Made by a program: the position numbers and the translations under genes
The notes under the pieces: generated by a model
Seen by the model: only the letters and a program-made list of their open reading frames with translations
What the model was told of the DNA's origin: nothing
Databases searched by the model: none
From: Scenedesmus sp. PABB004
Lineage: Eukaryota
Direction: 5' to 3'
NCBI GenBank assembly: GCA_014905635.1
Contig: JABVCE010000022.1
Span: 186,001-250,000, forward strand
Length of the DNA stretch: 64,000 bases
Shown here: piece after piece, positions 1 to 64,000 of the stretch
How positions within the stretch are numbered: position 1 is the first letter of the stretch
Layout of the letters: each line of letters begins with the position of its first letter

Positions 1-1460
1 GCGCGGCGGCGCCGCCGCCGCCCAGCACGCGCCCCCGGCCCAGCGCGCCCCAGTATGCGCCAGGCGCCTGCTGCTCCTGCTCCTGCTCCTGCTGCTCCTC
101 CCGCTGCTCCCCTCGCTGCTGCTGCCCGCGCTCGCGGTCGCCCGACTGCCCCTCGCCCTGCCGCTGCCGGTCCGGCTTAAAAAAGGTGGCGATGCTGGGC
201 GTGCCGGGCGGCGCGGCGCGCCTGGCGCGCTTGCCGCCGCCCGCCCCCGCGCTGCCCCCGCTGCCCCCCGCACCGGCCGGCTTGTCCGGCTCGGCAATCT
301 TCACCCACTCGCCGCCGCAGTGCCGCGCGTGCGCGTGGAAGCCGCAGCGCGCGTCGCCGCAGTACGCGCCGGGCGCGCCCGCGGCGACCGCGGCGGCGGC
401 GCCCGCCTTGGTGTACGCCCTGCGCGGCGGCGCGCGCGGGGCGGCGCCCCCGCTCGGCGCGGGCCCGGCACGCACGCCAGCGTGCAGCGAGGAGCGAGTG
501 CGCGCGCGCGTGCGCGCCTGCAGTCGGCCTCCTGCGGGCGCCGGTTGGTCGCGCGGCGCAGCTCGTCGCCGCAGCGCGCGCAGCGCCAGACGTGCGTGCG
601 GTACGCGGCGACCTCGGCAAGCATGGTGTGGCACACGCTCACGTTGTAGCCGCCCGGCGGCCGCTGCGCCGGGGCGGGCCAGGGCGGCGCGGGCGCGGGC
701 GCGCTCGCAGCGCGCGGCGGCGGCGCCGGCGGCGCGCGGCACCGCGGCGTGCAGCTCTGCGGCGTGTGGCTGCGCGGCGCGCGGCTCCGCGGCGCGCCTC
801 GTGGTCGGGGCACGTCGCGGCGTTGATGGCGTGCATTGCCGCCTGGAAGCGCGGCCCGTGGTCGCCGTCGGCCGCGTGGTCGCCGGACAGGAAGAGGCGC
901 GCGTGGATCATCTCATGCAGCAACGTGTCCTTCAGGTCGCGCAGCGGCCTGGCGGCGAGGGCGGCGCGGCGCACGGGCGGCGCGGGCGGCGTGGGCGGCG
1001 CGGGCGGCAGAGCGCGCCCCGCGGCCGCGGCGCGCGGTGGCGCACCGGAACTTGATCAGCGGCTCGGACAGCCGGATGCGGCACCCCGCGCCGGGCGCGA
1101 AGGAGCACTGCCCCGCGCAGCTGCGCGCGGCGGCGGGCGCGCGGCGCAGCGGTCGGCGCGGCGCTCGCGCGCGCGGGGCCTGGGGCCAAGCGCCGCCCTC
1201 GCGGCTGCGCGGCTGGGTGCGGCGCGGCGGACGTTGCCGCACAGCGTCATGCGGCGGCTCGACCACTCCACGCTGCAGGCGCCGAGCGCGCGGTTGAAGT
1301 AGACGGCGTCGTAGTGCTGGAACAGGGCGTGCAGCGAGAAGCCCTCCACCGCGTGCGCCTCGCTCTCCTCGCCCAGCCCCGGCTGCGTGCAGCGGCGCCA
1401 TGCGCATGGGCCCTCCTCGCCCTGCCCCGGCGGCGGCGCTGCGTGCGGCGGCGCCGCCAT
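1..1460 (-). CDS. SPRTN: SprT-like DNA-dependent metalloprotease (Spartan family); 3' end runs off the window start
   Basis: Spliced exons read LFQHYDAVYFNRALGACSVEWSSRRMTL|CAGQCSF...IRLSEPLIKF|RPLRDLKDTLLHEMIHARLFL...HGPRFQAAMHAIN|...HVWRCARCG...HARHCGGEWVKIAEP: HExxH motif plus SprT zinc ribbon. ATG at 1460 is tentative. Confidence 0.9.
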
Positions 1461-1876
1461 GCGGCGGTGGGCGGCCGTCGGTCGTGCGCAGAGGAGCGGC
1501 GATGTGGGGGCGGCGCTGTGGGGGCGATGTGGGGCCGGCGGGTGGCGCGGCCGGTGCAGGTGGCAGCTGGGCCGCGTCGTTTGCGTGTCGCGTGCGGTTG
1601 AGCGGAGCGCTCGATGCACCGGGGCGGCGTCCGGCCGCGCCTCCATTCTCTTCTGCTGCCACACCATCAACACCATCACCACCAGCCCGCCGGCCCTCGC
1701 ACACTGTGCCGGGCGCCGCAGCAGCAGACGCCGCGCAGCAGCGGCGGCAGCAGCAGCAGCCGCTGGCGTCCGCCCTGCTGGTCGCTTCGTCGCACACCGC
1801 TCCGTAGCGACCTCCGGACACGCCGGCCCCGTGCTCGCAGCGCTCACCGCGCGGGCAGCAGCAGATCGCTGGGCGA

Positions 1877-3138
1877 ATGGCCGGGCCCGCGCGGGCGCTG
1901 GCGCGAGGTGGGCGGGCCCGCGCGTGGCCAACCGCGCGCCGCCGGCGCGCCCGCTCACGCGCCCCCGTTGCCGCGCACCAGGCCTGCTGGCCGTCGCCAC
2001 GCGGAGCAGCAGCGGCGGCAGCGCGGCAGCTGCGGCGGCTGCGGCGCAGCAGCAGTGGCCGAGCGTGCTGAGGTGCGGGGCTGCTGGCCGACCCGCCCGC
2101 GCCGCCGCTCGCGCGCGCCAGCTCACGCCGCCGCCGCTCGTGCCGCTCGCGCGCCGCCGCCGCAGCCCGCTCGTGCACTCGGGCGGCGGGCGCGGCTTTG
2201 CCGCGCTCGCGGCGGCCGCCGGCGCGGCGCAGCGCTGCCACGCGGCGCTGCCGCGCCTGCTGCAGCAGCCGCCGCGCGGCGCGTCGGCGCCGCCGCCGCT
2301 GCCCGGCCTCGCGGCGGCGCGGCCGGCGCTGCTCGGGTGCGCCCCGCCAGCAGCGGCGCCGGCGGGGCAGGCTGTGCGGTGCTTTGTGCTGATGCCGCGC
2401 CGGGTCAAGTACCGCAAGGCCCACAAGAGCGTGGGCTTCAACGAGACCATCTGCCCCAACACGCGGCAGCTCGCGTTTGGCCTGTACGGCGTGCGCGCGA
2501 TGGAGCACTGCCGCATGCCGGCGCGCACGATCGAGGCCGCGCGGTGCGCCGCGCCGCGCGCGCGCCGCTGCCCCACGCGCGCCGCGCTGCTGCCCATGCG
2601 CGGCGCCCGCGTCGAGCTAACCCAGCCCCGCCGCCGCGTCGTCGGCCCTGCAGGCGCACGCTGCGGCGGCAGATCAAAAAGACGGCGATGCTGTGGATCC
2701 GCATCACGCCAAATGTGCCCGTCACGAGCAAGCCCGCCGAGGTCCGGCCCCGCGGCGGCGGGCGTCGCCGCGGCCGCGGCCGCGCGCACGACGCGGCGCA
2801 GCGGCCAGCGCGCCGCTGCCCCCTCCCTCTCACACCCACTCGCACCCGCACGCCCACACCCACGTGACCCCAGGTCCGCATGGGCAAGGGCAAGGGCACG
2901 CTCGACTACTGGGCCGCGCCCGTGCGCCCCGGGCAGATACTGTTTGAGATGGACCGCGTCTCCCGCGCCGACGCGCTCGCGGCGCTGCGCAGCATTCAGG
3001 CCAAGGTGCGTGCGCTGGCGCCAAAGCGCGGCGGGGGCCGGTTCTCACAGAGTCGGGCGTTGGCGGCGGCGCGACCGCCGCCTGCCTGCCCGCGCCCCGC
3101 AGATGCCCATCAAGCTCGGCTTCGTCGAGTGGAGCTGA
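1877..3138 (+). CDS. MRPL16: Nuclear-encoded mitochondrial ribosomal protein uL16m, 6 exons
   Basis: [12 protein letters not shown]...[10 protein letters not shown]...[53 protein letters not shown]. The RMGKGKG L16 signature follows a long Ala/Arg-rich presequence. Confidence 0.92.
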
Positions 3139-4127
3139 GCCGGGGCGGCCGCAGCCGAGCGCGGCGCGGCGCGCGCGGCGCAGGTGCGGCGCGGGCGCGG
3201 GGGGTGCGCGCGCGGCTGTGCGTTTGTGTGCCTGTGAGCGTGTGTGCGTGTGTGAGCGTCGCGCGCAGGTAGCTCGCTCCCTGGGCGGGATGGCCATTAG
3301 TAAAAGGTCTGAGCGGCAGCGGGCGCCGCGCGCGCCCGCCGCCGCCGGCCCCCGCGGCGCTGCCCCTTGCAACACCCGGCGCGCGTCGGCGAGGCCCCCG
3401 GCGCCCGCGCTGTCGCAAGTGCAAGGACATACACACCACCCCGTGGCGGGCGCGTTGCGCTAGCGGGCGGGCCGCGCCGAGCCCAGCGGCCCGCCCTGCG
3501 CGCTCCCGGCCGACAGTGAGCTGCAGCGCCGCACGCGGGGGCGCGGCGGCGGCGGGCCGCGCGGCGCCGTGAGCCTGCCAGCGCCGTGACGACCGCATGA
3601 GCTGATCCAGGGAGCGGCGGTGCTGTTGCTTGGTGCTGCTGTTGTTGCTCGTTGCTGCCTGCCGGCGTGGGCGCGCGCGCTGACCGCCCCCGCCCCCGCG
3701 CTGACTGACGCACGTGCCGCCGGCGCCCCGCCCGCTTGCTGCCGCGCAGGGACCTTGGACGGCGGGGTAGCTGAGCGAGCGAGCGAGCCTGCAGTGGGAG
3801 GGCCGAGTCGCAGCGGGCCTGGTCGGCGCTGGGTCGCTGCGCAGCCGCAGCCGTGTGACGCCCCGCACGAGCGCTGGACGCGTTGCCAGCAGCAGCCGGC
3901 CGCAAGGCACGCCACTCGGGTCCCGCCCCGCCGAATGAGCCAGTGCCGCCCGTTCCGCAGTGCCGCCGCGCGCGCCGGTGCGCGCCCGCTCGCTCGCGTG
4001 CCGGGGGTTGGGTCGAGCAACCGCGCCGGCCCCACGCCAACGCGCGCCGGCGCCGCGCGGGGCAATGAAATGCGGGGGGCGCCTGCGCCCGCGCCGCTCG
4101 GAGCCCGCCGCCGCGGCGCTCGCCGCG

Positions 4128-7100
4128 TCACGGCTCCGAGCCGCACGCGCTGCTCCCGTCCTGCGAGTCGCGGTCGTCGCCGATCGCCGGCGCGGCCGCG
4201 GGCGCGGCCGCCGCCTGCAGCGCCGCCGCGGCCGCGCGCCCCGCCGCGGTGCTCGGCCTGCTGCCGCCCGCGGGCTCCTCCGCCACGGCGCCGCCGCCGC
4301 CGCCGCCGGGCGCGGACAGCGCGGCGGGCGAGTCGCAGCGGCGGTTGTCAATTTCGGCGAGGTCCGCCGCCGCCTTGGCCTCGGCGGTCGCGAGGCCGGC
4401 CTGCTCCTTCCAGTAGTCGACCTGCTTGCGCAGCCTGCGGCGCGGCGGCGCGGCGGCGCTGTGGCGCGGCGGCGCGAGTGCGCGGGCGCGCAGGCACGCC
4501 GGCGAGGCGCCGCCGGCTGCTGCCCCGCGCGCCGCAGCGCCGCCGCTGCCCGGCCCCCCGCCTGCCCCCCGGCGCGCGCACCGCAGGACCTCCTTGTTCG
4601 CCTCGTCGCGCGCGGCGCTGTTCTTGATCGTGCGCACGCGCGTCGCGTAGACGAGCGAGTTGGCCGACTCGTCGAGGTTTGCGTCGGTGGGCGAGACGTT
4701 GACAAACATCAGCGCCTTGGCGTTGCCGCCGAGGCAGTCGCTCATGAGCATGGTGAGCTTGTGGTTCCTGGGGGGTGGGGGGGTGGTGGGCGGCGGGGGG
4801 AGTGGTGTGAGTGAGGGTGAGGGAGAGGGAGAGAGAGGGAGAGAGAGAGAGAGGGAGAGGGAGAGAGAGGGAGAGAGAGAGAGAGAGAGGGAGAGGGAGA
4901 GAGAGGGAGAGAGAGGGAGAGAGGTGTGCGCAGGCGTGCGCCAAGCGCGCGGCGCCCTGCGCGCGGCGCAGGGCGCGGCGGCGCGCGCCTGTAGGGGATG
5001 TGGGGCTGCTCCGCCGCGAGCGCGCTGATGACGTCGCCGAGCGCGGAGAGGCTCTTGTTGATCGCCTGCGCCTCCTTGAGGCACTCGCCGGTGCTGCCGC
5101 TCTTCTTCACGCTGCGCATGGGTGGGTGTGGGCGTGTGCGGGCGCGTGGGCGGGCGGGTGCGTGGGCGGGCGCGGGTGGGAGCGCAGGGCCACGGCCCGC
5201 CAGGCCCCCCAGCCGCTGGCGCCCGCGCCGCGCCAGCCGCCGCGCCGCCGCCCCGCCGCCGCGCAGCCCAGCTGCTCAGCTGCCCGCGCGCTGCCCAGCT
5301 GCCGCCGCGCGTCCGGCCGCACCGCTCGCTGCCTGCGAGGTCGACGAAGGAGAGCTTGCCCCGCGTGACGGCCTGGCTCTGCAGGTTGACGCCCTCGAGC
5401 AGGCAGCTGATGACGAGGTGGCTGCGGCTGCTCTCCCGGTTCATCGCGGTGCTGCTCGTGTGCCGCCGCGCGAGGCCCTGCGACGCGCGGCGCGGCGCGG
5501 CGCGGCGCGGCGCGGCCGTGCTGGGTGTGTGCGGGCGCGAGCGCAAGGGACGGCCGCCGCCGGCGGCCGAGGCCGGCGCGGCGCGGGCGGCGGCGGCGCG
5601 GCGCGCGCCTGCTCGACCGCGGCGAGGAGCTGCGCCGCGCTGGAGACGTGCAGGTCGGTCGCGCCCGCGACCGTGACGACGCCCTTGGGGTCGCGCTTGA
5701 TCTCGAGCCGCGGCGCCTCGGGGGCGCGCGGCCCGCGCGGCGCGCGGCCCGCCGGCTCCGGCAGCAGCAGGTCCATGAGCGTGTCCTGCGGCGCGGCGGC
5801 GGCGGCGGCGGCGTGAGTGAGTGTGTGAGTTTGTGTGTTTGTTTGTGCGTGCGTGTGCGTGTTGGCCAGGGCGCCCGTCAACCCCCGGCCCAGCCACGCC
5901 CCCGCCCCTGCCCGCCGCCGCACCTGGTACAGCTCCAGCATCTGCAGGCGCACGCTGTAGCTCGCCTTGCCCGCGTCGGCCTCGATCAGGCCGAACAGCT
6001 CGCCCACGCCGCGCGGCGTCAGCCCCGGCGCCGCCGGCGTGCCGTAGATTGTGTGGGTCTTGCCGCTGCACGCGGCGGCGCGTGGGCGGCGAGGCGGGCG
6101 CGGCGGGCGCGGGCGGTGAGGAGGGGCGAGGCGCGCGCGGGTGGTGAGGAGGGGCGCGGCACGGCGAGGCGGGCGAGGCGAGCGGCGCGGCGCGCGGGCT
6201 GCGAGCGCGGTGCGCGCGGCGCGGCGCGGTGCGAGCGAGGCGGCGGCGCGGCGCGGCGCGTGCGCGCGCTTGCCTGCCGGTCTGGCCGTAGGCGAAGACG
6301 CAGACGTTATAGCCGTCGAGGGCGGAGCGCATGAGGTGCCGCGCCTCGGCAAAGACCTCGTCCTGCGGCGGGCACGGGCACACGCGCGCGCGGCGGTGGG
6401 GGGCGGCCGTGTGCGAGCGTGGCACGGCGCGCTGCCCCGCCCAGCAACCAGCCCGCCCGCCCGCCCAGCAACCAGCAACCAGCCCTCCCGGCCCGCGCGC
6501 ACCTGGCCGGCCTGCGGGCCGAACACGGCGTCAAAGTCGTACTCCCGGGGCTTCTTCTCGTCCTTCCACGCGTGGGCCACGGTCAGCTCGTTGGGCACGG
6601 AGATCGCGGGCACCTGGGGTAGGGGGGGGGGGGGGGGGGGGCGCGGGGCGCGGCGGCGGGGCTCGGACGGGGCTGGGCGCGGCGCGGGCAGAGCCGCAGA
6701 GCCACCCGGGGAGGGGGGGGGGGGGGGCACAAGGCGAGGCACGCGAGCGGCTCGACACCCACGCGGCCCGCGCCTGCTTCTTGGCGGCCTCAAAGTCCAG
6801 CATCGGCCGCAGGCGGCAGTAGACCCGGATCTTGCCCTTGGCGTCCTGCGTGAGCGGCGTTTGGCGGCGGTTCAGCCGCACCGGTGCCCAAGGGATCCAA
6901 GGACGCGGCGGCGCGGCCTCCGCGGCGCTGCGCCCGCCGCCGCCGGGTGGCGCGCGGGGTCACCTGCAGCGCGTTGTGCGCGCGCTTGCGCGCCACCACC
7001 TCCTCGCGGTACAGGCGGTCCAGCTCCTCCAGCCGCCGCGCCTGGCAGGCGGCGCGTGTGCAGCGGCGGCGCGTGGGCGGGCTGCCGCGGCGGCAGCCCC

Positions 7101-10100
7101 CCCCCCTCCCCAAAGAACACAGGCGCAGCCCCCGCGCTGCAGCGCCCACCTGGTTCTCAATGATTGCCGCCTGCTGCCGCTCCTTGCGCTCCACGTCGCG
7201 CTTCAGCTCGCGCAGCTCCTCCAGCTCCGCCGCCTCGGCGCGCGCCTGCGGGCGCGGCGCGCGCGGCTCAGCGCAGGCGCGCCGGCGCCGCAGCTCCGCC
7301 CCACCTCCTCCCGCCGCGCCGCCGCCGCCCTCCGCGCGCCCCCGGCACGGCGCCCGCGCGCCGCGCGCGCGGCCTCACCGCCTGCACCTCGCCGCGCAGC
7401 TCCTCGAGCTGCGCCGCGCTGTGCGCCGCCGCCTCCATGAGCTCGGCCAGCCGCTCGCTGCGCGCCTTGAGCTGCCCCCGCAGCTCCGCCGCGCTCGCCT
7501 CGTACGCGTCGCGCAGCTCTGCGGCGGCGGCGCGCGCCGGCGGCGGTGAGCGGCGGACGGCGGGCGGCTGCGCAGCGCCGCCGCCCACCCCAGGCACGCA
7601 GCCCGCCCGCAGCGGCCGCCGTGCCGCGCAGCTGCCGCCCCGTCCCTCTCAACCCCCGCAAGGCCTCGCGCTCTCTCTCACCCTTGGCCTCGCTCTCCTT
7701 GCTGCGCTCGAGGCGGGTGACCTTGCGCTCCAGCAGGTCGCGCTCGGCGGCCGCGCCCTCGCACGCGCGCTGCGCGGCCGCGGTGCGCGCCTGCGCGGTG
7801 CGGCACGGCGCGGCGCGGCGGCACGGCGCGGCGGTGACGCGCCGCCAGCAGCGGGGCTCCCTGGGCGCGCCGAGGCCTGGGCTGGCCCGCCCGCGCCCGC
7901 GCCGCCGCCGCTGCCCACCTGCGCCTCCTCCAGCTCGCGGTGCTTCGCCTCCAGCAGCCCCTCCAGCTCCGCCAGCCGCGCGTACTCCACCTCGGCGCGC
8001 CCGCTGTGCTCGGTCGCGAGCGAGCTCGCCGCGGTCAGCGCCTGCGAGCGCGCGGCGCGCGGGCGGGGCGGAGCCGTGTGCGAGCGCCCGCGCGCGGGGC
8101 AGGCGCGCGCGTGCCGCGGCCGCGCCGGCTGCGCCGGCCGTCCTTGCTGCGCCGCCGCCGCCGCCCGCCGCAAGCACGACACGCACACTCTTCGTCATGT
8201 CCAGCTCGTTCCGCATCTCGCCCAGCTGCTGCTGCGCCGCCTGCAGCGCGTCCTGCAGCCCCGCGCGGCTCGCCGCCTCCCCCGCCATGAGCTCGCGCAG
8301 GTCGGCCAGCTCGCTCAGCAGCGCCTCGTTCTCAACGCTGCGCGCAGCGCGGCGCGGGCGGCGTGCAGAGCGCGGCGTCGGCCGCGGGGCGGCGGGCGCG
8401 TGCCGCGGCGGGGGCCGCCCTCGCCTCCCCGTCCCCAGGCCCCGTGCGCGCGCGCCGCGCACCGCGCCGCGCCCTCCGCCTGCTGCGCCGCCGCGAGCGC
8501 GGCCTCTGCGCGCTCCAGCTGCGCCGCCTGCTCCTTGAGGTGCTCCTCCATCTTGGCGCTGTACGCCGCGCTGCCGCCGCCGCCGGCGCCGCCGTCGCTG
8601 CTCGCGCGCGCGTCGCCCGCCGCCTTGACCTGCGCGGCGCGCGCGATACCCCGGGGGAGGAGGAGGGGGTGAGGCCCCCGCGACCCGCCGCCGCGACTGC
8701 CACCAGCCCCGCCGCCGCGCGGGCCGGCCGCGGCGCGCTGGCGGCAGAGAAAAGCAGCAACTACCCTCACGCTGCGTGACGGGCCAAAACTAACAAGAAA
8801 CCAGCTATCAAAATGACAACAAGCTAACAACACACGCGCGCCTTGGAGTATCGCTTCATCATGATGTCGTTGATGTGCGTCTGCAGCGCCATGCACACGT
8901 CCTCGCCCTGCCGCGTCTCAAACTGAAAGATGTGCAGCACGCCCGCGACGCGCATCTTGAAAAACACCGCCTGGCTGCTGCTCCCAAACTGCGGCGCCGC
9001 GGCGGCGCACGCGCGGCGGCGCGTGGCTGATCGTTGGTGCGGGCGCAGGGCTCGCCTGGCCGCGCTCGAGCGTGACTGCGGCGCCGCCGCCCCGCCGCCG
9101 CCGCCCCGCCGCCCGCCCCGCCGCCACAGCGCCGCGCGGGCGGGCGTCCGCGCCTGCATGATGTCGCGCAGCTCCGCCGAGTGGAGGTACTCCTTGGGCA
9201 CGGGCCTGAAGAAGTGCACGCCGCGCTTGTTGATCCCCAGGATGAGCCGCGGCGGCAGCAGGCCGATCGGGTCCTCGATGCGCCGCACGGCAAAGAAGGT
9301 CGCGTTGCCGTACGGCAGCGTGCGCAGGATGCGCATGAACTGCGTGCGCGCGTCCTCCTTGCTGTGCTGGCACAGCGCCTTGTACCTGCGCGCGCGCGGG
9401 CGCGGGCGTGCGCGAGTGTGTGAGCGGGCGCGCGCGCGCGGGTGCGGCGGGGCTCGTGGGCAGCGCCGCGGGGGCGCAGCGCCGCGCGGCGCGCCGCGCG
9501 CCGCGCCGGCTCACCGCGCGCCGACGTCGGCGCGCCACTCGTCGCGCGGCGCGTCATGAGCACCTGCCGCGTGACGTAGCGCTCCACGCCCGCGAGCAGC
9601 GCGTCGGGGTCGGCCTCCAGCCCGGGGCCGTGCTCCGCGTGGATCTGCAGCGCCGCCATCTGCGCGGCGCGGTGGGCCGCGCGGGCCATGCGCCGCTCAG
9701 CGGTCAAACGTCGGTCAACAAACCGAAAAACTAATGACATAACAACATGACGTCACGCGCACCTGCGCCGCGTCCTCGCGCACGACGGGGTAGTTCCCCG
9801 CGAGGTAGTCGTGCTGCGCCTGGACGTAGCTGAGCGCGATGAACTGCGGCTCCGTGATCGCCTCGTCCGTCTCCCTGCAGCAAGAGAGGGGAGCGGGAGG
9901 GAGAGAGGGACGGAGAGGGGCGGGCGTGGGCGTGGGCGCGGGGGCGGGGCGCGGGACGCGGCCGGCGGCGCGCGCAAGCCCCCGCGCCCACGCCCACGCC
10001 CGCCCTCGCCGCCGCCCGCGCGTGCCCCGGCGCGCGCCTGAACATGCGCTTCTTGAACAGCAGCCGGCTCTGGCAGCCCTCGCGCGCGGCGCGCGGGTGG

Positions 10101-10800
10101 CGCAGCTCCGCGACGATGTCGGCGATGTACCTGGCGCGGCGCCGCCGGCGGCGGCGGCGAGCGCGGCGCGGGCCGGGTGAGCGCGGCGCGCTGCGCCGAC
10201 GTCCTCCCCTCCGCCGCCGCCGCCGCCGCCGCAACCGCGCGCCCAGCCCCTGCGCCACGGCGTCCCCGACCCCCACCGGTGCTCGTCGAGCAGCAGGTGC
10301 TCGTCCGGCAGCGCCTCGGGCGCGCCCGCCGCCTTGCCGCCGAGCGGGCGCAGCGCCTCATAGAGGGTGAAGGTGCCGTAGTTGGCCAGCCGGATGAGCC
10401 CCGCGAGCGCCTCCACCGCCTCGGCCACGCTCGTGGTGATGTCGTAGGCCACCTCCTCAAACGTCTCGTCCAGGAAGAACACCAGCGTGCTCAGCCGCCC
10501 GCCCGCGAGGTGCGCCGCGATCTCCTCGACGCTCGGCAGCTGCGCGGCGCCGCACGCGCGCGCGACGCGGCCGGCCGGCGCGTGGGCGCCCGCGCCGCGC
10601 GGCGGGCGGGCAGGCGGGCGGGCGCGCGGCTGTCGGCCGCGCGCGCCGCCCTGCGCCGCGCTCGCCGCGCTCACCGTGCGCCGCGGGCCGCACTTGGTGC
10701 TGCGCTTGAGCGCCGCCCACGTGGCCGCCGCCGCGGCCTTGGCCTCCTCCGCGTCGTCCATGTCCTGCGCCGCGCGGCGCGCGTCGGCTGCGCCGCCGCC

Positions 10801-10832
<32 letters not shown>

Positions 10833-12249
10833 CTGGCGCCGCCCCGCCTCGCCGCCCTGCGCCGCGCGCTGCCCGTTCCAAGCACCCCGCGTCGCACCCA
10901 CACGCCCCTGCACCGCGCGCCGCACCTGCACCGCGGAGTGCACGTACTCGCTAATGAGCGCGGTGAAGTCCTTGGACGGCGGCATCGCCGACGCGACGAG
11001 CCGGAACAGCCCCCACGCGCGCGCGCGGCTGCCGGGCGCCGGGTTGCCGCGCGTCTGCTTCACCAGCTGCATGTACAGCTCGTCGCGCAGCTCGGGGCGC
11101 TTCAGGCCCTGCGCGGCGCGCCGGGGGCAGGGTCGGGTGCCGCGCAGCCCCCGCCGCCGCGCGCCGCGTCGGCTGCCCGCCGCAGGCCCGTCCGTGTGTG
11201 GCCGGCGCGTCGCCGCCCGGCGCGCAGCACCTGGTGCAGCAGCTTCTGCGCCGTCTCGATCGCTGCGGCCTGGCCGAGCGGCTCGGCGCCGGGCGCGTCG
11301 CCGCAGTAGCGCAGTATGCCGGCAAACATCTTGACCGCGCGCCCCGCGTGCTCCGGCACCAGCCGCAGCAGCGACGTGGGGATGGGCTCCTGCGCGCGGG
11401 GCGCGGGCACGCGCGGGCTCGCCGCGGGCCGACCGCCGGCGCGCGCGCGCGGCGCCGCGGGCGGCGCGGGCGCGGACGCGGCGCGCACGTTGGACCACTG
11501 CAGCAGCTCGTCCGCCGAGAGCGGCGGCGCGCCGCCGCCGCTGCTGCCGCCGGGGCTGCGCGCCGGCGCGGCGGGGCTAGCGCCCGCGCCGAGGCTCGCG
11601 CGGCTGAGCATCATCTTGGACTTGAACAGCGCGGTCAGCTTGCCCGCGGTGCTCGTGCGCTGCAGCGCGCGGTTGAAGCTGTCCACCTGCGCGCCGGCGG
11701 CGCCGGCGGCGGCGGCGGCGGCGGAGCTCGGCCGCCGCGGCGGCCGACCCCGGCGCGCCGCGCGCCGCACGCCGCGACAGCGCCCGCCCACAAACCTGGA
11801 ACGACTCCTCGTGCCCCGACAGCGACTGCAGCCGCCGCGCGGGCTGGGGCGTGAGAAAGCCGGGCTCCGACTGCGGGCGCGGGCGCGTCGCGGCGGGCGA
11901 GCTTCGGCGTGCGCGCTACGCTGCCGCGCGGCTTGCGCAAGCCCCGCGGCGCGAGCAAACTCACGCCCTCAGCCTTGGCCCAGTCATGCTCCGGCGTCTC
12001 GGCCCGGTCGTCCTGCGGGCCGGGGCGGCGCGTCAGCGCGGCGCCGCGCGAGGCCGCCGCCGTGTCGCGCCGCGCAGCAGCAGCAGCACACGCGCGCGCG
12101 CCGCGCCGCGCCGCCCCGGGCCCCGCCGCGGCCTGCCGCTCGCCGCCGCGCGGCAGGATGACAGCGGCCCGCGGCAGCTGCCGCTCGGCCCCCCGCCCCG
12201 GCCTGGCGGGCGCCCGGCTCACCGGCATCGGGCTTGCCTCCACCGGCAT
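4128..12249 (-). CDS. KCBP: Kinesin-like calmodulin-binding protein (MyTH4-FERM-coiled coil-kinesin-14 motor), over 25 exons
   Basis: MyTH4 ([17 protein letters not shown]), FERM ([43 protein letters not shown]), motor ([46 protein letters not shown]) and CaM-binding tail ([13 protein letters not shown]). Start is tentative; apparent 1-bp frameshift near 9550. Confidence 0.95.
4810..4923. repeat. (GA/GGA)n purine microsatellite inside a KCBP intron
   Basis: gagggagaggga...gagagagaga run of about 110 bp within intron 4768-4988. Confidence 0.9.
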
Positions 12250-13297
12250 GCTGGTGCGACGCCCGCGGCGCCCCTGCTAGTCCCTGCGCCGCGGGCGCGC
12301 GACGGAGGCAAGCCTTAAGCGCGCGCGGGCTCTGGCCGGCACGCCGGGCCCGCCCGGCGCCGCTGGCGCCCGGTGCGGGCGCCGCTGCCCGGCTCGCGCA
12401 GCCCCGCGCCCCGCCCGCGCGCCCGCAGGGCGCAGCGCGCGTCCGTCGCGTCGGGAGCCCTCCCCTCCGCCTGCTCCCGGCGCACCAGCTCTCACGGAGC
12501 CGCCTGCCCGCCGGGAGGCGCCGCAACAGCTTTTTCGCTGCTGCTTCACCGCGCCGGCATGCGCGTCCCGCCGCCCGCTGTGCCCGGAGCGGCGAAGGGA
12601 GTCGCGATCGGCGCGCTGCGCACGCGCGCGCGGCCTGGGCGGCCACCTGGCGCCCGGGCGGGGCCGGCTGTCTCGACCCTTTTGAAAAAAGCGGCCGCGG
12701 GGGAGGACGCGGGTGTGGCGCGGGGGCCGGGGCGGCACGCGGATGGGCGGCGGCGCAGCGCCGCGGGCGCGCCGGGGCGGCGGCGGTGCAGCGGCCGCAG
12801 GTCAACGTCGCGCCGCGGCGGGCCGCGGCGCGCGCGCAGCGCGGGCCTGCCGGGACGCCGAGGGGTGCGGCCGCAGGGCGCCCTGATCTCCGGCGGCGCA
12901 GCGTGCGCCGCCGGGCGCCGCGCGCAGCCGCGCCGCGCGGCAGCGCGAGTCGCCGCTGCGCGCGCGCGCGCGCGCGCCCCGCGCGGGCGTGGCGCCAATT
13001 CCTGCAGTCAACCCTGCGGCCGCCGGCGGGCGCGCGGGCGGGGGCGTCGCTCAGCGGGGGCGGGCGCTTGACGCCGCCGCGACGCTCTGAGCCCCAACGA
13101 CGCGTCGCAGCCGCGCCGCCGCCGCCGCCGCCGCTATGAGAGCGCGCGCCCCCCGCTCCGCTCTCCAGCGCCGCCCCCGCCGGCCCGCGCCGCGCCACGG
13201 CAGCGCCCCGCGCGCCCACCGCCCCCGCTCCCTCGCTCGCCCGCGCGTGCGTGCGCCTCGGATCGCGTCGCCCGGGCCCTCCGCCGCGCGCCGTCGC

Positions 13298-15212
13298 ATG
13301 GCGAGCCTGGCCGCACGCTCCCTGGGCGCGCCGCTGCAGCAGCGATGGCCGTTCACGCCCCGCAGCGCCGCGCCGCGTCGCGCCCGCGCCCCCCGGGGCC
13401 GCGTGGCGCTGGCCCCGCGCGCGGTGCTCAACCTGGAGCCCGGCAAGGCGCGCTCTGAGCCGCCGCGGCCGCGCGATGTGGTGGCCAGCGCTGGCGCGAG
13501 CGAGGGCAGCGCGCCGCTGCCCGACGACGCGTCGGGCCGCGCGCCGGCGCCCGGGCCGGTGTTGAGCCCGTCGTATCTGGACGCCCTGGTGGAGAGCGCG
13601 GTGCTAGGCCCCTACAAGGCCTACTCGTCGGCGCTGAAGACCCGCCCGCTCCTCACCAAGGCCCTGACGAGCTGCGTGGGCTTCATCATCGGCGATCTCA
13701 TCGCCCAGGTGCGGCCCGCGGCGGCGCGGCCGCTGCGCTGCGCTGCCCGCCCCGCCGCCCACGCGCGCCGCCGCGCCGCCGCGCCCGCCGCGCCGCCGCT
13801 CACGCGCGCCGCGCCCGCGCCCGCCGCGCGCAGCACATGGGCCACCCCGGCGCGCCCGTCGACGTGCTGCGCGCGCTGCGCCTCGGCACGTACGGCCTGC
13901 TCATCGACGGGCCCGTGGGGAGCGCCTGGTACGACTGCCTCGAGCGCTGGGTGTGGCCGCGCGACCCGCTCTCCACGCGCGCGGTGCTGGCCAAGACAGC
14001 GCTCGACCAGGTCGTCTACGCGACGGTCATGACCGGTGAGGCCCCGCTTGCCCCCCGCTTGGCCCCACGGCGCGCGCGCGGCGCCCTCCTGCCCTCCTGC
14101 ACTGCCGGCCGCCCTCGCGGCGGGAGTGGACGGGCGCACGAGAGGACGTGACCGTGCGCTCGTCCACTCCTCTGCGAGGGCGGCCGGCAGCGCAGCTGCG
14201 CTGCCGGCAGCGCAGCTCCACGTCCACCCCTCTGCGAGAGCTGCCGGCAGCTGCGCTGCCGGCAGCGCAGCTCCACGTCCACCCCTCTGCGAGAGCTGCC
14301 GGCAGCGCAGCTCCACGTCCACCCCTCTGCGAGAGCTGCCGGCAGCGCAGCTCCACGTCCACCCCTCTGCGAGAGCTGCCGGCAGCGCAGCTCCACGTCC
14401 ACCCCTCTGCGAGAGCTGCCGGCAGCGCAGCTCCACGTCCACCCCTCTGCGAGAGCTGCCGGCAGCGCAGCTGCGCTGCCGGCCGCCCTCGCAGAGGAGT
14501 GGCGGCGCCGCGCCGCGAGCGCGGCCGAGGCGCGGGCGGCGCAGGGGCCGCCGCGTGCAGCTGCTGGGTCGGATAGTCGACGGCCTCTATGCGTGCAATG
14601 CCCGCCGACCATCTGACCCAGCGGCTGCACGCGGCGGGCTGCCAGCGGAGGAGCGGCGGCGCCGTCGCACAGGCCCTCCCCATCCCCCCCCCCCCCCCCC
14701 CCCCCCCGCGCGGCCCCGCTCCCACTCACCACCCCCGCCTGCCCGCCCCGCCGCGCCCGCATCGTCCCTCTGCCGCACACAGCGGTCTACTTTGCCGTCA
14801 TCCGCTCCCTCGAGGGCCACCCTGAGCTCATCGCCTCGACCGTGGCCGCCAAGTTTGTGCCGACGCTCGCCGGTGCGCGCGGCGCGGCCCCACCCGCGCG
14901 CGCGCTGCCGCTGCCGCCGCGCCGCCGCCGGCCCGCCCGTCCCGCGGCGCGTCGCGCGGCCGCCCGGCGCCCGCCCGCCGACGCCGCCCGCCCGCCGCTT
15001 CCCGCCCCGCCGCGGCACGCGCAGCCAACTACATGGTCTGGCCGCTCGCGCACCTCATCAACTTCCGCTTCGTCCCGGCCGACTACCGCATCCTGTACAA
15101 CAACGTCGTCGCGATCGGCTGGCTCACCTACCTCAGCTGGCTCACGCACTCCAAGGCCAACCTGCTCGACGCGCTCGGCGCGCTGCTGCACCTCGGCGCG
15201 GCCGCGCACTGA
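13298..15212 (+). CDS. Mpv17/PMP22 family membrane protein with probable plastid transit peptide, 4 exons
   Basis: YSSALKTRPLLTKALTSCVGFIIGDLIAQ|...KTALDQVVYA...|ANYMVWPLAHLINFRFVPADYRILYNNVVAIGWLTYLS, a classic Mpv17 pattern. An alternative in-frame ATG lies at 13136. Confidence 0.9.
14102..14502. repeat. 40-bp minisatellite (about 6-7 units) enclosed by a 48-bp perfect inverted repeat, in Mpv17 intron 2
   Basis: Unit acccctctgcgagagctgccggcagcgcagctccacgtcc at 14281, 14321, 14361, 14401 and 14441 (partial), with variants at 14166 and 14226. 14164-14211 is the exact reverse complement of 14455-14502. Confidence 0.92.
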
Positions 15213-16344
15213 GCGCGGCGGCGCGGCGGCGCGGGGCTGACGAGCGCGGAGGCGCGGGCGCGGGGCTGACGAGCGCGGGGCGGGCGGACGCGGGGCGGGC
15301 GGGCGGGCGGACGCGGGGCGGGCGGCGGAGCAGCAGCGGAGCGGCGCGCGGGCGGCAGCGGAGCGGCGCCCCTGCGCCGGCGGCGGCGGCGCGCCTTGTG
15401 GCGGCGCCGGCGGGGCGGCGGGCGGGGCGGGCGGCAGGAGGGGGCGGCGCGCGGGGCGCTGGGACGCGCCCCGGCAGCGCGGCACGGCCGAGCTGGAGCG
15501 GGCTGAGCGCCTTTTTTTGTGGCCGGCCACATCGCACGGCGGCGGCGGCGCCACGCGGGCGGCCGCGCGGGCGCCGCCGCGCGCGCGCAGCAGGGGCGGG
15601 CCCCTCACTAGCCGGGCGCGGCAACGTGGCGAGTGTGGGCGTGTGGTGCGTGGGTGAACGTGGGTGTGCATGGGGCGGGGCGTGTGTTGCTGCTGCTCGA
15701 ACCCTTTGTACGCCATCCTTTTGTACCATGCCGATCGATTGGTCCGTTTGATGCCTGCTCGCGTGCTTTTTACACGGTTGTGGCCGGCCGTGACCCCGGC
15801 GGCGGGGGGCGCGGCGTGTGCACGAACCCTGTCGGCGAGCGCGCGGTCCTTGCATGCACTTAGTGCGCTGGCGCGCATGCAGGCCAGGACTTGATCCGCG
15901 CGAGTTGGCGCCGTGCGGGGCGGCGCCGCGCCTCTCTTGCAAATCGAGCGGCAGTGACGCCCGCCGCCGCGGCTTGCTTTTCCGGCGCGGCCGCTCCCCC
16001 AGACACACACGGCTACTTGCGACGACAGCTCACATCTCCTCGACCGCCAGCCCTCTCGACCGCACGCCGAGCGACGCAGGTGCGATGCGCGCCAGACCGC
16101 GCCGGACCCGCGTATGGCGTCTAGGGGCCGCGGCGACGCTTGAGATAAGGGAAACATTACTCATCAAAGCTTACCGTCCAGCGATCGGCAGCGCGCGCGG
16201 CCTGGCTGCGCGGCCTGGCAGATGCCGAGCGTGGCAGGCCCTCCCCGCGCGCGCGGCGCCCCGGCCGTCGTGCTGCGCCTGGTGGGGGTCTCTTTGGTTT
16301 GTTCGAGCCTCACGGTTGCCCGCACGTCCGCGCAGGCGGTCGCC

Positions 16345-19325
16345 ATGCCGCGCCGGACCAGCGCCGGCGGCGCCGCGCTGCTGCTGCTCGCGGCGGGCGC
16401 GCTCGCGCTCGCGGCGGCGCAGCCGCAGCCCAGCCGGCTGGCCATGGACTTCAGCTGCAGCCTTATTGCGGCTCCCAGCGCTCCCGCGAGCGTGACGGCG
16501 CGCGTGGAGGCGCTGCTGGCCGACATGTCGCGCGACGGCGTGAACAACCTCTGCGCTCGCAGCCCCGCGCACGTGTGCGCCCCCGGCGCCACGCAGACGC
16601 TGGCCGCGGCGGCCGCGGCTGCCGCCGCCACGGCCTCCTCGCCGGCGCCCGCGCCGGCGGCGGCGTCGCAGCGCCGCCCCGCGCGCGGCTCGCTGCGCCG
16701 GCCGCTCGGCATCCATGTCGACCTCAGCGCCGGCGGCGCCGACATCACCTTCGGCGCCGACGCGGCGCCCGCCGTTGCCGCCGCGCCCGCCGTCGCTGTG
16801 GCGCCCGCCTTTGCCGCCGAGCCCACGATCGCCGCGCCCGCGAGCGGCTGCACGCTCTGCGCGCCGGCCGCGACCGCGGCCGCCGCCGCCGCCGGCGGCG
16901 CCGCCGCGCCGCTCTGCGCGTGCGCCGCGCCGGGCGGCAAGACGCGCTGCACCTGCGCCGGCAAGCTCAGCGGCGCGGAGTACTTCAACTCCAGCTGGTA
17001 CGGCGTCGAGCTCGCCCGCGTGGTTGTGGAGTCGGTCGGCGGCGCGCACGCAATCACGGGCGTGATCAACGCCAACTTCAACTCCACCGTGCGCCTGAGC
17101 GGCAGCAAGCTGGTGCGCGCGGCGCGACGCGACGCGGCGCGACGGGGGCCCCGCCGGCGGCCGGCGCACGGCCCGGAGCGCGGCGCGCCCACGCCGCCGC
17201 GCCGCCCGCAGACGATCGGCCGCGCCGCGGGCGCGTCGGGCCAGGACGGCGGCGGCGACCTGGAGCTCGATGAGAGCTTCCTGGTGCGGCGCCGGCGCGG
17301 CACTGACCCGCTCCACTGCGCTGCACCGGCCCGGCCGAGCCTGCGAAAAGGACACTGATGCGACCATCACCGCCGCCGCCGCCCCTGCCCGCGTGCTGCG
17401 CAGGACCTCCTGGATGGCTCTGAGCTGGCGCTGGTTGACAACGGCGACCTGGAGGTGGAGGACGCAGGCGGGCTGTGGATGGCGGGCGCCTCCAAGCTGG
17501 TCATCAGCCAGACCAGCAACGCACAGACGCAGGCGCGGAGGCGGCGCCGCGCCGGGGGCGGCCCGCTCGCGCGCGCGCCAGCTGACACGCGCCTGCGCCG
17601 CGCCGTGCCGCGCAGCTGGCCCACATCCTGGTCGAGGGCGGCAGCAGCATCGTGGTCGAGAAGGCGTCCGAGTGGAACGTGACACAGGAGTTTGACTTCA
17701 CGCCCGCCGCGGGTGAGCGCAGTGCGCGCGCCGGGTCATGCCGGCCCACAGAGCGCCGCACGTGTTCCCTCGGCCGACCGCCGCGCCGCGCCGCGCCGCG
17801 CGCCACCTGCCGCGCCGCCGCCGCAGCCGCGGCGGTGTGCAACGCGCCGTTTGCGCCCGACGCCGCCGCGGCGGCGTGCTTCGGGGACAAGGCGGCCTGC
17901 CGCGCGCGGCTGGACGTGCTGAGCGGCGCTGAGAAGCAGTCCATCGGCATGCTCGCTTATCCGCCCGCGCTCGACCGCTGGGGCCGGCAGGCGTTTGACT
18001 ACAGCGACGACGCCGTCTACGACGGTGAGCGGCCGGCGCCGCGCCGGTCAGCACGCACCGGCCCCGCGCCGGGGCCTGCCGCTCACACCGTTGCGCCCCC
18101 GCCTCCGCCCATGCGCGCCGCCAGACTACTATGACGTTGACTACAAGGAGCCACAGCTCGAGGCGGGCGAGTGCCTCGGCCCCGACGTGTGCGGCGCGGC
18201 GACCGCCAAGGCGCACCTCCCCTTCCTGCTGCACGGCCGCCGCCTGGCGCAGGCCATGCCCGCGCCGCTGCCGGCCGACGGCGACGCGAACGACGCCGAC
18301 GCGAGCGGCGCCAACGCCACCGACGCCGACACCGCCTCGCCCGCCGCGCCCGCCGCGGCCGCTGCGCCCGCCGCGCCCGCGGCCGACGCCGACGCGGACA
18401 ACGGCGCCGGCTACCTGAGCACGGCCGAGGTCAACGTCAAGGACACGCCCGACGGCTCGGGCTACGACCCTGCCTGGGGCGAGGGCCCGTACGGCGAAAA
18501 TCTCTGCGACGCGCCGCCCGGCCGGTCGTTCAACTACTACGGGTGCGCCGCGCCGCCGCCGCCGCCGCCGCTGCCGCCGTGCCGCGACGCGAGCCCTCCT
18601 CGAGGGCGCGCGCGCTGGCGGCCGCGGGCCCACCACGGCGTCACCAAACGCCCGCCCGTCGCGCCCGCCCCCGCCCCGGCCTCTCCAGCATGGTCGTGCG
18701 GCAGGGCTCGTCCATCCGCGTGTCGTCGGGGTCGGCCTGGTCCCTGTTTGACCAGAGCCGCGTGTTCATCATCGATTCAGCGCTCATGCTCGAGGGCGGG
18801 TCGCGCCTCGCGCTGCGCAACAGCACCCTCGTGCTCATCAACTCCACGCTCACCGTCTCGGGCGCCTCCCAGGCGCGGCGCCGGCGGTGGCAGTGGACGG
18901 CGCTGCCGGCGCGCCGCGCCCGGTGGCGCTTGACCGGCGTCGCCGCCCGCTCGTCTGCCCGCCCGCAGATCACCATGGAGCGCTTCAGCGGGCTGCACCT
19001 CTTCAACAGCCGCCTGCTCGGCGACAGCGCCCTGTTTGCGGTGCCGGCCAACTCGACCTGGGGCGGCGCGCCGTGGCTGCAGCGCGGCGACTACCGCGCG
19101 AGCGCCGGCGGCGGCCTGCCGACCGCGATGGGCGCGCGCGCGGGCGTGCAGCTGGGGAGCTACCCGCTGCGCGTGTTTGGTTTTGACCTCGACGCCCGCC
19201 TGCTCGCGCCCGTGGGCTGCGACTGCAAGGCGCCCAAGACCGCGATCAAGGCGGCGCCCGCCGTCACGGCCTGGCCGTCCGCTGACGGCGAGGGCTGGGC
19301 TGGGCCGCTGGAGGGCCTCATCTGA
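16345..19325 (+). CDS. Secreted Cys-rich / beta-solenoid-like protein of unknown function, copy 1 (8 exons, about 740 aa)
   Basis: Signal peptide MPRRTSAGGAALLLLAAGALALAAAQ. Exons 16345-17112, 17212-17283, 17404-17532, 17616-17712, 17827-18024, 18125-18542, 18689-18872 and 18969-19325 splice in frame. Several NxS/T sequons. Confidence 0.8.
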
Positions 19326-19507
19326 GCCGTGTCTTTGCTCGAGGGGTGAGGGCGAGCTGGCGAGATTGAGTTGTCCTGAGTTCATGACGTTTTGGTCTGG
19401 TCTGCTGTGGCTGTCGGGTTGGCGGCTCCGGGGCGCGTGCGTGGCCCCGTGAGCGCGCATTTGCCTGCGACACACTCCGCTGGCTGCTTCTCCACTGGCC
19501 AGCCCTT

Positions 19508-19672
19508 CGCGCCCGTCGATGTGCTGCGCGCGCTGCGCCTCGGCACGTACGGCCTGTTGATCGACGGACCCGTGGGGAGCGCCGGGTACGACTGCCTCGA
19601 GCGCTGCGTGTGGCCGCGCGACCCCTCTCCACGCGCGCGGTGCTGGAGGCGCTCGACCAGTCGTCTATGCGT
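19508..19672 (+). pseudogene. Degraded copy of Mpv17 exon 2 at the duplication junction
   Basis: Matches 13852-14022 (APVDVLRALRLGTYGLLIDGPVGSA...) with W>G and W>C changes and small deletions; no flanking exons. Confidence 0.88.
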
Positions 19673-20138
19673 CCTCGGAGCGCCGCCCCCGCGACCGCGA
19701 GGGCGCCGTGCGGGGCGGCGCGCGCCTCTTGCAATGGGCGGCAGTGACGCTTGCTCCGTCCGCCGCGGCTTGCTCCTCCGGCGCGGCCGCCACCCGCTCG
19801 ACACACACAGCTACTTGCGACGACAGCTCACATCTCCTCGACCGCCAGCCCTCTCGACCGCACGCCGAGCGACGCAGGTGCGCAGAGCGCGCGCGCGCCA
19901 CCCGCGCATGGCGTCCAGGGGCCGCGGCGACGCTTGAGATAAGGGAAACATTACTCATCAAAGCTTACCGTCCAGCGATCGGCAGCGCGCGCGGCCTGGC
20001 TGCGCGGCCTGGCAGATGCCGAGCGTGGCAGGCCCTCCCCGCGCGCGCGGCGCCCCGGCCGTCGTGCTGCGCCTGGTGGGGGTCTCTTTGGTTTGTTCGA
20101 GCCTCACGGTTGCCCGCACGTCCGCGCAGGCGGTCGCC

Positions 20139-23084
20139 ATGCCGCGCCGGACCAGCGCCGGCGGCGCCGCGCTGCTGCTGCTCGCGGCGGGCGCGCTCGC
20201 GCTCGCGGCGGCGCAGCCGCAGCCCAGCCGGCTGGCCATGGACTTCAGCTGCAGCCTTATTGCGGCTCCCAGCGCTCCCGCGAGCGTGACGGCGCGCGTG
20301 GAGGCGCTGCTGGCCGACATGTCGCGCGACGGCGTGAACAACCTCTGCGCTCGCAGCCCCGCGCACGTGTGCGCCCCCGGCGCCACGCAGACGCTGGCCG
20401 CGGCGGCCGCGGCTGCCGCCGCCACGGCCTCCTCGCCGGCGCCCGCGCCGGCGGCGGCGTCGCAGCGCCGCCCCGCGCGCGGCTCGCTGCGCCGGCCGCT
20501 CGGCATCCATGTCGACCTCAGCGCCGGCGGCGCCGACATCACCTTCGGCGCCGACGCGGCGCCCGCCGTTGCCGCCGCGCCCGCCGTCGCTGTGGCGCCC
20601 GCCTTTGCCGCCGAGCCCACGATCGCCGCGCCCGCGAGCGGCTGCACGCTCTGCGCGCCGGCCGCGACAGCGGCCGCCGCCGCCGGCGGTGGCGCTGCGG
20701 CGCCGTTCTGCGCGTGCGCCGCGCCGGGTGGCAAGACGCGCTGCACCTGCGCTGGCAAGCTCAGCGGCGCGGAGTACTTCAACTCCAGCTGGTACGGCGT
20801 CGAGCTCGCCCGCGTGGTTGTGGAGTCGGTCGGCGGCGCGCACGCAATCACGGGCGTGATCAACGCCAACTTCAACTCCACCGTGCGCCTGAGCGGCAGC
20901 AAGCTGGTGCGCGCGGCGCGGCGCGGCGCGGCGCGACGGGGGCCCCGCCGGCGGCCGGCGCACAGCCCGGAGCGTGGCGCACCCACACCGCCGCGCCGCC
21001 CGCAGACGATCGGCCGTGCCGCGGGCGTGTCGGGCCAGAACAGCAGCGACCTGGAGCTGGACGGGAGCTTCCTGGTGCGGCGCCGGTGTGGCACCGGCCC
21101 GGCCGGGCCCGACTACACGACGCTGATGCCGCCGCCACCGCCCGCGCCGCGTGCCGCGCAGGACCTCCTGGATGGCTCTGAGCTGGCGCTGGTTGACAAC
21201 GGCGACCTGGAGGTGGAGGACGCAGGCGGGCTGTGGATGGCGGGCGCCTCCAAGCTTGTCATCAGCCAGACCAGCAAAGCGGAGACGCAGGCGCGGAGGC
21301 GGCGCCGCGCCGGGGGTGGCCCGCTCGCGCGCGCGGGCTGACACGCGCCTGCGCCGCGCCGTGGCACGCAGCTGGCCCACATCCTGGTCGAGGGCGGCAG
21401 CAGCATCGTGGTCGAGAAGGCGTCCGAGTGGAACGTGACACAGGAGGACGATGTCTCGCCTGCTTTTGGTGGGCAGTGCGCCCGCCGCCGCGCCGGGTCA
21501 CGCTGGCCTGCAGCGTGGCGCGACGGCAGCGGGTGCGCGCAGTCCCTCCCTGACCGTTGCGCCGCGCCGCGCTCCGCCGCCGACGCCGCCGCAGCCGCGG
21601 CGGTGTGCGACACGCCGTTTGCGCCCGACGCCGCCGCGGCGGCGTGCTTCGGGGACAAGGCGGCCTGCCGCGCGCGGCTGGACGTGCTGAGCGGCGCTGA
21701 GAAGCAGTCCATCGGCATGCTCGCTTATCCGCCCGCGCTCGACCGCTGGGGCCGGCAGGCGTTTGACTACAGCGACGATGCCGTCTACGACGGTGAGCGG
21801 CCGGCGCCGCGCCGGTCAGCACGCACCGGCCCCGCGCCGGGGCCTGCCGCTCACACCGTTGCGCCCCCGCCTCCGCCCATGCGCGCCGCCAGACTACTAT
21901 GACGTTGACTACAAGGAGCCACAGCTCGAGGCGGGCGAGTGCCTCGGCCCCGACGTGTGCGGCGCGGCGACCGCCAAGGCGCACTTCCCCTTCCTGCTGC
22001 ACGGCCGCCGCCTGGCGCAGGCCATGCCCGCGCCGCTGCCGGCCGACGGCGACGCGAACGACGCCGACGCGAGCGGCGCCAACGCCACCGACGCCGACAC
22101 CGCCGCGCCCGCCGCGCCCGCTGCGCCCGCCGCGCCCGCGGCCGACGCCGACGCGGACAACGGCGCCGGCTACCTGAGCACGGCCGAGGTCGACGCCAAG
22201 GACACGCCCGACGGCTCGGGCTACGACCCTGCCTGGGGCGAGGGCCCGTACGGCGAAAATCTCTGCGACGCGCCGCCCGGCCGGTCGTTCAACTACTACG
22301 GGTGCGCCGCGCCGCCGCCGCCGCCGCCGCTGCCGCCGTGCCGCGACGCGAGCCCTCCTCGAGGGCGCGCGCGCTGGCGGCCGCGGGCCCACCACGGCGT
22401 CACCAAACGCCCGCCCGTCGCGCCCGCCCCCGCCCCGGCCTCTCCAGCATGGTCGTGCGGCAGGGCTCGTCCATCCGCGTGTCGTCGGGGTCGGCCTGGT
22501 CCCTGTTTGACCAGAGCCGCGTGTTCATCATCGATTCAGCGCTCATGCTCGAGGGCGGGTCGCGCCTCGCGCTGCGCAACAGCACCCTCGTGCTCATCAA
22601 CTCCACGCTCACCGTCTCGGGCGCCTCCCAGGCGCGGCGCCGGCGGTGGCAGTGGACGGCGCTGCCGGCGCGCCGCGCCCGGTGGCGCTTGACCGGCGTC
22701 GCCGCCCGCTCGTCTGCCCGCCCGCAGATCACCATGGAGCGCTTCAGCGGGCTGCACCTCTTCAACAGCCGCCTGCTCGGCGACAGCGCCCTGTTTGCGG
22801 TGCCGGCCAACTCGACCTGGGGCGGCGCGCCGTGGCTGCAGCGCGGCGACTACCGCGCGAGCGCCGGCGGCGGCCTGCCGACCGCGATGGGCGCGCGCGC
22901 GGGCGTGCAGCTGGGGAGCTACCCGCTGCGCGTGTTTGGTTTTGACCTCGACGCCCGCCTGCTCGCGCCCGTGGGCTGCGACTGCAAGGCGCCCAAGACC
23001 GCGATCAAGGCGGCGCCCGCCGTCACGGCCTGGCCGTCCGCTGACGGCGAGGGCTGGGCTGGGCCGCTGGAGGGCCTCATCTGA
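20139..23084 (+). CDS. Secreted Cys-rich / beta-solenoid-like protein of unknown function, copy 2
   Basis: Same 8-exon structure as 16345-19325; frame appears intact; differences cluster in exons 2-5. Confidence 0.8.
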
Positions 23085-23396
23085 GCCGTGTCTTTGCTCG
23101 AGGGGTGAGGGCGAGCTGGCGAGATTGAGTTGTCCTGAGTTCATGACGTTTTGGTCTGGTCTGCTGTGGCTGCTGGGTTATCAGCTCCGGGACGCGTGCG
23201 CGTCCCCGTGAGCGCGCAGTTGCCTGTGAGACACTCTGCTGGCTGCTTCTCCGCTGGCTGCGCGTCCTCATGAATGAAAGCAATTGATCCGTTAAACGGG
23301 CGCGTCGCAGCTCAGTGTCGCGCGCCGCCGCCGTCGCTGATGCGCCGCCCGCCCGCCCGCCGCACCCGCGCCCCGCGCCGCGCCGTCGCGCCGTCA

Positions 23397-24849
23397 TCAC
23401 GCGGCCGCCTCGGGGCGCTTGCGGTGCAAGAAGAACGCCGCGTCGCACACCACCACCGTGAGCACGCCCGTGCCGAGCAGCGCGCACAGCAGCCCGGGCA
23501 CGCACGGCACGCCCGCCGACGAGATTGACCAGTAGCCCCAGAGCTGCAGCGCCGCGACGAGGGCCATGGCGAGGTTGAGGGTGCGGAAGGTGCTCGCCGC
23601 GAGCCGCCCCCGGTCGGCCGCGTCCTTCAGCGTCGCCCACACCACGCCTGCCCGCGGCGGCGGCGGCGGCGGCGGCGGCTCGCGCGCCGGCGGCGCCCGC
23701 GCGTGGCCGGGGCGCGCGCGCGGGCGGGCAGGCGGCCCGCGTGGGGCGGGGCGCACCCGCGAGCAGCATGCCGCCGCCGCGGGCCTGCTTGAGCATGACC
23801 GCGGCCGCGCCCTCGTCGAGCAGGAACAGCGGCGTGCCGGGCGCGGGGAACTGCCAGAAAAACTGGTACAGCGCCAGGGCAGCGCACAGCGCGTAGAAGC
23901 CGCCTGCCGGCACGGCACGGCAAGGCAAGGCACGCAGCGGCCGCGGCGCGGCGGCGCGTGGGCGGCCCGCGCGCGCAGGCGCCGGCGCGCCCCCTGCCTG
24001 CCACCGGGCGCCCGCGCTCCCCGCGCCGCCGGCACGCTCACTCAGCAGCGTCTTGGGGCGGGCGAGGTCGGCCACGCCCGCGGCAAAGCCCCGCACGACC
24101 GCGGGCAGGCTGAAGCCGCCCGTGCCGGCCGCGTACACGCGCGCCGCCACGAGGGCCGTGCCCAGGAACACCGCGCCGCCGACGCTGCGGGGTGAAGCGC
24201 GGCGCGGCGCGGCGCGGCGTGGCGCCGCCGCCGGCGGCCGCCGGCGGCCGTCACGCGCGCGCCCTCCCTTCTGCCGCGCTCACCCGAGCGTCGCGGACGT
24301 GAAGATGGTGCGGTTCTTGGCCAGCAGCACCGCAAACACGACGCACTGGTACATCACGCCCAGCCCCAGGCGCTTGTACGTGTCCGACCCGAGCCGGCCG
24401 TGCAGCGCCGCGTCCTGGCCGCGTGGCGGCGCGGCGGTCGTCACGCTCTCAGCGGCGGCGCGCAGCGTCCCCAGCACGCGCGCCCAGCGCCCGGCTCCCA
24501 CCTTGAGGCAGAGGAGGCAGGATACGATGAGGAAACAGTATGCGCCGGCGATCTGGAGCTGCCCGGTGGGCGCCGGGGTCGGGGCAAAGCCGAGCAACTG
24601 CATCGACCAGGCGGGCGCGAGTGTCGTCGCGGCGCCCAGCGCGCCGTGCAGCGCCGCCAGCGCCGCCAGCGCCGGGGCCTGCTGCTCAGGCGACGCGAGC
24701 ACGCCGCCGCCGCCGCCGCCCGACGCCGCTGCCGCGGCGCGGCGCGCCGGTGGCGCGAGCGCGCGCCGCGCCGTGCCGCCGCGCGCGGCCAGGCGCTGCC
24801 GTGCGGCGGGGTGCGCCGACGGCGCGGTGCCGCGCAGTGCCGCCTGCAT
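23397..24849 (-). CDS. Predicted plastid multi-pass membrane protein with an internal two-fold repeat
   Basis: Transit-like MQAALRGTAPSAHPAARQRLAAR..., several hydrophobic helices, and repeated motif LKDAALHGRLGSDTYKRLGLG / LKDAADRGRLAASTFRTLNLA; 5 exons. Confidence 0.75.
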
Positions 24850-25145
24850 CGCGCGGCGCGCGGCGGTTGTCGGCAGCGGTCGGCGGTGCGCGCGGGGCGA
24901 TCGCGCGCGGCGCACGGCGTGCGCTGGCTGTGAGGGCGGCGCCGAGCTGCGCGGCAGGGCTTGCAGCGTGCAGGCGGCACGAGCAGAAACCCTTGTCGCC
25001 CGAGCCCGAGCGTCGCGACACTGCGCTGGCCGCCCCGCCGCCGCCACACCCCCGGGTCCGGCCTCGTCGCCCGGGGGCGCGGCGTCGCTCACCCTCTCGA
25101 CTGCCTCCGTAGTTGCGCGCCGGGGGCGCGCCGCGCGGCGGCGGC

Positions 25146-28100
25146 ATGTCGGCCGCGCTCATCCAGCGGCCGGCGGCGCCGAGCGAGCCGGAGAAGGCCT
25201 CCCAGAAGGCCATCCTCAAGTGCGCCGCGCCGTGCTGGACGAGCCGTGCCCAGCGCCGCGGCTCGCAGAGAGGCACAGCGGCGGCGGCGCCACTGCTGCT
25301 GCCGCGCCGCAGCAGCGGCCGACGCCGCTGCCGGCCGGCCGCCCACGCCCGCGCAGGCGCATCGTCGACCCGCATGGCCCGCACGTGAAGCTGATGCTGG
25401 TGCGCCCCGGCGGCCCTCAGGGCGCGCGCGTGGGAGCGCGCGCGGCGGCGAGCGAGCGGCGGCGCCGACGCCCGCCTGCCGACCCGCCCGCGCGCAGGGC
25501 CGTTGCGCGACGCAGTGGCAGCGCCAGGCGCCGTGGCTGCAGCCCACCATGGTCGGCGCGCTGCAGGTGCGCGGGCGCCGCCGGCGCTGCGCCCGCCGTC
25601 CGCGCCGCGCCGCGGCCGCGCCGTCTGCAGGCGCGCGTCACACACCGCCGCCCGGCCCCGCGGCCCCGCGCCCCGCCGCGGCCGCTGCGCGTGCAGGTGC
25701 TGCCGCCGCAGGGCTACCCGCAGGTCCCGGCGTCGAGCATCACGACCAAGTTTGTGCACGCCGCGGCCAACCGCACGCGCTGCGCGGTCAACTGCGTGAC
25801 GTGGACGCCGGAGGGCCGGCGCGCGATGACGGGCGACAACATCGGCCAGCTCACGCTCTGGGGCGCGGGGGACTTCAAGTTCGAGCAGCTCTTCCAGGTG
25901 GGCCGGAGGGCGGGGCCGGGTGCTGTCGGCGGGTGGGCGAATGAATGACGTGTGTGAGTGGGAGGGAGGGGACGGGGCGCGAGCGCGGGCGGCGGGCGCG
26001 GGGCGCCGCGCTCACGCGCCGCGCCGCGCGCCGCGTGGCCCGCCAGGGGCACGACAAGGGCCTTCGGCAGGTCACGTTCACGCACAATGGCAACTTCCTC
26101 CTCACCTGCGACGACACCGGCGTCGCCAAGGCGCGCCGCCGCGGGGCTTCCTTGGCTCCCCTGCCCCGCGGCGCGGCGCGGCCCGCGCGGGCTCTCCCTC
26201 CCCCCCCCCCCCGCGCGCGCGCGCCGACACTCCCCGCCGCCGGCGCGCGCCCACCCGCGGGGCCGCGCAGGTGTTCAAATCCAACCTCGCCCCGCTCGGC
26301 AAGGTCGCGGCGCACCAGGAGGCGTGCCGCGGGCTGGGCGTCGCGCCGACGGACGTCAAGTTTGCGAGCGCGAGCGACGACCAGACGGTCAAGGTCTGGG
26401 ACCTCGCGTCGCTCACCGCGGAGCGCACCTTCACGGGTGAGTCGGGGCAGCAGCCGCGCCGGCGCCGGCGGCGGGCGCGGCACGCGCGGCGGGCGCGCCG
26501 GCGCCGGCGGGCGGGCGCGCACGCGGGCGCGCGGGCGCGCCGCCGCGCTGCGCGCGACCGCCGCGGCCGCGCCCGGCCGCGCGCAGGGCACGGCAGCGAC
26601 GTGCGCAGCGTCGACTGGCACCCGAGCAGCTCGCTGCTCGCGTCGGCGGGGCGCGACGCGCTGGTCAAGCTGTGGGACGCGCGCGCGGAGCCGGCGACCG
26701 CGAGCCTCGCCACGCTGCACGGGCACAAGGGGCCCGTGAACCAGGTGCGCTGGTGCCTCAACGGCTCGTGGCTGGTGAGCGTGAGCCGCGACCAGACGGT
26801 CAAGGTCTGGGACATCCGGCAGGTCAAGCGGGAGCTCTGCAGCTGGCAGGGCCACAGCAGGTGCGGCGCGGCCACCTCCCGGGGCCGGCGCCCACGCCGT
26901 TCCGGCGCGCGCGTGCGCTGCGCTCGGAGGCGCCCGCTCACGGCGGGCCGCTCCGCCGCGCGCACGTGCGCAGGGAGGTGTTTGCGGCGGCGTGGCACCC
27001 GGTGCACCAGCAGCTGCTGGCGTCGGGTGCGCGGCGGCGCGCGTGCTGCCTCGCCGTGCCCTGCGCCCGCGCGCCGTCCCTGCCGCCCACGACCCCGCTC
27101 GCCGCCGGCCGCCGCCGCAGTGGGCGGCGACGGCGCGCTGCTGTTTTGGATGGTCGGCCAGCCGCAGGCCGTCGCCAAGGTGGAGTCGGCGCACGACGGC
27201 TCCACGCTCGGCGTCGCGTGGCACCCGAGCGGGCACATGCTCGCGACATGTGCGCGCGCACACTGCACGCAGGCCCCGGCGCCCGGCAGCGGGCCCTGGC
27301 GGCCCTCGCGCGGCGCCGCTGCTGCGGCGCCGCCGCTGCGGCGCCGGCCGCCGCGCACGCCGGCCGCCGCGCACGCCCTGCCCACGCACGCCGGGCTCCG
27401 CGCCGCGGCGCCCGCAGGCGCGATGGAGGCGTGCACCAAGTTCTGGGTGCGCCCGCGCCCCGGCGACCCCTGGCGCGACGTGATGACCACCGACGGCCAG
27501 GCGCGCGACGACGCGCCGTCGGCGGCGTACGCCGAGCTGCTCAAGGGCGCGGCCGCGGCGGCCGCCGCGGCCGGCGGCGGCACCGGCGGCAGCGCGGGGC
27601 CGCAGCAGCTGCCCGGCGGCATCGCGGTGCAGCTGCCAGGCCTCGGAGGCATCCCGGGCCTCGCCGCGCCAGGTGGGCCCGCGGGGCGCGCACGCGGGCG
27701 CGGCCGCGGCGCCGCCCCTGCCGCGGCCGGGCCGGAGCCCCCAGCCCGCGCGCTGAGCGCGCCGCGCCGCACCGCAGGCATGCACCCGGGCATGCAGGGC
27801 GGCGCCCCGCCCCCGCCGGGCTTCCCTGTCGCCGCGGCGGCGGGCGGCGCGCCGGCGGGGTCACAGGGCATGCCGGGCGGCGTGCCGCCGGGGATGGGCA
27901 TGCAGCAGCAGCAGCAGCACGTGGCGCAGCAGGGTCTGGGTCCGGCGCCGGGCGTCCACCAGCACCACCAGCACCACCACCACCAGCACCAGCACCAGCA
28001 CGCGGGCGCCAAGCGCCGCCGCGACGGCGTCGAGTCCGCGGGCAGCAGCCTGCCGCCCGGCCCGCCGTACGCCGGCGGCGGCTACTACGGCGGGCCGGGT

Positions 28101-28313
28101 CCGGGCCCGGGGCACCCAATGCACCCGGGGCACCCGATGCACCCGATGCACCGCGGACCGCCGCCGGGGCCCGGCCCCGGCTACGGCGGCGGGCCCGCGC
28201 CGCCGCCGCCGCCGATGCAGCGCGCGCCGCCGGGCGGCTACGGCGGCTACGGCCCGCCGCCGGGGCACGGAGGCGGCTACGGCTACCACGACGCCTACGG
28301 GCACCCGTACTGA
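25146..28313 (+). CDS. WDR33: WD40 pre-mRNA 3'-end processing factor (WDR33/Pfs2/FY) with Pro/Gly/His-rich tail
   Basis: SITTKFVHAAANRTRCAVNCVTWTPEGRR, GHDKGLRQVTFTHNG, HQEACRGLGVAPTDVKFASASDDQTVKVWD, GHGSDVRSVDWHP, TKFWVRPRPGD. Confidence 0.9.
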
Positions 28314-28618
28314 GCGAGGGGGCGCTCGCAGCGGCGTGGGCAGTCGTGCGAGCGGCGGTGTGTGACGGCCCGTTTGTGACGGCGCGCGGTTTTGCGAGCA
28401 CAGGCGCGGTTCTTGCTCACACAGCCGCCGGGCCCCGGCCACCGCATTCGCGCACGCCCCGCACGGCGGCAGCAGTGGCGGCAGCGCGCCGGCGTCGCGC
28501 CGCGTAAGCAGGCGCAGGCAAGGCCCCAGCAGCCCACACGGCGCGTTGTAGGGCCTGGCCACGTTCAGAGGAGATCGCCAAACCCTCGTGCGCGCCTCCA
28601 CGGCGCCCGTGCGGCGAG

Positions 28619-30068
28619 ATGGCAGGAGCAGCAGCAGCAGCAGCATCGCGCGCCCTCCCGCTGCCGCCCTGGGCGCTGCCGGCGCTGGGCCTCGCGCTGT
28701 TCGTGCACCGCCTGGTGCACCGCCACTTTCTGGCGCCCCGGGGCAAGCCGGGCCCCCGCGACGCGGCCGCGCGGGCGGGCGCGCGCGGGCGGGCGCGCAG
28801 CCTGCGGCGCGGCGCGCCGCGGCGGGGCGCGGAGGCGACGCCCGCGCCCGAGGTCGACGCCGAGGCACAGCGCCTGGACGCGGCGGGGCTGGGGTCGCAG
28901 CAGCTGGCGGAGTGGTTCACCGAGGACGAGGTGGAGGCGCTGCACCAGGCCCAGGCCAACCCGGGGGCGCTGCTCGACCTGCTGTGAGACACGCGCCGCG
29001 GCGCGGCGGGCCGCCGGCGCGCGGCGCGGCGGGCCGCCACCGCGCCGGCCCCGGGCGCCGCTGCCCGGCTCACCGCGCACGCCGCCTGCGCCGCGCCGCC
29101 GCAGCTGCGCGAGCAACCGCTTCCCCGTGCCACTGGCCGGCAGCGAGGAGGAGGGCGACGACGGCGCGGGGCTGGGCCTGGCCGTGCGCCCGCTGGCGCG
29201 CGGCGGCGGCGGCAGCGGCTCGGACGTGAGCGAGAGCAGCTGGCTCGACGAGCAGACGCTCGCGGAGCAGGCGCTCGGCTCGGAGGGCAACTCGGACTTT
29301 TTCGAGGGCGAGCACTGGCCCGAGTGGGAGGCGCAGCTGCAGCAGCAGCTCGCCGGCCTCCTCGCCGGCGCGGCGCCCAAAACCGGCGGCGGCGGTGGCG
29401 CCGACCTGCAGCGGCAGGCGCGGCGAGCCGCGGCGGCGGCCCGCGGCGGCGGCGGCGGCTGCAGCTGCAGCGGCGGCGAGCTCGTCGCGCCCGGCGGCGC
29501 CGCCGCGGGCGAGCCCCCGGGCGCGCCGGGCTCGGCGCCGGGCTCGGCGCCGGGGTCGTCCGCTGACTCGGCGCCCGCTGAGTCAGCGGGCGGCGACTAC
29601 TTTGACGATTCCACCTACTTTGGGCTGACGCCGCGCGCGCGCGCCGCGCCCTCGCCCGGCGGCGGCGGCGGCCGGCTCGACGCCGGCGGGCGCTTCCTGC
29701 CGGCGCGCGGCGCGCTCTACGCGAGCAGCTACCCGCCGCGCGTCGGCGAGGGCGGCGGCAGCGACGGCCTCAGCGAGCTGGAGTTTGACTGGGCGCCCGA
29801 GGGCGACGCGCTCGCGCCGAGCTTTGACGACCTCGACCCGTTGGGGCTCGACGTCGACTACGACCCCGGGTTTGACTACGACCCCGGGCTTGACGACGCC
29901 TTTGGCGCCGAGCTCGACGAGGCGCTCGCGCTCGACGCGCTCGGGGGCCTGCCGGCGACGGGGCTCGACGGCGGCGGCGGCGCGGAGCTCGCGGCCGCGC
30001 TCGCGGCGCTCGGCGCGCCGGGCGGCGAGGGCGGCGGCGCGCCGGCGTCGGCGTCCGTGCGGGCGTGA
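28619..30068 (+). CDS. Hypothetical acidic low-complexity protein with an N-terminal hydrophobic segment (2 exons)
   Basis: Exon 1 MAGAAA...PWALPALGLALFVHRLVHRHFL...ALLDLL, intron about 28984-29104, then a long GC3-rich acidic exon ending at TGA 30068. Confidence 0.6.
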
Positions 30069-30402
30069 GCGAGCTCGGTGGGCGAGCGAGGGGCGGGAGC
30101 GCCGGGCCGCCTGCCCACTGGCGGCGGCGCCGAGGGACGCGTGCGCGGGGGCGCGGGCGGTGGCGTCGCCAGCGCTGGTCAGTGTCACTGCCAAGAGCGC
30201 CGCGCCGCGGTCCGCCAGTGCTCTTTCCAGGGTCGGGGCAGCTTCTCGAAGCTCACGCGTGCCCTCCAGCGCCCTGCCGTCGCACCCAGAGAGAGAGAGC
30301 AGCGCGCCGAGCAGCGAATCGCGCGCGCCCACGCCGGCCCGGTGCACCGCGCTGTCAGCGAGGCCCAGCGCGAGACGGCCTTTCGTGAGCCCTGGAAACT
30401 GC

Positions 30403-31080
30403 ATGACGCACGCCAGCGAGCGATCGCGCAGCGGCGGCCCCGCGCCGGGCGGCAGCAGCGCGCTGCGCCAGCGCACGGCGCTGGCGGCGCTGCTGCTTCT
30501 CGTTTTACTGGCCTCGAGCTCTCGCAGCGCCAGCAGCACCGCTTGGCAGCTGCAGCCGCAGCGCCGCGCGGGCGTGCGGCGCCTGCTGCAGCAGGCGCGG
30601 CCGCTGACGCCCTCGCAGGCAGCGGCGGCGGACGCCGCTGCGCGGGTGGTGCTGGCGGCGCTGCCGGCCATCTGGGCGGCGCGCGCGCGCCGCGCCGCGG
30701 CGGCGGCGGCGCTGGCGCCGGCGCAGGCGCCACCGGTGGCGGCGTTTGGCGCGCCGCCGCCGGCCGGCTGGCAGCCGCTGCCGGCGGCGCCGCAGCCGCA
30801 GCAGCCGGTGGTCTATCTGCCGGTCAGCGCCACCGGCGCCGGCAACGGCGGCGGCGCGCCCGCAGGCGGCCAGCCGCTGGGCGGCGGCGGCGCCATCAGC
30901 GTGTCGACCTCCACGCCGGTGACGGTCGTCGCGCCGATCAACGTGACCACGCCGCTGACGCAGACGACCGTGCAGGCCGGCGGCGGCGGGGGCGGGCTGA
31001 GCGACGCCTTGCTGGTCGCGGCGGCGCTCAAGCCGCGCCTCGTGGTCGTGCCGATCCTGCTGCCGCTCGGACGGCGGTGA
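30403..31080 (+). CDS. Hypothetical secreted or membrane-anchored protein, single exon
   Basis: Hydrophobic ALAALLLLVLLASSS segment, RRLLQ motif, Thr/Val-rich SVSTSTPVTVVAPINVTTP and hydrophobic C-terminus. Confidence 0.55.
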   Translation: MTHASERSRSGGPAPGGSSALRQRTALAALLLLVLLASSSRSASSTAWQLQPQRRAGVRRLLQQARPLTPSQAAAADAAARVVLAALPAIWAARARRAAAAAALAPAQAPPVAAFGAPPPAGWQPLPAAPQPQQPVVYLPVSATGAGNGGGAPAGGQPLGGGGAISVSTSTPVTVVAPINVTTPLTQTTVQAGGGGGGLSDALLVAAALKPRLVVVPILLPLGRR

Positions 31081-31414
31081 CGGCGGTGACGGGGATCCAG
31101 GTGTTAACTCGCGCCTCCGGCGGCGGCGCAGGCGGACAGCGACGAGCCCCGGGCAGCGCGCGCCGCAGCCTGCCCGCGCCGCCCCCGCCGGCGCCGCCAG
31201 GCTCCCCCGGCGCGCGTGCAGGCGTGATTTGCGCCGGCCGCACCGTCTCACGGTCCCGGCGCTGGGCCCGCGAGTTGGCGGCGCTGCTGTCAGCCTCGGC
31301 GCGCTCAACCCTGCCGCTCGTGTCGGCGCCCGCGCGAGCGCGCTGGTCGCGCGTCCCAGAGCTCGGTGACAGTCCGCCCAGGCCGTCCGGCAGCTTGTGG
31401 GGCAGCCGGCGGCC

Positions 31415-34149
31415 ATGGCAGCGATGGCAGCGGCGGGCGCGACAGCAGCGGCGACCTGCGCCGACGCGACCATCGGGGCGCTCTGCGACGCTGGCGTGGA
31501 CGTCTGCTTCGCCAGTGCGCAGGGCGCTGCGCCGTGGCACGCGGCCGGCGCACGTAGCTGGCGCGCGCGAAGCTCCACGCAGCGCCGCGCCCCATGCCGG
31601 CGCAGACCCCGGGACGACCGAGATGCACCTCGCCGCCTCGCTGGACCGCCAGGCGCACCGCATCCGCTCCGTGCTGGGCCTGCAGGAGGCGGTCTGCACG
31701 GGCGCCTGCGACGGCACGCCGCCGCCGCGCGCCAGGGCACGCGCGGGGCCGCGCGCCCACGCGCCGCCACGCCACCGCGCCGCGCCGCCGAGCCGGCGTC
31801 GCGCCGCGCCGCCGCCGCCGCAGGCTACGCCCGCGTGGCGCGCCGGCCGGCGCTCGCGCTGCTGCACCTGGGGCCTGGCCTCGGCAACGGGCTGTGCAAC
31901 CTGCACAACGCGCGCCGCGCGGGCAGCCCTGTGCTCGTCCTCGTCGGCGACATGGCGACCTGGCACGCCGCCGCAGGTGCGCGGCCGCGGCCGCGCCGAG
32001 CGCGGGCCGTGACGGCCGCAGCACGGGCCGCCGCTGCGCGGCCGCTCATCCGCGCCGCGCACGCCGCGCCCGGCAGACCCGCCGCTCGCGCAGGACATCG
32101 CAGCGCTGGCGGGCACGGTGTCGGGCGCGGTGCTGCGCGCCGACGGCCCCGCCGGCGTCGCGCCGGCGCTGGCCGCCGCGTTCGCGGCCGCGCGCGCGGG
32201 GCCGAGCCTGCCCGCGCCCGGAAGCGGCCCGGCCGCCGCCGGCGCGCCCGGCGCGCGCTGCTGCCCCGGCAGCCGCGTGGCCACGGTGATCCTGCCGCAC
32301 GACGTCTCCTGGTCGCCCGCGCCGCCCGCGCCGGCGGGCGCCGCGGCCCCGCCCCCGCCCGGCGCGCCGCGCCTGGCCGACAGCGCGGCGGCGCGCGAGT
32401 TTGTCGCCGCCTGCGCGGCCGCCCTCAGCGCCGCGCCGCGCGGCAAGGCGGCGCTGCTGCTCGGCGGCGCCGCGCTGCTGGCCGAGGGTGCGGTCGCGCG
32501 GCCCCGCCGCCGCCGCGGGCGGGGGCGGGGCGCGGGCGCGGGCGCGGCGCAGCCCACCCCGTGCCGCGCCGCCGGCGCCCCGCCCCGCAGGCGGCGCGCT
32601 CGCGGCGGCGGGGCGCGTCGCGGCCGCGCTGGGCGCCGCGCTGCTGTGCGAGCCGCTGCCGGCGCGCATCGACCGCGGCGCGGGGCTGCCCTGCCCCGCG
32701 CGCCTGCCCTACTTCCCCCAGGCGCGGCGGAGCTCGCCTGAGCTGGCCAGCAGCTGGCCGCCCTGGGCAAGCAGCTGCTCGCCTCCAGCCAGCTCCGCCG
32801 CGCGCGCACGGGCGCGCGTGCGCGCTACGCGCTCGCCCCGCCGCCGCCGCCACGGCGCAGGAGGCGGCGGCCGAGCTTGCCAAGTACAGTGTGCTGCTGC
32901 TTGTCGACGTGCGGCGCCCGGTGGCGCAGTTTGGGTACGACCGCGGCCCCAGCCAGCTGCTGGCGCAGGGCGACGACGCGGTGTGGGAGCTGGACGCGAG
33001 CTGGGCCGCGGGCGAGGCGCTGGCGCTGCTGGTGGAGGCGGTGCCCGGCGCGGCAGGCGTCCAGCCGGGCGTCAACTGCGGCGGCGTGTTCGCCGCGCCG
33101 CAGCGCCCGCCGCTGCCGACGGGTGCGCGCGTGCTGCCCTTCTTTTGCGCCGCCCACAGCGCGCGCCGCCGCCGCCGCCGACTCCGTGCCGCCACCGCGG
33201 CACTGCCGTCGCCGGCCGCGGCCGCAGGCCCGCTGACGGCGGCAGCCCTGTGCGCGTGCGTCGCGTCGCTGCAGCCGGCGGACGTCATCGTGGTCGACGA
33301 GTCCCTTACGAGCGGCACGGCGCACTGGGAGGCCTCCAAGGCGCGGCCGTGGCGCCGCCACGCGCCGTGCTGCCGCGAGGCGCGGGCCCCCGCCCGCCGC
33401 CGCCGCCCGCCGCCCCGACGCCCGCGGCGCGCCGCCGCGCAGGGCTGCCCGCCGTTCTCGCAGCTCTGCCTCACCGGCGGCGCGATCGGCAGCGGGCCGC
33501 CGATGGCGCTCGGCGCGGCGGTCGCGGCCCCCGGGCGGCGCGTGGTCAATCTGCAGGCAGACGGCAGCGCAATGTACACGCTGCAGGTGCGCGGCGCCCC
33601 GCCCGCCGCCGCCAGCCGCCGGCTGCTGCTGGCCGCGCCGCGGCTGTGCGCCGGGGGCCGGGGGCTGCGTCGCCCGAGGCCGCCGCGCCGCGCCCGCCGC
33701 GGCCTGGCAGGCGCTGTGGAGCCAGGCGCGCGAGCGCGCGCGCGTGCTCACCGTGGTCTGCGCCAACGACGCGTACGCCATACTCAGCGTGCGCGCCCGC
33801 GCCTGCGCCTGCGCGCCGTCAGCCGCGCCGCGCGGCGGCGCCGGCCGGCAGCACGGCGGCGTGTGCGCGGCCGGGCGGCCGCAGCCGGGGCCCGCGCCGC
33901 GCCGACGCCCCGCCCGGCGCGGCCGCGCCGCGCGCCGCCGCGCGGCAGGTGGAGGCGGCGCGGCAGCGCACCGGCTCGCGCGCGCTGACCTCAATCGCCG
34001 GCCCGGCCATCGACTGGGTCGCGCTCGCCGCCGGCCTGGGCGTGCCGGGCGGGCGCGCGGAGACGTGCGAGGCGCTCGCGGGCCTGCTGCGCGAGGGGCT
34101 CGCGGTCGACGGGCCCTTCCTCATCCACGCCGCGCTGCCGCGCGGCTGA
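31415..34149 (+). CDS. Thiamine diphosphate-dependent enzyme, bacterial acetolactate-synthase-like / decarboxylase subfamily, 10 exons
   Basis: [16 protein letters not shown]...[17 protein letters not shown]...[21 protein letters not shown], and ThDP motif [20 protein letters not shown]...CANDAYAIL. Confidence 0.88.
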
Positions 34150-34382
34150 GCCCGCCGCCGCGCGGCGGCCGCCTGCGCGGCCGGGCGGCGGGCGCAGCGC
34201 CGGCGGGCGGGCGGTGGCAGGCGGGGGGGGGGGGGGGGGTCAGGGCCCAGCGCGCGCTTCAGGGCCCAGTGCGCGGTGGCAACAAGTTGGCGGCGCGTCG
34301 CCGGCCCGCCCTGCAGGCTTGCGTGCAGACCGAGCAGACCAAGGCCCAGCAGCAGCAGGCGGCCGCGCGCCCAACAGCAGCG

Positions 34383-35077
34383 ATGGCGGCGGCGCGCCCT
34401 GACGGCGGCGGGCGCGTCAACGAGCCCGCGCAGGAGCCGCAGCAGCAGCCCGACGCCGGTGACGCGGCCCGGGGGCTGCAGCAGGCGGAGGCGGAGGCGC
34501 GGCCGGCCGGCGGCAGCGCGGAGGCATCCAGCAGCGGCGCCGGCGGCGTCGCGGAGGCGTCCAGCAGCGGCGCCGGCAGCGGGCCGGAGCAGGGCTTCGA
34601 GGCCGCCCCCGCCTTCGCGGGAGCGCGCCCGGGCTGCTACTTCGGCACCGGGGCGCGGGGCACGGGCTACTACGCCGACGTGGGCCTCGCTGCGCGGCTG
34701 CGCGACGCGGCCGCGGCGGCGCGGGCAAAGCCGATGGTGCTCAAGAGCTCCAGCATCGTCAAGGGCCTGCAGCGGCGGCCCTTGCCGCCCGACGCGAAGC
34801 GCCAGAAGACGGCGGGTGCGGCGGGCGGGCAGGCGCGCGGGCCCGCCGGCGCTGCACGCGCCGCCGCTGCACGCGCCGCCGCTGCCCGCGCCGCTGCCGG
34901 CGCTCGCGCCGCCGCGCGCGCGGCGCCTGATGTCCAGACCGCCCCCAACCATGCGCCCCAGACAAGGGCGACGCTGGAGCAGCAGCAAAGACGCCGGCAT
35001 ACCTCAAGGAGATGGAGCGCTATCGCGCGCAGAGCTGCGCGTCCGACACCAAGCACGACCGCCCGCTCGTCAAGTGA
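34383..35077 (+). CDS. Small protein with TRIR/C19orf43-like C-terminus (2 exons)
   Basis: Intron 34816-34961 yields ...KRQKTADKGDAGAAAKTPAYLKEMERYRAQSCASDTKHDRPLVK*, resembling the TRIR C-terminal Y..E...Y....C.......RPLVK motif (recalled, not searched). Confidence 0.7.
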
Positions 35078-35663
35078 GGGATGGCGGGGCGTGTGGGGGC
35101 GTGTGGGGGCGTGGGGCGCGTGGGTGTGCGGGCGGGGCGGCTGAGACGCTGGCGCTGGGCGGCGCGCGTGGGCGGGCGGCGGGGGCGCTGGCGCGCCGGT
35201 GCGGCGCCGCCGGCGCTCGGGCGCGTGCAACACACGAGGCGGCCGCGATGTATCGCGCGCGGCGGCGTCGCCGCTGCTGCGGGGCGCGCGCTGGCCGTGC
35301 TCGCGCGCGCGCGCGCCGACCCGCCGCCCCCGCGGGCCAGGCTGCGCGCGCGCCGCCGCCGCCTGCACCAACCGCGACGGGCGCCCACCGCGGCGGGTGG
35401 CCGGGGCGAGCGAGTCGGCGGACGCGCGCTGAGCTGCGTGAGCGAGCGCAGCAGCAGCGCGGCTCGCGGAAGAGTGCCGCCAGTCGCCCGCCCGGCGACC
35501 CCGCTGCACGTGCTCCGGAAGCTCCGACGTCACACCAGCAGCGTTTGCGGGCGGCGCAGCGCGGCGCGGGCGCGCGCCCCGGCCACACACCGAGCCTGCG
35601 ACCCCGCGGGGTCGCGGCCGCCCTCGATCGACAACCTGCTCGCAACCCCTACGACCCGCGGCC

Positions 35664-36137
35664 ATGGCTCCTCCCAAGGCCACCGTCCTCCTGGCGATGA
35701 GCCTGCTGGTTCTTTTGGTGGCAAGCGGCGCGCAAGGTGCGCGCGGCAGGCAGCCAGGCTGGGCGGTCAGCGCGCCGCGCACGGCCGCAGCCGGCGGCGC
35801 GCTCAGGCCCCCTGAGCGCGCGCATGGATCTCTCGCCCAGGCACCCTCACTCACGCGCCGCCCCGCCGCTGCCGCCGCGCGCTCTCTCCTGCGCGCAGGC
35901 CGCGCCCTGCACGACTTGTCCGACGCCGGTGCCGGCACCCGTCGCCTGCTGTCGGCCTCCTTGGCCGCCACCGTCCGCCGCCTCCTGTCTGCCAACGACG
36001 CCGCTGGTGACGTCGACAACGCGGGGTCGCTGGCAACGCCAAAGGCAGAGGTCGCCCATCCCAAGGCCTCCCTGGCGGCCAACTACGATTGCTTTGGGGT
36101 ATACGGGTGGCTGCCGTGTCCCGACTCTGGTCGGTAG
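35664..36137 (+). CDS. Small secreted prepropeptide (about 103 aa after removing intron 35737-35898)
   Basis: Signal peptide MAPPKATVLLAMSLLVLLVASGAQG, two RRLLSA sites, C-terminal YDCFGVYGWLPCPDSGR*. Confidence 0.7.
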   Translation: MAPPKATVLLAMSLLVLLVASGAQGARGRQPGWAVSAPRTAAAGGALRPPERAHGSLAQAPSLTRRPAAAAARSLLRAGRALHDLSDAGAGTRRLLSASLAATVRRLLSANDAAGDVDNAGSLATPKAEVAHPKASLAANYDCFGVYGWLPCPDSGR

Positions 36138-36595
36138 GCCTGCCCGCTGGGGCAGCAGTGCACTGGGCGCCGCGGCGCGGCCGGCCGCCGTCCCTGCCGA
36201 GCACGCGGCCCCGCGCACCGGCATGGCGCGGCAGCGGCGCGTCGGGCTGGCGCGCGGCCGCGCGGCGGGGCGCCCCGGCGTCGCCGACGCGCGCTGCATT
36301 TTCGGGGCGCCCGACGCGCGCGGCGGCGCAATGCAGTTGGCCGGCGTGCACGCGGGGGCAAGTTGCGTTTGTGTGAATGTCAACAAACATGGTGATTGCT
36401 GACCGTCGCTGGGATCTGACCACGTCTGCGCGGCTGCCCCCGGGCCTTGCTGCCTATGCCCGGCGCTGGAGCGGTGGAGGGGTTTTTTCCAACGGTTTCC
36501 CACGGCGCGCGCGCACCAAGCGTGCCGCCCAAGGCCGCATTTGTCCTTGCCATGTTCCAATCAGTCCGCGTTATTACACGCGGTGTACCAACGTG

Positions 36596-36645
36596 TGTAA
36601 AAACAAGTGTAACCAAGTGTAAAAACAAGTGTAACAAGTGTAACC
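36596..36645 (+). repeat. AT-rich tandem array of five TGTAA pentamers (unit about CAAGTGTAA)
   Basis: TGTAA at 36596, 36608, 36618, 36630 and 36639. Confidence 0.85.
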
Positions 36646-36659
36646 ATTGCAGGCGGCAA

Positions 36660-38990
36660 CAGTTTGACACGGGCTGCACCGCGCCGCCTACGCGCGCCTG
36701 CCGCCTGCGCGCGCCTGCCGCCTGCCGCGCGGCGCGCGCGGCCGCCGCTGCTCGCGACGGCCGCCGCGGCGCGGCGGACCGCCGGCCGGCCCCCGCCGCG
36801 GGCAGCCACGGCGGGGCCACCAGCGAAGATGCGCTGGGATACGAGGGCCGCCCGGCGCCGCCTCGGGGCGGTCCGCGAGCGGCGGCGCCGCCCCGGTGGC
36901 TGCGAGCCGCGGCGGCGGCGGGGAGGCCTGCAGCTGCGGCGCCGGGCCCGTCGTGGTGCTGGGCCCGGCCGGGGCCGCGCAGAGCGCGCTGGCGTCGACC
37001 CCAGCGCGTCTTAAGGGTTCAAGGCGGCCCTGATGGGCGGGATCCGTCGCCAGCTGGCCGCCGCGGCCGCCCCAGACGCGCCCACCGCAATCTCCTCGCC
37101 GTCCGACGCCCGCACGCACAGCCAGAATGGCCTCCCTCGCCACCCGCGCCTCCCTGGCCTCTGGCAGCTGCGTGGCTGGTGGGTGCCGGAGCGCGGCGCC
37201 AGGGACCGCGCATGGGCGGGCCGCCGCCGGCCGGCCCCCACCGCCGGCAGCCGCGGCGGCCACCAGCGGCGGAGCGCTGATGCTGCCGCCGCCCGGTGGT
37301 CGCGAGCGGCAGGGTGAGGGCGCCACGCTGCCACGCTGCCGGCCGCGCACACCGCCGCGCCGTGCGCACCTCGCCCGCCCCGCCGGTGTGCTCGTACAGC
37401 CCGGTCGCCCACGGGGCTGTCTCTCGACACCGGCGAGGCGGGCGAGGTGCGCACGCCGCGGCGGGGCTGCGCGCTGCGGCGCCCGCCCGCGCGGGGCGGC
37501 GGGCGCCGAGCGGCCGCGCGCCGCCGCCGGCGCCGCTGGGGGTCGCTCGCCGCGTGGTGCCGCGGCCTCGGCCACAGCCCGCACCGCTCATGTGCGCAGC
37601 ATGTGGGGTCGCACCAGCGCCGCGTGCGTGCTGTTTCGCAGCTGGTGCGACCCCTCACGCTGCGCAGCATGGCGCGCGCGCCTGTCGATGGGCTGGGGCC
37701 GCGCAGGCGGCGATGTCGCAGCCGGGGCAGCTGCAGCTTTGACACGGGCGGCGACATCGCCACCTGCGCGCACACGCCGCGCGGCGCCCGGCCGCTGCCG
37801 CTCGCGGCGGCCGCCGAGGCGGGCCGCCGCCGGCCGGCCCCCGCCGCCGGCAGCCACGGCGGGGCCACCAGCAGCGGTGCGCTGCTGCGTGGGCGCCGCC
37901 CGGCGCCGCCTCGGGCGGTCCGCGAGCGGCGGCGGCGATGGGCCCGCACGCTCTCCGCGCGGTGCGCAGGCCGGGCTGGGCCGCCCGCGGCGGCCGAGGC
38001 GCCGCCTGCCGCCAGCCAGGCGCACCGCGCCCCCCCCCCCCCCCCCCAACGCACAGCAGCGCGGCCACGCACACCCCGACGCGCCGCGCACCTTGCCCGC
38101 CCCGCCGGTGCACTCGTACTGGCCTGTAGGAGGAGTAGAGGGAGTGAGGCGGGTGAGGTGCGCACGCCGCGGCGGGGCTGCGCGCTGCGGCGCCCGCCCG
38201 CACGGGTCGGCGGGCGCCGAGCGGCCGCGCGCCGGCGCCGCCGCAGCCGGGTCGCTCACCGCGTGGCACCGGGCGGCCGCGGCGCACACCGCTCCATGGC
38301 GCGCAGCGTGTGGGGTCGCAGCAGCGCCGCGTGCTTGAGGTCATGCTGGAAGCACGACCTAGAGCACGCGCCGCTGGTGCGACCCCTCACGCGACGCAGC
38401 ATGGCGCGCGCGCCTGTCGATGGGCTGGGGCCGCGCAGGCGGCGATGTCGCAGCCGGGGCAGCTGCAGTGCCTGCCGCAACTGCCAGATCGCCGCCCGCG
38501 CGCGCCTGCCGCGGCGCGCGCGGCCGCCGCTGCTCGCGACGGCCGCCGCGGCGCGGCGGACCGCCGGCCGGCGCCCGCCGCGGGCAGCCACGGCGGGGCC
38601 ACCAGCGAAGATGCGCTGGGATACGAGGGCCGCCCGGCGCCGCCTCGGGGCGGTCCGCGAGCGGCGGCGCCGCCCCGGTGGCTGCGAGCCGCGGCGGCGG
38701 CGGGGAGGCCTGCAGCTGCGGCGCCGGGCCCGTCGTGGTGCTGGGCCCGGCCGGGGCCGCGCAGAGCGCGCTGGCGTCGACCCCAGCGCGTCTTAAGGGT
38801 TCAAGGCGGCCCTGATGGGCGGGATCCGTCGCCAGCTGGCCGCCGCGGCCGCCCCAGACGCGCCCACCGCAATCTCCTCGCCGTCCGACGCCCGCACGCA
38901 CAGCCAGAATGGCCTCCCTCGCCACCCGCGCCTCCCTGGCCTCTGGCAGCTGCGTGGCTGGTGGGTGCCGGAGCGCGGCGCTAGGGACCG
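36660..38990 (+). repeat. Nested tandem duplications of the psaE upstream region
   Basis: About 36720-37210 matches 38500-38990; 37330-37740 matches 38060-38467; 37800-37935 matches 36750-36890. Confidence 0.85.
37127..37210 (+). pseudogene. Truncated copy of psaE exon 1 and the start of intron 1
   Basis: atggcctccctcgccacccgc...gctggtgggtgccggagcgcggcgc is identical to 38909-38982, then diverges; no downstream psaE exons. Confidence 0.85.
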
Positions 38991-39866
38991 CTCGCGGGCG
39001 GGCGGTCGCGCCGGGGTGGCGGGCGGGGGCGCGGGGGCGCGACTCCGGATCGCTCAGACCATCCCGCGCCGCTGCGCCCGCAGCCAAGCCCCAGCGCGCG
39101 GTGCGGCTGGTCGTGCGGGCAGAGGGCGAGGCCGCGGCCGCCCCCAAGGCGGCGCCGAAGAAGGAGGTCGGCCCCAAGCGCGGCAGCACGGTGCGAGCAG
39201 CCGCTGGGGTCCCCCCCGCTTGCCCCGGCGCCCGCGGGCGCCGGCAGCGCGGGATCCGGAGCGCCGCGATCGCCGGCGTCGCTGGCGGCGAGGCGGGCAG
39301 CGCCGGCGGCTGGCGCGCGGAGCCGCGGGCCGGCGGGCGAGCGCCGACGTCGCCGCCGGCACCGGTCGCCGCAGGTCAAGATCCTGCGCCCGGAGAGCTA
39401 CTGGTACAACCAGACCGGCAAGGTGGTGTCTGTGGACCAGGTGCGCGCCCGCGGCGGCGGCGCACCGGGCGGGAGCTGCTCGGCGCACAGCGCGCGCCGG
39501 CGAGCGCGGGCGGCCCGCGCTGGCGGGCGCTCGCTGGCGGAACAGTGTCGTCCGCGGCAGGCGCCAGACTGCGCGCCAGACTTCGCGCCAGACTGCGCGC
39601 CAGACTGCGCGCCAGCGCCAGCGCCAGCCTGCGTGCCAGCAACCGCGGCCCGTGGCTGGGCCAGGCGCGCCCACCCGCCCCGCGCGCGCTGCGCGCGCGC
39701 CCACCCGCTGCGCCATCGCGCCCACTCTCTCCCCCCGCGCCGCGCCCGCCCCTCCTCTGCGCAGAGCGGCATCCTCTACCCCGTGGTGGTGCGCTTTGAG
39801 GCCCAGAACTACGCCGGCGTGTCGACCAACAACTTCGCGCTGGACGAGGTGGAGCCCGCCAAGTAA
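38909..39866 (+). CDS. psaE: Photosystem I subunit IV precursor (4 exons)
   Basis: Transit peptide, then [66 protein letters not shown]. Confidence 0.97.
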
Positions 39867-41267
39867 ATGGCGCTGCAGCTGCCGCGCCCGCGTCGGGAAC
39901 TGTGTCGATAGGTGCGGCGTGCGCGGGGGGCTGTGCGCTGCGCACCGCATGCGCTTGCGGGGCGGCGGTGGCACGCGCGCTGGCGCGGGGGCGCGCGCGG
40001 CGGCGCGCCCGCCCGCTTGCGCGCCTGCGCTCAATCGCCCGTGCGCGCGCGCCGCCGGCCGCCCGCCGCGCAGGTAGTGGCGGGCATGCGCCGGCGGCGG
40101 TGCAGCCGAATCTGGCAGCCAGCGGCGGCCGCCGGCCGCGCGGGAGCAGCCCCGTGGCAGCGCCGCGCGCGCGGTCGGCGCGCTGGCAGCGTCTTTTGCC
40201 GTCCATCGCCCGCGCGCGCTCAGGGCAGCAGGCCCACGGCGGCGCCGGCGGCCCTCGCGCGGAGGGCCGGGGCGCTCGCCGCGCTGCTGCCCGCGTGCGG
40301 CGCGCGTGAGGTGGCGCGCGCCCTGCAGCAGCAGCTGCGGCGCGGCGCGTGTTGTGCGGGCCCCGCACGGGCCAGCAGGTGTGGCGTTGGGAGGCGTCGG
40401 ACGGCGTGTCGCGACACGCCGCACGGGGCGGGCGTCGCCCCGCCCCGCCAGTGTAAAGCTGGCACTCTGTGCGTCGCGCAAGGCCGTGCGTGGGCGCGCA
40501 CGCAGCGCCAGGCAGCGGCTCGCGCCCGCGGCAGGGGACCTGCGCTCGCGGCGCGTCGCTGCGCGGGCGCTGGCGGCAGCAGCCTGGCGCGCGGGGCGGC
40601 TTCGGCAGCGCCGCCGGCGCCTGGCCCGACCCTCAGCCATGGTTGCCACGGCCCTGCAGCGCCAGCACCCGCGCCGTGCCGCGCGGACCGCTGCCGCGGC
40701 TGCACCGCCACGGTCCTGCGCCGCGGTCCTGCGCCGCCGCCGGGACCGGTCGTGGGCGTCTGTGCTGCCCCGGTGCACTCGCTCCTGCCGCTGTCGCCGG
40801 AGCCCCCTTCGCAGCCCCGCTTCCCGCCCCGTCCGCGCCGGCGCCGCTGCTCCGTCCCCGCCGCCGCTGCTCCCTGCACGCCGCCGCCTGCAGGCCACGC
40901 GCATGCCGGACGCCGCGCCGGTGGTCGGGTGGAACTCCTTGCGTTCCCGGACCACTGCGGCGTGGTCTGCGGGGGCCTCCAGCGCCCGCGAAGGCGGGCT
41001 GATGGCCCGCGCCTGAGCGCCCGCTTCTGAGCCAGCAGGCGCAGCGACAGGTGGGTCGCGTGGGCTCTGCGGCGCGATCAGGCACCCGTGCATCCCGTCA
41101 GCGCGCTGCAGCCGCGCGCTGCGGCCTGCGGCCTGCGCTGGGCGGGGCGGCGCGCTGCCGCTGCCGCTGCCGCCGCTGCTCACGCCGCCCCGCCCCTCAC
41201 CCGCCACCCCCCCCTTTTCCCCCCGCCCCCTGGCGCCGCAGCGGCCGCGGCCGGGGCGCCACGCGCC

Positions 41268-41738
41268 ATGGCCGCCAGCGGCGGCGGCGGCGAGCTGCCG
41301 CGCGACGCGACGGCGGTGCGCGACGTGCTGAAGACGATGGGCGTCGAGGCCGCGGAGCCGCGCGTGGTGAGCATGCTGCTGGACTTTATGTACAGCTACG
41401 TCTCGGGCGTCCTGCAGGACGCGGGCGCGTTTGCGGAGCAGGTCGGGCGCGCGCCGGGCGAGGTGGAGCAGGCCGACGTCGCGCTCGCGGTCGCGGCGCG
41501 CGCGCGGCACGCGTTTGTGCCGCAGCCGCCGATCGAGGTGCTGCGCGAGCTCGCCGACGCCGTGAACGAGCGGCCGCTGCCACCGCTGGCGGACGCGGAG
41601 GACCGCGGCTACGGCCTGCGCACGCCCGCGAACGAGCACACGCTCACGCAGGCGAACTGGCGCATCAACGTCGCCGCCGCGGCGGCCGCCGAGCAGGGCG
41701 GCGCCGGCGGCGAGCACGCGCACAACGGGCTGGCGTAG
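41268..41738 (+). CDS. TAF9: TFIID subunit 9, single exon
   Basis: LPRDATAVRDVLKTMGV..EPRVVSMLLDFMYSY...DVALAV...PPIEVLRELADAVNERPLP...GLRTP...LTQANW. Confidence 0.92.
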   Translation: MAASGGGGELPRDATAVRDVLKTMGVEAAEPRVVSMLLDFMYSYVSGVLQDAGAFAEQVGRAPGEVEQADVALAVAARARHAFVPQPPIEVLRELADAVNERPLPPLADAEDRGYGLRTPANEHTLTQANWRINVAAAAAAEQGGAGGEHAHNGLA

Positions 41739-42175
41739 GCGCCGCCGGTGCGGCGGCCGCGGCGGGGCGCGGGCGGCGCGGGCGGCGCAACGGTCGTGCA
41801 ACGCCCTTGCGCTCGCCAAACCCCGCGCGATCGGCTGTTGTCTTCACGCGCGCCGTCGGCGCCAGCCAGCCCCGAGCCCCCTCCACTCCAGCACCAGCTC
41901 GCGCCCCAGGCCTCCGCGACGCAGCGCGTGCTCGCTGCTCCCGCGCGCCCGCCGCTGCGCCCGCCGCTGCGCCCGCCGCCGCAGCGTGGGCGGAGGTTGC
42001 TGGCGGCGTCTCGGGCCTTGAGCCGACCCACAGCGGCCTGCCACGCGGCGGGCCTGCGAGCGGACGGCAGCAGCAGTTTGATTCGGGTGGGCCTGAGCAG
42101 CTGCCGGAGCTGCGGGATCCGCGCGAGCCGCCCACGGCGACGCGCTGACGCCTCGGCACGCCGCCGCGTGACGCC

Positions 42176-44823
42176 ATGGTGAGCCGGGAGCCGGCAGCAT
42201 GAGAGAGCGCCGCGGGCCGCGTGCGCCGTGCAGCAGCAGCGGCGCGGGCCGCGCGCCAGCAGTGGCGATCCGCGGCCGCCGCCGGCGTCGCCGCCCTGAG
42301 CCGGCCTGCCTCCCGCCCGCGCGCCAGGATCCGCTGCAGTTTGGTGCGGAGGACGCGCCGCTCGACGCGCCGCCGGCCTGCGCGAACGGCGGCGCCCCCG
42401 CGGCCGCGGCGCCCCCGCCGGGCCCGCCGCCGCCGTACGAGGCGGTCGTGTCCGACGCGGCGGGCAGCCACAGCATGGCGGCGGGCCCGCCCGCGGCCGC
42501 GGCGCCCACGGCCGCGCCGGCGCCCGCGCCCGCGCCCAACGGCGGCGCGGCCGCCCCCGCGGCGGGGCCGAGCGCGTTTGAGATCACCGTCGCCGACCCG
42601 GTGAAGCAGGGCGAGGGCGTGTCGGCGTACGTCTCGTACAAGGCGCGGCCCGCGCCCGCGCCCGCGCGCGCTGGCCCCGGCCGCGCGCCCCTGCGCCGCG
42701 CTGCGCCGACCGCGGGCCGCCGCCGCCGCCGCCCGCGGGCCGCCGCGCGGGCGGGCGCAGGTGCGCACGCGCACGTCGCTGCCGCAGTACAACCGCCCCG
42801 CGGCGGAGGTCATCCGGCGCTTCCGCGACTTTGCCCACCTCGAGGCGCAGCTCGGCGAGCGCCACCGCGGCGCGATCGTGCCGCCGCTGCCGGAGAAGAA
42901 CGCGGTGCAGAAGTTCCAGATGGCCGGCGAGTTCATCGAGGAGCGCCGCGCCGCGCTGCAGGTCCGCCGGCGGGGGGTCGCCGGGCCGCGCCCGCCCGCC
43001 GGCGCGGCGCGCGCCGCGCCGCAACACGCCCCGCGGCGCCGTGCGCGCGCGCCCAGGTGTTCCTGAACCGCGTTGCGGCGCACCCGGTGCTGTCCAAGAG
43101 CGCGGAGCTGCAGCTCTTCCTGGAGGCGACCGAGGACACGTGGGCGGTGGAGATGGCGCGCGCGCAGGTGCCGCGCGCGCCCGCGGCACGCCGCGCCCGC
43201 GCGCCGCGCCGCGCCGCGCCGCGCCGCGCCGCCCCGCGCCGCGCCGCGCCGCGCCCGCCGAGAGCCCCGCGCCGCGCGCCGCAGGCCGCCGCCGCGGGCG
43301 CGGGCGCGGGCGGCGCGGGCGGGCCGAAGAAGCGGCTGGAGGACGCGGTGGGCTGGATCAAGGGCCTCGGCGCGGCGGCGAGCAGCATCGTGGGCGGCGG
43401 CGGCCGCGCGGTCGACGCGGCAGAGGACCCAGAGTATGTCAAGGTGAGCTGTCGCCGCCGCGCTGAGCTGTATGACATTGTTGTGTGCTGTGTGCGGAGA
43501 GGGGCGTGCGCCGCGCGCCCGCCCAGCCGCGCGTCCCGCGCTCCCCCGCCGCCGGGGCGGCAGGTGCGCGACTACCTGCTGGCGCTGGAGAGCCACCTGG
43601 CCGAGGCGCACCGCCAGGCGGCGCGGCTGACGACCAAGGAGGCGGAGCTGGGCGAGGCGACGCTCGAGTTTGGCCAGGCGCGCCGGCGGCGGCGCGCTGC
43701 GCGCCCGCGCCGCGCGCTGCGCCGGCCCCCGCCGAGCGCGCGCCGAGCGCGCGCGGCCGCCCGCCCGCCCGCCCGCCGCAGGCGCTGGAGCGCCTCGGCC
43801 GCCTGGAGGAGGGCAACGTGAGCGAGGCGTTTGCGCAGGTCTCGGCGCGCGCGGGCGAGCTCGTGGCGGCGCGGCGCAAGGGCTGCGAGGCGCTTGGCGC
43901 GCGCTTCGAAGCTCCGCTCAAGGAGGCGGTGCGGCGCGGCGCGGCGCGGCGCGGCGCGGCGCGCGCGCCAGGGCCCGGGCGCCGCGCGCTGCCGCGCCGG
44001 CGCTGCCGCGCCGCGGGGCCGACCCCGCCGCCGACCCCGCCGCCGCGCAGGTGCGCAGCGTGCGGTCGGCGACGGCCGTGTGCAACGACCGCGCGCTCGC
44101 GCTGGGCGCGCACCTGGCGGCCAAGCAAGACCTGGACGCGAAGAAGGTGTGGCTGGGCCGAGAGCCTCGGCGGCGACGCGCGCGGACGTGCGCGGCGCCG
44201 CGCGCAGGCCACAGTGCGCGCGTGCGGCGCGCCCGCCGCCGACGCGGCGCGGCCGCCGGCGGCGCGCGCAGGTGCGCTGGGCCAAGCTGCGCGGCACGCC
44301 GGGCAGCCCGCCGGAGAAGCTGGCCGAGGCGGAGCGCGAGGTGCGCGCCTGGCGGGGCTGGCAGCCGCTCGCGCGCCGCGCGCCGAGCTGCTGCTGCTGC
44401 GGAGCGCCGCGCCGCTCTGAGGCCTGCCTAGCATGACGCCCGCCGCGCGCCGCCGCGCCGCAGGTGTCCGAGGCGGAGGCGCGGCTGCGCGACAGCCGCG
44501 TCGCGTACGAGGAGCTGGTCGCGGTCATGACGGAGGAGCTCAACCGCTGGCAGAAGGAGCGCGCCGCCGACATGAGCGCGCTGCTGCGCGACTTTGCGCT
44601 CGCCCAGGTGCGCGCAGGGCCGCCCACGCCCGCGGCGCGCTCGCGGGGCGCGGGACGGGCGCGCGCAGCACGGCGGCGCGCTCACCCCACGCCGGCGGCG
44701 GCGCCCGCCGCCGCGCAGGCGTCCATGGCGAGCGAAGGCGTGCGCGCGTGGAGCGGGCTGCTGGCGGAGCTGCAGGCCGTCGCGGGCGGCGGCGCCGGCG
44801 GGGCGGGCGCCGCGGCGCGCTGA
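42176..44823 (+). CDS. SNX1: Sorting nexin (PX-BAR, SNX1-like), 11 exons
   Basis: FEITVADPVKQGEGVSAYVSYK|VRTRT...VIRRFRDFAHL...IVPPLPEKNAVQKF...EFIEERRAALQ|VFLNRVAAHPVL; BAR end MTEELNRWQKER. First coding exon is probably only ATG (42176-42178). Confidence 0.92.
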
Positions 44824-45026
44824 GCCCTCGCGCGCGTTTCCAGCTCGCGGTTATTACCTTCCGCCGCTCCAAACAGGCCGGCCGCTCCCTGCGCCGCCCG
44901 CGGCTCGCAGCTCGCAGCGGACGCCCGCCAGTTCGGGGCCAACCGCCGCCGTGCCGCCGTGTCCAGCCCGCCCGCCGTCGCCGGCAGCTGCCCTGCGCGC
45001 CCGTGGCCGGGCAGCTCCACCGCAAC

Positions 45027-46162
45027 ATGCGCTGCTTCTCCTGCTTTGGCGGCGGCGCTCGGCCAGCGGCCGGCGACGACGACAGCGGCGGCGGTGCGCG
45101 CAGCCTCGCGCGTCGCCCGTGGCTGCCGCAGACGAGCGGCTGCGGGCCAGGCGGATGCTCGTGATGATGATGATGAAGTGCTCGCACGTGCCGGGCGCGG
45201 CAGTGGCTGCAGCGGCAGCGTCCCGCCGCACGCCGCGCGCGCGTGCTGCCGCCAACCGCCGCCTTGCGTGCCGCCGCAGGCGCGGACGGCGCGCCGCACA
45301 GCAGCAACCGGGCCCAGCCGCAGGGCCAGCTCAAGCCGGCGGCGCCGCGCGCCGCCTCGCCGCGCGCGGAGCCCCGCGACGCTGGTGCCAGCGCGCGGGA
45401 CCAGGCGGCCACGCTCGCGCGCGCAAAGCCGGCGGCAGCCGCTGGATGGCGCCGGCCCGCGCCCGGGGGGCGCCCGCGGCGGACAGCACGCGGGCGCCGC
45501 CCGCTCCTGACACCGTCCCGGCGGCGGCGCCGGCGGCGGCCGCGGCGCCGGCGCTGCCGCCCGCGGCCAGCCGCACCGCGGCAGCGCCCGCCGCCGGCAG
45601 CGGTGCCGTGGCGGGCGCGCCGGCCGCGCCGCAGCCCGCGCAGGCCGCGCGCGCCGCCGCAGCCCCGCAGCACGGCCAGCAGGCGCACGCGCTGCGCCGG
45701 CTGGCGCGCGCCGCGGCGGCCCGCGCGGCGCCCGCCGCCGAGCTCGCGGCCGCGCTCGCCGTGGTGCAGCTGTGCGGCGCCGCGCTCTTCCTGCTGGAGC
45801 GCTGCCCCGCGTGGGCCGACGCCGCGCCCGGCTGGGTCGCGTCGGCAGCCGGCGGCGCCGCGGCGTGGCTGGACGCCTGGTGGCAGGAGCCTGGTGGCCC
45901 CGCGGGCGCCCCCCGGCAGCCCGGCGCGGCGGTGGCGGCGGCGGCGCTCGCCGACGCGCGCCGCGCGGTGCTCGCCGCCGCCGCCGCGGCGGTCCCCGAC
46001 CCGAGCGCGGGCGGCCCAGGCGCGCCGCTGCGCAGCCACCAGCCGGCCTGGCTGTCGGACAGCGAGAGCGACGAGCCCGACGAGGAGGGCCGCGCGGCCG
46101 ACGCGGCGGGCGGCGTGCCGCGGCGGCAGCGCGACCAGGCGGCCGCCCGCGGGATTGCCTGA
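45027..46162 (+). CDS. Hypothetical protein; exon structure uncertain
   Basis: MRCFSCFGGG... start with a GT donor at 45094; terminal coding-like stretch ...LFLLERCPAW...LDAWWQEP...WLSDSESDEPDEEG...GIA*. Frames not fully reconciled. Confidence 0.4.
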
Positions 46163-46175
46163 GTGTGAGCGTCAG

Positions 46176-46177
46176 TG

Positions 46178-46242
<65 letters not shown>

Positions 46243-46257
46243 GCGTGTGTGTGTGTG
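46176..46257. repeat. (GTGC)n then (GT)n microsatellite
   Basis: About 16 GTGC units directly visible. Confidence 0.9.
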
Positions 46258-46427
46258 GGGGGGGGTGTACATGGCAGCGCGTGGCTTTTTCTTGAGCGTG
46301 CAGCGGAGCAGACAGTGGAATGCAACCTCTGCGGGCACGAGCTTGTGGGGGGCACTGGCAGCCGCGTCTGATGCACCTCGCCAGATGGGCAACCGTATGA
46401 TACCGCGCCGCACCGCGCCAACGTCCT

Positions 46428-46932
46428 GCGCAGGCCGCAGCGCGCACGCCGCGCGCCGACCGCAGCGCGCGCCGCGCGCCCGCGGCACAGCCGCCGCCGG
46501 CGCGCTGGGCCAGGCTGCGTGGCACGCCGGGCAGCCCGCCGGAGAAGCTGGCCGAGGCGGAGCGCGAGGTGCGCGGGCGGGGCCGCGCCGGGGGCCCGCG
46601 CGCGGCGGCCGGCCAGCACGGCGGCGGCGGCGCCGTGCGCGGGCTGGATGCGCGGCGTCGCCGCGCTGGCGGGAAGGCCGCGCAGGGCGGCAGAAACGCT
46701 CGCTGCGTGGCCGGGAGGGCAACGGATTCAAATTGTGACAGCTCCCCCGGCGGCGAGCGGGCGCGCCTCCCGCAGCGCGTTCAGAGCTGGCAGCCGCATC
46801 TCGCACGCCGCGCGCCACGCCGCTGCTGCGAAGAGCGCCGCGCCGCTCTCTCTAGAGTTAGCCCGACCTCGCGCCCGTGTGGGCCAGCCCCCCGGCGCGA
46901 GCGCTGAGGCCTAGCATGACGTCCGCCGCGCT
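46428..46932 (+). pseudogene. Duplicated sorting-nexin fragment (one exon plus flanking intron) with two insertions
   Basis: 46502-46575 matches exon 44272-44340 (RWAKLRGTPGSPPEKLAEAERE). 46786-46849 and 46904-46931 match SNX intron 44357-44449. Confidence 0.85.
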
Positions 46933-47535
46933 GGGAGCGGCCGGCGCCAGCGGGGGCTGCGACGCGGTGCGCGCTGGGGGTGGCCGCCGCCGCATCGCCC
47001 CCGCCCGGCGCCCACCGCCTCCCGCCGGCCGCGCGGCGCACCGCAACGGGTGCGCGTGGGTCTCACCTGCCCCCTCCCCGCCCCGCAGGCCGGCCCCAAG
47101 CGCCCACTGCACGGCGCGCTGGCCAAGATGCGGCCGCTCGCCCGCGGCGGCCAGGTGAGCGAGCGGTGGCCAGCGGCCGCCCGTCGTCGGCGTCCTGGCG
47201 GCAGCGGGCGCGGCCGGCGCTGCGCGGCGGGGCCAACCGCCTCCGCCGCGCCCGCCCGTCCCGCCAACCGCCGCCGCGCCGCCGTCGCCCGCGCGCCGGC
47301 GCAGGCGCGCACGTTCTTCGACAGCGCCGACTGGCAGATGGCGCAGGAGGGCAAGCACGCGGCGTCGGCCCTGGCGCCCGCGCGCGACGCGAGCCAGCCG
47401 GCGGCGCTCGTGCACTGGACCGCCGCGCTCTCGCCCGAGCACGCCGCGCCGGCCGCGCCGTCGCCGGGGGCGCAGCCCCTGGGCGTCGCCGCCGGCGGCG
47501 CGCGCCGCGCGTCGCGCCTGAGCGCCTGCACCTAG
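46916..47535 (+). CDS. ENSA: Endosulfine / ARPP19 family phosphoprotein (3 exons predicted)
   Basis: RTFFDSADWQM (plant-type FDSADW motif) and C-terminal RRASRL. Exons 46916-46966, 47089-47154, 47305-47535; start tentative. Confidence 0.75.
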
Positions 47536-49420
47536 GCGCAGCAGCCGGAGCGCGCCCCCGCGTGGCGGCGGCGGGCGCATGCCCCGCCGCCAGCGGCTGA
47601 TGATGATGACTCGGCCGCTTCCAGCGCCTGCCCTCATTCTTTTGGTGGCTGCTGGCCGGCTACAACAACAACCGATGCCTGGGCGTGCGCATGCACATGC
47701 GCACGCGCCGTGTGTGCGGGGCGGGGGTCGCGGCGCAGCAGCCTTTTTCGGGCGCCCCCGGCGGCTGCTGGGGAGGCGGCGCGCGGCAGAGAGAGAGCTG
47801 AGGGCGGGCGCGGCGGGCGGCAGATGCTGCCTGCTGCAGCTGGGCGGCGCCGGAATGCGGCGCCGCCGCTCGCCGGAGCATAAGACATCGGCGCCCAGCC
47901 GGCGGCACCAGGCGCCGCCGTCTGGGGCGGCCCCAGGCGCCGCCCCAGGCGCGGGCGCGCGTCGCGGGGCCGCCGCGCTGGGCGCCGCTGCGGGTGGCGC
48001 TGGGGCTTGGCTGAGCCCCGCAGGGGGCGATCCCTTTTCATGCTGGGCCTCTGTGGACAGACCTGGCGATACCACGTGCGCAGGCTGGCAGGCAGGCTGG
48101 GGGCTAGCGCGGGGCGCGGCGGCGGCGGGGCGCGGGCGGGCGGCGCGCCCGCGCCTGCGCCCCGGCGCCGCGCGCGCGAGGGCCCGCGGCGGCCGGCCGC
48201 CGCTCCCTCGGGCGAATCTCTTTGATTGGTGGGCGCTCGCCGGCGCTGGGGCGGGGCTCCGGGGGGGTCACATAGGCGCGCGCTTAGCTTGATCATTTCG
48301 GCGGTGCGCGCTCCCTCGCACCCGACGCGCCTCGGGCGCGGGAGCGGGCTGGGGCCGGCAGCAGCGCGGCTCTGCGATGCGCCGCCTGCTCGCCTTAGGA
48401 GAGCGCATGCGGGCGCGCGCCAAGGGGCGGCGCCCCCTGCTTCCTGCACGGCACGCGGATGACGACGACGGTGGCCGCGGGGCCGAGCGCATCCGTGCAG
48501 GTTTTGGCGGCTCGCCTGGACTGCGAGACGACCGACGGCAGCGGCGCAGGCGCGGGGCGCGCCCGGCCGCCGCCGACGATGATGGTGGTGGCGACAGCGG
48601 CAGGCGGGCGGGCGGGGCCGGCCGCGGCCGCGCGCGGTTCGGACGAGAGCGTCTGTCGCAGGGCGGGCGCTGCGACGTGCTCGGCCGGCCTTACAAAGGT
48701 GTTTTGTTTGTCAAGGAGCGTTTTGGCTCCTTTTGCTGTGCCGCCACGCATGGCGACGTCGACGCGCGGTTGCCCGTGAGGCCTGGCCAGCGCGGCAGGC
48801 CGATGACTGACGCGCGGCTGCGCGGCGCGTGTGGTCGTGTGCGTCTCCGCGCGCGCGCGACGTGATATCCCCCCTTTCAACCTCCCCCGGGCGCCGGGCG
48901 GCGCCGCCCTCGCGGCGCGCGCCCGGCGCCGCGGCTGTTTGCTCTGCGCTCTGCGCTCTCCCCTGCTGCTGCCCCGCTGTTTGTGTGTAGGTCTGGTCAG
49001 CATCACCATCGTCGAGCATGGCGGCCGTGGCGTGTGGTTTGGTGGCTCCCCCGGTGTTGCTGGCTCGGGCGAGCGCTAGCTGGCTGCTGCTGGTCAGGTC
49101 GGGTCCCGCGGTTGTGGTCGGGCGTCCCTGGTGTGTTGCGGCGGTCTCGCGTGCGCGGCGGCGTGGTGTGCGCGGCAGCCTCAGCGCCCCCGCCTCGCCG
49201 CCGCCGGTCTTGTGTGCTGCGGTCGGGTCTCCGTGGTGTCGTGTGGCGTGGGACGGGCACGCGCGGCTGTGGCTTCTCAGAGCGCCGCGGTGGTGGTTGG
49301 GGCGCATCGTGCACCGCGGCGGAGTGGTGGCGGCGACGGCGGGCAGCCCGCTGCGGCGCGGCGATCGCCGCGGCAGTGGCTCGCTCAGGAGTCGTTTGGC
49401 GTAACACCGGCGTAGCCCCC

Positions 49421-49530
49421 GCGCCGCGCTCAGCCCCAGACCGCGCCGAGCTCAGGCCCAGTCCGCGGCGCGCTCAGCCCAGTCCGCGGCGCTCAGCGCC
49501 CGCGCCGCGCTCAGGCCCAGACCGCGCCGA
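49421..49530 (-). repeat. Four to five imperfect repeats of the APX stop-codon region
   Basis: gctcag(g/c)cccag(a/t)ccgc at about 49428, 49450, 49472 and 49509, partial at 49491. Confidence 0.75.
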
Positions 49531-50992
49531 GGGCGGTGAGCTTGGCGTACGCGGCGGCAAAGTCTGCGAAGAAGGCGGCGCTGTCCGAGGCGTAGCGCGC
49601 GATGAGCGCCGCGCACGCCGGGTCGTCCGGGAGCGCGTGGTCCGAGGGCAGGCCGATCATGCCGGCCATGGGGTCGGCCGCGTTGAGCCAGGGCTTGGCC
49701 AGCAGCGCGGTGTAATACGCGGTGTCAAAGGTCACGGGGTCGCCAAAGCCCTTGCCGCCTGCGCGCGCGCGCGCGGGGATGTGTGTGGGCGCGCGGTGGC
49801 GGCGGCGGCGGCGCGGGCGGTGCGGGCTGCGGCGGCGGCGGCGGCGGCGGCGGCGCGCGCACCGAGCGTGTGCGCGCCCGACAGCGCGACGAGGTCTGTC
49901 ACGCCGAGGCCCTTGTCCGCAAAGTTTGAGATCAGCGCGGCCACGCCGGCGCGCTCCGAGGCCATGCGGCCGGGCGGGTCGGGCCCGCCCGCGTCGGCGC
50001 GGCCGACCGGCACGGGGATGGCGGGGCCGCCGCAGACCGCGACCGCGTGCGCGCCGGCCAGGGCGATGAGGTCGGCGTATGACACAGACCCCTCGCCCGG
50101 CGTGCCCTTCAGCGCGTCCGCGACCTGCCACCAGGGGCGGCGCACCGAGCGACGCGCGGCGCGGCGACGGCGGCTGTGGCGCGGGCCGCGGCGGCGGCGG
50201 CGGCGGCGGCGCGCGGCAGCGGCAGCGAACGCGCAGCGGCAGCCGCGGGGCGCGGCGCGCGCCTGCTCGATGAGCCGCCAGCCGCGCTTGAGCCCGGTGT
50301 TTTCGGGCCGGTCCAGCTCAAAGCGCACGCTCGCGTTGGCGCCGCCGTCGCCGGCCGCGGCGCTGTAGGTCGCGGCGTCGTGGTAGGCCAGGCGCAGAAT
50401 GACGGGCGCCTGCGGCGGGGCCGCGCGCGGGCGCGGGCGGGCGCGCGCCGCGTGAGGCCACCCGCCCCCGCCCCCGAGGGCGGGGGCGCGCCGCGGCGCC
50501 GGGCCCCCAGCGCTGCGCGCCGGGCGGGGGCGGCGGCAGCGCACCTTGGGCTTGGTCACGACCTGGGCGAGCGCCTTGGCCACGGCCGCCGCCGCGTCGG
50601 GCGGCAGCGCGCGCGGGCCCGCCGGCGCCGCGGACGCCGCGGGCGCGCCCGGCCCCAGCGGCGGCGCGGCCCACGCGCCCAGGCCCGCGGCCAGCAGCGC
50701 GCTGCTGGGCAGCTGCAGCAGCAGACCGCGCCGGCCCAGGCCGGCGGGTGCGGCGCCGGGCGCTGCGCGCGGGCGGGGCGGTGAGAGCAGCGCCAGGCGT
50801 CACCGCTCGCCGCCGGCGCAGGCATGTGTGCGGGCGGCGATCAGGGTCACCTGGTGGGTCGCTGTCGCTCACGGCCGCCCGCACCACGCGGGCACTGGGG
50901 CGCCGGCGCGCGCAGGGCGGCGGTCCGCTGCTGCCGCCGCGCGCTGCGGGCTGGCGGGCGACGCAGGGGCGCAGAGAGCTGACGCAGCGCAT
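49511..50992 (-). CDS. Plastid ascorbate-peroxidase-related heme peroxidase (APX6/APX-R type), 5 exons
   Basis: APVILRLAYHDAATY...GGANASVRFELDRPENTGL, SYADLIALAGA, LVALSGAHTLGGKGFGDPVTFD, MIGLPSDHAL. The GAHTLGGKGFG loop deletion is typical of APX-R. Confidence 0.9.
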
Positions 50993-51425
50993 TGCTGCAG
51001 CTGCTGCCGGATCGACGGGCACGCGCGGTGGGTCCCGGGGCGCGCGAGCGCGCCGCTGCGGCGCGCAGTGATGACGGCGCTGCTGGCGCCCGCCTGGCGC
51101 GGTGTGTGCGGGAGCCGGGGGCGGGCCGGCGGTCGATGCTGGGCCGAGAGACACTGCCCGGGCTGCGAGCACGCGGGCTGGCGCGCCGCCGCGCGGCGGC
51201 GGCACAGGGCGCAGCGCGGCGGCACAGGGTGCAGCGCGGGCGCCGAGAGACAATCGGTCAGTTCAGTGCCGAGCCGCCCCTGGAGCTTCCCTGCTGCTGG
51301 CCAAGACCTAAGCTCGCCGCACCACACCGGGCGCGCCGGCCGCCGCGGCGCGCCCGCAGCTCGCGCGCGTGGGCACCCAGCCGCGCCGCCCTGCTGCCGC
51401 GCGCCCGCCCGCGTCGTCGTCATCT

Positions 51426-52832
51426 TCAGGCGTACTTGGAGTCGCCAATGATGTGGCCGCCAAAGAAGGGCGCGATCTCGACCACCACCTGGCCATACTC
51501 CACCGGGTCGCCCTCCTCCGCCTTGTACGATGCGAGCTCACCCGCCTGCGGCGCCTGCGGGCGTGCGTGCGTGCGGGCGGGCGGGCGGGCGGCGGCGGTG
51601 GGCGGGCGGGGCGGGCGTGGCGGCGCGGGCGGGAGCGCTGCTCGCGCTGCGAGAGCTCGACCCCGAGCCCCCCTCGCGCGCTCGAGCTGCCTCGCGCGCT
51701 CGAGCTCCCTCGCGCACCTTGAGCTCCACAAAGGTCCCCAGCTGCTCCACGTAGCCCAGCGTCTGCCCCTTCTTCACGGTGTCGCCCACGTTGGCCACGT
51801 TGCCCTGCGGCGCGCGCGCGGGCCGCGCGTGTGGGCGCGCGTGCGGCCGCTCGCCGCGCCCGCCGCCGCCCGCCGCGCCCGCCGCCGCCCGCCGCGCCCG
51901 CCGCGCCCGCGCCCGCACCTTGCCGACCTTCTTGCCCGCGGCGTACTTGCCGCGCCGGAAGACGCCGACCTGCGGGCGCCCGGCGGCGAGCAGCGGCGCG
52001 CGCGGGCTCGGCGGGGGCGCGGCGCCGCGCAAAAAGCGCCGCGCTGGGGCACGGCGCGGCGGCGCCGGCGCGCCTTGGGCGCCGTGACGGGCAGCATGCC
52101 CTCGTCCACGCTCTCCTCCGGCACGGCGCGGTCGTCCACGCTCACGTAGGCGACGGGCGCGGCGGCCGCCGCAAACGCGGGCGGCGCGGGCGCGGCGACC
52201 ACCGCCGGCGCCGGCGCGGGCGCGGGCGCGTCGATGCTGCGCCGGACCTTGAGCTGGAAGCTGCCCATCTGCGCGGGGCGGGGCGGGGCGGGGCTGGGCC
52301 GGGGGCCCCCGCAGCAGCGCGGGCGCGACGCGGCGCGCCGCGCCGGGGGCCGCGCCGGAGCGGCCGCCCCACCTTGAGCTCCATCTCCGCGATCTCTGTG
52401 TCCGCCACCAGCGTGTTCAGCAGCTGCTGCACCTGCGGCGACGCGGCGCGGCGGCGGCGGGCCTCGGCGCCCGGCAGCAGCGCCAGCGCCGCTGCCGGCG
52501 CCGCCGCCGCCGCGCCGGGCGCCGCGCGCCGCCGCCGGCGCGGCGGTACCTCGGTCGTGGAGGGAGCCACGTCGGGGCCGTCGGTGAAGGCCTCCGGGGC
52601 TGCGCGCGGCGCGGGCGGGCGCGCCAACGCATGCGGGCGCTGTCAGGGGAGGCCGCGGCGCCAGGCGGCCCCGGCGGATGGCGCGGCGCGCACCCTCAGA
52701 CTTGGTGGCCGCCTCCTTCTCCTTGACCGCCCGCGCGGGCTGAATGCGGGCGCCAGCGCGCGGGGTGATGGCCGCGCCCGCGCCCCGCGCGGGGCGCGCC
52801 AGCCGGCTGCAGCGCGACGCCGCGAACGCCAT
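51426..52832 (-). CDS. BADC: Biotin attachment domain-containing (BCCP-like, non-biotinylated) plastid ACCase subunit, 7 exons
   Basis: DTEIAEMELK|MGSFQLKVRR...VKKGQTLGYVEQLGTFVELK|APQAGE...GDPVEYGQ...APFFG. The EAMKLM biotinylation motif is replaced by EQLGTF. Confidence 0.88.
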
Positions 52833-53174
52833 GGCACCGACGGCGGGACGCGAGGCGCGCGGGCGGAGAGCCTGCGAGCCTGCGGGCGTTGGGTGCTGCC
52901 GGCTGCTGCTGCGAGTCCCGTGCGCCCCTGCTGCGCCGTTGAGCGCCTGGTCGTCGGTCGCGGGAGTGCGGTGGCCACGGTGCGCCGCGGCGGCGTCCAC
53001 CGTCGTCGCGCCGCTTCGCCGCCGCTGCGCCGCGCGAACGCGCCCTGCCGCCCGCGCGCCGCCGGGCGCTGGCACACCGCCGCCGCCTGCCTGCCGCGTC
53101 CCGCCAGGTAGCCCAGCAGCTGCGATCGCGCTCGCGCCCGCGCTCGCCCGCGAGCGCTGCTCCGCTCGCCAGCG

Positions 53175-54222
53175 ATGTCCGCGGGCGCGGCCGGCGGGGT
53201 CAAGATGTTTTACGTTGCTGTGGGCACCGTGGAGGCCAAGCTGGTGCGGTGCTGGGGAAGGGCCGCCCGCCGGCGCGGGCGCGCCGTTGCAGCAGCAGCG
53301 CCGCGCACGCCGCCCGCGCTCCGCCGTGCGCAGCCGACGCTGGTGGAGCTGCTGCAGGCGCTTCGCGTCGACCCGCGCCTGGCGTGCGCGGTGGCGTGCA
53401 GGTGGGGCGCGCGCGCGTGCGCGCGGAGGCCGGGCGGCGCGGCAGCCGACCTGCGTTGCCGCCGCCGCAGCTCGCGCGACAGCGTGGACGCGGTCGTGCA
53501 CGCGCTGGCGAGCTGCCAGGGCTTCAGCGTCGCGGTGCTGGTGCGCCCGCACGCCCGCGCGCCTGCGCGCGCCGCACGCCGCGCCAGCTCAGGCGCGCCT
53601 GCCTCGCCCCTGCTGCTCCTGCGCCCGCGCGCAGCACGCCGACCTGGAGCCGCACGAGGCGGAGCAGCAGGTGCTGCAGATCAAGCGCCGCCTCGCGCCG
53701 CCAGCGCAGGAGCAGCAGGAGCAGCAGCAGGAGCAGGCGCAGGCGCAGGCGCAGGCGCAGGCGCAGCAGCAGCAGCAGCAGGCACAGCAGGCGGAGCAGC
53801 GGCCGCCGGGTGCTGCCGCTGACGCGGCCGCCGCGCCCCCGCCCCGACCGCACGGGGCAGCCGACCCAGCGGGCGCGCCGCCAGGGCCGCCGGGCGCGGC
53901 GCCGGGCGACGGCCGCTCGCTCGTGCTGGTGGCGAGCGACGCCTGCCTGCGCGGCCTCGCGCGCGAGCTGCTGCCCGTGGGGCTGCCCCTGCTGGTCAAC
54001 TTTGACCTGCCCGGCAGCAAGGACGCGCTGTCGCGCCGCCTCGCGGCGGTGTTTGGCAGCAGCAAGGAGCGCGGCCGGCGCGGCGCCGGCGGCGGCGCCG
54101 GCGCGTGCGTCGCGGTCGACTTTGTCGCGGCGGGCGAGGCCGCGGCGTTCCGTGCGCGCGAGCGCCTCGGAGGCGTGGCCGTGCAGGAGATGCCGGTGCA
54201 CGTGCCGGACATCTTCGCGTGA
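53175..54222 (+). CDS. Stand-alone degenerate eIF4A/DEAD-box C-terminal (RecA2) domain protein, 4 exons
   Basis: VKMFYVAV...AKL|PTLVELL...C|SSRDSVD...VL|HADLE...VLVASDA...LLVNFDLP...LSRRL...VQEMPVHVPDIFA follows the eIF4A CTD but lacks HRIGR. Confidence 0.7.
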
Positions 54223-54597
54223 CGGCTAGCGCGCGCGCGGGCGGCTCCGCCGCGCTGCGTCCGCGCGCCGGGGCCGCGCTGGTGGCCAGCAGCTGGCCGG
54301 CGCGGGCGGCCCGCGGCGAGTAATCGCTCGAGTGCGGTGCGCACTGCGAAGCTACGGCTGAACGCCACGGCAAGCTGCGGCGCCGCGCTGCCGTCAGCGC
54401 TCCGGCCGCCTGGGCCCCGCGCGCACCAGGCCGCCGGAACCGCCGCCGCGGCTTGCCGCGCGCGCAGCGGCGGCACCCGGCGCGCGCACACGCCGGCCTC
54501 GCCACGGCCGCGTCCGCGCCCCGCCAGGCGCCCCAGGGGGCGGCAGCAGCAGCAGCAGCAGCAGACGCCAGCGCGGCGCCGTGCGCGCCCGGGCGCG

Positions 54598-55151
54598 ATG
54601 GACCGCCTGTTCGACCGCGCCTTCAACAAGGCGCACGGCGTGGTCCACGCCGTCACGGAGGAGGCGTCCCGCGACCTGGCGCGCGAGCGGCAGGCCAGCA
54701 GGGAGCAGCAGCTGCGCGCCCTGAGCACCCCCATGACGGCGGAGGACGTGGTGGAGCGCATCGGGCTGGCCTTCAAGGACGGCGACTACTTCAGGCGCGC
54801 AGCAGCGCAGCAACCCGCGCGCCGCCCGCGCGCCGCCCGCGCGCCGCCCGCGCACCAGCCGCTCGAAGCGCCGCGCGCCGCGCAGGCTGCTGCAGCTGCC
54901 CGCGCCCACGCTCAACGGCCTGGGCCGCGCCGAGTGGGGCGTGAGCGGCGGCGAGGTGAGCAAGGCATACCGCAAGCTCTCCATCCTGGTGCACCCGGAC
55001 AAGGCGCCTGGGCCAGCAGCACGCGAGGCGTTTGAGCAGCTCAAAGCGGCGTACTCGGAGCTGCGCGACCCCGACAAGCTGGTGCGACGCGCTGCCGGCC
55101 GCCTGGGCGGCAGCCAGGCGCGCGCCGCGCCGCGCGCCGGCCGGCCACGCA

Positions 55152-55184
<33 letters not shown>

Positions 55185-55662
55185 CAGGCCGCGCGGTTGC
55201 GCGACGCCGAGCCGGGGCTGCAGCGCGCCGCGGAGCGCGTCGCAGCGACCGTCAGCATGACCGAGCGCGTGGAGCAGGCGGCGGCGGCAGAGGAGCGCAA
55301 GGCGCAGCTGCGCCAGGAGCAGGTGCGGGCCGCGCGGCGCGCGGCGCCCCGCAGCTCGGCGGCGGCGCGCGCCAGTCCCTCACCCCCCCCTGCACGCCCG
55401 CCCCCCCACCCCCCCCCCCCCCCAGGCGCGCAGCTTCCAGGAGGAGATTCGGCAGCAGATGAAGCGGCGGCAGGCGGAGGCGGAGGCGAAGAAGCAGCGA
55501 GCGACGCAGCCGAGCAAGTACGCCGGCCGGCGCGAGCGCGGTGACGGCGGCGACGACGGCGGGGCGCCCGCCGCGCGGGCCGGCGGCAGCGGCAGCGACA
55601 GCGACGGCGACTACGCGCGCCGGCAGGTCAGCAAGAAGCGGCGCAAGCCGGCGTTCATGTGA
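54598..55662 (+). CDS. J-domain (DnaJ, DNAJC8-like) protein, 4 exons
   Basis: DYFRLLQLP...EVSKAYRKLSILVHPDK..GPAAREAFEQLKAAYSELRDP, coiled coil, basic C-terminal SKKRRKPAFM*. Confidence 0.88.
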
Positions 55663-55766
55663 GCGGGGCCGGCAGCTGCAACACGCGGCGCCCCGCGCGG
55701 GCGGTATTGGGCCGGCGGGCGCTGAAACAGGCGCCGCCGGGACGCCCCTGTGCTGCCGCGAGCAAC

Positions 55767-56251
55767 AGAGCGCGCAGCTGCTCCTCTCTGCTGGCCTGCC
55801 GCTCGCGCGCCAGGTCGCGCGACGCCTCCGTGACGGCGTGGACCACGCCGTGCGCCTTGTTGAAGGCGCGGTCGAACAGGCGGTCCATCGCGCCCGGGCG
55901 CGCACGGCGCCGCGCTGGCGTCTGCTGCTGCTGCCGCTGCTGCCGCCCCCTGGGGCGCCTGGGGGGCGCGGACGCGGCGGTGGCGAGGCCGGCGTGTGCG
56001 CGCGCCCGGTGCCGCTGCAGTGCGTGGCAAGCTGCGGCGGCGGTTCGGCGGCCTGGTGCGCGCGGGGCCCAGGCGGCCGGAGCGCTGACGGCAGCGCGGC
56101 AGCTTGCCGCCGTGGCGTTCAGCCGCCGTAGCTTCGCAGTGCGCACCGCACTCGAGCGATTACCCGCCGCGGGCCGCCCGCGCCGGCCAGCTGCTGGCCA
56201 CCAGCGCGGCCCCGGCGCGCGGACGCAGCGCGGCGGAGCCGCCCGCGCGCG
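55767..56251 (-). pseudogene. Inverted duplicate of the DnaJ promoter, 5' UTR and first about 40 codons
   Basis: Reverse complement of about 54232-54722 with scattered substitutions and indels; keeps ATG (55888) and MDRLFDRAFNKAHGVVHAVTEASRDLARERQASREEQLRAL. Confidence 0.92.
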
Positions 56252-56547
56252 GGAGCGGCGTGCGCGAATTTACGCGGTGAGCCTCTCAACCCTGTGAGCC
56301 CAGTGAGAGCGCCCCCGGCCGCGCCGGCCCCGCCCTCCGTCCACACACGAGCTGGCCCCACCCTGGGGAGGCGCGGCGCGGCGCAGCGCACGGCTGGTCA
56401 CCGCGCAGCTCGCAGCAAGCGCCACTGACTCACACGCCCGGGGGCGCTCGGGGGCGCTGCAGCAGCGCATAGGCGTGCCGCACAGCGCCACCGCGGGCAG
56501 ACACGCGCGCCCCAGCCGGCGCGTGCCCCGCAGCGCGAGCAGGCGGC

Positions 56548-58800
56548 ATGGAGGCGCAGCAGCAGCCAGGTGCGCGGCTGGCGCGCGCGGCGCCGCTCGG
56601 AGTGGATCGCTGAGCCTGATGCCGCCCTGGCGGCGGCGTGCGCGGCCGCGGCGCGCTCGGGTGGCGCCGTTTTCGGGCAGCGCGGCGCGGCGCGCAGGCC
56701 GCGCTCGTGCCGTTCCCAGGCTCGCCCGCGCCGTGGGAGCGTGCGGAGGTTGCCCCCGCGTGGCACGACCGCTGGGGGGGGCGCGGCCGGCGCGTGCTCC
56801 AGGCCCTGCTCCCGCCCGGCCCGCGGCGCCGCCCTGACGCACCCCGCCCCGCGCTGACGCGCCCCGCCGCAGATGCCGGGTCCAGCAACGCCCCTGACGC
56901 CGCGCCGGGCAAGCAGGGCGCCGCGGCGAAGCAGGGCGGCACCGGCTTCTTCATGCCCCTCTCCTCCCGCGCCCCCGCGCCCAGCGAGCGCGGGCCCGGC
57001 CGAGCCGGCGGCAGCGGCCGCTCCAAGCCCCACCGCCGGCGCAACGCCTCCGCGGGCGCGCTGCCGGGCGGCAGCGGCGGCGCGTCCGTCGCGGGTGACG
57101 TCGACCGCCGGCGCTCGCTGAGCTCGAGGGCGCTCGCTGCCTGCCACTTCGCGCCGGGCGGCGGCCGCAGCTCCTTCAGCGTCGAGGACAGGCTGGGCAG
57201 CAGCGAGTGCGGCGACGACCTGTCGCCCCCGCACGGGGCGAGCAGCCACTCGAGCCTCAGCTTCCCGTCGTCCCCGCTGCACCCGGGCGGCGGCGCCGGC
57301 GACGGGGGCGGCCTCTGCTTCCCCGCGTCGGCGCACAGCGAGCACGCGGCCGCGGTGGCGGCCGCGCTCGCGCTGCCGGGCGCGGCGCCGCCCGGGGGCG
57401 ACCCGCCGGGCCTGCTCGCCGGGGGCGACCCGCCGGGCCTGTTCGCCGCGGCGCCGGTCGAGCGCCCGCCGGCGCTGCGCCTGAGCGGCTGCTCGCTCGA
57501 CAGCGCCACCCTGGGGCTGATGGCCTCGAGGGGGGGCGCTGCCATCAGCGGCGACGCGCTGGAGACCTTTTTCGGGCCCGGCGCGCGGCACGCCGCCGCG
57601 GAGCCCGGGGGCGGCGCCCACGCGCTCCAGCAGCAGCTGCCGCCGCTGGCGCGCGGCGGCCGTGGCGGCGGCGGCGGCGCCACGTCCTCGCCGTCCGTGT
57701 TTGGCGGCGGCGTGGACGGCAAGGCCACCATCTTCAGCCAGCCCTCCTTTGACACGTGGACGCGGCCGCGCGCGGCGGAGCTGCCGGCGCCGGCGCAGCG
57801 GCTGGCGCCGCCGCCGCCGCCGGGCATGCCCGACGCGCTGGGCGAGACGGAGGAGAGCATCCAAAAGCGCATCGACGAGCTGCTGATGATGAAGCAGCTG
57901 CTCCGGCTCAAGCAGCAGCACAAGGCGCAGCAGACGCAGCTGCAGCAGGCGCAGGCGGAGCAGGAGCAGCAGCTGCTCGCGTGCCTGCAGGGCGCCGCGC
58001 AGTGCGGCGACGCCGGCGGCGGCGGCGCGCCCGCCGGCGCCGGGGCGGCGCTGAGGCAGGAGGCGGGCAGCGAGTCGGCCGCGGAGCAGCTGCAGCAGCT
58101 GCTGTGGTCGCAGGGTGTGCCGTCCAGCGACGGCTTTGCGACGAGCAGCGCCATGGCGCAGCAGCTGCCGCACGAGCTGCAGGTGCAGACGAGCGCCGGC
58201 TCGGCCCCGGGCGGCAGCATGCAGCAGCTCCAGCGCGAGCTGCTGTGGTGCAAGGTGCAGGCCAGCGGCGGCTCTGCGACGGGCAGCGGCATGCAGCACC
58301 TGCAGCGCGAGCTGCTCTGGCAGCAGCAGCAGCAGCAGCCCGCCGCGGCGCTGCAGCTCGCGGACGGCCCCGCCAGCGGCCAGGGCCTGGCGCAGCAGCT
58401 GGAGCGGCTGCTGCTGCAGCAGGAGCTGGCGGCCAGTCGGCACCAGCAGCAGGCGGCCGCGCAGGGCGGCCAGGGCGGCATGTTTGGCGGCGGCGCCGCG
58501 TGCCTGAGCAGTGCGATGAGCGCCCCCGCCCCCGGCGCGCTCGCCGGCAGCGGCTGCCTGGACGACGTCCTGGCCTCGCTGCGCACCAGCGGGGGCGGCA
58601 GCTCCAGCAGCGGCGGCTTCAGCCCCACCACCCACCCGCTGCAGCTGGCGGGCGTCGGCAGCGACATCCTGCCGTCTGGCAGCGCGTTTGGCGGCGCCGC
58701 CGGCCGCGCGGACGGCCTGGCGGGCTGGGGCGGCCTCGCCCTCGCAAACGGCAGCCACGCCATGGTCTTTGCCGGCGGCGGGCTTGGCCTGCAGTCATAA
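56548..58800 (+). CDS. Hypothetical Gln/Gly/Ala-rich protein (2 exons) with internal QLQRELLW repeats
   Basis: Exon 1 56548-56569 (MEAQQQP), intron 56570-56872, 1.9-kb exon to TAA 58800 with host-like codon usage. Confidence 0.65.
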
Positions 58801-60210
58801 TAACCATAGACGGCACCCCATTCCTGCGGCTGATTCTTTTTTCGTGCACCTGGCCAGCGGCCCCGTCGCCGCTGGCGCCCTCCGTTCCGTCGCTCGCTCT
58901 ACGTTTCGATAAGGCGCCCGGCCTTGACCGCGCACTGAATCCCGCCGCGCGTGCGCGCCGCGCACCGCGCGCCGCCGCGTTTATACGGCCTGGTCGTGCT
59001 GCGTGGGGGAAGGGGAAGGGGGGAGGGGGTGCCAGCGCGCGCGCACGAGCGCGCTGCGTGCGGCGAGCGCATCCGGCTGGGGGGCGGCGCGTGCTGCTGG
59101 TTGCGGCCGACAGGTCCTGCGGGCTGCCGCCCGTCCCTCAGAACCAACAAATAGCGCGGCCCAGCGGTCGCTTTGAACTGCGCCGCTGGCGGCCTGAACG
59201 CGCGCCGCTCGTCCGAGGCTGCAGCGCAGGCTCCCCCTGCTGGGGGGAGCGCTGCTGCTGCTGCCGCCCACGGGCGTGTGCTCCCTTTTGGCGCGCGGGC
59301 TGCGCGCTCGCTTGGCGCTGTGAGCTGTTGCGCGCGCCTCACCCACCTGCGCTCGTGTGGAGCGCGGCAGCACCCGTGCGTGCCGGCCGCGCGCCTCTCA
59401 GCGCGGTGGATGGTTGCCGAGTCGGGTGTGTCATCATCAGTCCGCGCCTCGGCCCGCCCAAGTCAACGGCGGGCCGTGGCGCGCGCCCCTCCCCGCCGCC
59501 ACCCATGCTTTCCACGCTGCGTCCCATGCCCCCGTTGGTTGGATGGCGACCCCTGCGCGCACGCGCACGCGCGCGCCCTAGAATAAACTGAGCACGCAAA
59601 CTGCTGCTGGAGCGGACCGACATGAGCGCCGGCCTCTCTCATTCTGCTTGCTTTGCTTTGCTGTGCGCTACGACTGCGGCTGCTGCTGCTGCTGGAGCGG
59701 CGCAGATGACTGACTGCACACGGCTGAGCGCCGCGCGAGGCCGGCCAGAGCTCTTGCGTCGAGGCGGCGCCGTGGCGGCGCGCCCGCCCGCGCGGAGGCG
59801 AGCCGCGAGCACTGCGCATGGCAAGGACGGATGACCGCCGTCGACCGATCGCCGTTGACTGGGCTGTTCGGGTTGGTTGCGCAACAACAGCTCCCCTCGC
59901 TGCCTGCGCGCGCGTCTGGACGCACGTGCGCACCAGCGCTGGCGCTTTTGACTGCTGCTTGAGCAAGTGAGTACGTACGCATCAGTTTGAGCTCACTGCT
60001 GAGTTTGGTTTAGGTTGAGCTACCTATGTGGCGGTGCACACCACCACACACATGTACAGGGGGCCAGGCCCGAGCGGCCACACGGACAGAGCGAGGCGGC
60101 GACCGCGTCACGCATAAATCACCACCACCTTGGCCACCAGCGTGCGCCAGTTGGAATCGCGCGGCGCGCGCAGCGCGGCGGACGACGAGAAGTAATGCTC
60201 GCGCGTTCCG

Positions 60211-60513
60211 TCACCGCACGCCGGGCACCGGTGCCACGCCGCCGTCCGTGACGCGCCAGCGCTCGACAGGGCCGGTGAAGCCCGCGCCCTGCACCCGACG
60301 GGGCAGGCGAGCGCCACGTCAGCGGAACGTCAGCGTGGGCGGCACACGCAGCGCGCAGCACAGCGCAGCGCTCCACCTGCCACTGCAGCAGCACCTCCGC
60401 CGGCTGCGGCCCGCGCGCCAGCGCCGGCAGCGCCTGCCCCGACGCCAGCACCGGCATCAGCAGCAGGCGGTGGGTGACAGACTCCTGGCGGCAGCGGCAG
60501 CGGCGGCGGCGGC

Positions 60514-60551
<38 letters not shown>

Positions 60552-62071
60552 TCGCCACGAGCGCCGCGCTCGCGCCGGGGCCGGCCCGCCGCCGCGACCC
60601 GCACCTGCCACGGCTGCGTCAGCACCTCGCGCTGCAGCAGGCGCGAGCCGGCGGCGCCGTCGTCCAGCCACACCCACGCCTGCTTGCTCGCGACCACGGG
60701 GCAGCGCAGCGCCCCCCGCAGCTCGCGCAGCAGCGCCGCCGCGGCGCCCTGCACGCGCTGCGCGTCCGTGCCGCCGCCGCCGGGCTGCTGCGCCGCTGGC
60801 GGCGGGGGCTGCCACGCCGCGCGCCGCGCCGCACCGCCGCCGGCGGCTGCCCTGTCCTGCCAGATGAAGGCCGCCACGTCGTCCAGCAGCAGCAGCCGGC
60901 AGCGCGCCTGGGCGTGGCGTGGGCCGGAGGGGGTGTGGGCCGCGGGGCGCAGGGGCGTGGGCCGCGGGGCGGCGTAGGCCGCGGGGCGGCGTGGGCCGGC
61001 GCGCCGGCCAGCGCGCGCGCGGCGGCGGCGCCGTCCACGCGCCTGTGCCGCCGCGAGGTGCTGCGGCAGCGCCGCCAGCGCGAGCAGCAGCTCCACGCTG
61101 CTGAAGCAGCGCACCTGCGCGGCGGCACGGCAAAGCAGAGCGGCGGTCAGGGGCACCGTTCAGGCGGCAGCGCCGGGCGGGGCCTCGGGGCGGCAGCAGG
61201 CAGGCAGGCAGGCCCCTGGCCCGAGGCCCGCACCAGGTGGATGCGCGAGAGCGCGGCCTGCAGCGTCACCGCCGGCTGGGCCCCCGCCCCTGCAGCCGCG
61301 CGCAGCGAGTGAGCGCGGGCGCGCGTGCCGGCGCCGCGCGTGGTGAGCGCGCGCCACCGCCGCACCCACCCGGCTGGGCCGCCGTCAGCCGCCGCTGCAG
61401 CACCTGCGCACCGCGCGGCGGCGGCGCGCGTGCTCGGTCGCGCGCACAGCGTGCCGGTCAGGGCGCGCCCCCCGCCACTCACCTGCATCAGCCGCAGCAC
61501 GTCAAACTTGCCGTCGCAGTCGATGACCACAACGCAGCCTGCGCGCGCGGTAGCCGGCGCAGCGAGCGGCGCGGCCGGCGGGGAACTGCTGCCGCCGCGC
61601 CGCGCACGCAGCGCCCTCGCAGCGCCCGGCGGGCTGGCGCGCTGGTGTCTTTTACCAGCGCCCCTCCCCCCAGCGCACCGTCGCTCGCCGCCTGGGCCCC
61701 CGCTGGCGCGCCCGGCGCCGCCGCTGCTGCGCTGCACGCCAGGCTCGCGGCGACCTGCGCCGTCGAGCGGGCGGCCTCGCCGGCCTGCGCTGCACCAAGC
61801 GCGGCGACCGTGCCGCCCCTCCGCGCGGCCGCTGTGGCTCCGGCCCAGCGCCCCGCACGCGCGCCTGCGTGAGAATCTCGGTCTTGGCGGCGCCCGCGGC
61901 GCCCACCAGCTCCAGCACGTGCCCCGGCCGCAGCGTGGCGTAGGCGTCAAGGAACGGCACGCCCGTGGGGACGGCCTCCTGCTCCTGGCGAGCCAAGAAC
62001 TGCGCGGCGGTCTCGTCCGGAGCGACGCACGCGGCGAGCAGCGCGGCGGCGTGCTGCGCCGCGTCGTCCAT
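60211..62071 (-). CDS. XRCC2: RAD51 paralog XRCC2, about 9 exons
   Basis: PDETAAQFLAR...TGVPFLD...GHVLELVGAAGAAKTEIL, VVVIDCDGKFDVLRL, RIHL|VRCFSSVELL, LLLLDDVAAFIWQDR, WQ|ESVTHRLLL. Confidence 0.85.
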
Positions 62072-62334
62072 CGCCGCTGGTGCCTGCTGGCTGTGCTGCT
62101 GGTGATCTACGCTCAGCCTGCACGCCCGGCACGGCGTCGCTGAACCGCCGCTAGCCAGCCGCGCGCGTGTGGCACGTGCCGCGCCCACGTTTCCGGCCCG
62201 CACCACCCAGGCGCCGCCCCCGCGGCGCTGCGATGCCCCGCCAGCCGCGCCTCCCCGCCCGCCCGCCCGCCCGCCCGCCCGCCCGGCCCGGCCCGCCCGC
62301 CCGCGCCCGCCGCCGGGCGCGCCGCGGCGCCCGC

Positions 62335-63190
62335 TCAGCTGAGCGCCGCGCCCTCGGCGTCCTTGCTCTTGAGCTGCGACGCGACCTCGTCGATGGAGGC
62401 GTTGAGCTGCGCGATCTTGTCGATCAGGTCCTGCTTGGTCGCCTCGGGGTCCTTTGGCGCCTCGTCCTCGAGGAAGCGCGGCAGACGCAGCCGCGCGTCG
62501 TCGCTCAGCAGCGTCTTGCTGATCTAGCATGTGCCAGGTGCGGCGGTGGCGGCGCGCGGGCGGGCGGCAGGCAGCGGGCGGGTCGCACGCGGGGCGCGCG
62601 GCGCGGCGCGGGCCGCCGCCGCGCCTGCCGCCGGGGGATGCCTCGGCCCCGCTGCCGCCCCCGCCGCCGCTGCCGCCGCTGCCGCCCCCGCCGCTGCTGC
62701 CGTCGCTGCTGCCCCCGCTGCCGCCGCGGCGCCGCACCTGCGGCGCCAGGAGGAAGCCGAGCGCGCCAAACACGACGCCGCCGACGACAAAGCCCGCCAG
62801 GAAGTTGGAGTCGCTGCTGCGCTCCGCCCTGAGAGCGGCGAAAGAGGTGGTGCGTCCCAGACGGGGAGGTGGGGCAGGGCGGGGAGCGGCGCGCCCGCGG
62901 CGGCCCCCGTCGCCGCGCGCCGCCGCCGCTGCTCCGCTCGCGCGCGCCGCCGCCGCACCTGGCCACCACCGTGCGCCGCCGGGAAGCGCGGCACGGCGCG
63001 CAGGTGGGCGTCGCCAGCGCCTGGCGGGGCGCGGCGCGCAGCTGCTGCGCGCCTGCGTCGCGGGCCGCCCCGCATGCGCGGCCGCAGCGCGTGAGCTCTG
63101 CGCGCGCCGGGCGGGCCTGCGCCGCGCGCCGGCAATCCACCCTGGACGTCCCGTCGTCCCTGCCGCACCGTGCTTCATCGCCAGCGCCAT
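62335..63190 (-). CDS. Small plastid membrane protein, YtxH-like (Gly-rich TM helix plus coiled coil), 4 exons
   Basis: Transit peptide, SNFLAGFVVGGVVFGALGFLLAPQ|ISKTLL...LPRFLEDE...ATKQDLIDKIAQLNASIDEVASQLK. Confidence 0.78.
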
Positions 63191-63488
63191 GGCGCGGTCT
63201 GTGCTGCTGCTGCTGCCGGATGGGGCGCGGCGCGCCGGCTCGCTGCTGCTGAGGGCGCGGGTGCTTGCGCGGAGGGCGGTGAGGCTGTGGGCGGGCGCGC
63301 GGCGGGGCTCGGGGTGCAGGTCTGAGCGGCGGCGGCGGCGGCGTGCCAAAGCCCACTTTCGCGAGCGCACGCGCTCACACCCGCACTCTGCCGCTCGTGC
63401 CTCCGCCTCCACCGCGCCGCCTCCTGCTGGCAACCCGCCGGCACCGGGCACGCGCCGAACGACAGGCAGCGGCGGCCGCGCGCCGACG

Positions 63489-64000
63489 ATGGGCGCCCGG
63501 GCCTGCTGCGGGGCAGCGGCGGGGCCGGCGGGCGCCCTGGGTCTGCTGCTGTGCCTCCTGTGCCTCCTGCCCTCGCCCGCGGCAGGCGGCGCGGCGGCGG
63601 CAGCGGCGGGGGTGGAGGCCGCGCTGAAGGCCGACGCGGCGGCGCTCGCGCCCTGGCTTGTGGCGCTGCGCCGCGAGCTCCACGCCGCGCCGGAGCTCAT
63701 GTTTGACCTCCCCGCCACGTCGGCACGCGTGCGCGCGGCGCTGGAGGAGCTGGGCATCCCCGTGGAGGGGCCGTACGCGACGAGCGGCCTCGTCGGCCGG
63801 CTCGGGCGCGGCGCGCCGGTCGTGGCGCTGCGCGCCGACATGGACGCGCTGCCCGTGCACGAGCCGCCGGGGCTGCCGTTCCGCAGCAAGAACGAGGGCG
63901 TCATGCACGCCTGCGGCCACGACGGTGCGGCCGCGCAGCGCCGGCCGCCGCCGCGCCCGCCGCCGCCGGACCCGCCCGGCGACGCCCGCCCGCCCGCCGG
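63489..64000 (+). CDS. M20D amidohydrolase (ILR1/IAA-amino acid hydrolase-like) with signal peptide; runs off the window end
   Basis: WLVALRRELHAAPELMF...VVALRADMDALPVHE...FRSKNEGVMHACGHD, then a GT donor at 63925. Not in the ORF track because there is no stop in the window. Confidence 0.9.
   Translation, partial: MGARACCGAAAGPAGALGLLLCLLCLLPSPAAGGAAAAAAGVEAALKADAAALAPWLVALRRELHAAPELMFDLPATSARVRAALEELGIPVEGPYATSGLVGRLGRGAPVVALRADMDALPVHEPPGLPFRSKNEGVMHACGHDGAAAQRRPPPRPPPPDPPGDARPPA

Follow-up and report, generated by a model that had tools for sequence, protein, structure and literature searches.

Conserved protein sequence points to frequent GC-AG introns in a GC-rich scenedesmacean green alga

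Genes and splice junctions in the window

The window analysed here, 64,000 nt of nuclear DNA from a scenedesmacean green alga, has a G+C content of 79%, and 78.5% G+C is listed for the genome whose proteins match it (PMC12571836). It carries genes for a SprT/SPRTN-like protein, a KCBP kinesin, two tandem duplicates, a WDR33-like protein, a ThDP enzyme, a sorting nexin (SNX), an APX/TL29-like peroxidase, a BADC/biotinyl-domain protein, a DnaJ-domain protein and an XRCC2-like protein. GC accounts for 21.5% of its dinucleotides and GT for 3.6%, and the introns, whose GC content is even above that of the exons, consist of 7.9% T and 45.1% C. An Rfam search gave no match, and no snRNA, within the 64,000 nt.

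A first-pass annotation had proposed that about one in five introns in this DNA uses a GC donor, and listed 24 such sites. At all 24, the intron sequence opens with GC on the expected strand (Table 1). AG precedes the donor at 23 sites, the exception being 31714 (CG/GCACGC; the slash marks the exon boundary), and 22 of the 24 read AG/GCGCG, as nearly all had been said to do. On both strands of the window AGGCGCG occurs 100 times, compared with 109 ± 10 in dinucleotide-preserving shuffles; since this count is at chance level, the motif alone is no evidence of splicing. AGGTGCG occurs 44 times, compared with 18.6 ± 4.3, and 0 of 100 shuffles reached 44.

Orthologs were fetched for three genes (KCBP, the ThDP enzyme and SNX). 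For each exon pair of these genes, the in-frame GT-AG and GC-AG junctions nearby were all enumerated, and the joined peptide was scored against 10–12 orthologs. GC-AG was supported for 12 of 43 introns (28%; Wilson 95% CI 17–43%; three genes), compared with an expectation of 1.2% (p = 1e-13). By gene, these were 7 of 25 introns in KCBP, 3 of 9 in the ThDP enzyme and 2 of 9 in SNX. Each of the 12 begins with GC, ends with AG and restores a conserved frame upon removal. They are exactly the sites annotated earlier in these genes, the junction test found no further GC donors there, and the resulting share is in agreement with one in five or above. For 10 of the 12, the GC junction led by a score margin of 124–1161 or lacked any GT candidate. 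Several conserved motifs (HIPYR/NHKLT, GQTGSGKT, FKKRMFRETDE and RDIMQ/FGSS) were regained only via a GC donor; FKKRMFRETDE, at the KCBP intron 6 junction, is present in 15/15 orthologs, and KCBP intron 24 reads without a GT in its first ∼200 nt. The three donors singled out earlier as restoring unmistakable motifs, HIPYR/NHKLT (4988), YVSYK/VRTRT (42643) and GACDG/YAR (31714), outscored their GT alternatives against the orthologs, and orthologs are contiguous over the junction of ThDP-enzyme intron 7. The weakest of the 12 is donor 8841, on score a near tie with a GT 6 nt downstream; it is preferred over that GT (8835) because 15/15 orthologs are without the two extra residues (they read RYSK-x-K). 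As a control, the same method gave 0 GC donors among 16 introns of a Chlamydomonas-like KCBP locus with 61% G+C (Fisher p = 0.03 compared with 7/25 in KCBP). In conclusion, conserved protein sequence in the three genes requires GC-AG junctions, and we infer that these donors are spliced in vivo.

Public models of KCBP and SNX contain 8 of the 12 ortholog-supported GC-AG introns. Although these introns are present, both models carry errors, bearing out the warning that gene finders would mis-annotate this genome. In the KIN14I model, the GT at 10043 was used in place of the GC at 10037 and the conserved F-R is lost. In the SNX1 model, TAF9, SNX1 and a gene downstream are merged into one, and the intron at 43168–43284 is retained. 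Separately, the assembly contains at least one apparent 1-bp indel in a KCBP exon.

Candidate donors in the other genes

The remaining 12 of the 24 sites are candidates on weaker evidence, namely an uninterrupted reading frame, the path of an ab initio parser and, in part, support from Pfam, PDB or a paralog. The parser, trained solely on the KCBP, ThDP-enzyme and SNX genes, picked 12/12 candidate sites as donors compared with 11/78 other AGGCGCG sites, and in cross-validation it called too many GC donors (18 versus 12 true, 8 exact). It placed 128 introns inside gene spans; the manual denominator was ∼125.

In the SprT/SPRTN-like gene, the exons flanking 664..797 match the SprT-like HMM (59–98) and PDB 6mdx (117–166), with the junction inside an insert relative to human; homology gave no contiguity at 420..517. 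At residue 46, exactly where the WDR33-like exon ends, its alignment to PDB 6f9n_B (WDR33) stops as well, and the WD40 HMM register is consistent. In the APX/TL29-like gene, the Pfam peroxidase match is contiguous, running to ∼HMM 62 in the left exon and from ∼HMM 63 in the right, and alignment of the left exon with PDB 3rrw_A extends as far as the junction. In the DnaJ-domain gene, the J domain comes only after the junction (its HMM match, 14–58, starts from residue 21 in the following exon), and a Pfam search gave no contiguity for the BADC/biotinyl-domain junction. The tandem duplicates differ by a 2-nt indel inside the 17533/21291 interval yet retain the frame downstream, which marks this interval as non-coding; at 18873/22632 the copies are identical and their comparison is therefore uninformative.

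Table 1. Ortholog-supported and candidate GC-AG introns in the window, with donor junctions and junction scores
Gene and intron	Position	Strand	Donor	Evidence
KCBP intron 6	9875..10037	-	gttcag/GCGCGCGC	GC 2161 vs GT (10043) 1931
KCBP intron 9	8989..9153	-	atgcag/GCGCGGAC	RDIMQ/FGSS restored; GC 2510 vs GT 2160; in public model P0003
KCBP intron 10	8630..8841	-	tccaag/GCGCGCGT	GC 1527 vs GT (8835) 1512; in public model
KCBP intron 18	6614..6773	-	aagcag/GCGCGGGC	GC 1936 vs GT 1812; in public model
KCBP intron 20	6066..6273	-	cggcag/GCAAGCGC	P-loop GQTGSGKT restored; GC 2069 vs GT 1289; in public model
KCBP intron 22	5478..5608	-	gagcag/GCGCGCGC	GC 1595 vs GT 1370; in public model
KCBP intron 24	4768..4988	-	ctacag/GCGCGCGC	HIPYR/NHKLT restored; GC 2298 vs GT 1137; in public model
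ThDP-enzyme intron 2	31714..31823	+	gcgacg/GCACGCCG	GACDG/YAR restored; GC 2205 vs GT 1785, 12 orthologs
ThDP-enzyme intron 5	32722..32860	+	ccccag/GCGCGGCG	35 in-frame candidates, 0 GT; best GC, 1866
ThDP-enzyme intron 7	33341..33442	+	tccaag/GCGCGGCC	WEASK/GCPPF; 16 candidates, 0 GT; GC 2151
SNX intron	42643..42760	+	tacaag/GCGCGGCC	YVSYK/VRTRT; GC 1906 vs GT 1600, 10 orthologs; in public model P0271
SNX intron	43678..43781	+	ggccag/GCGCGCCG	LEFGQ/ALERLG; GC 1782 vs GT 1427; in public model
SprT/SPRTN-like gene, candidate	664..797	-		Parser; only 2 in-frame GT alternatives
SprT/SPRTN-like gene, candidate	420..517	-		Parser; 2 in-frame GT alternatives
Tandem-duplicate copy A, candidate	17533..17615	+		Parser; paralog indel; exact donor not discriminated
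Tandem-duplicate copy B, candidate	21291..21371	+		As 17533 in copy A; not independent of copy A
Tandem-duplicate copy A, candidate	18873..18968	+		Parser only
Tandem-duplicate copy B, candidate	22632..22727	+		As 18873 in copy A; not independent
WDR33-like gene, candidate	26131..26270	+		TGVAK/VFKSN; parser; partial support
APX/TL29-like peroxidase gene, candidate	50125..50262	-		RLIEQ/VADAL; parser
BADC/biotinyl-domain gene, candidate	51970..52073	-		VTAPK/VGVFR; parser; 20 in-frame GT alternatives
DnaJ-domain gene, candidate	54795..54885	+		Parser
XRCC2-like gene, candidate	60908..61042	-		Parser; just 2 GT alternatives in frame, each removing 18 codons
XRCC2-like gene, candidate	61755..61864	-		Parser; 11 in-frame GT alternatives

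Donor anatomy and probable origin

Both consensus sequences named in the first-pass annotation, AG/GCGCG and GTGCG, were seen in the 43 ortholog-anchored introns. GT donors (n = 31) have G at +3 in 29, C at +4 in 20 and G at +5 in 28, and GC donors (n = 12) have the same bases in 10, 11 and 12, respectively. The donor consensus is (C/A)AG/GTGCGC, and GC donors carry the same signal with C at +2. The claim that the AG/GCGCG consensus is atypical is not supported: it is the genome's own AG/GTGCGC with T changed to C at +2, and the count of the heptamer does not exceed chance. GC-AG introns usually compensate on the intron side, as AG/GCAAGT. Here, this type is limited to 1/12 (6273, GCAAGC), the other GC donors reading GCGCG or GCACG, and the intron side is the same as the local GT consensus (GCAAG in 1/12). 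Any compensation of the U1 match would lie on the exon side, where a final AG precedes 11/12 GC donors compared with 17/31 GT donors (p = 0.033). Intron lengths are 91–221 nt and the acceptor is an invariant CAG (C at −3 in 43/43); candidate branch motifs are CCGAC and CTCAC, which are over-represented within 60 nt of the intron end. The U12-type donor and branch consensus (RTATCCTT and TCCTTAAC; in part from PMC3033335) is absent, the donors reading GCGCG, GCAAG or GCACG. Taking intron base frequencies as the neutral proxy, C/(C+T) is 85% under neutrality and 28% at +2; from 43 donors only, the odds of T over C at +2 are estimated as ∼15-fold above the intronic background (S ∼2.7).

The most probable reading, which we hold with fair confidence, is that these are genuine U2-type GC-AG introns, amounting to about a quarter of introns, and that they arose from GC-biased pressure at a weakly selected +2 position and are handled by an ordinary spliceosome. 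Most likely, extreme GC-biased mutation or gene-conversion pressure would steadily turn T at +2 into C, with weak selection for T at this position. C at +2 would be tolerated mainly together with exon-final AG and G at +5, which may leave enough pairing to ordinary U1 and U6. We infer a mutational cause and an unchanged U1. GC-AG share and G+C content do not track each other perfectly in published data, as Micromonas RCC299 has 64% G+C yet only 2.7% GC-AG introns (PMC3033335), so G+C pressure alone does not explain the trait.

It is rather unlikely that +2 is nearly free after an exon AG, with either the recognition surface of U1, U1C and U6 shifted to G-N-G-C-G or the GC-AG introns newly gained at AG/GC. 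If either were true, this alga, studied alongside its sister genomes of lower G+C, would be a green-algal model well suited to work on the abundance of GC-AG introns, which is unexplained. A little less likely again is a co-evolved or relaxed machinery, in which an altered U1 5′ end, U6 ACAGA box, U1C or Prp8 makes C at +2 (and at +4) matched instead of tolerated. In agreement with this, GT donors also depart from GTAAGT at +4 and +6 (C at +4 in 31/43 donors overall), GC donors are without AAGT-type compensation on the intron side, and Iwata & Gotoh describe the origin of abundant GC-AG introns as an enigma, suggesting base modifications or U1 snRNP proteins (PMC3033335). However, dependence of GC donors on exon AG is what limiting pairing to a standard U1 would predict, T remains strongly favoured at +2 relative to background, and Aureococcus as well as both Micromonas species have canonical U1 5′ ends (PMC3033335). 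As the putative U1 5′ end is canonical in Aureococcus and Micromonas despite comparable GC-AG shares, a changed U1 is not required.

We consider it improbable that the GC-AG introns are mostly young and were born with GC donors, by gain at AG/GC proto-splice sites or introner-like insertion, and are not decayed GT introns. M. pusilla and Aureococcus, the published GC-AG extremes, are also known for introner elements, which counts for this origin. Of the KCBP intron positions, 0/7 GC-AG compared with 4/18 GT are common to a Chlamydomonas-like (volvocine) ortholog, and the RDIMQ/FGSS junction is intronless in 79/80 metagenome loci surveyed. However, the difference in common positions is not significant (p = 0.29), and many of the 79 intronless loci are transcripts or belong to lineages poor in introns. 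As an introner test, 50 introns were compared with one another by blastn; this gave just 70–85% low-complexity GC-repeat matches, spread over both orientations and many registers, without a discrete family of mutually similar introns. Least credible is an artefact of mis-modelled junctions or T-to-C assembly errors with real donors being GT: a manual reader can always find an AG/GCGCG at chance frequency, in-frame GT alternatives exist at 12/12 candidate sites outside the three genes and the assembly carries the KCBP indel noted above, but using GT at the 12 ortholog-supported sites would remove or insert conserved residues, or no GT alternative is present, the control locus gave 0/16 GC donors with the same method, and T-to-C errors hitting exactly +2 in a dozen introns are implausible.

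Comparison with known GC-AG introns

In plants and animals, ordinary U2-type GC-AG introns make up ∼1.2% (Pucker & Brockington 2018, PMC6310983), and background figures agree with the ∼1% assumed at first pass (PMC6310983, PMC3033335). The introns here share with them GC...AG termini and, probably, splicing as the major type, but their frequency is ∼20-fold higher. The stronger consensus of ordinary GC-AG introns at neighbouring donor positions than in GT introns (PMC6310983) may have its counterpart here in the exon AG. In algae, the GC-AG share climbs with genomic G+C, and the U1 5′ end is canonical; shares are 39.6% in Aureococcus anophagefferens, 22.2% in Micromonas pusilla and 7.7% in Chlorella sp. 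(Iwata & Gotoh 2011, PMC3033335). Similar to these algae, the window combines high G+C and unchanged AG acceptors with GC-AG introns at tens of times the usual ∼1.3% (PMC3033335), and its 28% (12/43) lies between M. pusilla and Aureococcus. In contrast to them, it belongs to the Chlorophyceae (Scenedesmaceae) and has still higher G+C (79%). Literature searches found no published report of abundant GC-AG introns for the Scenedesmaceae lineage. In Emiliania huxleyi, 56–60% of donors are GC at 65% G+C, ascribed to G+C content (Feldmesser et al. 2014, PMC4028052). A canonical acceptor is common to both, as are ab initio models that under-call GC donors and mispredict junctions (PMC4028052); however, GC donors are the majority in E. 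huxleyi at 65% G+C, whereas GT donors are the majority (72%) here at 79%.

With 79% G+C and 12/43 GC-AG introns, the window falls among GC-rich algae (G+C > ∼65%, GC-AG of the order of at least 20%). This kind of splicing is already known from such algae, and the present alga adds a solid further case rather than another kind of splicing. With it, the association of genomic G+C with abundant GC-AG introns reaches the Chlorophyceae and the highest G+C yet, and gene prediction in this and comparable ultra-GC-rich genomes must admit GC donors via a species-specific model. Since the same family also includes relatives of much lower G+C, the direction of GT-to-GC donor changes could be read directly, which was not possible for the classic cases. 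The quantitative picture is one of T favoured ∼15-fold over background at +2, with C tolerated almost only after an exon AG.

GC donors in three ortholog-anchored genes

The window has a G+C content of 79% throughout, and GC accounts for 21.5% of its dinucleotides against only 3.6% for GT. Stop codons are so rare that each of the six reading frames runs on for hundreds of codons, and an open frame therefore says nothing about coding here. The gene order was established from a codon-periodicity map and Pfam matches on candidate exons (see table), and an Rfam search of the window gave 0 matches. Two public protein models, KIN14I of Scenedesmus sp. PABB004 (P0003, 26 blocks) and SNX1 (P0271), map onto the window exactly, letter for letter. 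The genome is 39.8 Mb with 78.5% G+C and 7,092 genes, and the available text of the comparative paper that describes it is silent on introns and splicing (PMC12571836). The same paper also lists Scenedesmaceae genomes with a lower G+C content of about 57%.

Gene order in the window, with strand and basis of assignment
Gene	Position	Strand	Basis
SprT-like protease	first in order	-	periodicity map/Pfam
Ribosomal uL16	after SprT-like protease	+	periodicity map/Pfam
KCBP-type kinesin	4.1-12.2 kb	-	periodicity map/Pfam
Mpv17/PMP22	after KCBP	+	periodicity map/Pfam
Tandem pair, gene without Pfam family	16100-19350 and 19900-23100	+	
WDR33-like gene	after tandem pair	+	
Thiamine-diphosphate (ThDP) enzyme	after WDR33-like gene	+	
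PsaE	after ThDP enzyme	+	
TAF9	after PsaE	+	
PX/Vps5 sorting nexin (SNX)	after TAF9	+	
Endosulfine-like gene	after sorting nexin	+	
APX/TL29-like peroxidase	49514-50650	-	
Biotinyl-domain protein (BADC)	after peroxidase	-	
DnaJ protein	after biotinyl-domain gene	+	
XRCC2-like gene	after DnaJ gene	-	
M20 peptidase	last in order	+	

The first-pass annotation had listed 24 GC-AG donors, and GC does form the first two intron bases at all 24 sites on the strand named for each; AG precedes GC at 23 of them and 22 read AG/GCGCG. By itself this motif is worthless as evidence for a GC donor. AGGCGCG occurs 100 times on the two strands, compared with 109±10 in dinucleotide-preserving shuffles, and at such chance frequency a reader without tools could find AG/GCGCG near almost any exon end. 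AGGTGCG, by comparison, occurs 44 times against 18.6±4.3, a count reached in 0/100 shuffles. Since AG/GCGCG is uninformative alone, the claim of GC donors needs a homology test.

Orthologs were collected for the KCBP kinesin, the ThDP enzyme and the sorting nexin, several of them named as transcriptome assemblies in the source; with an 872-aa read-through ORF as the query, homologs were recovered by exhaustive search. Around each pair of neighbouring exons we generated all in-frame, stop-free joins of a GT or GC donor to an AG acceptor, the only classes admitted, and scored the joined peptides by local alignment against 10–12 orthologs.

In KCBP, 25 introns were tested and 7 have a GC donor. 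The best GC join outscored the best GT join at 10037 (2161 versus 1931), 9153 (2510 versus 2160), 6773 (1936 versus 1812), 6273 (2069 versus 1289, with the P-loop GQTGSGKT restored), 5608 (1595 versus 1370) and 4988 (2298 versus 1137, restoring HIPYR/NHKLT). Direct reading of the 4988 intron found its first ~200 nt to be free of GT and its 3′ end to consist of a pyrimidine tract followed by CAG. At the seventh site, 8841, the scores nearly tied (GC 1527; GT, 6 nt further downstream, 1512), and RYSK-x-K is present in 15/15 orthologs inspected, without the two residues that this GT would add. GT outscored GC at the remaining 17 introns; the donor of intron 8 is G/GTGAGC at 9514, where GC and GT appeared to tie because the exon misses one base.

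The ThDP enzyme has 9 introns, 3 with GC donors: at 31714 GC scored 2205 versus 1785 for GT, and at 32722 and 33341 there were zero GT donors among 35 and 16 in-frame candidates, respectively. Its fourth junction is GT once the right exon bounds are used, as are the others outside the three GC sites. Among the 9 introns of the sorting nexin, GC was favoured at 42643 (1906 versus 1600) and 43678 (1782 versus 1427), and the other seven are GT (closest scores, 1887 versus 1862).

Together, 12 of 43 introns in the three genes are GC-AG (28%; Wilson 95% CI 17–43%), compared with an expectation of 1.2% (p about 1e-13). These are the same 12 sites that the first-pass annotation had placed in these genes, and no additional GC donors were found among the 43 introns tested. 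Of these 12 GC-AG introns, 8 also appear in the public models (6 in KIN14I and 2 in SNX1). As a control, a Chlamydomonas-like metagenome KCBP locus (L079; gene G+C 61%) gave GT at 16/16 introns, compared with 7/25 GC in KCBP here (Fisher p=0.03), demonstrating that the junction method does not manufacture GC donors. False GC junctions are a very unlikely reading of the 12 ortholog-tested sites.

Donor anatomy and a proposed pressure on the second intron base

The 43 verified introns are 91–221 nt long and have a G+C content of 85.8% (T 7.9%, A 6.3%), compared with 75.1% for internal exons. Acceptors are always CAG and mostly CGCAG, with C at -3 in 43/43, G at -4 in 38/43 and C at -5 in 35/43 (counting back from the intron 3′ end). 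Within the last 60 nt, CCGAC (11 versus 0) and CTCAC (12 versus 1) are enriched and are candidate branch sites. In KCBP intron 24, a ~130-nt CT-rich microsatellite of CTCTCC type (4800-4930, minus strand) forms the pyrimidine tract.

The AG/GCGCG consensus had been described as atypical, a description that does not hold locally, as it is the AG/GTGCGC of this window with one base changed. Counting from the first intron base, GT donors carry G at +3 in 29/31, C at +4 in 20/31 and G at +5 in 28/31, and GC donors carry the same bases in 10/12, 11/12 and 12/12. Overall, +4 is C in 31/43 donors rather than the usual A. Classical compensation on the intron side is seen among GC donors only at 6273 (GCAAGC). 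What compensation there is lies in the exon: AG precedes 11/12 GC donors versus 17/31 GT donors; conversely, GC accounts for 11 of the 28 donors preceded by AG and for 1 of the remaining 15 (p=0.033). GC introns have a median length of 149.5 nt versus 123 nt for GT introns, a non-significant difference (p=0.07).

If the base composition of the introns is taken to approximate neutrality, C/(C+T) at +2 is expected to be 85%; the value there is 28%, so T is favoured over C by ~15-fold (log odds 2.7). The most likely explanation, we infer, is GC-biased pressure on a +2 position that is read by a standard U1. Strong GC-biased mutation or gene conversion would place C at +2 in a quarter of donors, and a ~15-fold preference for T would be weak enough to allow this. 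Standard U1, and later U6/U5, would still read the site, one mismatch being tolerated when the rest pairs; dependence on exonic AG and on G at +5 is what such tolerance predicts. The canonical U1 5′ end is AUACUUACCUG and the canonical U6 sequence is ACAGAGA. A rival proposal is that the splicing machinery co-evolved with GC donors, but this was not needed in Aureococcus or Micromonas, for which the available text reports a canonical putative U1 5′ end (PMC3033335).

Alternatively, GC-AG introns might have been born by intron gain. Metagenome KCBP loci are mostly transcripts or from intron-poor lineages, leaving L079 as the only one usable for comparing intron positions. Its 16 introns share 4 of the 25 KCBP positions, all four GT in both; in favour of gain, these represent 0/7 GC versus 4/18 GT introns, but this difference is not significant and the introns form no sequence family. 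The RDIMQ/FGSS junction holds a GC-AG intron here and is uninterrupted in 79/80 metagenome loci, many of which are transcripts or from intron-poor lineages. An introner origin was rejected, as all-against-all blastn of 50 introns revealed no intron family.

Support for the remaining twelve sites

For the other twelve sites we used a Viterbi parser that combines a three-periodic Markov model of coding sequence with a model of introns and with donor and acceptor matrices; its training set was the three verified genes only. It was applied only inside known gene spans, because stop codons are so rare that a whole-window parse merges everything into giant genes. In leave-one-gene-out tests, 33/43 introns were exact, and GC was over-called (18 predicted versus 12 true, 8 exact); parser evidence for these sites is supportive at best. 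The best path takes 12/12 remaining sites compared with 11/78 other AGGCGCG sites in the window (p=5e-9), agreement that is not independent, since the first-pass annotation also reasoned from frame continuity. Across known gene spans, the parser called 128 introns, 39 of them GC, including 23 of the 24 listed sites. The first-pass figures, ~125 introns with 19% GC, both fit with these counts; the share in the verified genes is 28%, and the parser share of 30% is inflated.

Homology bears on some of these sites. At 50262 in the peroxidase, Pfam coordinates are contiguous (the left exon ends near HMM position 62 and the right starts near 63) and the left exon aligns with PDB 3rrw_A up to the junction. 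The N-terminal exon of this gene, previously labelled APX, aligns best with lumenal TL29 (3rrw_A), and the long downstream exon, ending in ALSGAHTL, with cytosolic ascorbate peroxidases (residues 91–165). In the WDR33-like gene, the exon before 26131 aligns with human WDR33 (6f9n_B) exactly through its final residue, and Pfam matches on the flanking exons give a WD40 register consistent with the proposed intron; PDB searches with WDR33 exons were dominated by generic WD40 proteins.

At 17533/21291, a 2-nt indel between the tandem paralogs falls within the proposed intron, yet both keep the downstream frame; the interval is therefore non-coding, and using the sole GT ahead of the indel would remove 11 codons. 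Around 18873/22632 the copies are identical, making this comparison uninformative. Differences and indels between the copies cluster outside near-identical stretches: there are none over kb-scale stretches (e.g. 16140-16860) and almost none over 17880-19380, which suggests recent duplication or gene conversion. Frame and parser are the evidence at 797, 517, 18873/22632, 52073, 54795, 61042 and 61864, where in-frame GT alternatives are present. Pfam coordinates gave no contiguity across the exact flanking exons for XRCC2, BADC, DnaJ or SPRTN 517.

Published GC-AG systems and errors in public models

In plants and in a set of 61 eukaryotes, about 1.2–1.3% of introns are GC-AG (PMC6310983, PMC3033335). 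Iwata & Gotoh described them as "extraordinarily abundant" in high-G+C species, with 39.6% in Aureococcus, 22.2% in M. pusilla and 7.7% in Chlorella sp. (PMC3033335). In E. huxleyi, 56% of donors were GC among 241 manually mapped junctions; Feldmesser et al. attributed this to G+C content and pointed out that such junctions are mispredicted by ab initio models (PMC4028052). In searches of the literature on Scenedesmus, PABB004 and Sphaeropleales genera, we found no report of GC-AG abundance; the additional files of PMC6310983, and Additional file 1 of PMC3033335, may name other GC-rich green algae. With abundance known in other high-G+C algae and no report found for this one, we consider this a new lineage for a known phenomenon.

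The first-pass warning that gene finders would mis-annotate this genome was borne out by errors in both mapped public models. SNX1 (1,039 aa; 41337-46000, plus strand) joins TAF9, the nexin and a gene downstream of them into a single model, in which the intron at 43168-43284 is retained as coding and a splice to 45391 replaces the genuine final exon, which starts at 44719. KIN14I uses a GT at 10043 where orthologs require GC at 10037, losing F-R, and this is the only model error directly due to a GC donor. In the KCBP exon before intron 8 (9514-9560, minus strand), orthologs read VLMTRPRDEWR.DVGAR and the window reads VLMTR in one frame and 11 ortholog-like residues in another. This is apparently a 1-bp assembly deletion, or else a genuine frameshift, which KIN14I sidesteps via a GT at 9525.

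Follow-up and report, generated by a model that had tools for sequence, protein, structure and literature searches.

The candidate locus and its reading frame

The window (the whole stretch of 64,000 nucleotides that was analysed) is nuclear DNA of about 80% GC from a chlorophycean-like alga. The candidate gene lies on its forward strand, and its proposed parts are the following.

35664, + strand: start codon ATG of the candidate
35664-35736, + strand: exon 1, encoding MAPPKATVLLAMSLLVLLVASGAQ and the first base of a Gly codon
35664-35736, + strand: signal-peptide-like N-terminus of exon 1, with n-region MAPPK, h-region ATVLLAMSLLVLLVA and c-region SGAQG
35737-35898, + strand: proposed intron of 162 nt in phase 1, with GT at 35737-35738 and AG at 35897-35898
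35899-36137, + strand: proposed exon 2 with the pro-region and the Cys-ring C-terminus, completing the Gly codon and continuing with RALHD...CFGVYGWLPCPDSGR
35940-35951, + strand: first RRLL (CGT CGC CTG CTG), followed by SA, which fits the RxxL S1P-type motif
35976-35987, + strand: second RRLL (CGC CGC CTC CTG), followed by SA
36090-36119, + strand: Cys-x8-Cys segment CFGVYGWLPC, a putative disulfide ring, with Cys codons at 36090-36092 and 36117-36119
36129-36137, + strand: Gly-Arg-stop (GGT CGG TAG), a motif-level amidation signal, with the Gly-Arg codons at 36129-36134
36135-36137, + strand: stop codon TAG, which ends exon 2

Translation of exons 1 and 2 gives a product of 103 residues. 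This anatomy, with two RRLL sites, a pair of Cys residues and a Gly-Arg-stop, is reproduced exactly as the original prediction had described it, and translation also confirms the earlier statement that the only two Cys residues and all aromatic residues (the single Phe, both Tyr and the single Trp) are located within the last 17 residues. Between the two RRLLSA copies there are 3 differences in 18 bases, each at a third codon position and each synonymous. The open frame itself is not beyond what chance would give, because a single stop-free frame of 231 codons (35442-36137) spans the proposed intron, and almost every one of the six frames is open in this region. As it stands, the candidate appears to be an orphan ORF with mixed intrinsic evidence, and its putative hormone-like processing is read from motifs.

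A signal-peptide-like start and consensus-like splice sites

The N-terminus encoded by exon 1 was judged to be a signal peptide by a heuristic only. This heuristic was passed by 6 of the 478 ATGs in the window that are followed by at least 45 open codons, and these six are distributed over 4 loci. Among them the candidate, which starts at the first ATG of its frame, has the strongest hydrophobic core (8 of 12 residues being L, V, I, F or M). In 60 block shuffles the mean number of signal-peptide-like matches was 0.067 per window, and a match of equal strength was found in 3% of the shuffles. The reversed sequence still yielded 2 matches among 187 ATGs, which favours the alternative that the candidate is a frame left open by chance in non-coding DNA, located between genes or in the 3′ UTR of the upstream gene that ends at 35077. 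We assign this alternative a substantial probability, somewhat short of even. It would mean that a unique and less GC-rich patch happens to contain an ATG and a Leu/Val-rich run, that the frame stays open until a T-rich patch is reached, and that the RR pairs and the Gly-Arg-stop are by-products of an Arg-, Gly- and Leu-rich translation.

The donor of the proposed intron is AAG/GTGCGC and its acceptor is CTGCGCGCAG/G; a pyrimidine tract, CTCTCTCCT, occupies 35882-35890. These sites (AAG/GTGCGC ... CTCTCTCCTGCGCGCAG/G) resemble those of the upstream gene's intron and of the three PsaE introns, which have the donors GTGGGT, GTGCGA and GTGCGC and acceptors ending in GCAG. Since both motifs are frequent in the window (per kb and strand there are 1.9 copies of GTGCGC and 2.9 of GCGCAG), the splice sites by themselves are weak evidence, and their frequency is in keeping with a chance frame. 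The intron has a GC content of 0.81 and shows no periodicity (codon-position GC.83/.81/.78), and it is similar to GC-rich low-complexity DNA elsewhere in the window. With no stop interrupting the frame within the intron, and with almost all of the six frames open as well, neither the ORF nor the splicing is demonstrated, and an in-frame, stop-free 'intron' among largely open frames is likewise what a chance frame would entail.

A further downstream exon that would replace the Gly-Arg-stop does not appear to be supported. The only later periodicity on the + strand, at 36160-36300 and in another frame, has an LLR near 0 and no frame contrast, and the translation of this segment is rich in Arg, Ala and Gly. 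Splicing out of the Gly-Arg-stop likewise does not appear to be supported, as no suitably spaced acceptor is available for the donor-like sites within exon 2.

Composition and coding signal

Both exons are unique within the window and are less GC-rich (0.64 for exon 1, compared to 0.82 upstream of it, and 0.70 for exon 2) than the intron and the flanks (0.81-0.84), which match low-complexity GC-rich DNA found window-wide. The codon-position GC follows the coding order of intermediate, low and high in both exons (.71/.59/.81 at positions 1, 2 and 3 of exon 2) and is flat in the intron. The GC3 of the candidate is 0.79 (21 of 102 codons end in A or T), which is the level of the non-coding background, whereas the Pfam-confirmed codons in the window (n = 973) have a GC3 of 0.963, with a range from 0.84 to 1.0 by stretch. 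The synonymous part of the codon score amounts to −0.44 for the candidate, with a null median of −0.34 and a range of 0.07 to 0.34 in confirmed stretches, and the overall LLR per codon is −0.13, as compared to 0.26-1.25 in the latter. The GC3 and synonymous codon usage of the candidate are not those of the confirmed genes, and both are indistinguishable from non-coding DNA, which argues for a chance frame. A homogeneous binomial test on GC3 (p = 1.5e-10) was discarded because it overstates the difference: a bona fide DnaJ exon in the window has a GC3 of only 0.82-0.84. For the same reason the low GC3 is not disqualifying, and the DnaJ exon counts against the chance explanation.

At 0.31, the amino-acid component of the codon log-likelihood falls within the 0.16-1.06 spanned by 17 Pfam-confirmed stretches, and of 855 open chunks only 0.5% score as high. 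Over 35971-36120 the codon-LLR scan ranks the candidate frame first of the six (contrast 0.66-0.71), and the frame-specific coding signal is confined to this segment, exon 1 alone having no frame contrast. Two consecutive 40-codon scan windows, at 35971 and 36001, passed the best-frame/contrast test (LLR 0.18 and 0.01, contrast 0.71 and 0.66, respectively). The pass rate was 11.3% for real scan windows, 0.06% for shuffled and 0.16% for GC-matched shuffled ones. From the shuffles, about one coding-like false positive driven by composition is expected per 64 kb, which again is on the side of a chance frame.

A protein-like amino-acid composition and frame contrast combined with background-like synonymous usage would also be seen in a decaying or never-fixed coding remnant, that is, a pseudogenised or recent de novo ORF that may be transcribed and would have no selected protein function, because a sequence not equilibrated to the genome GC3 of 0.96 would look like this. 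We regard such a remnant as improbable, since the ATG, the signal peptide, the splice sites and the stop are all intact, and the exclusively synonymous differences between the RRLLSA copies hint at some constraint.

The neighbourhood of the candidate

Two features close to the candidate bear on its interpretation.

36595-36643, + strand: five TGTAA in a 22-nt tandem repeat, a candidate polyadenylation signal, inside a low-GC island (36528-36683)
30403-31080: neighbouring orphan ORF, a single open frame of 225 codons with a GC3 of 0.94, clearly coding

TGTAA occurs only 7 times on the + strand of the 64 kb. The first TGTAA of the cluster lies 459 nt past the stop of the candidate, and PsaE has one TGTAA 587 nt past its own stop. 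The upstream gene has its stop codon at 35075-35077, and neither a TGTAA nor a low-GC island is found between this stop and the candidate, so that the cluster could serve the upstream gene instead. Taken as a set, a strong signal-peptide-like start, splice sites exactly at the composition boundaries, a coding contrast in the same frame and TGTAA at a distance typical of a 3′ UTR are very unlikely to occur jointly under composition-preserving shuffles, which argues against a chance frame.

Like the candidate, the ORF at 30403-31080 has a hydrophobic N-terminal region, an AG[TV]RRLL motif (AGVRRLL, soon after the hydrophobic region) and a C-terminal Gly-Arg(-Arg)-stop (LGRR-stop), and no homologues of it were found. 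Unlike the candidate, it is a single open frame with a clearly coding GC3 and it has no Cys ring. Since this clearly coding ORF is equally without homologues, orphan status does not count against the candidate. Homology between the two was rejected, as pairwise BLASTP aligned only the 8-residue motif (E = 0.16).

Searches for relatives and predicted structure

No Pfam family matched exon 2 or the read-through ORF at E-values up to 1. With exon 2 as the query, a word-indexed protein search returned 75 candidates, none at E ≤ 10. An exhaustive HMMER search of 1.84 billion representatives gave six matches at E ≤ 0.001, all of which are tandem-repeat proteins whose scores add up over 3-10 stretches; the shortest of them, at 161 aa, does not retain the second Cys, and its aligned part is not C-terminal. 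These matches were rejected, and no true homologue of exon 2 was found among the representatives. A scan of metagenome contigs with exon 2 gave 597 pattern matches, of which none was confirmed, and no paralogue of the candidate was found within the window. The search for relatives turned up nothing in the protein databases, the metagenome contigs or the window, as would be expected of a chance frame and, with respect to HMMER and the metagenome contigs, of a coding remnant. The lack of homologues is weak evidence, because the proteome of this alga is absent from the databases; for the conserved neighbour TAF9 the nearest database relatives are only 60-70% identical at a coverage above 80%. The ESM Atlas gave no usable match, with a recognition of 1412 as compared to the 2300 reached by 91 in 100 known-family proteins, a score that fits a chance frame and says nothing on whether a gene is real. 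Rfam on 34500-37500 and a tRNA scan gave nothing at the locus.

A single-sequence AlphaFold2 model of exon 2 alone has a mean pLDDT of 59.7 and contains one helix (residues 2-35), the rest being below 50, with the Cys-ring region at pLDDT ≤50. The model does not discriminate. No PAM/PHM-PAL or carboxypeptidase B-like gene was present among the Pfam matches of the window.

How unusual the motifs are

At least 6 F, Y, W or C residues in the last 17 are found in 4 of the 484 ORFs in the window, and 12 of the 484 end in G[RK]{1,2}-stop. RRLL occurs 26 times in the 127,996 six-frame residues of the window and RRL 220 times, a frequency that weakens the argument previously drawn from RRL motifs in neighbouring secreted candidates. 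The joint rarity of the candidate's features is suggestive and is not a probability, because the features were picked after they had been seen, a circumstance that also counts in favour of a chance frame.

AT-richer ORF ends were rejected as a sufficient explanation for the aromatic/Cys cluster. F, Y, W and C are only 1.25-fold enriched at ORF ends (6.6% versus 5.3%), and 200 nt of 84% GC separate the low-GC exon from the AT island. The cluster is not explained by composition, which is difficult to reconcile with a chance frame.

A possible secretory precursor and its processing

Whether the candidate is a real gene for a small secreted protein is, in our judgement, evenly poised. Its most likely form, in which our confidence is likewise balanced, would be a lineage-restricted nuclear gene with two exons that encodes a secretory pre-pro-protein of 103 residues, and it is probably young. 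At the sequence level, exon 1 supplies what would be a cleavable signal peptide, with the phase-1 GT-AG intron coming next. The protein would enter the ER and lose its signal peptide near AQG/R, leaving a product of about 78 residues with a helical N-terminal half that carries the two RRLL/SA sites, a disordered linker, and a C-terminus with one possible disulfide (C-x8-C) and a Gly-Arg end. At the motif level, an S1P-like subtilase could cut the RRLL sites, the terminal Arg could be trimmed, and PAM could amidate the product. If processed in this way, the precursor would yield a C-terminal peptide of about 47 residues ending in Ser-NH2, and no free 13-mer.

No cleavage motif marks the N-terminus of the product previously proposed, CFGVYGWLPCPDS-NH2. 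Neither a basic nor an RxxL site is located ahead of the ring, so that the motifs do not predict this 13-mer, and a cut after the second RRLL would result in the 47-residue amidated peptide. The original prediction is therefore upheld in its anatomy and its motif readings, and not in its free 13-mer or its argument from neighbouring RRL motifs.

That the full course of events takes place, with removal of the signal peptide, S1P-like cuts at both RRLL sites, closure of the Cys ring, removal of the Arg and conversion of Ser-Gly to a Ser-amide by PAM to give a secreted signalling or defence peptide, seems unlikely to us. Every motif is present as read, and the clearly coding neighbour at 30403-31080 combines a hydrophobic N-terminus, AGVRRLL and LGRR-stop. 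Yet this scheme inherits all doubts on the reality of the gene, lacks a basic or RxxL site before the ring, and involves a ring region with low pLDDT (≤50). A miniature algal prohormone in the strict sense, whose helical pro-region is cleaved at the two RRLL sites of S1P type and whose disulfide-closed, Ser-amidated ring of vasopressin/contryphan-like layout acts as a secreted signal, is very unlikely.

If that prohormone were nevertheless confirmed, animals would for the first time not be the only source of a small precursor of the classical type for an amidated cyclic peptide, and the ORF at 30403-31080 (AGxRRLL, LGRR end) would point to a broader class of amidated secretory proteins in algae that has gone unrecognised. 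Amidated C-termini of large ectosome proteins are already known in Chlamydomonas; the new element would be that a compact precursor gives rise to a small amidated peptide with a disulfide ring. A gene that is real and processed as its motifs indicate would extend peptidergic signalling in green algae and bear on the age of prohormone-type signalling. If the gene is not real, the locus is a warning that the Arg/Gly/Leu-rich translations of genomes with 80% GC readily yield 'convertase sites' and 'amidation signals', and that codon-position statistics, not motifs, have to decide.

Comparison with known processing systems

RxxL/RRxL is reported as the motif of S1P/SBT6.1, with RALF23 (RRIL) and CLEL6, which has two S1P sites, as examples (PMC13082318), and the S1P-type reading of RRLL in the original prediction agrees with this literature. 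The amidation motif that it saw in the C-terminal Gly-Arg has a precedent in Chlamydomonas, where Cre12.g487700 (-GR) and Cre03.g204500 (-GRRR) were reported to be amidated (PMC6919629). PAM or PHM is described as widespread in chlorophytes, and land plants as lacking PAM (PMC6529398). SKI-1-like subtilases are reported throughout Archaeplastida, and SBT1-5 only from embryophytes and two streptophyte algal clades (PMC6713707). The amidation in Chlamydomonas, the PAM or PHM of chlorophytes and the SKI-1-like subtilases favour full processing of the candidate. Against it stands the description of the known amidated products of Chlamydomonas as C-termini of large proteins (>50 kDa), not small free peptides (PMC6919629).

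With regard to the prohormone criteria described in PMC6313938, the candidate has a signal peptide by the heuristic, two RR as RRLL and a GR-stop as convertase and Gly-basic sites, and no recognised domain (no Pfam match at E up to 1); it does not contain multiple similar product peptides, as only the RRLLSA spacer is repeated and the ring is present once. In Arg-rich algal proteomes such motifs have little specificity: of the 771 Chlamydomonas proteins with a signal peptide, 756 carry convertase sites and 331 carry G(K/R)(K/R) (PMC6313938), which lowers the value of these criteria as evidence for full processing.

Like the candidate, Cre12.g487700 and Cre03.g204500 are signal-peptide proteins of a chlorophycean alga in which Gly and then Arg form the C-terminus itself, so that a PAM substrate results from trimming by a carboxypeptidase and nothing more; RR/KR sites are also present in them, and Cre03.g204500 is the source of GATI-amide. 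Unlike the 103-residue candidate, they are described as large (Cre03.g204500 is 94 kDa, and they were recovered above 50 kDa) and as belonging to gene families, whereas the candidate has no detectable sequence similarity to anything and is known from sequence alone.

The plant S1P/SBT6.1 propeptides (RALF23 with RRIL/A; CLEL6/GLV1) share with the candidate a signal peptide, RRxL-type sites in the pro-region, which the candidate has twice as RRLL, and a C-terminal part that in the plant peptides is bioactive. The two S1P sites at which CLEL6 is pre-processed lie some way off its mature peptide (PMC13082318), a parallel that favours the full scheme. Among the differences are the lack of PAM in land plants and the finishing of CLEL6 by the Asp-dependent SBT3.8, reported to be a member of SBT1-5 (PMC6713707). 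The candidate has no similarity to the RALF or RGF/GLV domains, its mature part giving neither a Pfam match nor a HMMER homologue from these families.

Small disulfide-ring peptides with an amidated C-terminus are found in animals as the vasopressin/oxytocin type, the contryphans and CCAP, the vasopressin type having a ring and a Pro-X-Gly-amide tail. In layout only, the candidate is reminiscent of the ring-Pro-X-X-amide peptides of animals, its order being signal peptide ... Cys ring, Pro, two further residues, Gly and a basic residue. There is no homology, and the ring is C-x8-C as compared to C-x4-C or C-x5-C in the animal peptides. In the candidate a long pro-region would come first and the peptide would form the C-terminus of the precursor, whereas in the vasopressin/oxytocin type it directly follows the signal peptide.

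Evidence for and against a gene at 35664-36137

The candidate, a two-exon open reading frame proposed to encode a 103-residue secreted peptide precursor, gives signals that split: at the amino-acid and gene-structure levels they look genuine, whereas its synonymous sites look non-coding. These signals are best reconciled by a real gene, either young or restricted to its lineage, that has yet to acquire the extreme GC3 of the genome, a reading to which we give about an even chance; the reality of the gene is itself evenly balanced. The coordinates and translation of the original prediction were reproduced exactly.

Features of the candidate and the gene preceding it
35664-35736, + strand: candidate start codon (ATG 35664) and exon 1, from sequence and translation
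35737-35898, + strand: candidate intron (GT 35737 ... AG 35898), 162 nt, phase 1
35899-36137, + strand: candidate exon 2, ending in TAG 36135-36137, from translation
35940-35951 and 35976-35987, + strand: candidate RRLL sites, from sequence
36090 and 36117, + strand: candidate Cys codons, from sequence
36129-36134, + strand: candidate Gly-Arg, from sequence
34384-35077, + strand: upstream gene, two exons, directly 5' of the candidate; MAAARPDGGG…GCYFGTGARGTGYYAD…; last exon …KTPAYLKEMERYRAQSCASDTKHDRPLVK-stop

Proposed gene structure

The Pfam-recognised PsaE gene nearby served as reference for introns and 3' ends. Its donors are CTG/GTGGGT, ACG/GTGCGA and CAG/GTGCGC, and its acceptors, one of them behind a long C/T tract, end in GCAG; the candidate donor (AAG/GTGCGC) and acceptor (CTCTCTCCTGCGCGCAG/G) resemble these confirmed sites. 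Their positions fall on composition boundaries, the GC content being 0.64 and 0.70 in the exons versus 0.81-0.84 in the intron and flanks. Within the window, blastn matched the intron and flanks to GC-rich low-complexity DNA throughout and found no match for either exon, and TRF reported no repeat between 35188 and 36203. Some features carry no weight as gene evidence: GTGCGC has a frequency of 2-3 per kb per strand in the window, as does GCGCAG, and 35442-36137 comprises 231 stop-free codons including the proposed intron. With the majority of the six frames open at this locus, openness of the candidate frame is uninformative.

The signal-peptide-like start of the candidate is rare in the window. 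A heuristic combining a basic n-region, a 12-residue uncharged core (mean hydropathy at least 2.2, at least 6 L/V/I/F/M) and small residues at -3/-1 was applied to the 478 window ATGs with 45 or more open codons; 6 of them, belonging to 4 loci, passed, and the candidate has the strongest core (8/12 L/V/I/F/M). Two of these loci are the start ATGs of a tandemly duplicated gene, with coding-type periodicity in the exons of both copies. Shuffling within 150-nt blocks (n = 60) left a mean of 0.067 matches per window, and 2/187 ATGs passed in the reversed sequence.

The tandem duplication (16267-19650 and 20061-23400, + strand, offset about 3.8 kb) carries a multi-exon gene without a Pfam family, both copies having an identical signal-peptide-like start (MPRRTSAGGAALLLLAAGALALAAAQP..., ATG 16345 and ATG 20139). 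An Mpv17/PMP22-family gene fragment at 13783-14100 (+ strand, …PVDVLRALRLGTYGLLIDGPVGSAWYDCLERWVWPR…) recurs with a few changes at 19470-19643 (+ strand), inside the duplicated region.

At the 3' end, five TGTAA lie in a low-GC island, the first of them 459 nt past the candidate stop, and this motif is rare in the 64-kb window (7 on the + strand, 3 on the - strand). The PsaE gene is followed, 587 nt past its stop, by one TGTAA (40452) that likewise lies in a low-GC island, another at 48691 (- strand) lies in a low-GC island probably behind the peroxidase gene, and the island after the Mpv17 gene has TGTAC twice instead. The cluster speaks for a gene, but it may belong to the upstream gene, which matches no Pfam family (E up to 1), starts 236 nt past the TPP-enzyme gene stop (34146-34148; a run of about 17 G lies between) and ends with TGA 35075-35077. 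Because neither TGTAA nor an AT island separates that TGA from the candidate, the cluster could be the signal of the upstream gene and the candidate ORF could sit in a 1.5-kb 3' UTR.

Coding statistics

GC1/2/3 follows the coding order in exon 1 (.72/.46/.75) and exon 2 (.71/.59/.81), and the intron shows a flat profile (.83/.81/.78). A codon log-likelihood model whose training set was 973 Pfam-confirmed codons gives the candidate an amino-acid component of 0.31 (confirmed range 0.16-1.06); among 855 open chunks of 102 codons, just 0.5% reach this value. A six-frame sliding scan found the candidate frame best over 35971-36120 (contrast 0.66-0.71), its criterion being passed by 11.3% of real, 0.06% of shuffled and 0.16% of GC-matched shuffled windows. 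Moreover, the two RRLLSA copies (CGT CGC CTG CTG TCG GCC and CGC CGC CTC CTG TCT GCC) differ at 3 bases, all in third codon positions, for which the random chance is 1 in 27.

These data favour a gene, but others point to a chance ORF, a strong rival that we consider quite possible, at somewhat under an even chance. The shuffles imply roughly one false-positive coding window in every 64 kb, and exon 1 alone shows no frame contrast. The candidate GC3 of 0.79 (21/102 codons ending in A/T) is at the non-coding level, confirmed stretches having a mean of 0.963 and a minimum of 0.84 (a 44-codon DnaJ stretch). The synonymous component (-0.44) resembles the null median (-0.34) and lies outside the confirmed range of 0.07-0.34, and the total is -0.13 per codon versus 0.26-1.25. 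Among the 241 scan-passing windows (median GC3 0.95), 14 fall below 0.88, including both candidate windows (0.80 and 0.75); these 14 are mostly exon edges, yet include a genuine DnaJ exon (0.82).

Homology and genomic setting

The candidate has no Pfam family, no match at E <= 10 in a word-indexed protein search and none in the Atlas, and 0/597 pattern matches were confirmed in a metagenome scan. Within the window tblastn found no paralogue, the best match after self (E = 0.041) being Ala/Arg-rich junk. Six HMMER matches (E <= 0.001, 1.84 billion representatives) were rejected as homologues, being tandem-repeat proteins with scores summed over stretches. This absence is weak evidence, since the ORF at 30403-31080 (+ strand), clearly coding with a single frame of 225 codons and periodic GC1/2/3 (.80/.67/.94), likewise had no homologue in the word-indexed search.

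The window (mean GC about 80%) holds nuclear intron-containing genes of a photosynthetic eukaryote, with Pfam matches to PsaE, ascorbate-type peroxidase, kinesin, MyTH4, TAF9, PX, WD40, DnaJ, ribosomal L16, Mpv17/PMP22, TPP enzyme, SprT and M20 peptidase. The top relatives of the TAF9 neighbour are Scenedesmus and Tetradesmus proteins (60-70% identity, >80% query coverage), with no near-identical protein in the searched collections; the host is thus chlorophycean-like, and its own or a close relative's proteome is absent from them.

Other rearrangements and repeats were observed. The PsaE 5' region with its first exon (ATGGCCTCCCTCGCC... at 37127 and 38909) is directly duplicated (36700-37190 and 38490-38980, + strand), the remaining exons being absent behind the upstream copy; further internal repeats lie at 37420-37730 and 38140-38450. 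An inverted repeat or hairpin in the duplicated PsaE upstream region (37359-37457, both strands) matches miRNA-precursor families weakly, at 26.9 bits far below the gathering score of 75. Near-identical translations (…QQQTPARRRARPGAMDRLFDRAFNKAHGVVHAVTE…) at 54511-54870 (+ strand) and 55730-55969 (- strand) mark an inverted exon duplication flanking the DnaJ-domain gene, and a roughly 100-nt pyrimidine microsatellite, (CT)n/(CCCTCT)n in type, lies at about 4820-4924 (- strand reading) within the kinesin gene region.

Proposed processing and comparison with known systems

The ORF at 30403-31080 shares the RRLL and Gly-Arg-terminal layout of the candidate: a 24-residue N-terminus precedes a hydrophobic region, AGVRRLL parallels the candidate's AGTRRLL, and the C-terminus is LGRR-stop, followed by a duplicated CGGCGGTGA. 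Only 12/484 window ORFs end in G[RK]{1,2}-stop. BLASTP aligned the 8-residue motif alone (E = 0.16). The two proteins may hint that this alga has a class of secretory proteins that contain RRLL and end in Gly-Arg, or the likeness may be coincidental in a proteome rich in Arg, Leu and Gly. The presence of RRL carries no weight as gene evidence, the window translated in six frames (127,996 residues) containing it 220 times. According to an excerpt, 756/771 signal-peptide proteins of Chlamydomonas have convertase-type sites and 331 have G(K/R)(K/R) (PMC6313938), numbers that make such motif criteria unspecific in Arg-rich proteomes.

The original prediction of a hormone precursor, cut at RRLL and amidated as a 13-residue disulfide-ring peptide, is partly supported, at the motif level only, where it has precedents. 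According to extracts of the respective reports, SKI-1-like subtilases occur across Archaeplastida (PMC6713707), PAM/PHM in Chlamydomonas, Gonium, Volvox, Ostreococcus, Coccomyxa and Chlorella (PMC6529398), and intact Chlamydomonas proteins ending in -GR and -GRRR are amidated once carboxypeptidase-trimmed (PMC6919629). The two Cys and the four aromatic residues of the candidate all lie within its last 17 positions. A single-sequence AlphaFold2 model of the exon 2 product (mean pLDDT 59.7) has one helix (residues 2-35, with a pLDDT of about 80 near the RRLL sites) and a disordered linker and ring, which is compatible with a propeptide and also with a meaningless sequence. We regard the full amidated-ring model as improbable. 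The S1P motif is described in an excerpt as RRxL/RxxL, CLEL6 having two away from its mature peptide (PMC13082318); the candidate motifs do not predict the 13-residue product but a peptide of about 47 residues released after the second RRLL. Amidated products known from algae are large proteins.
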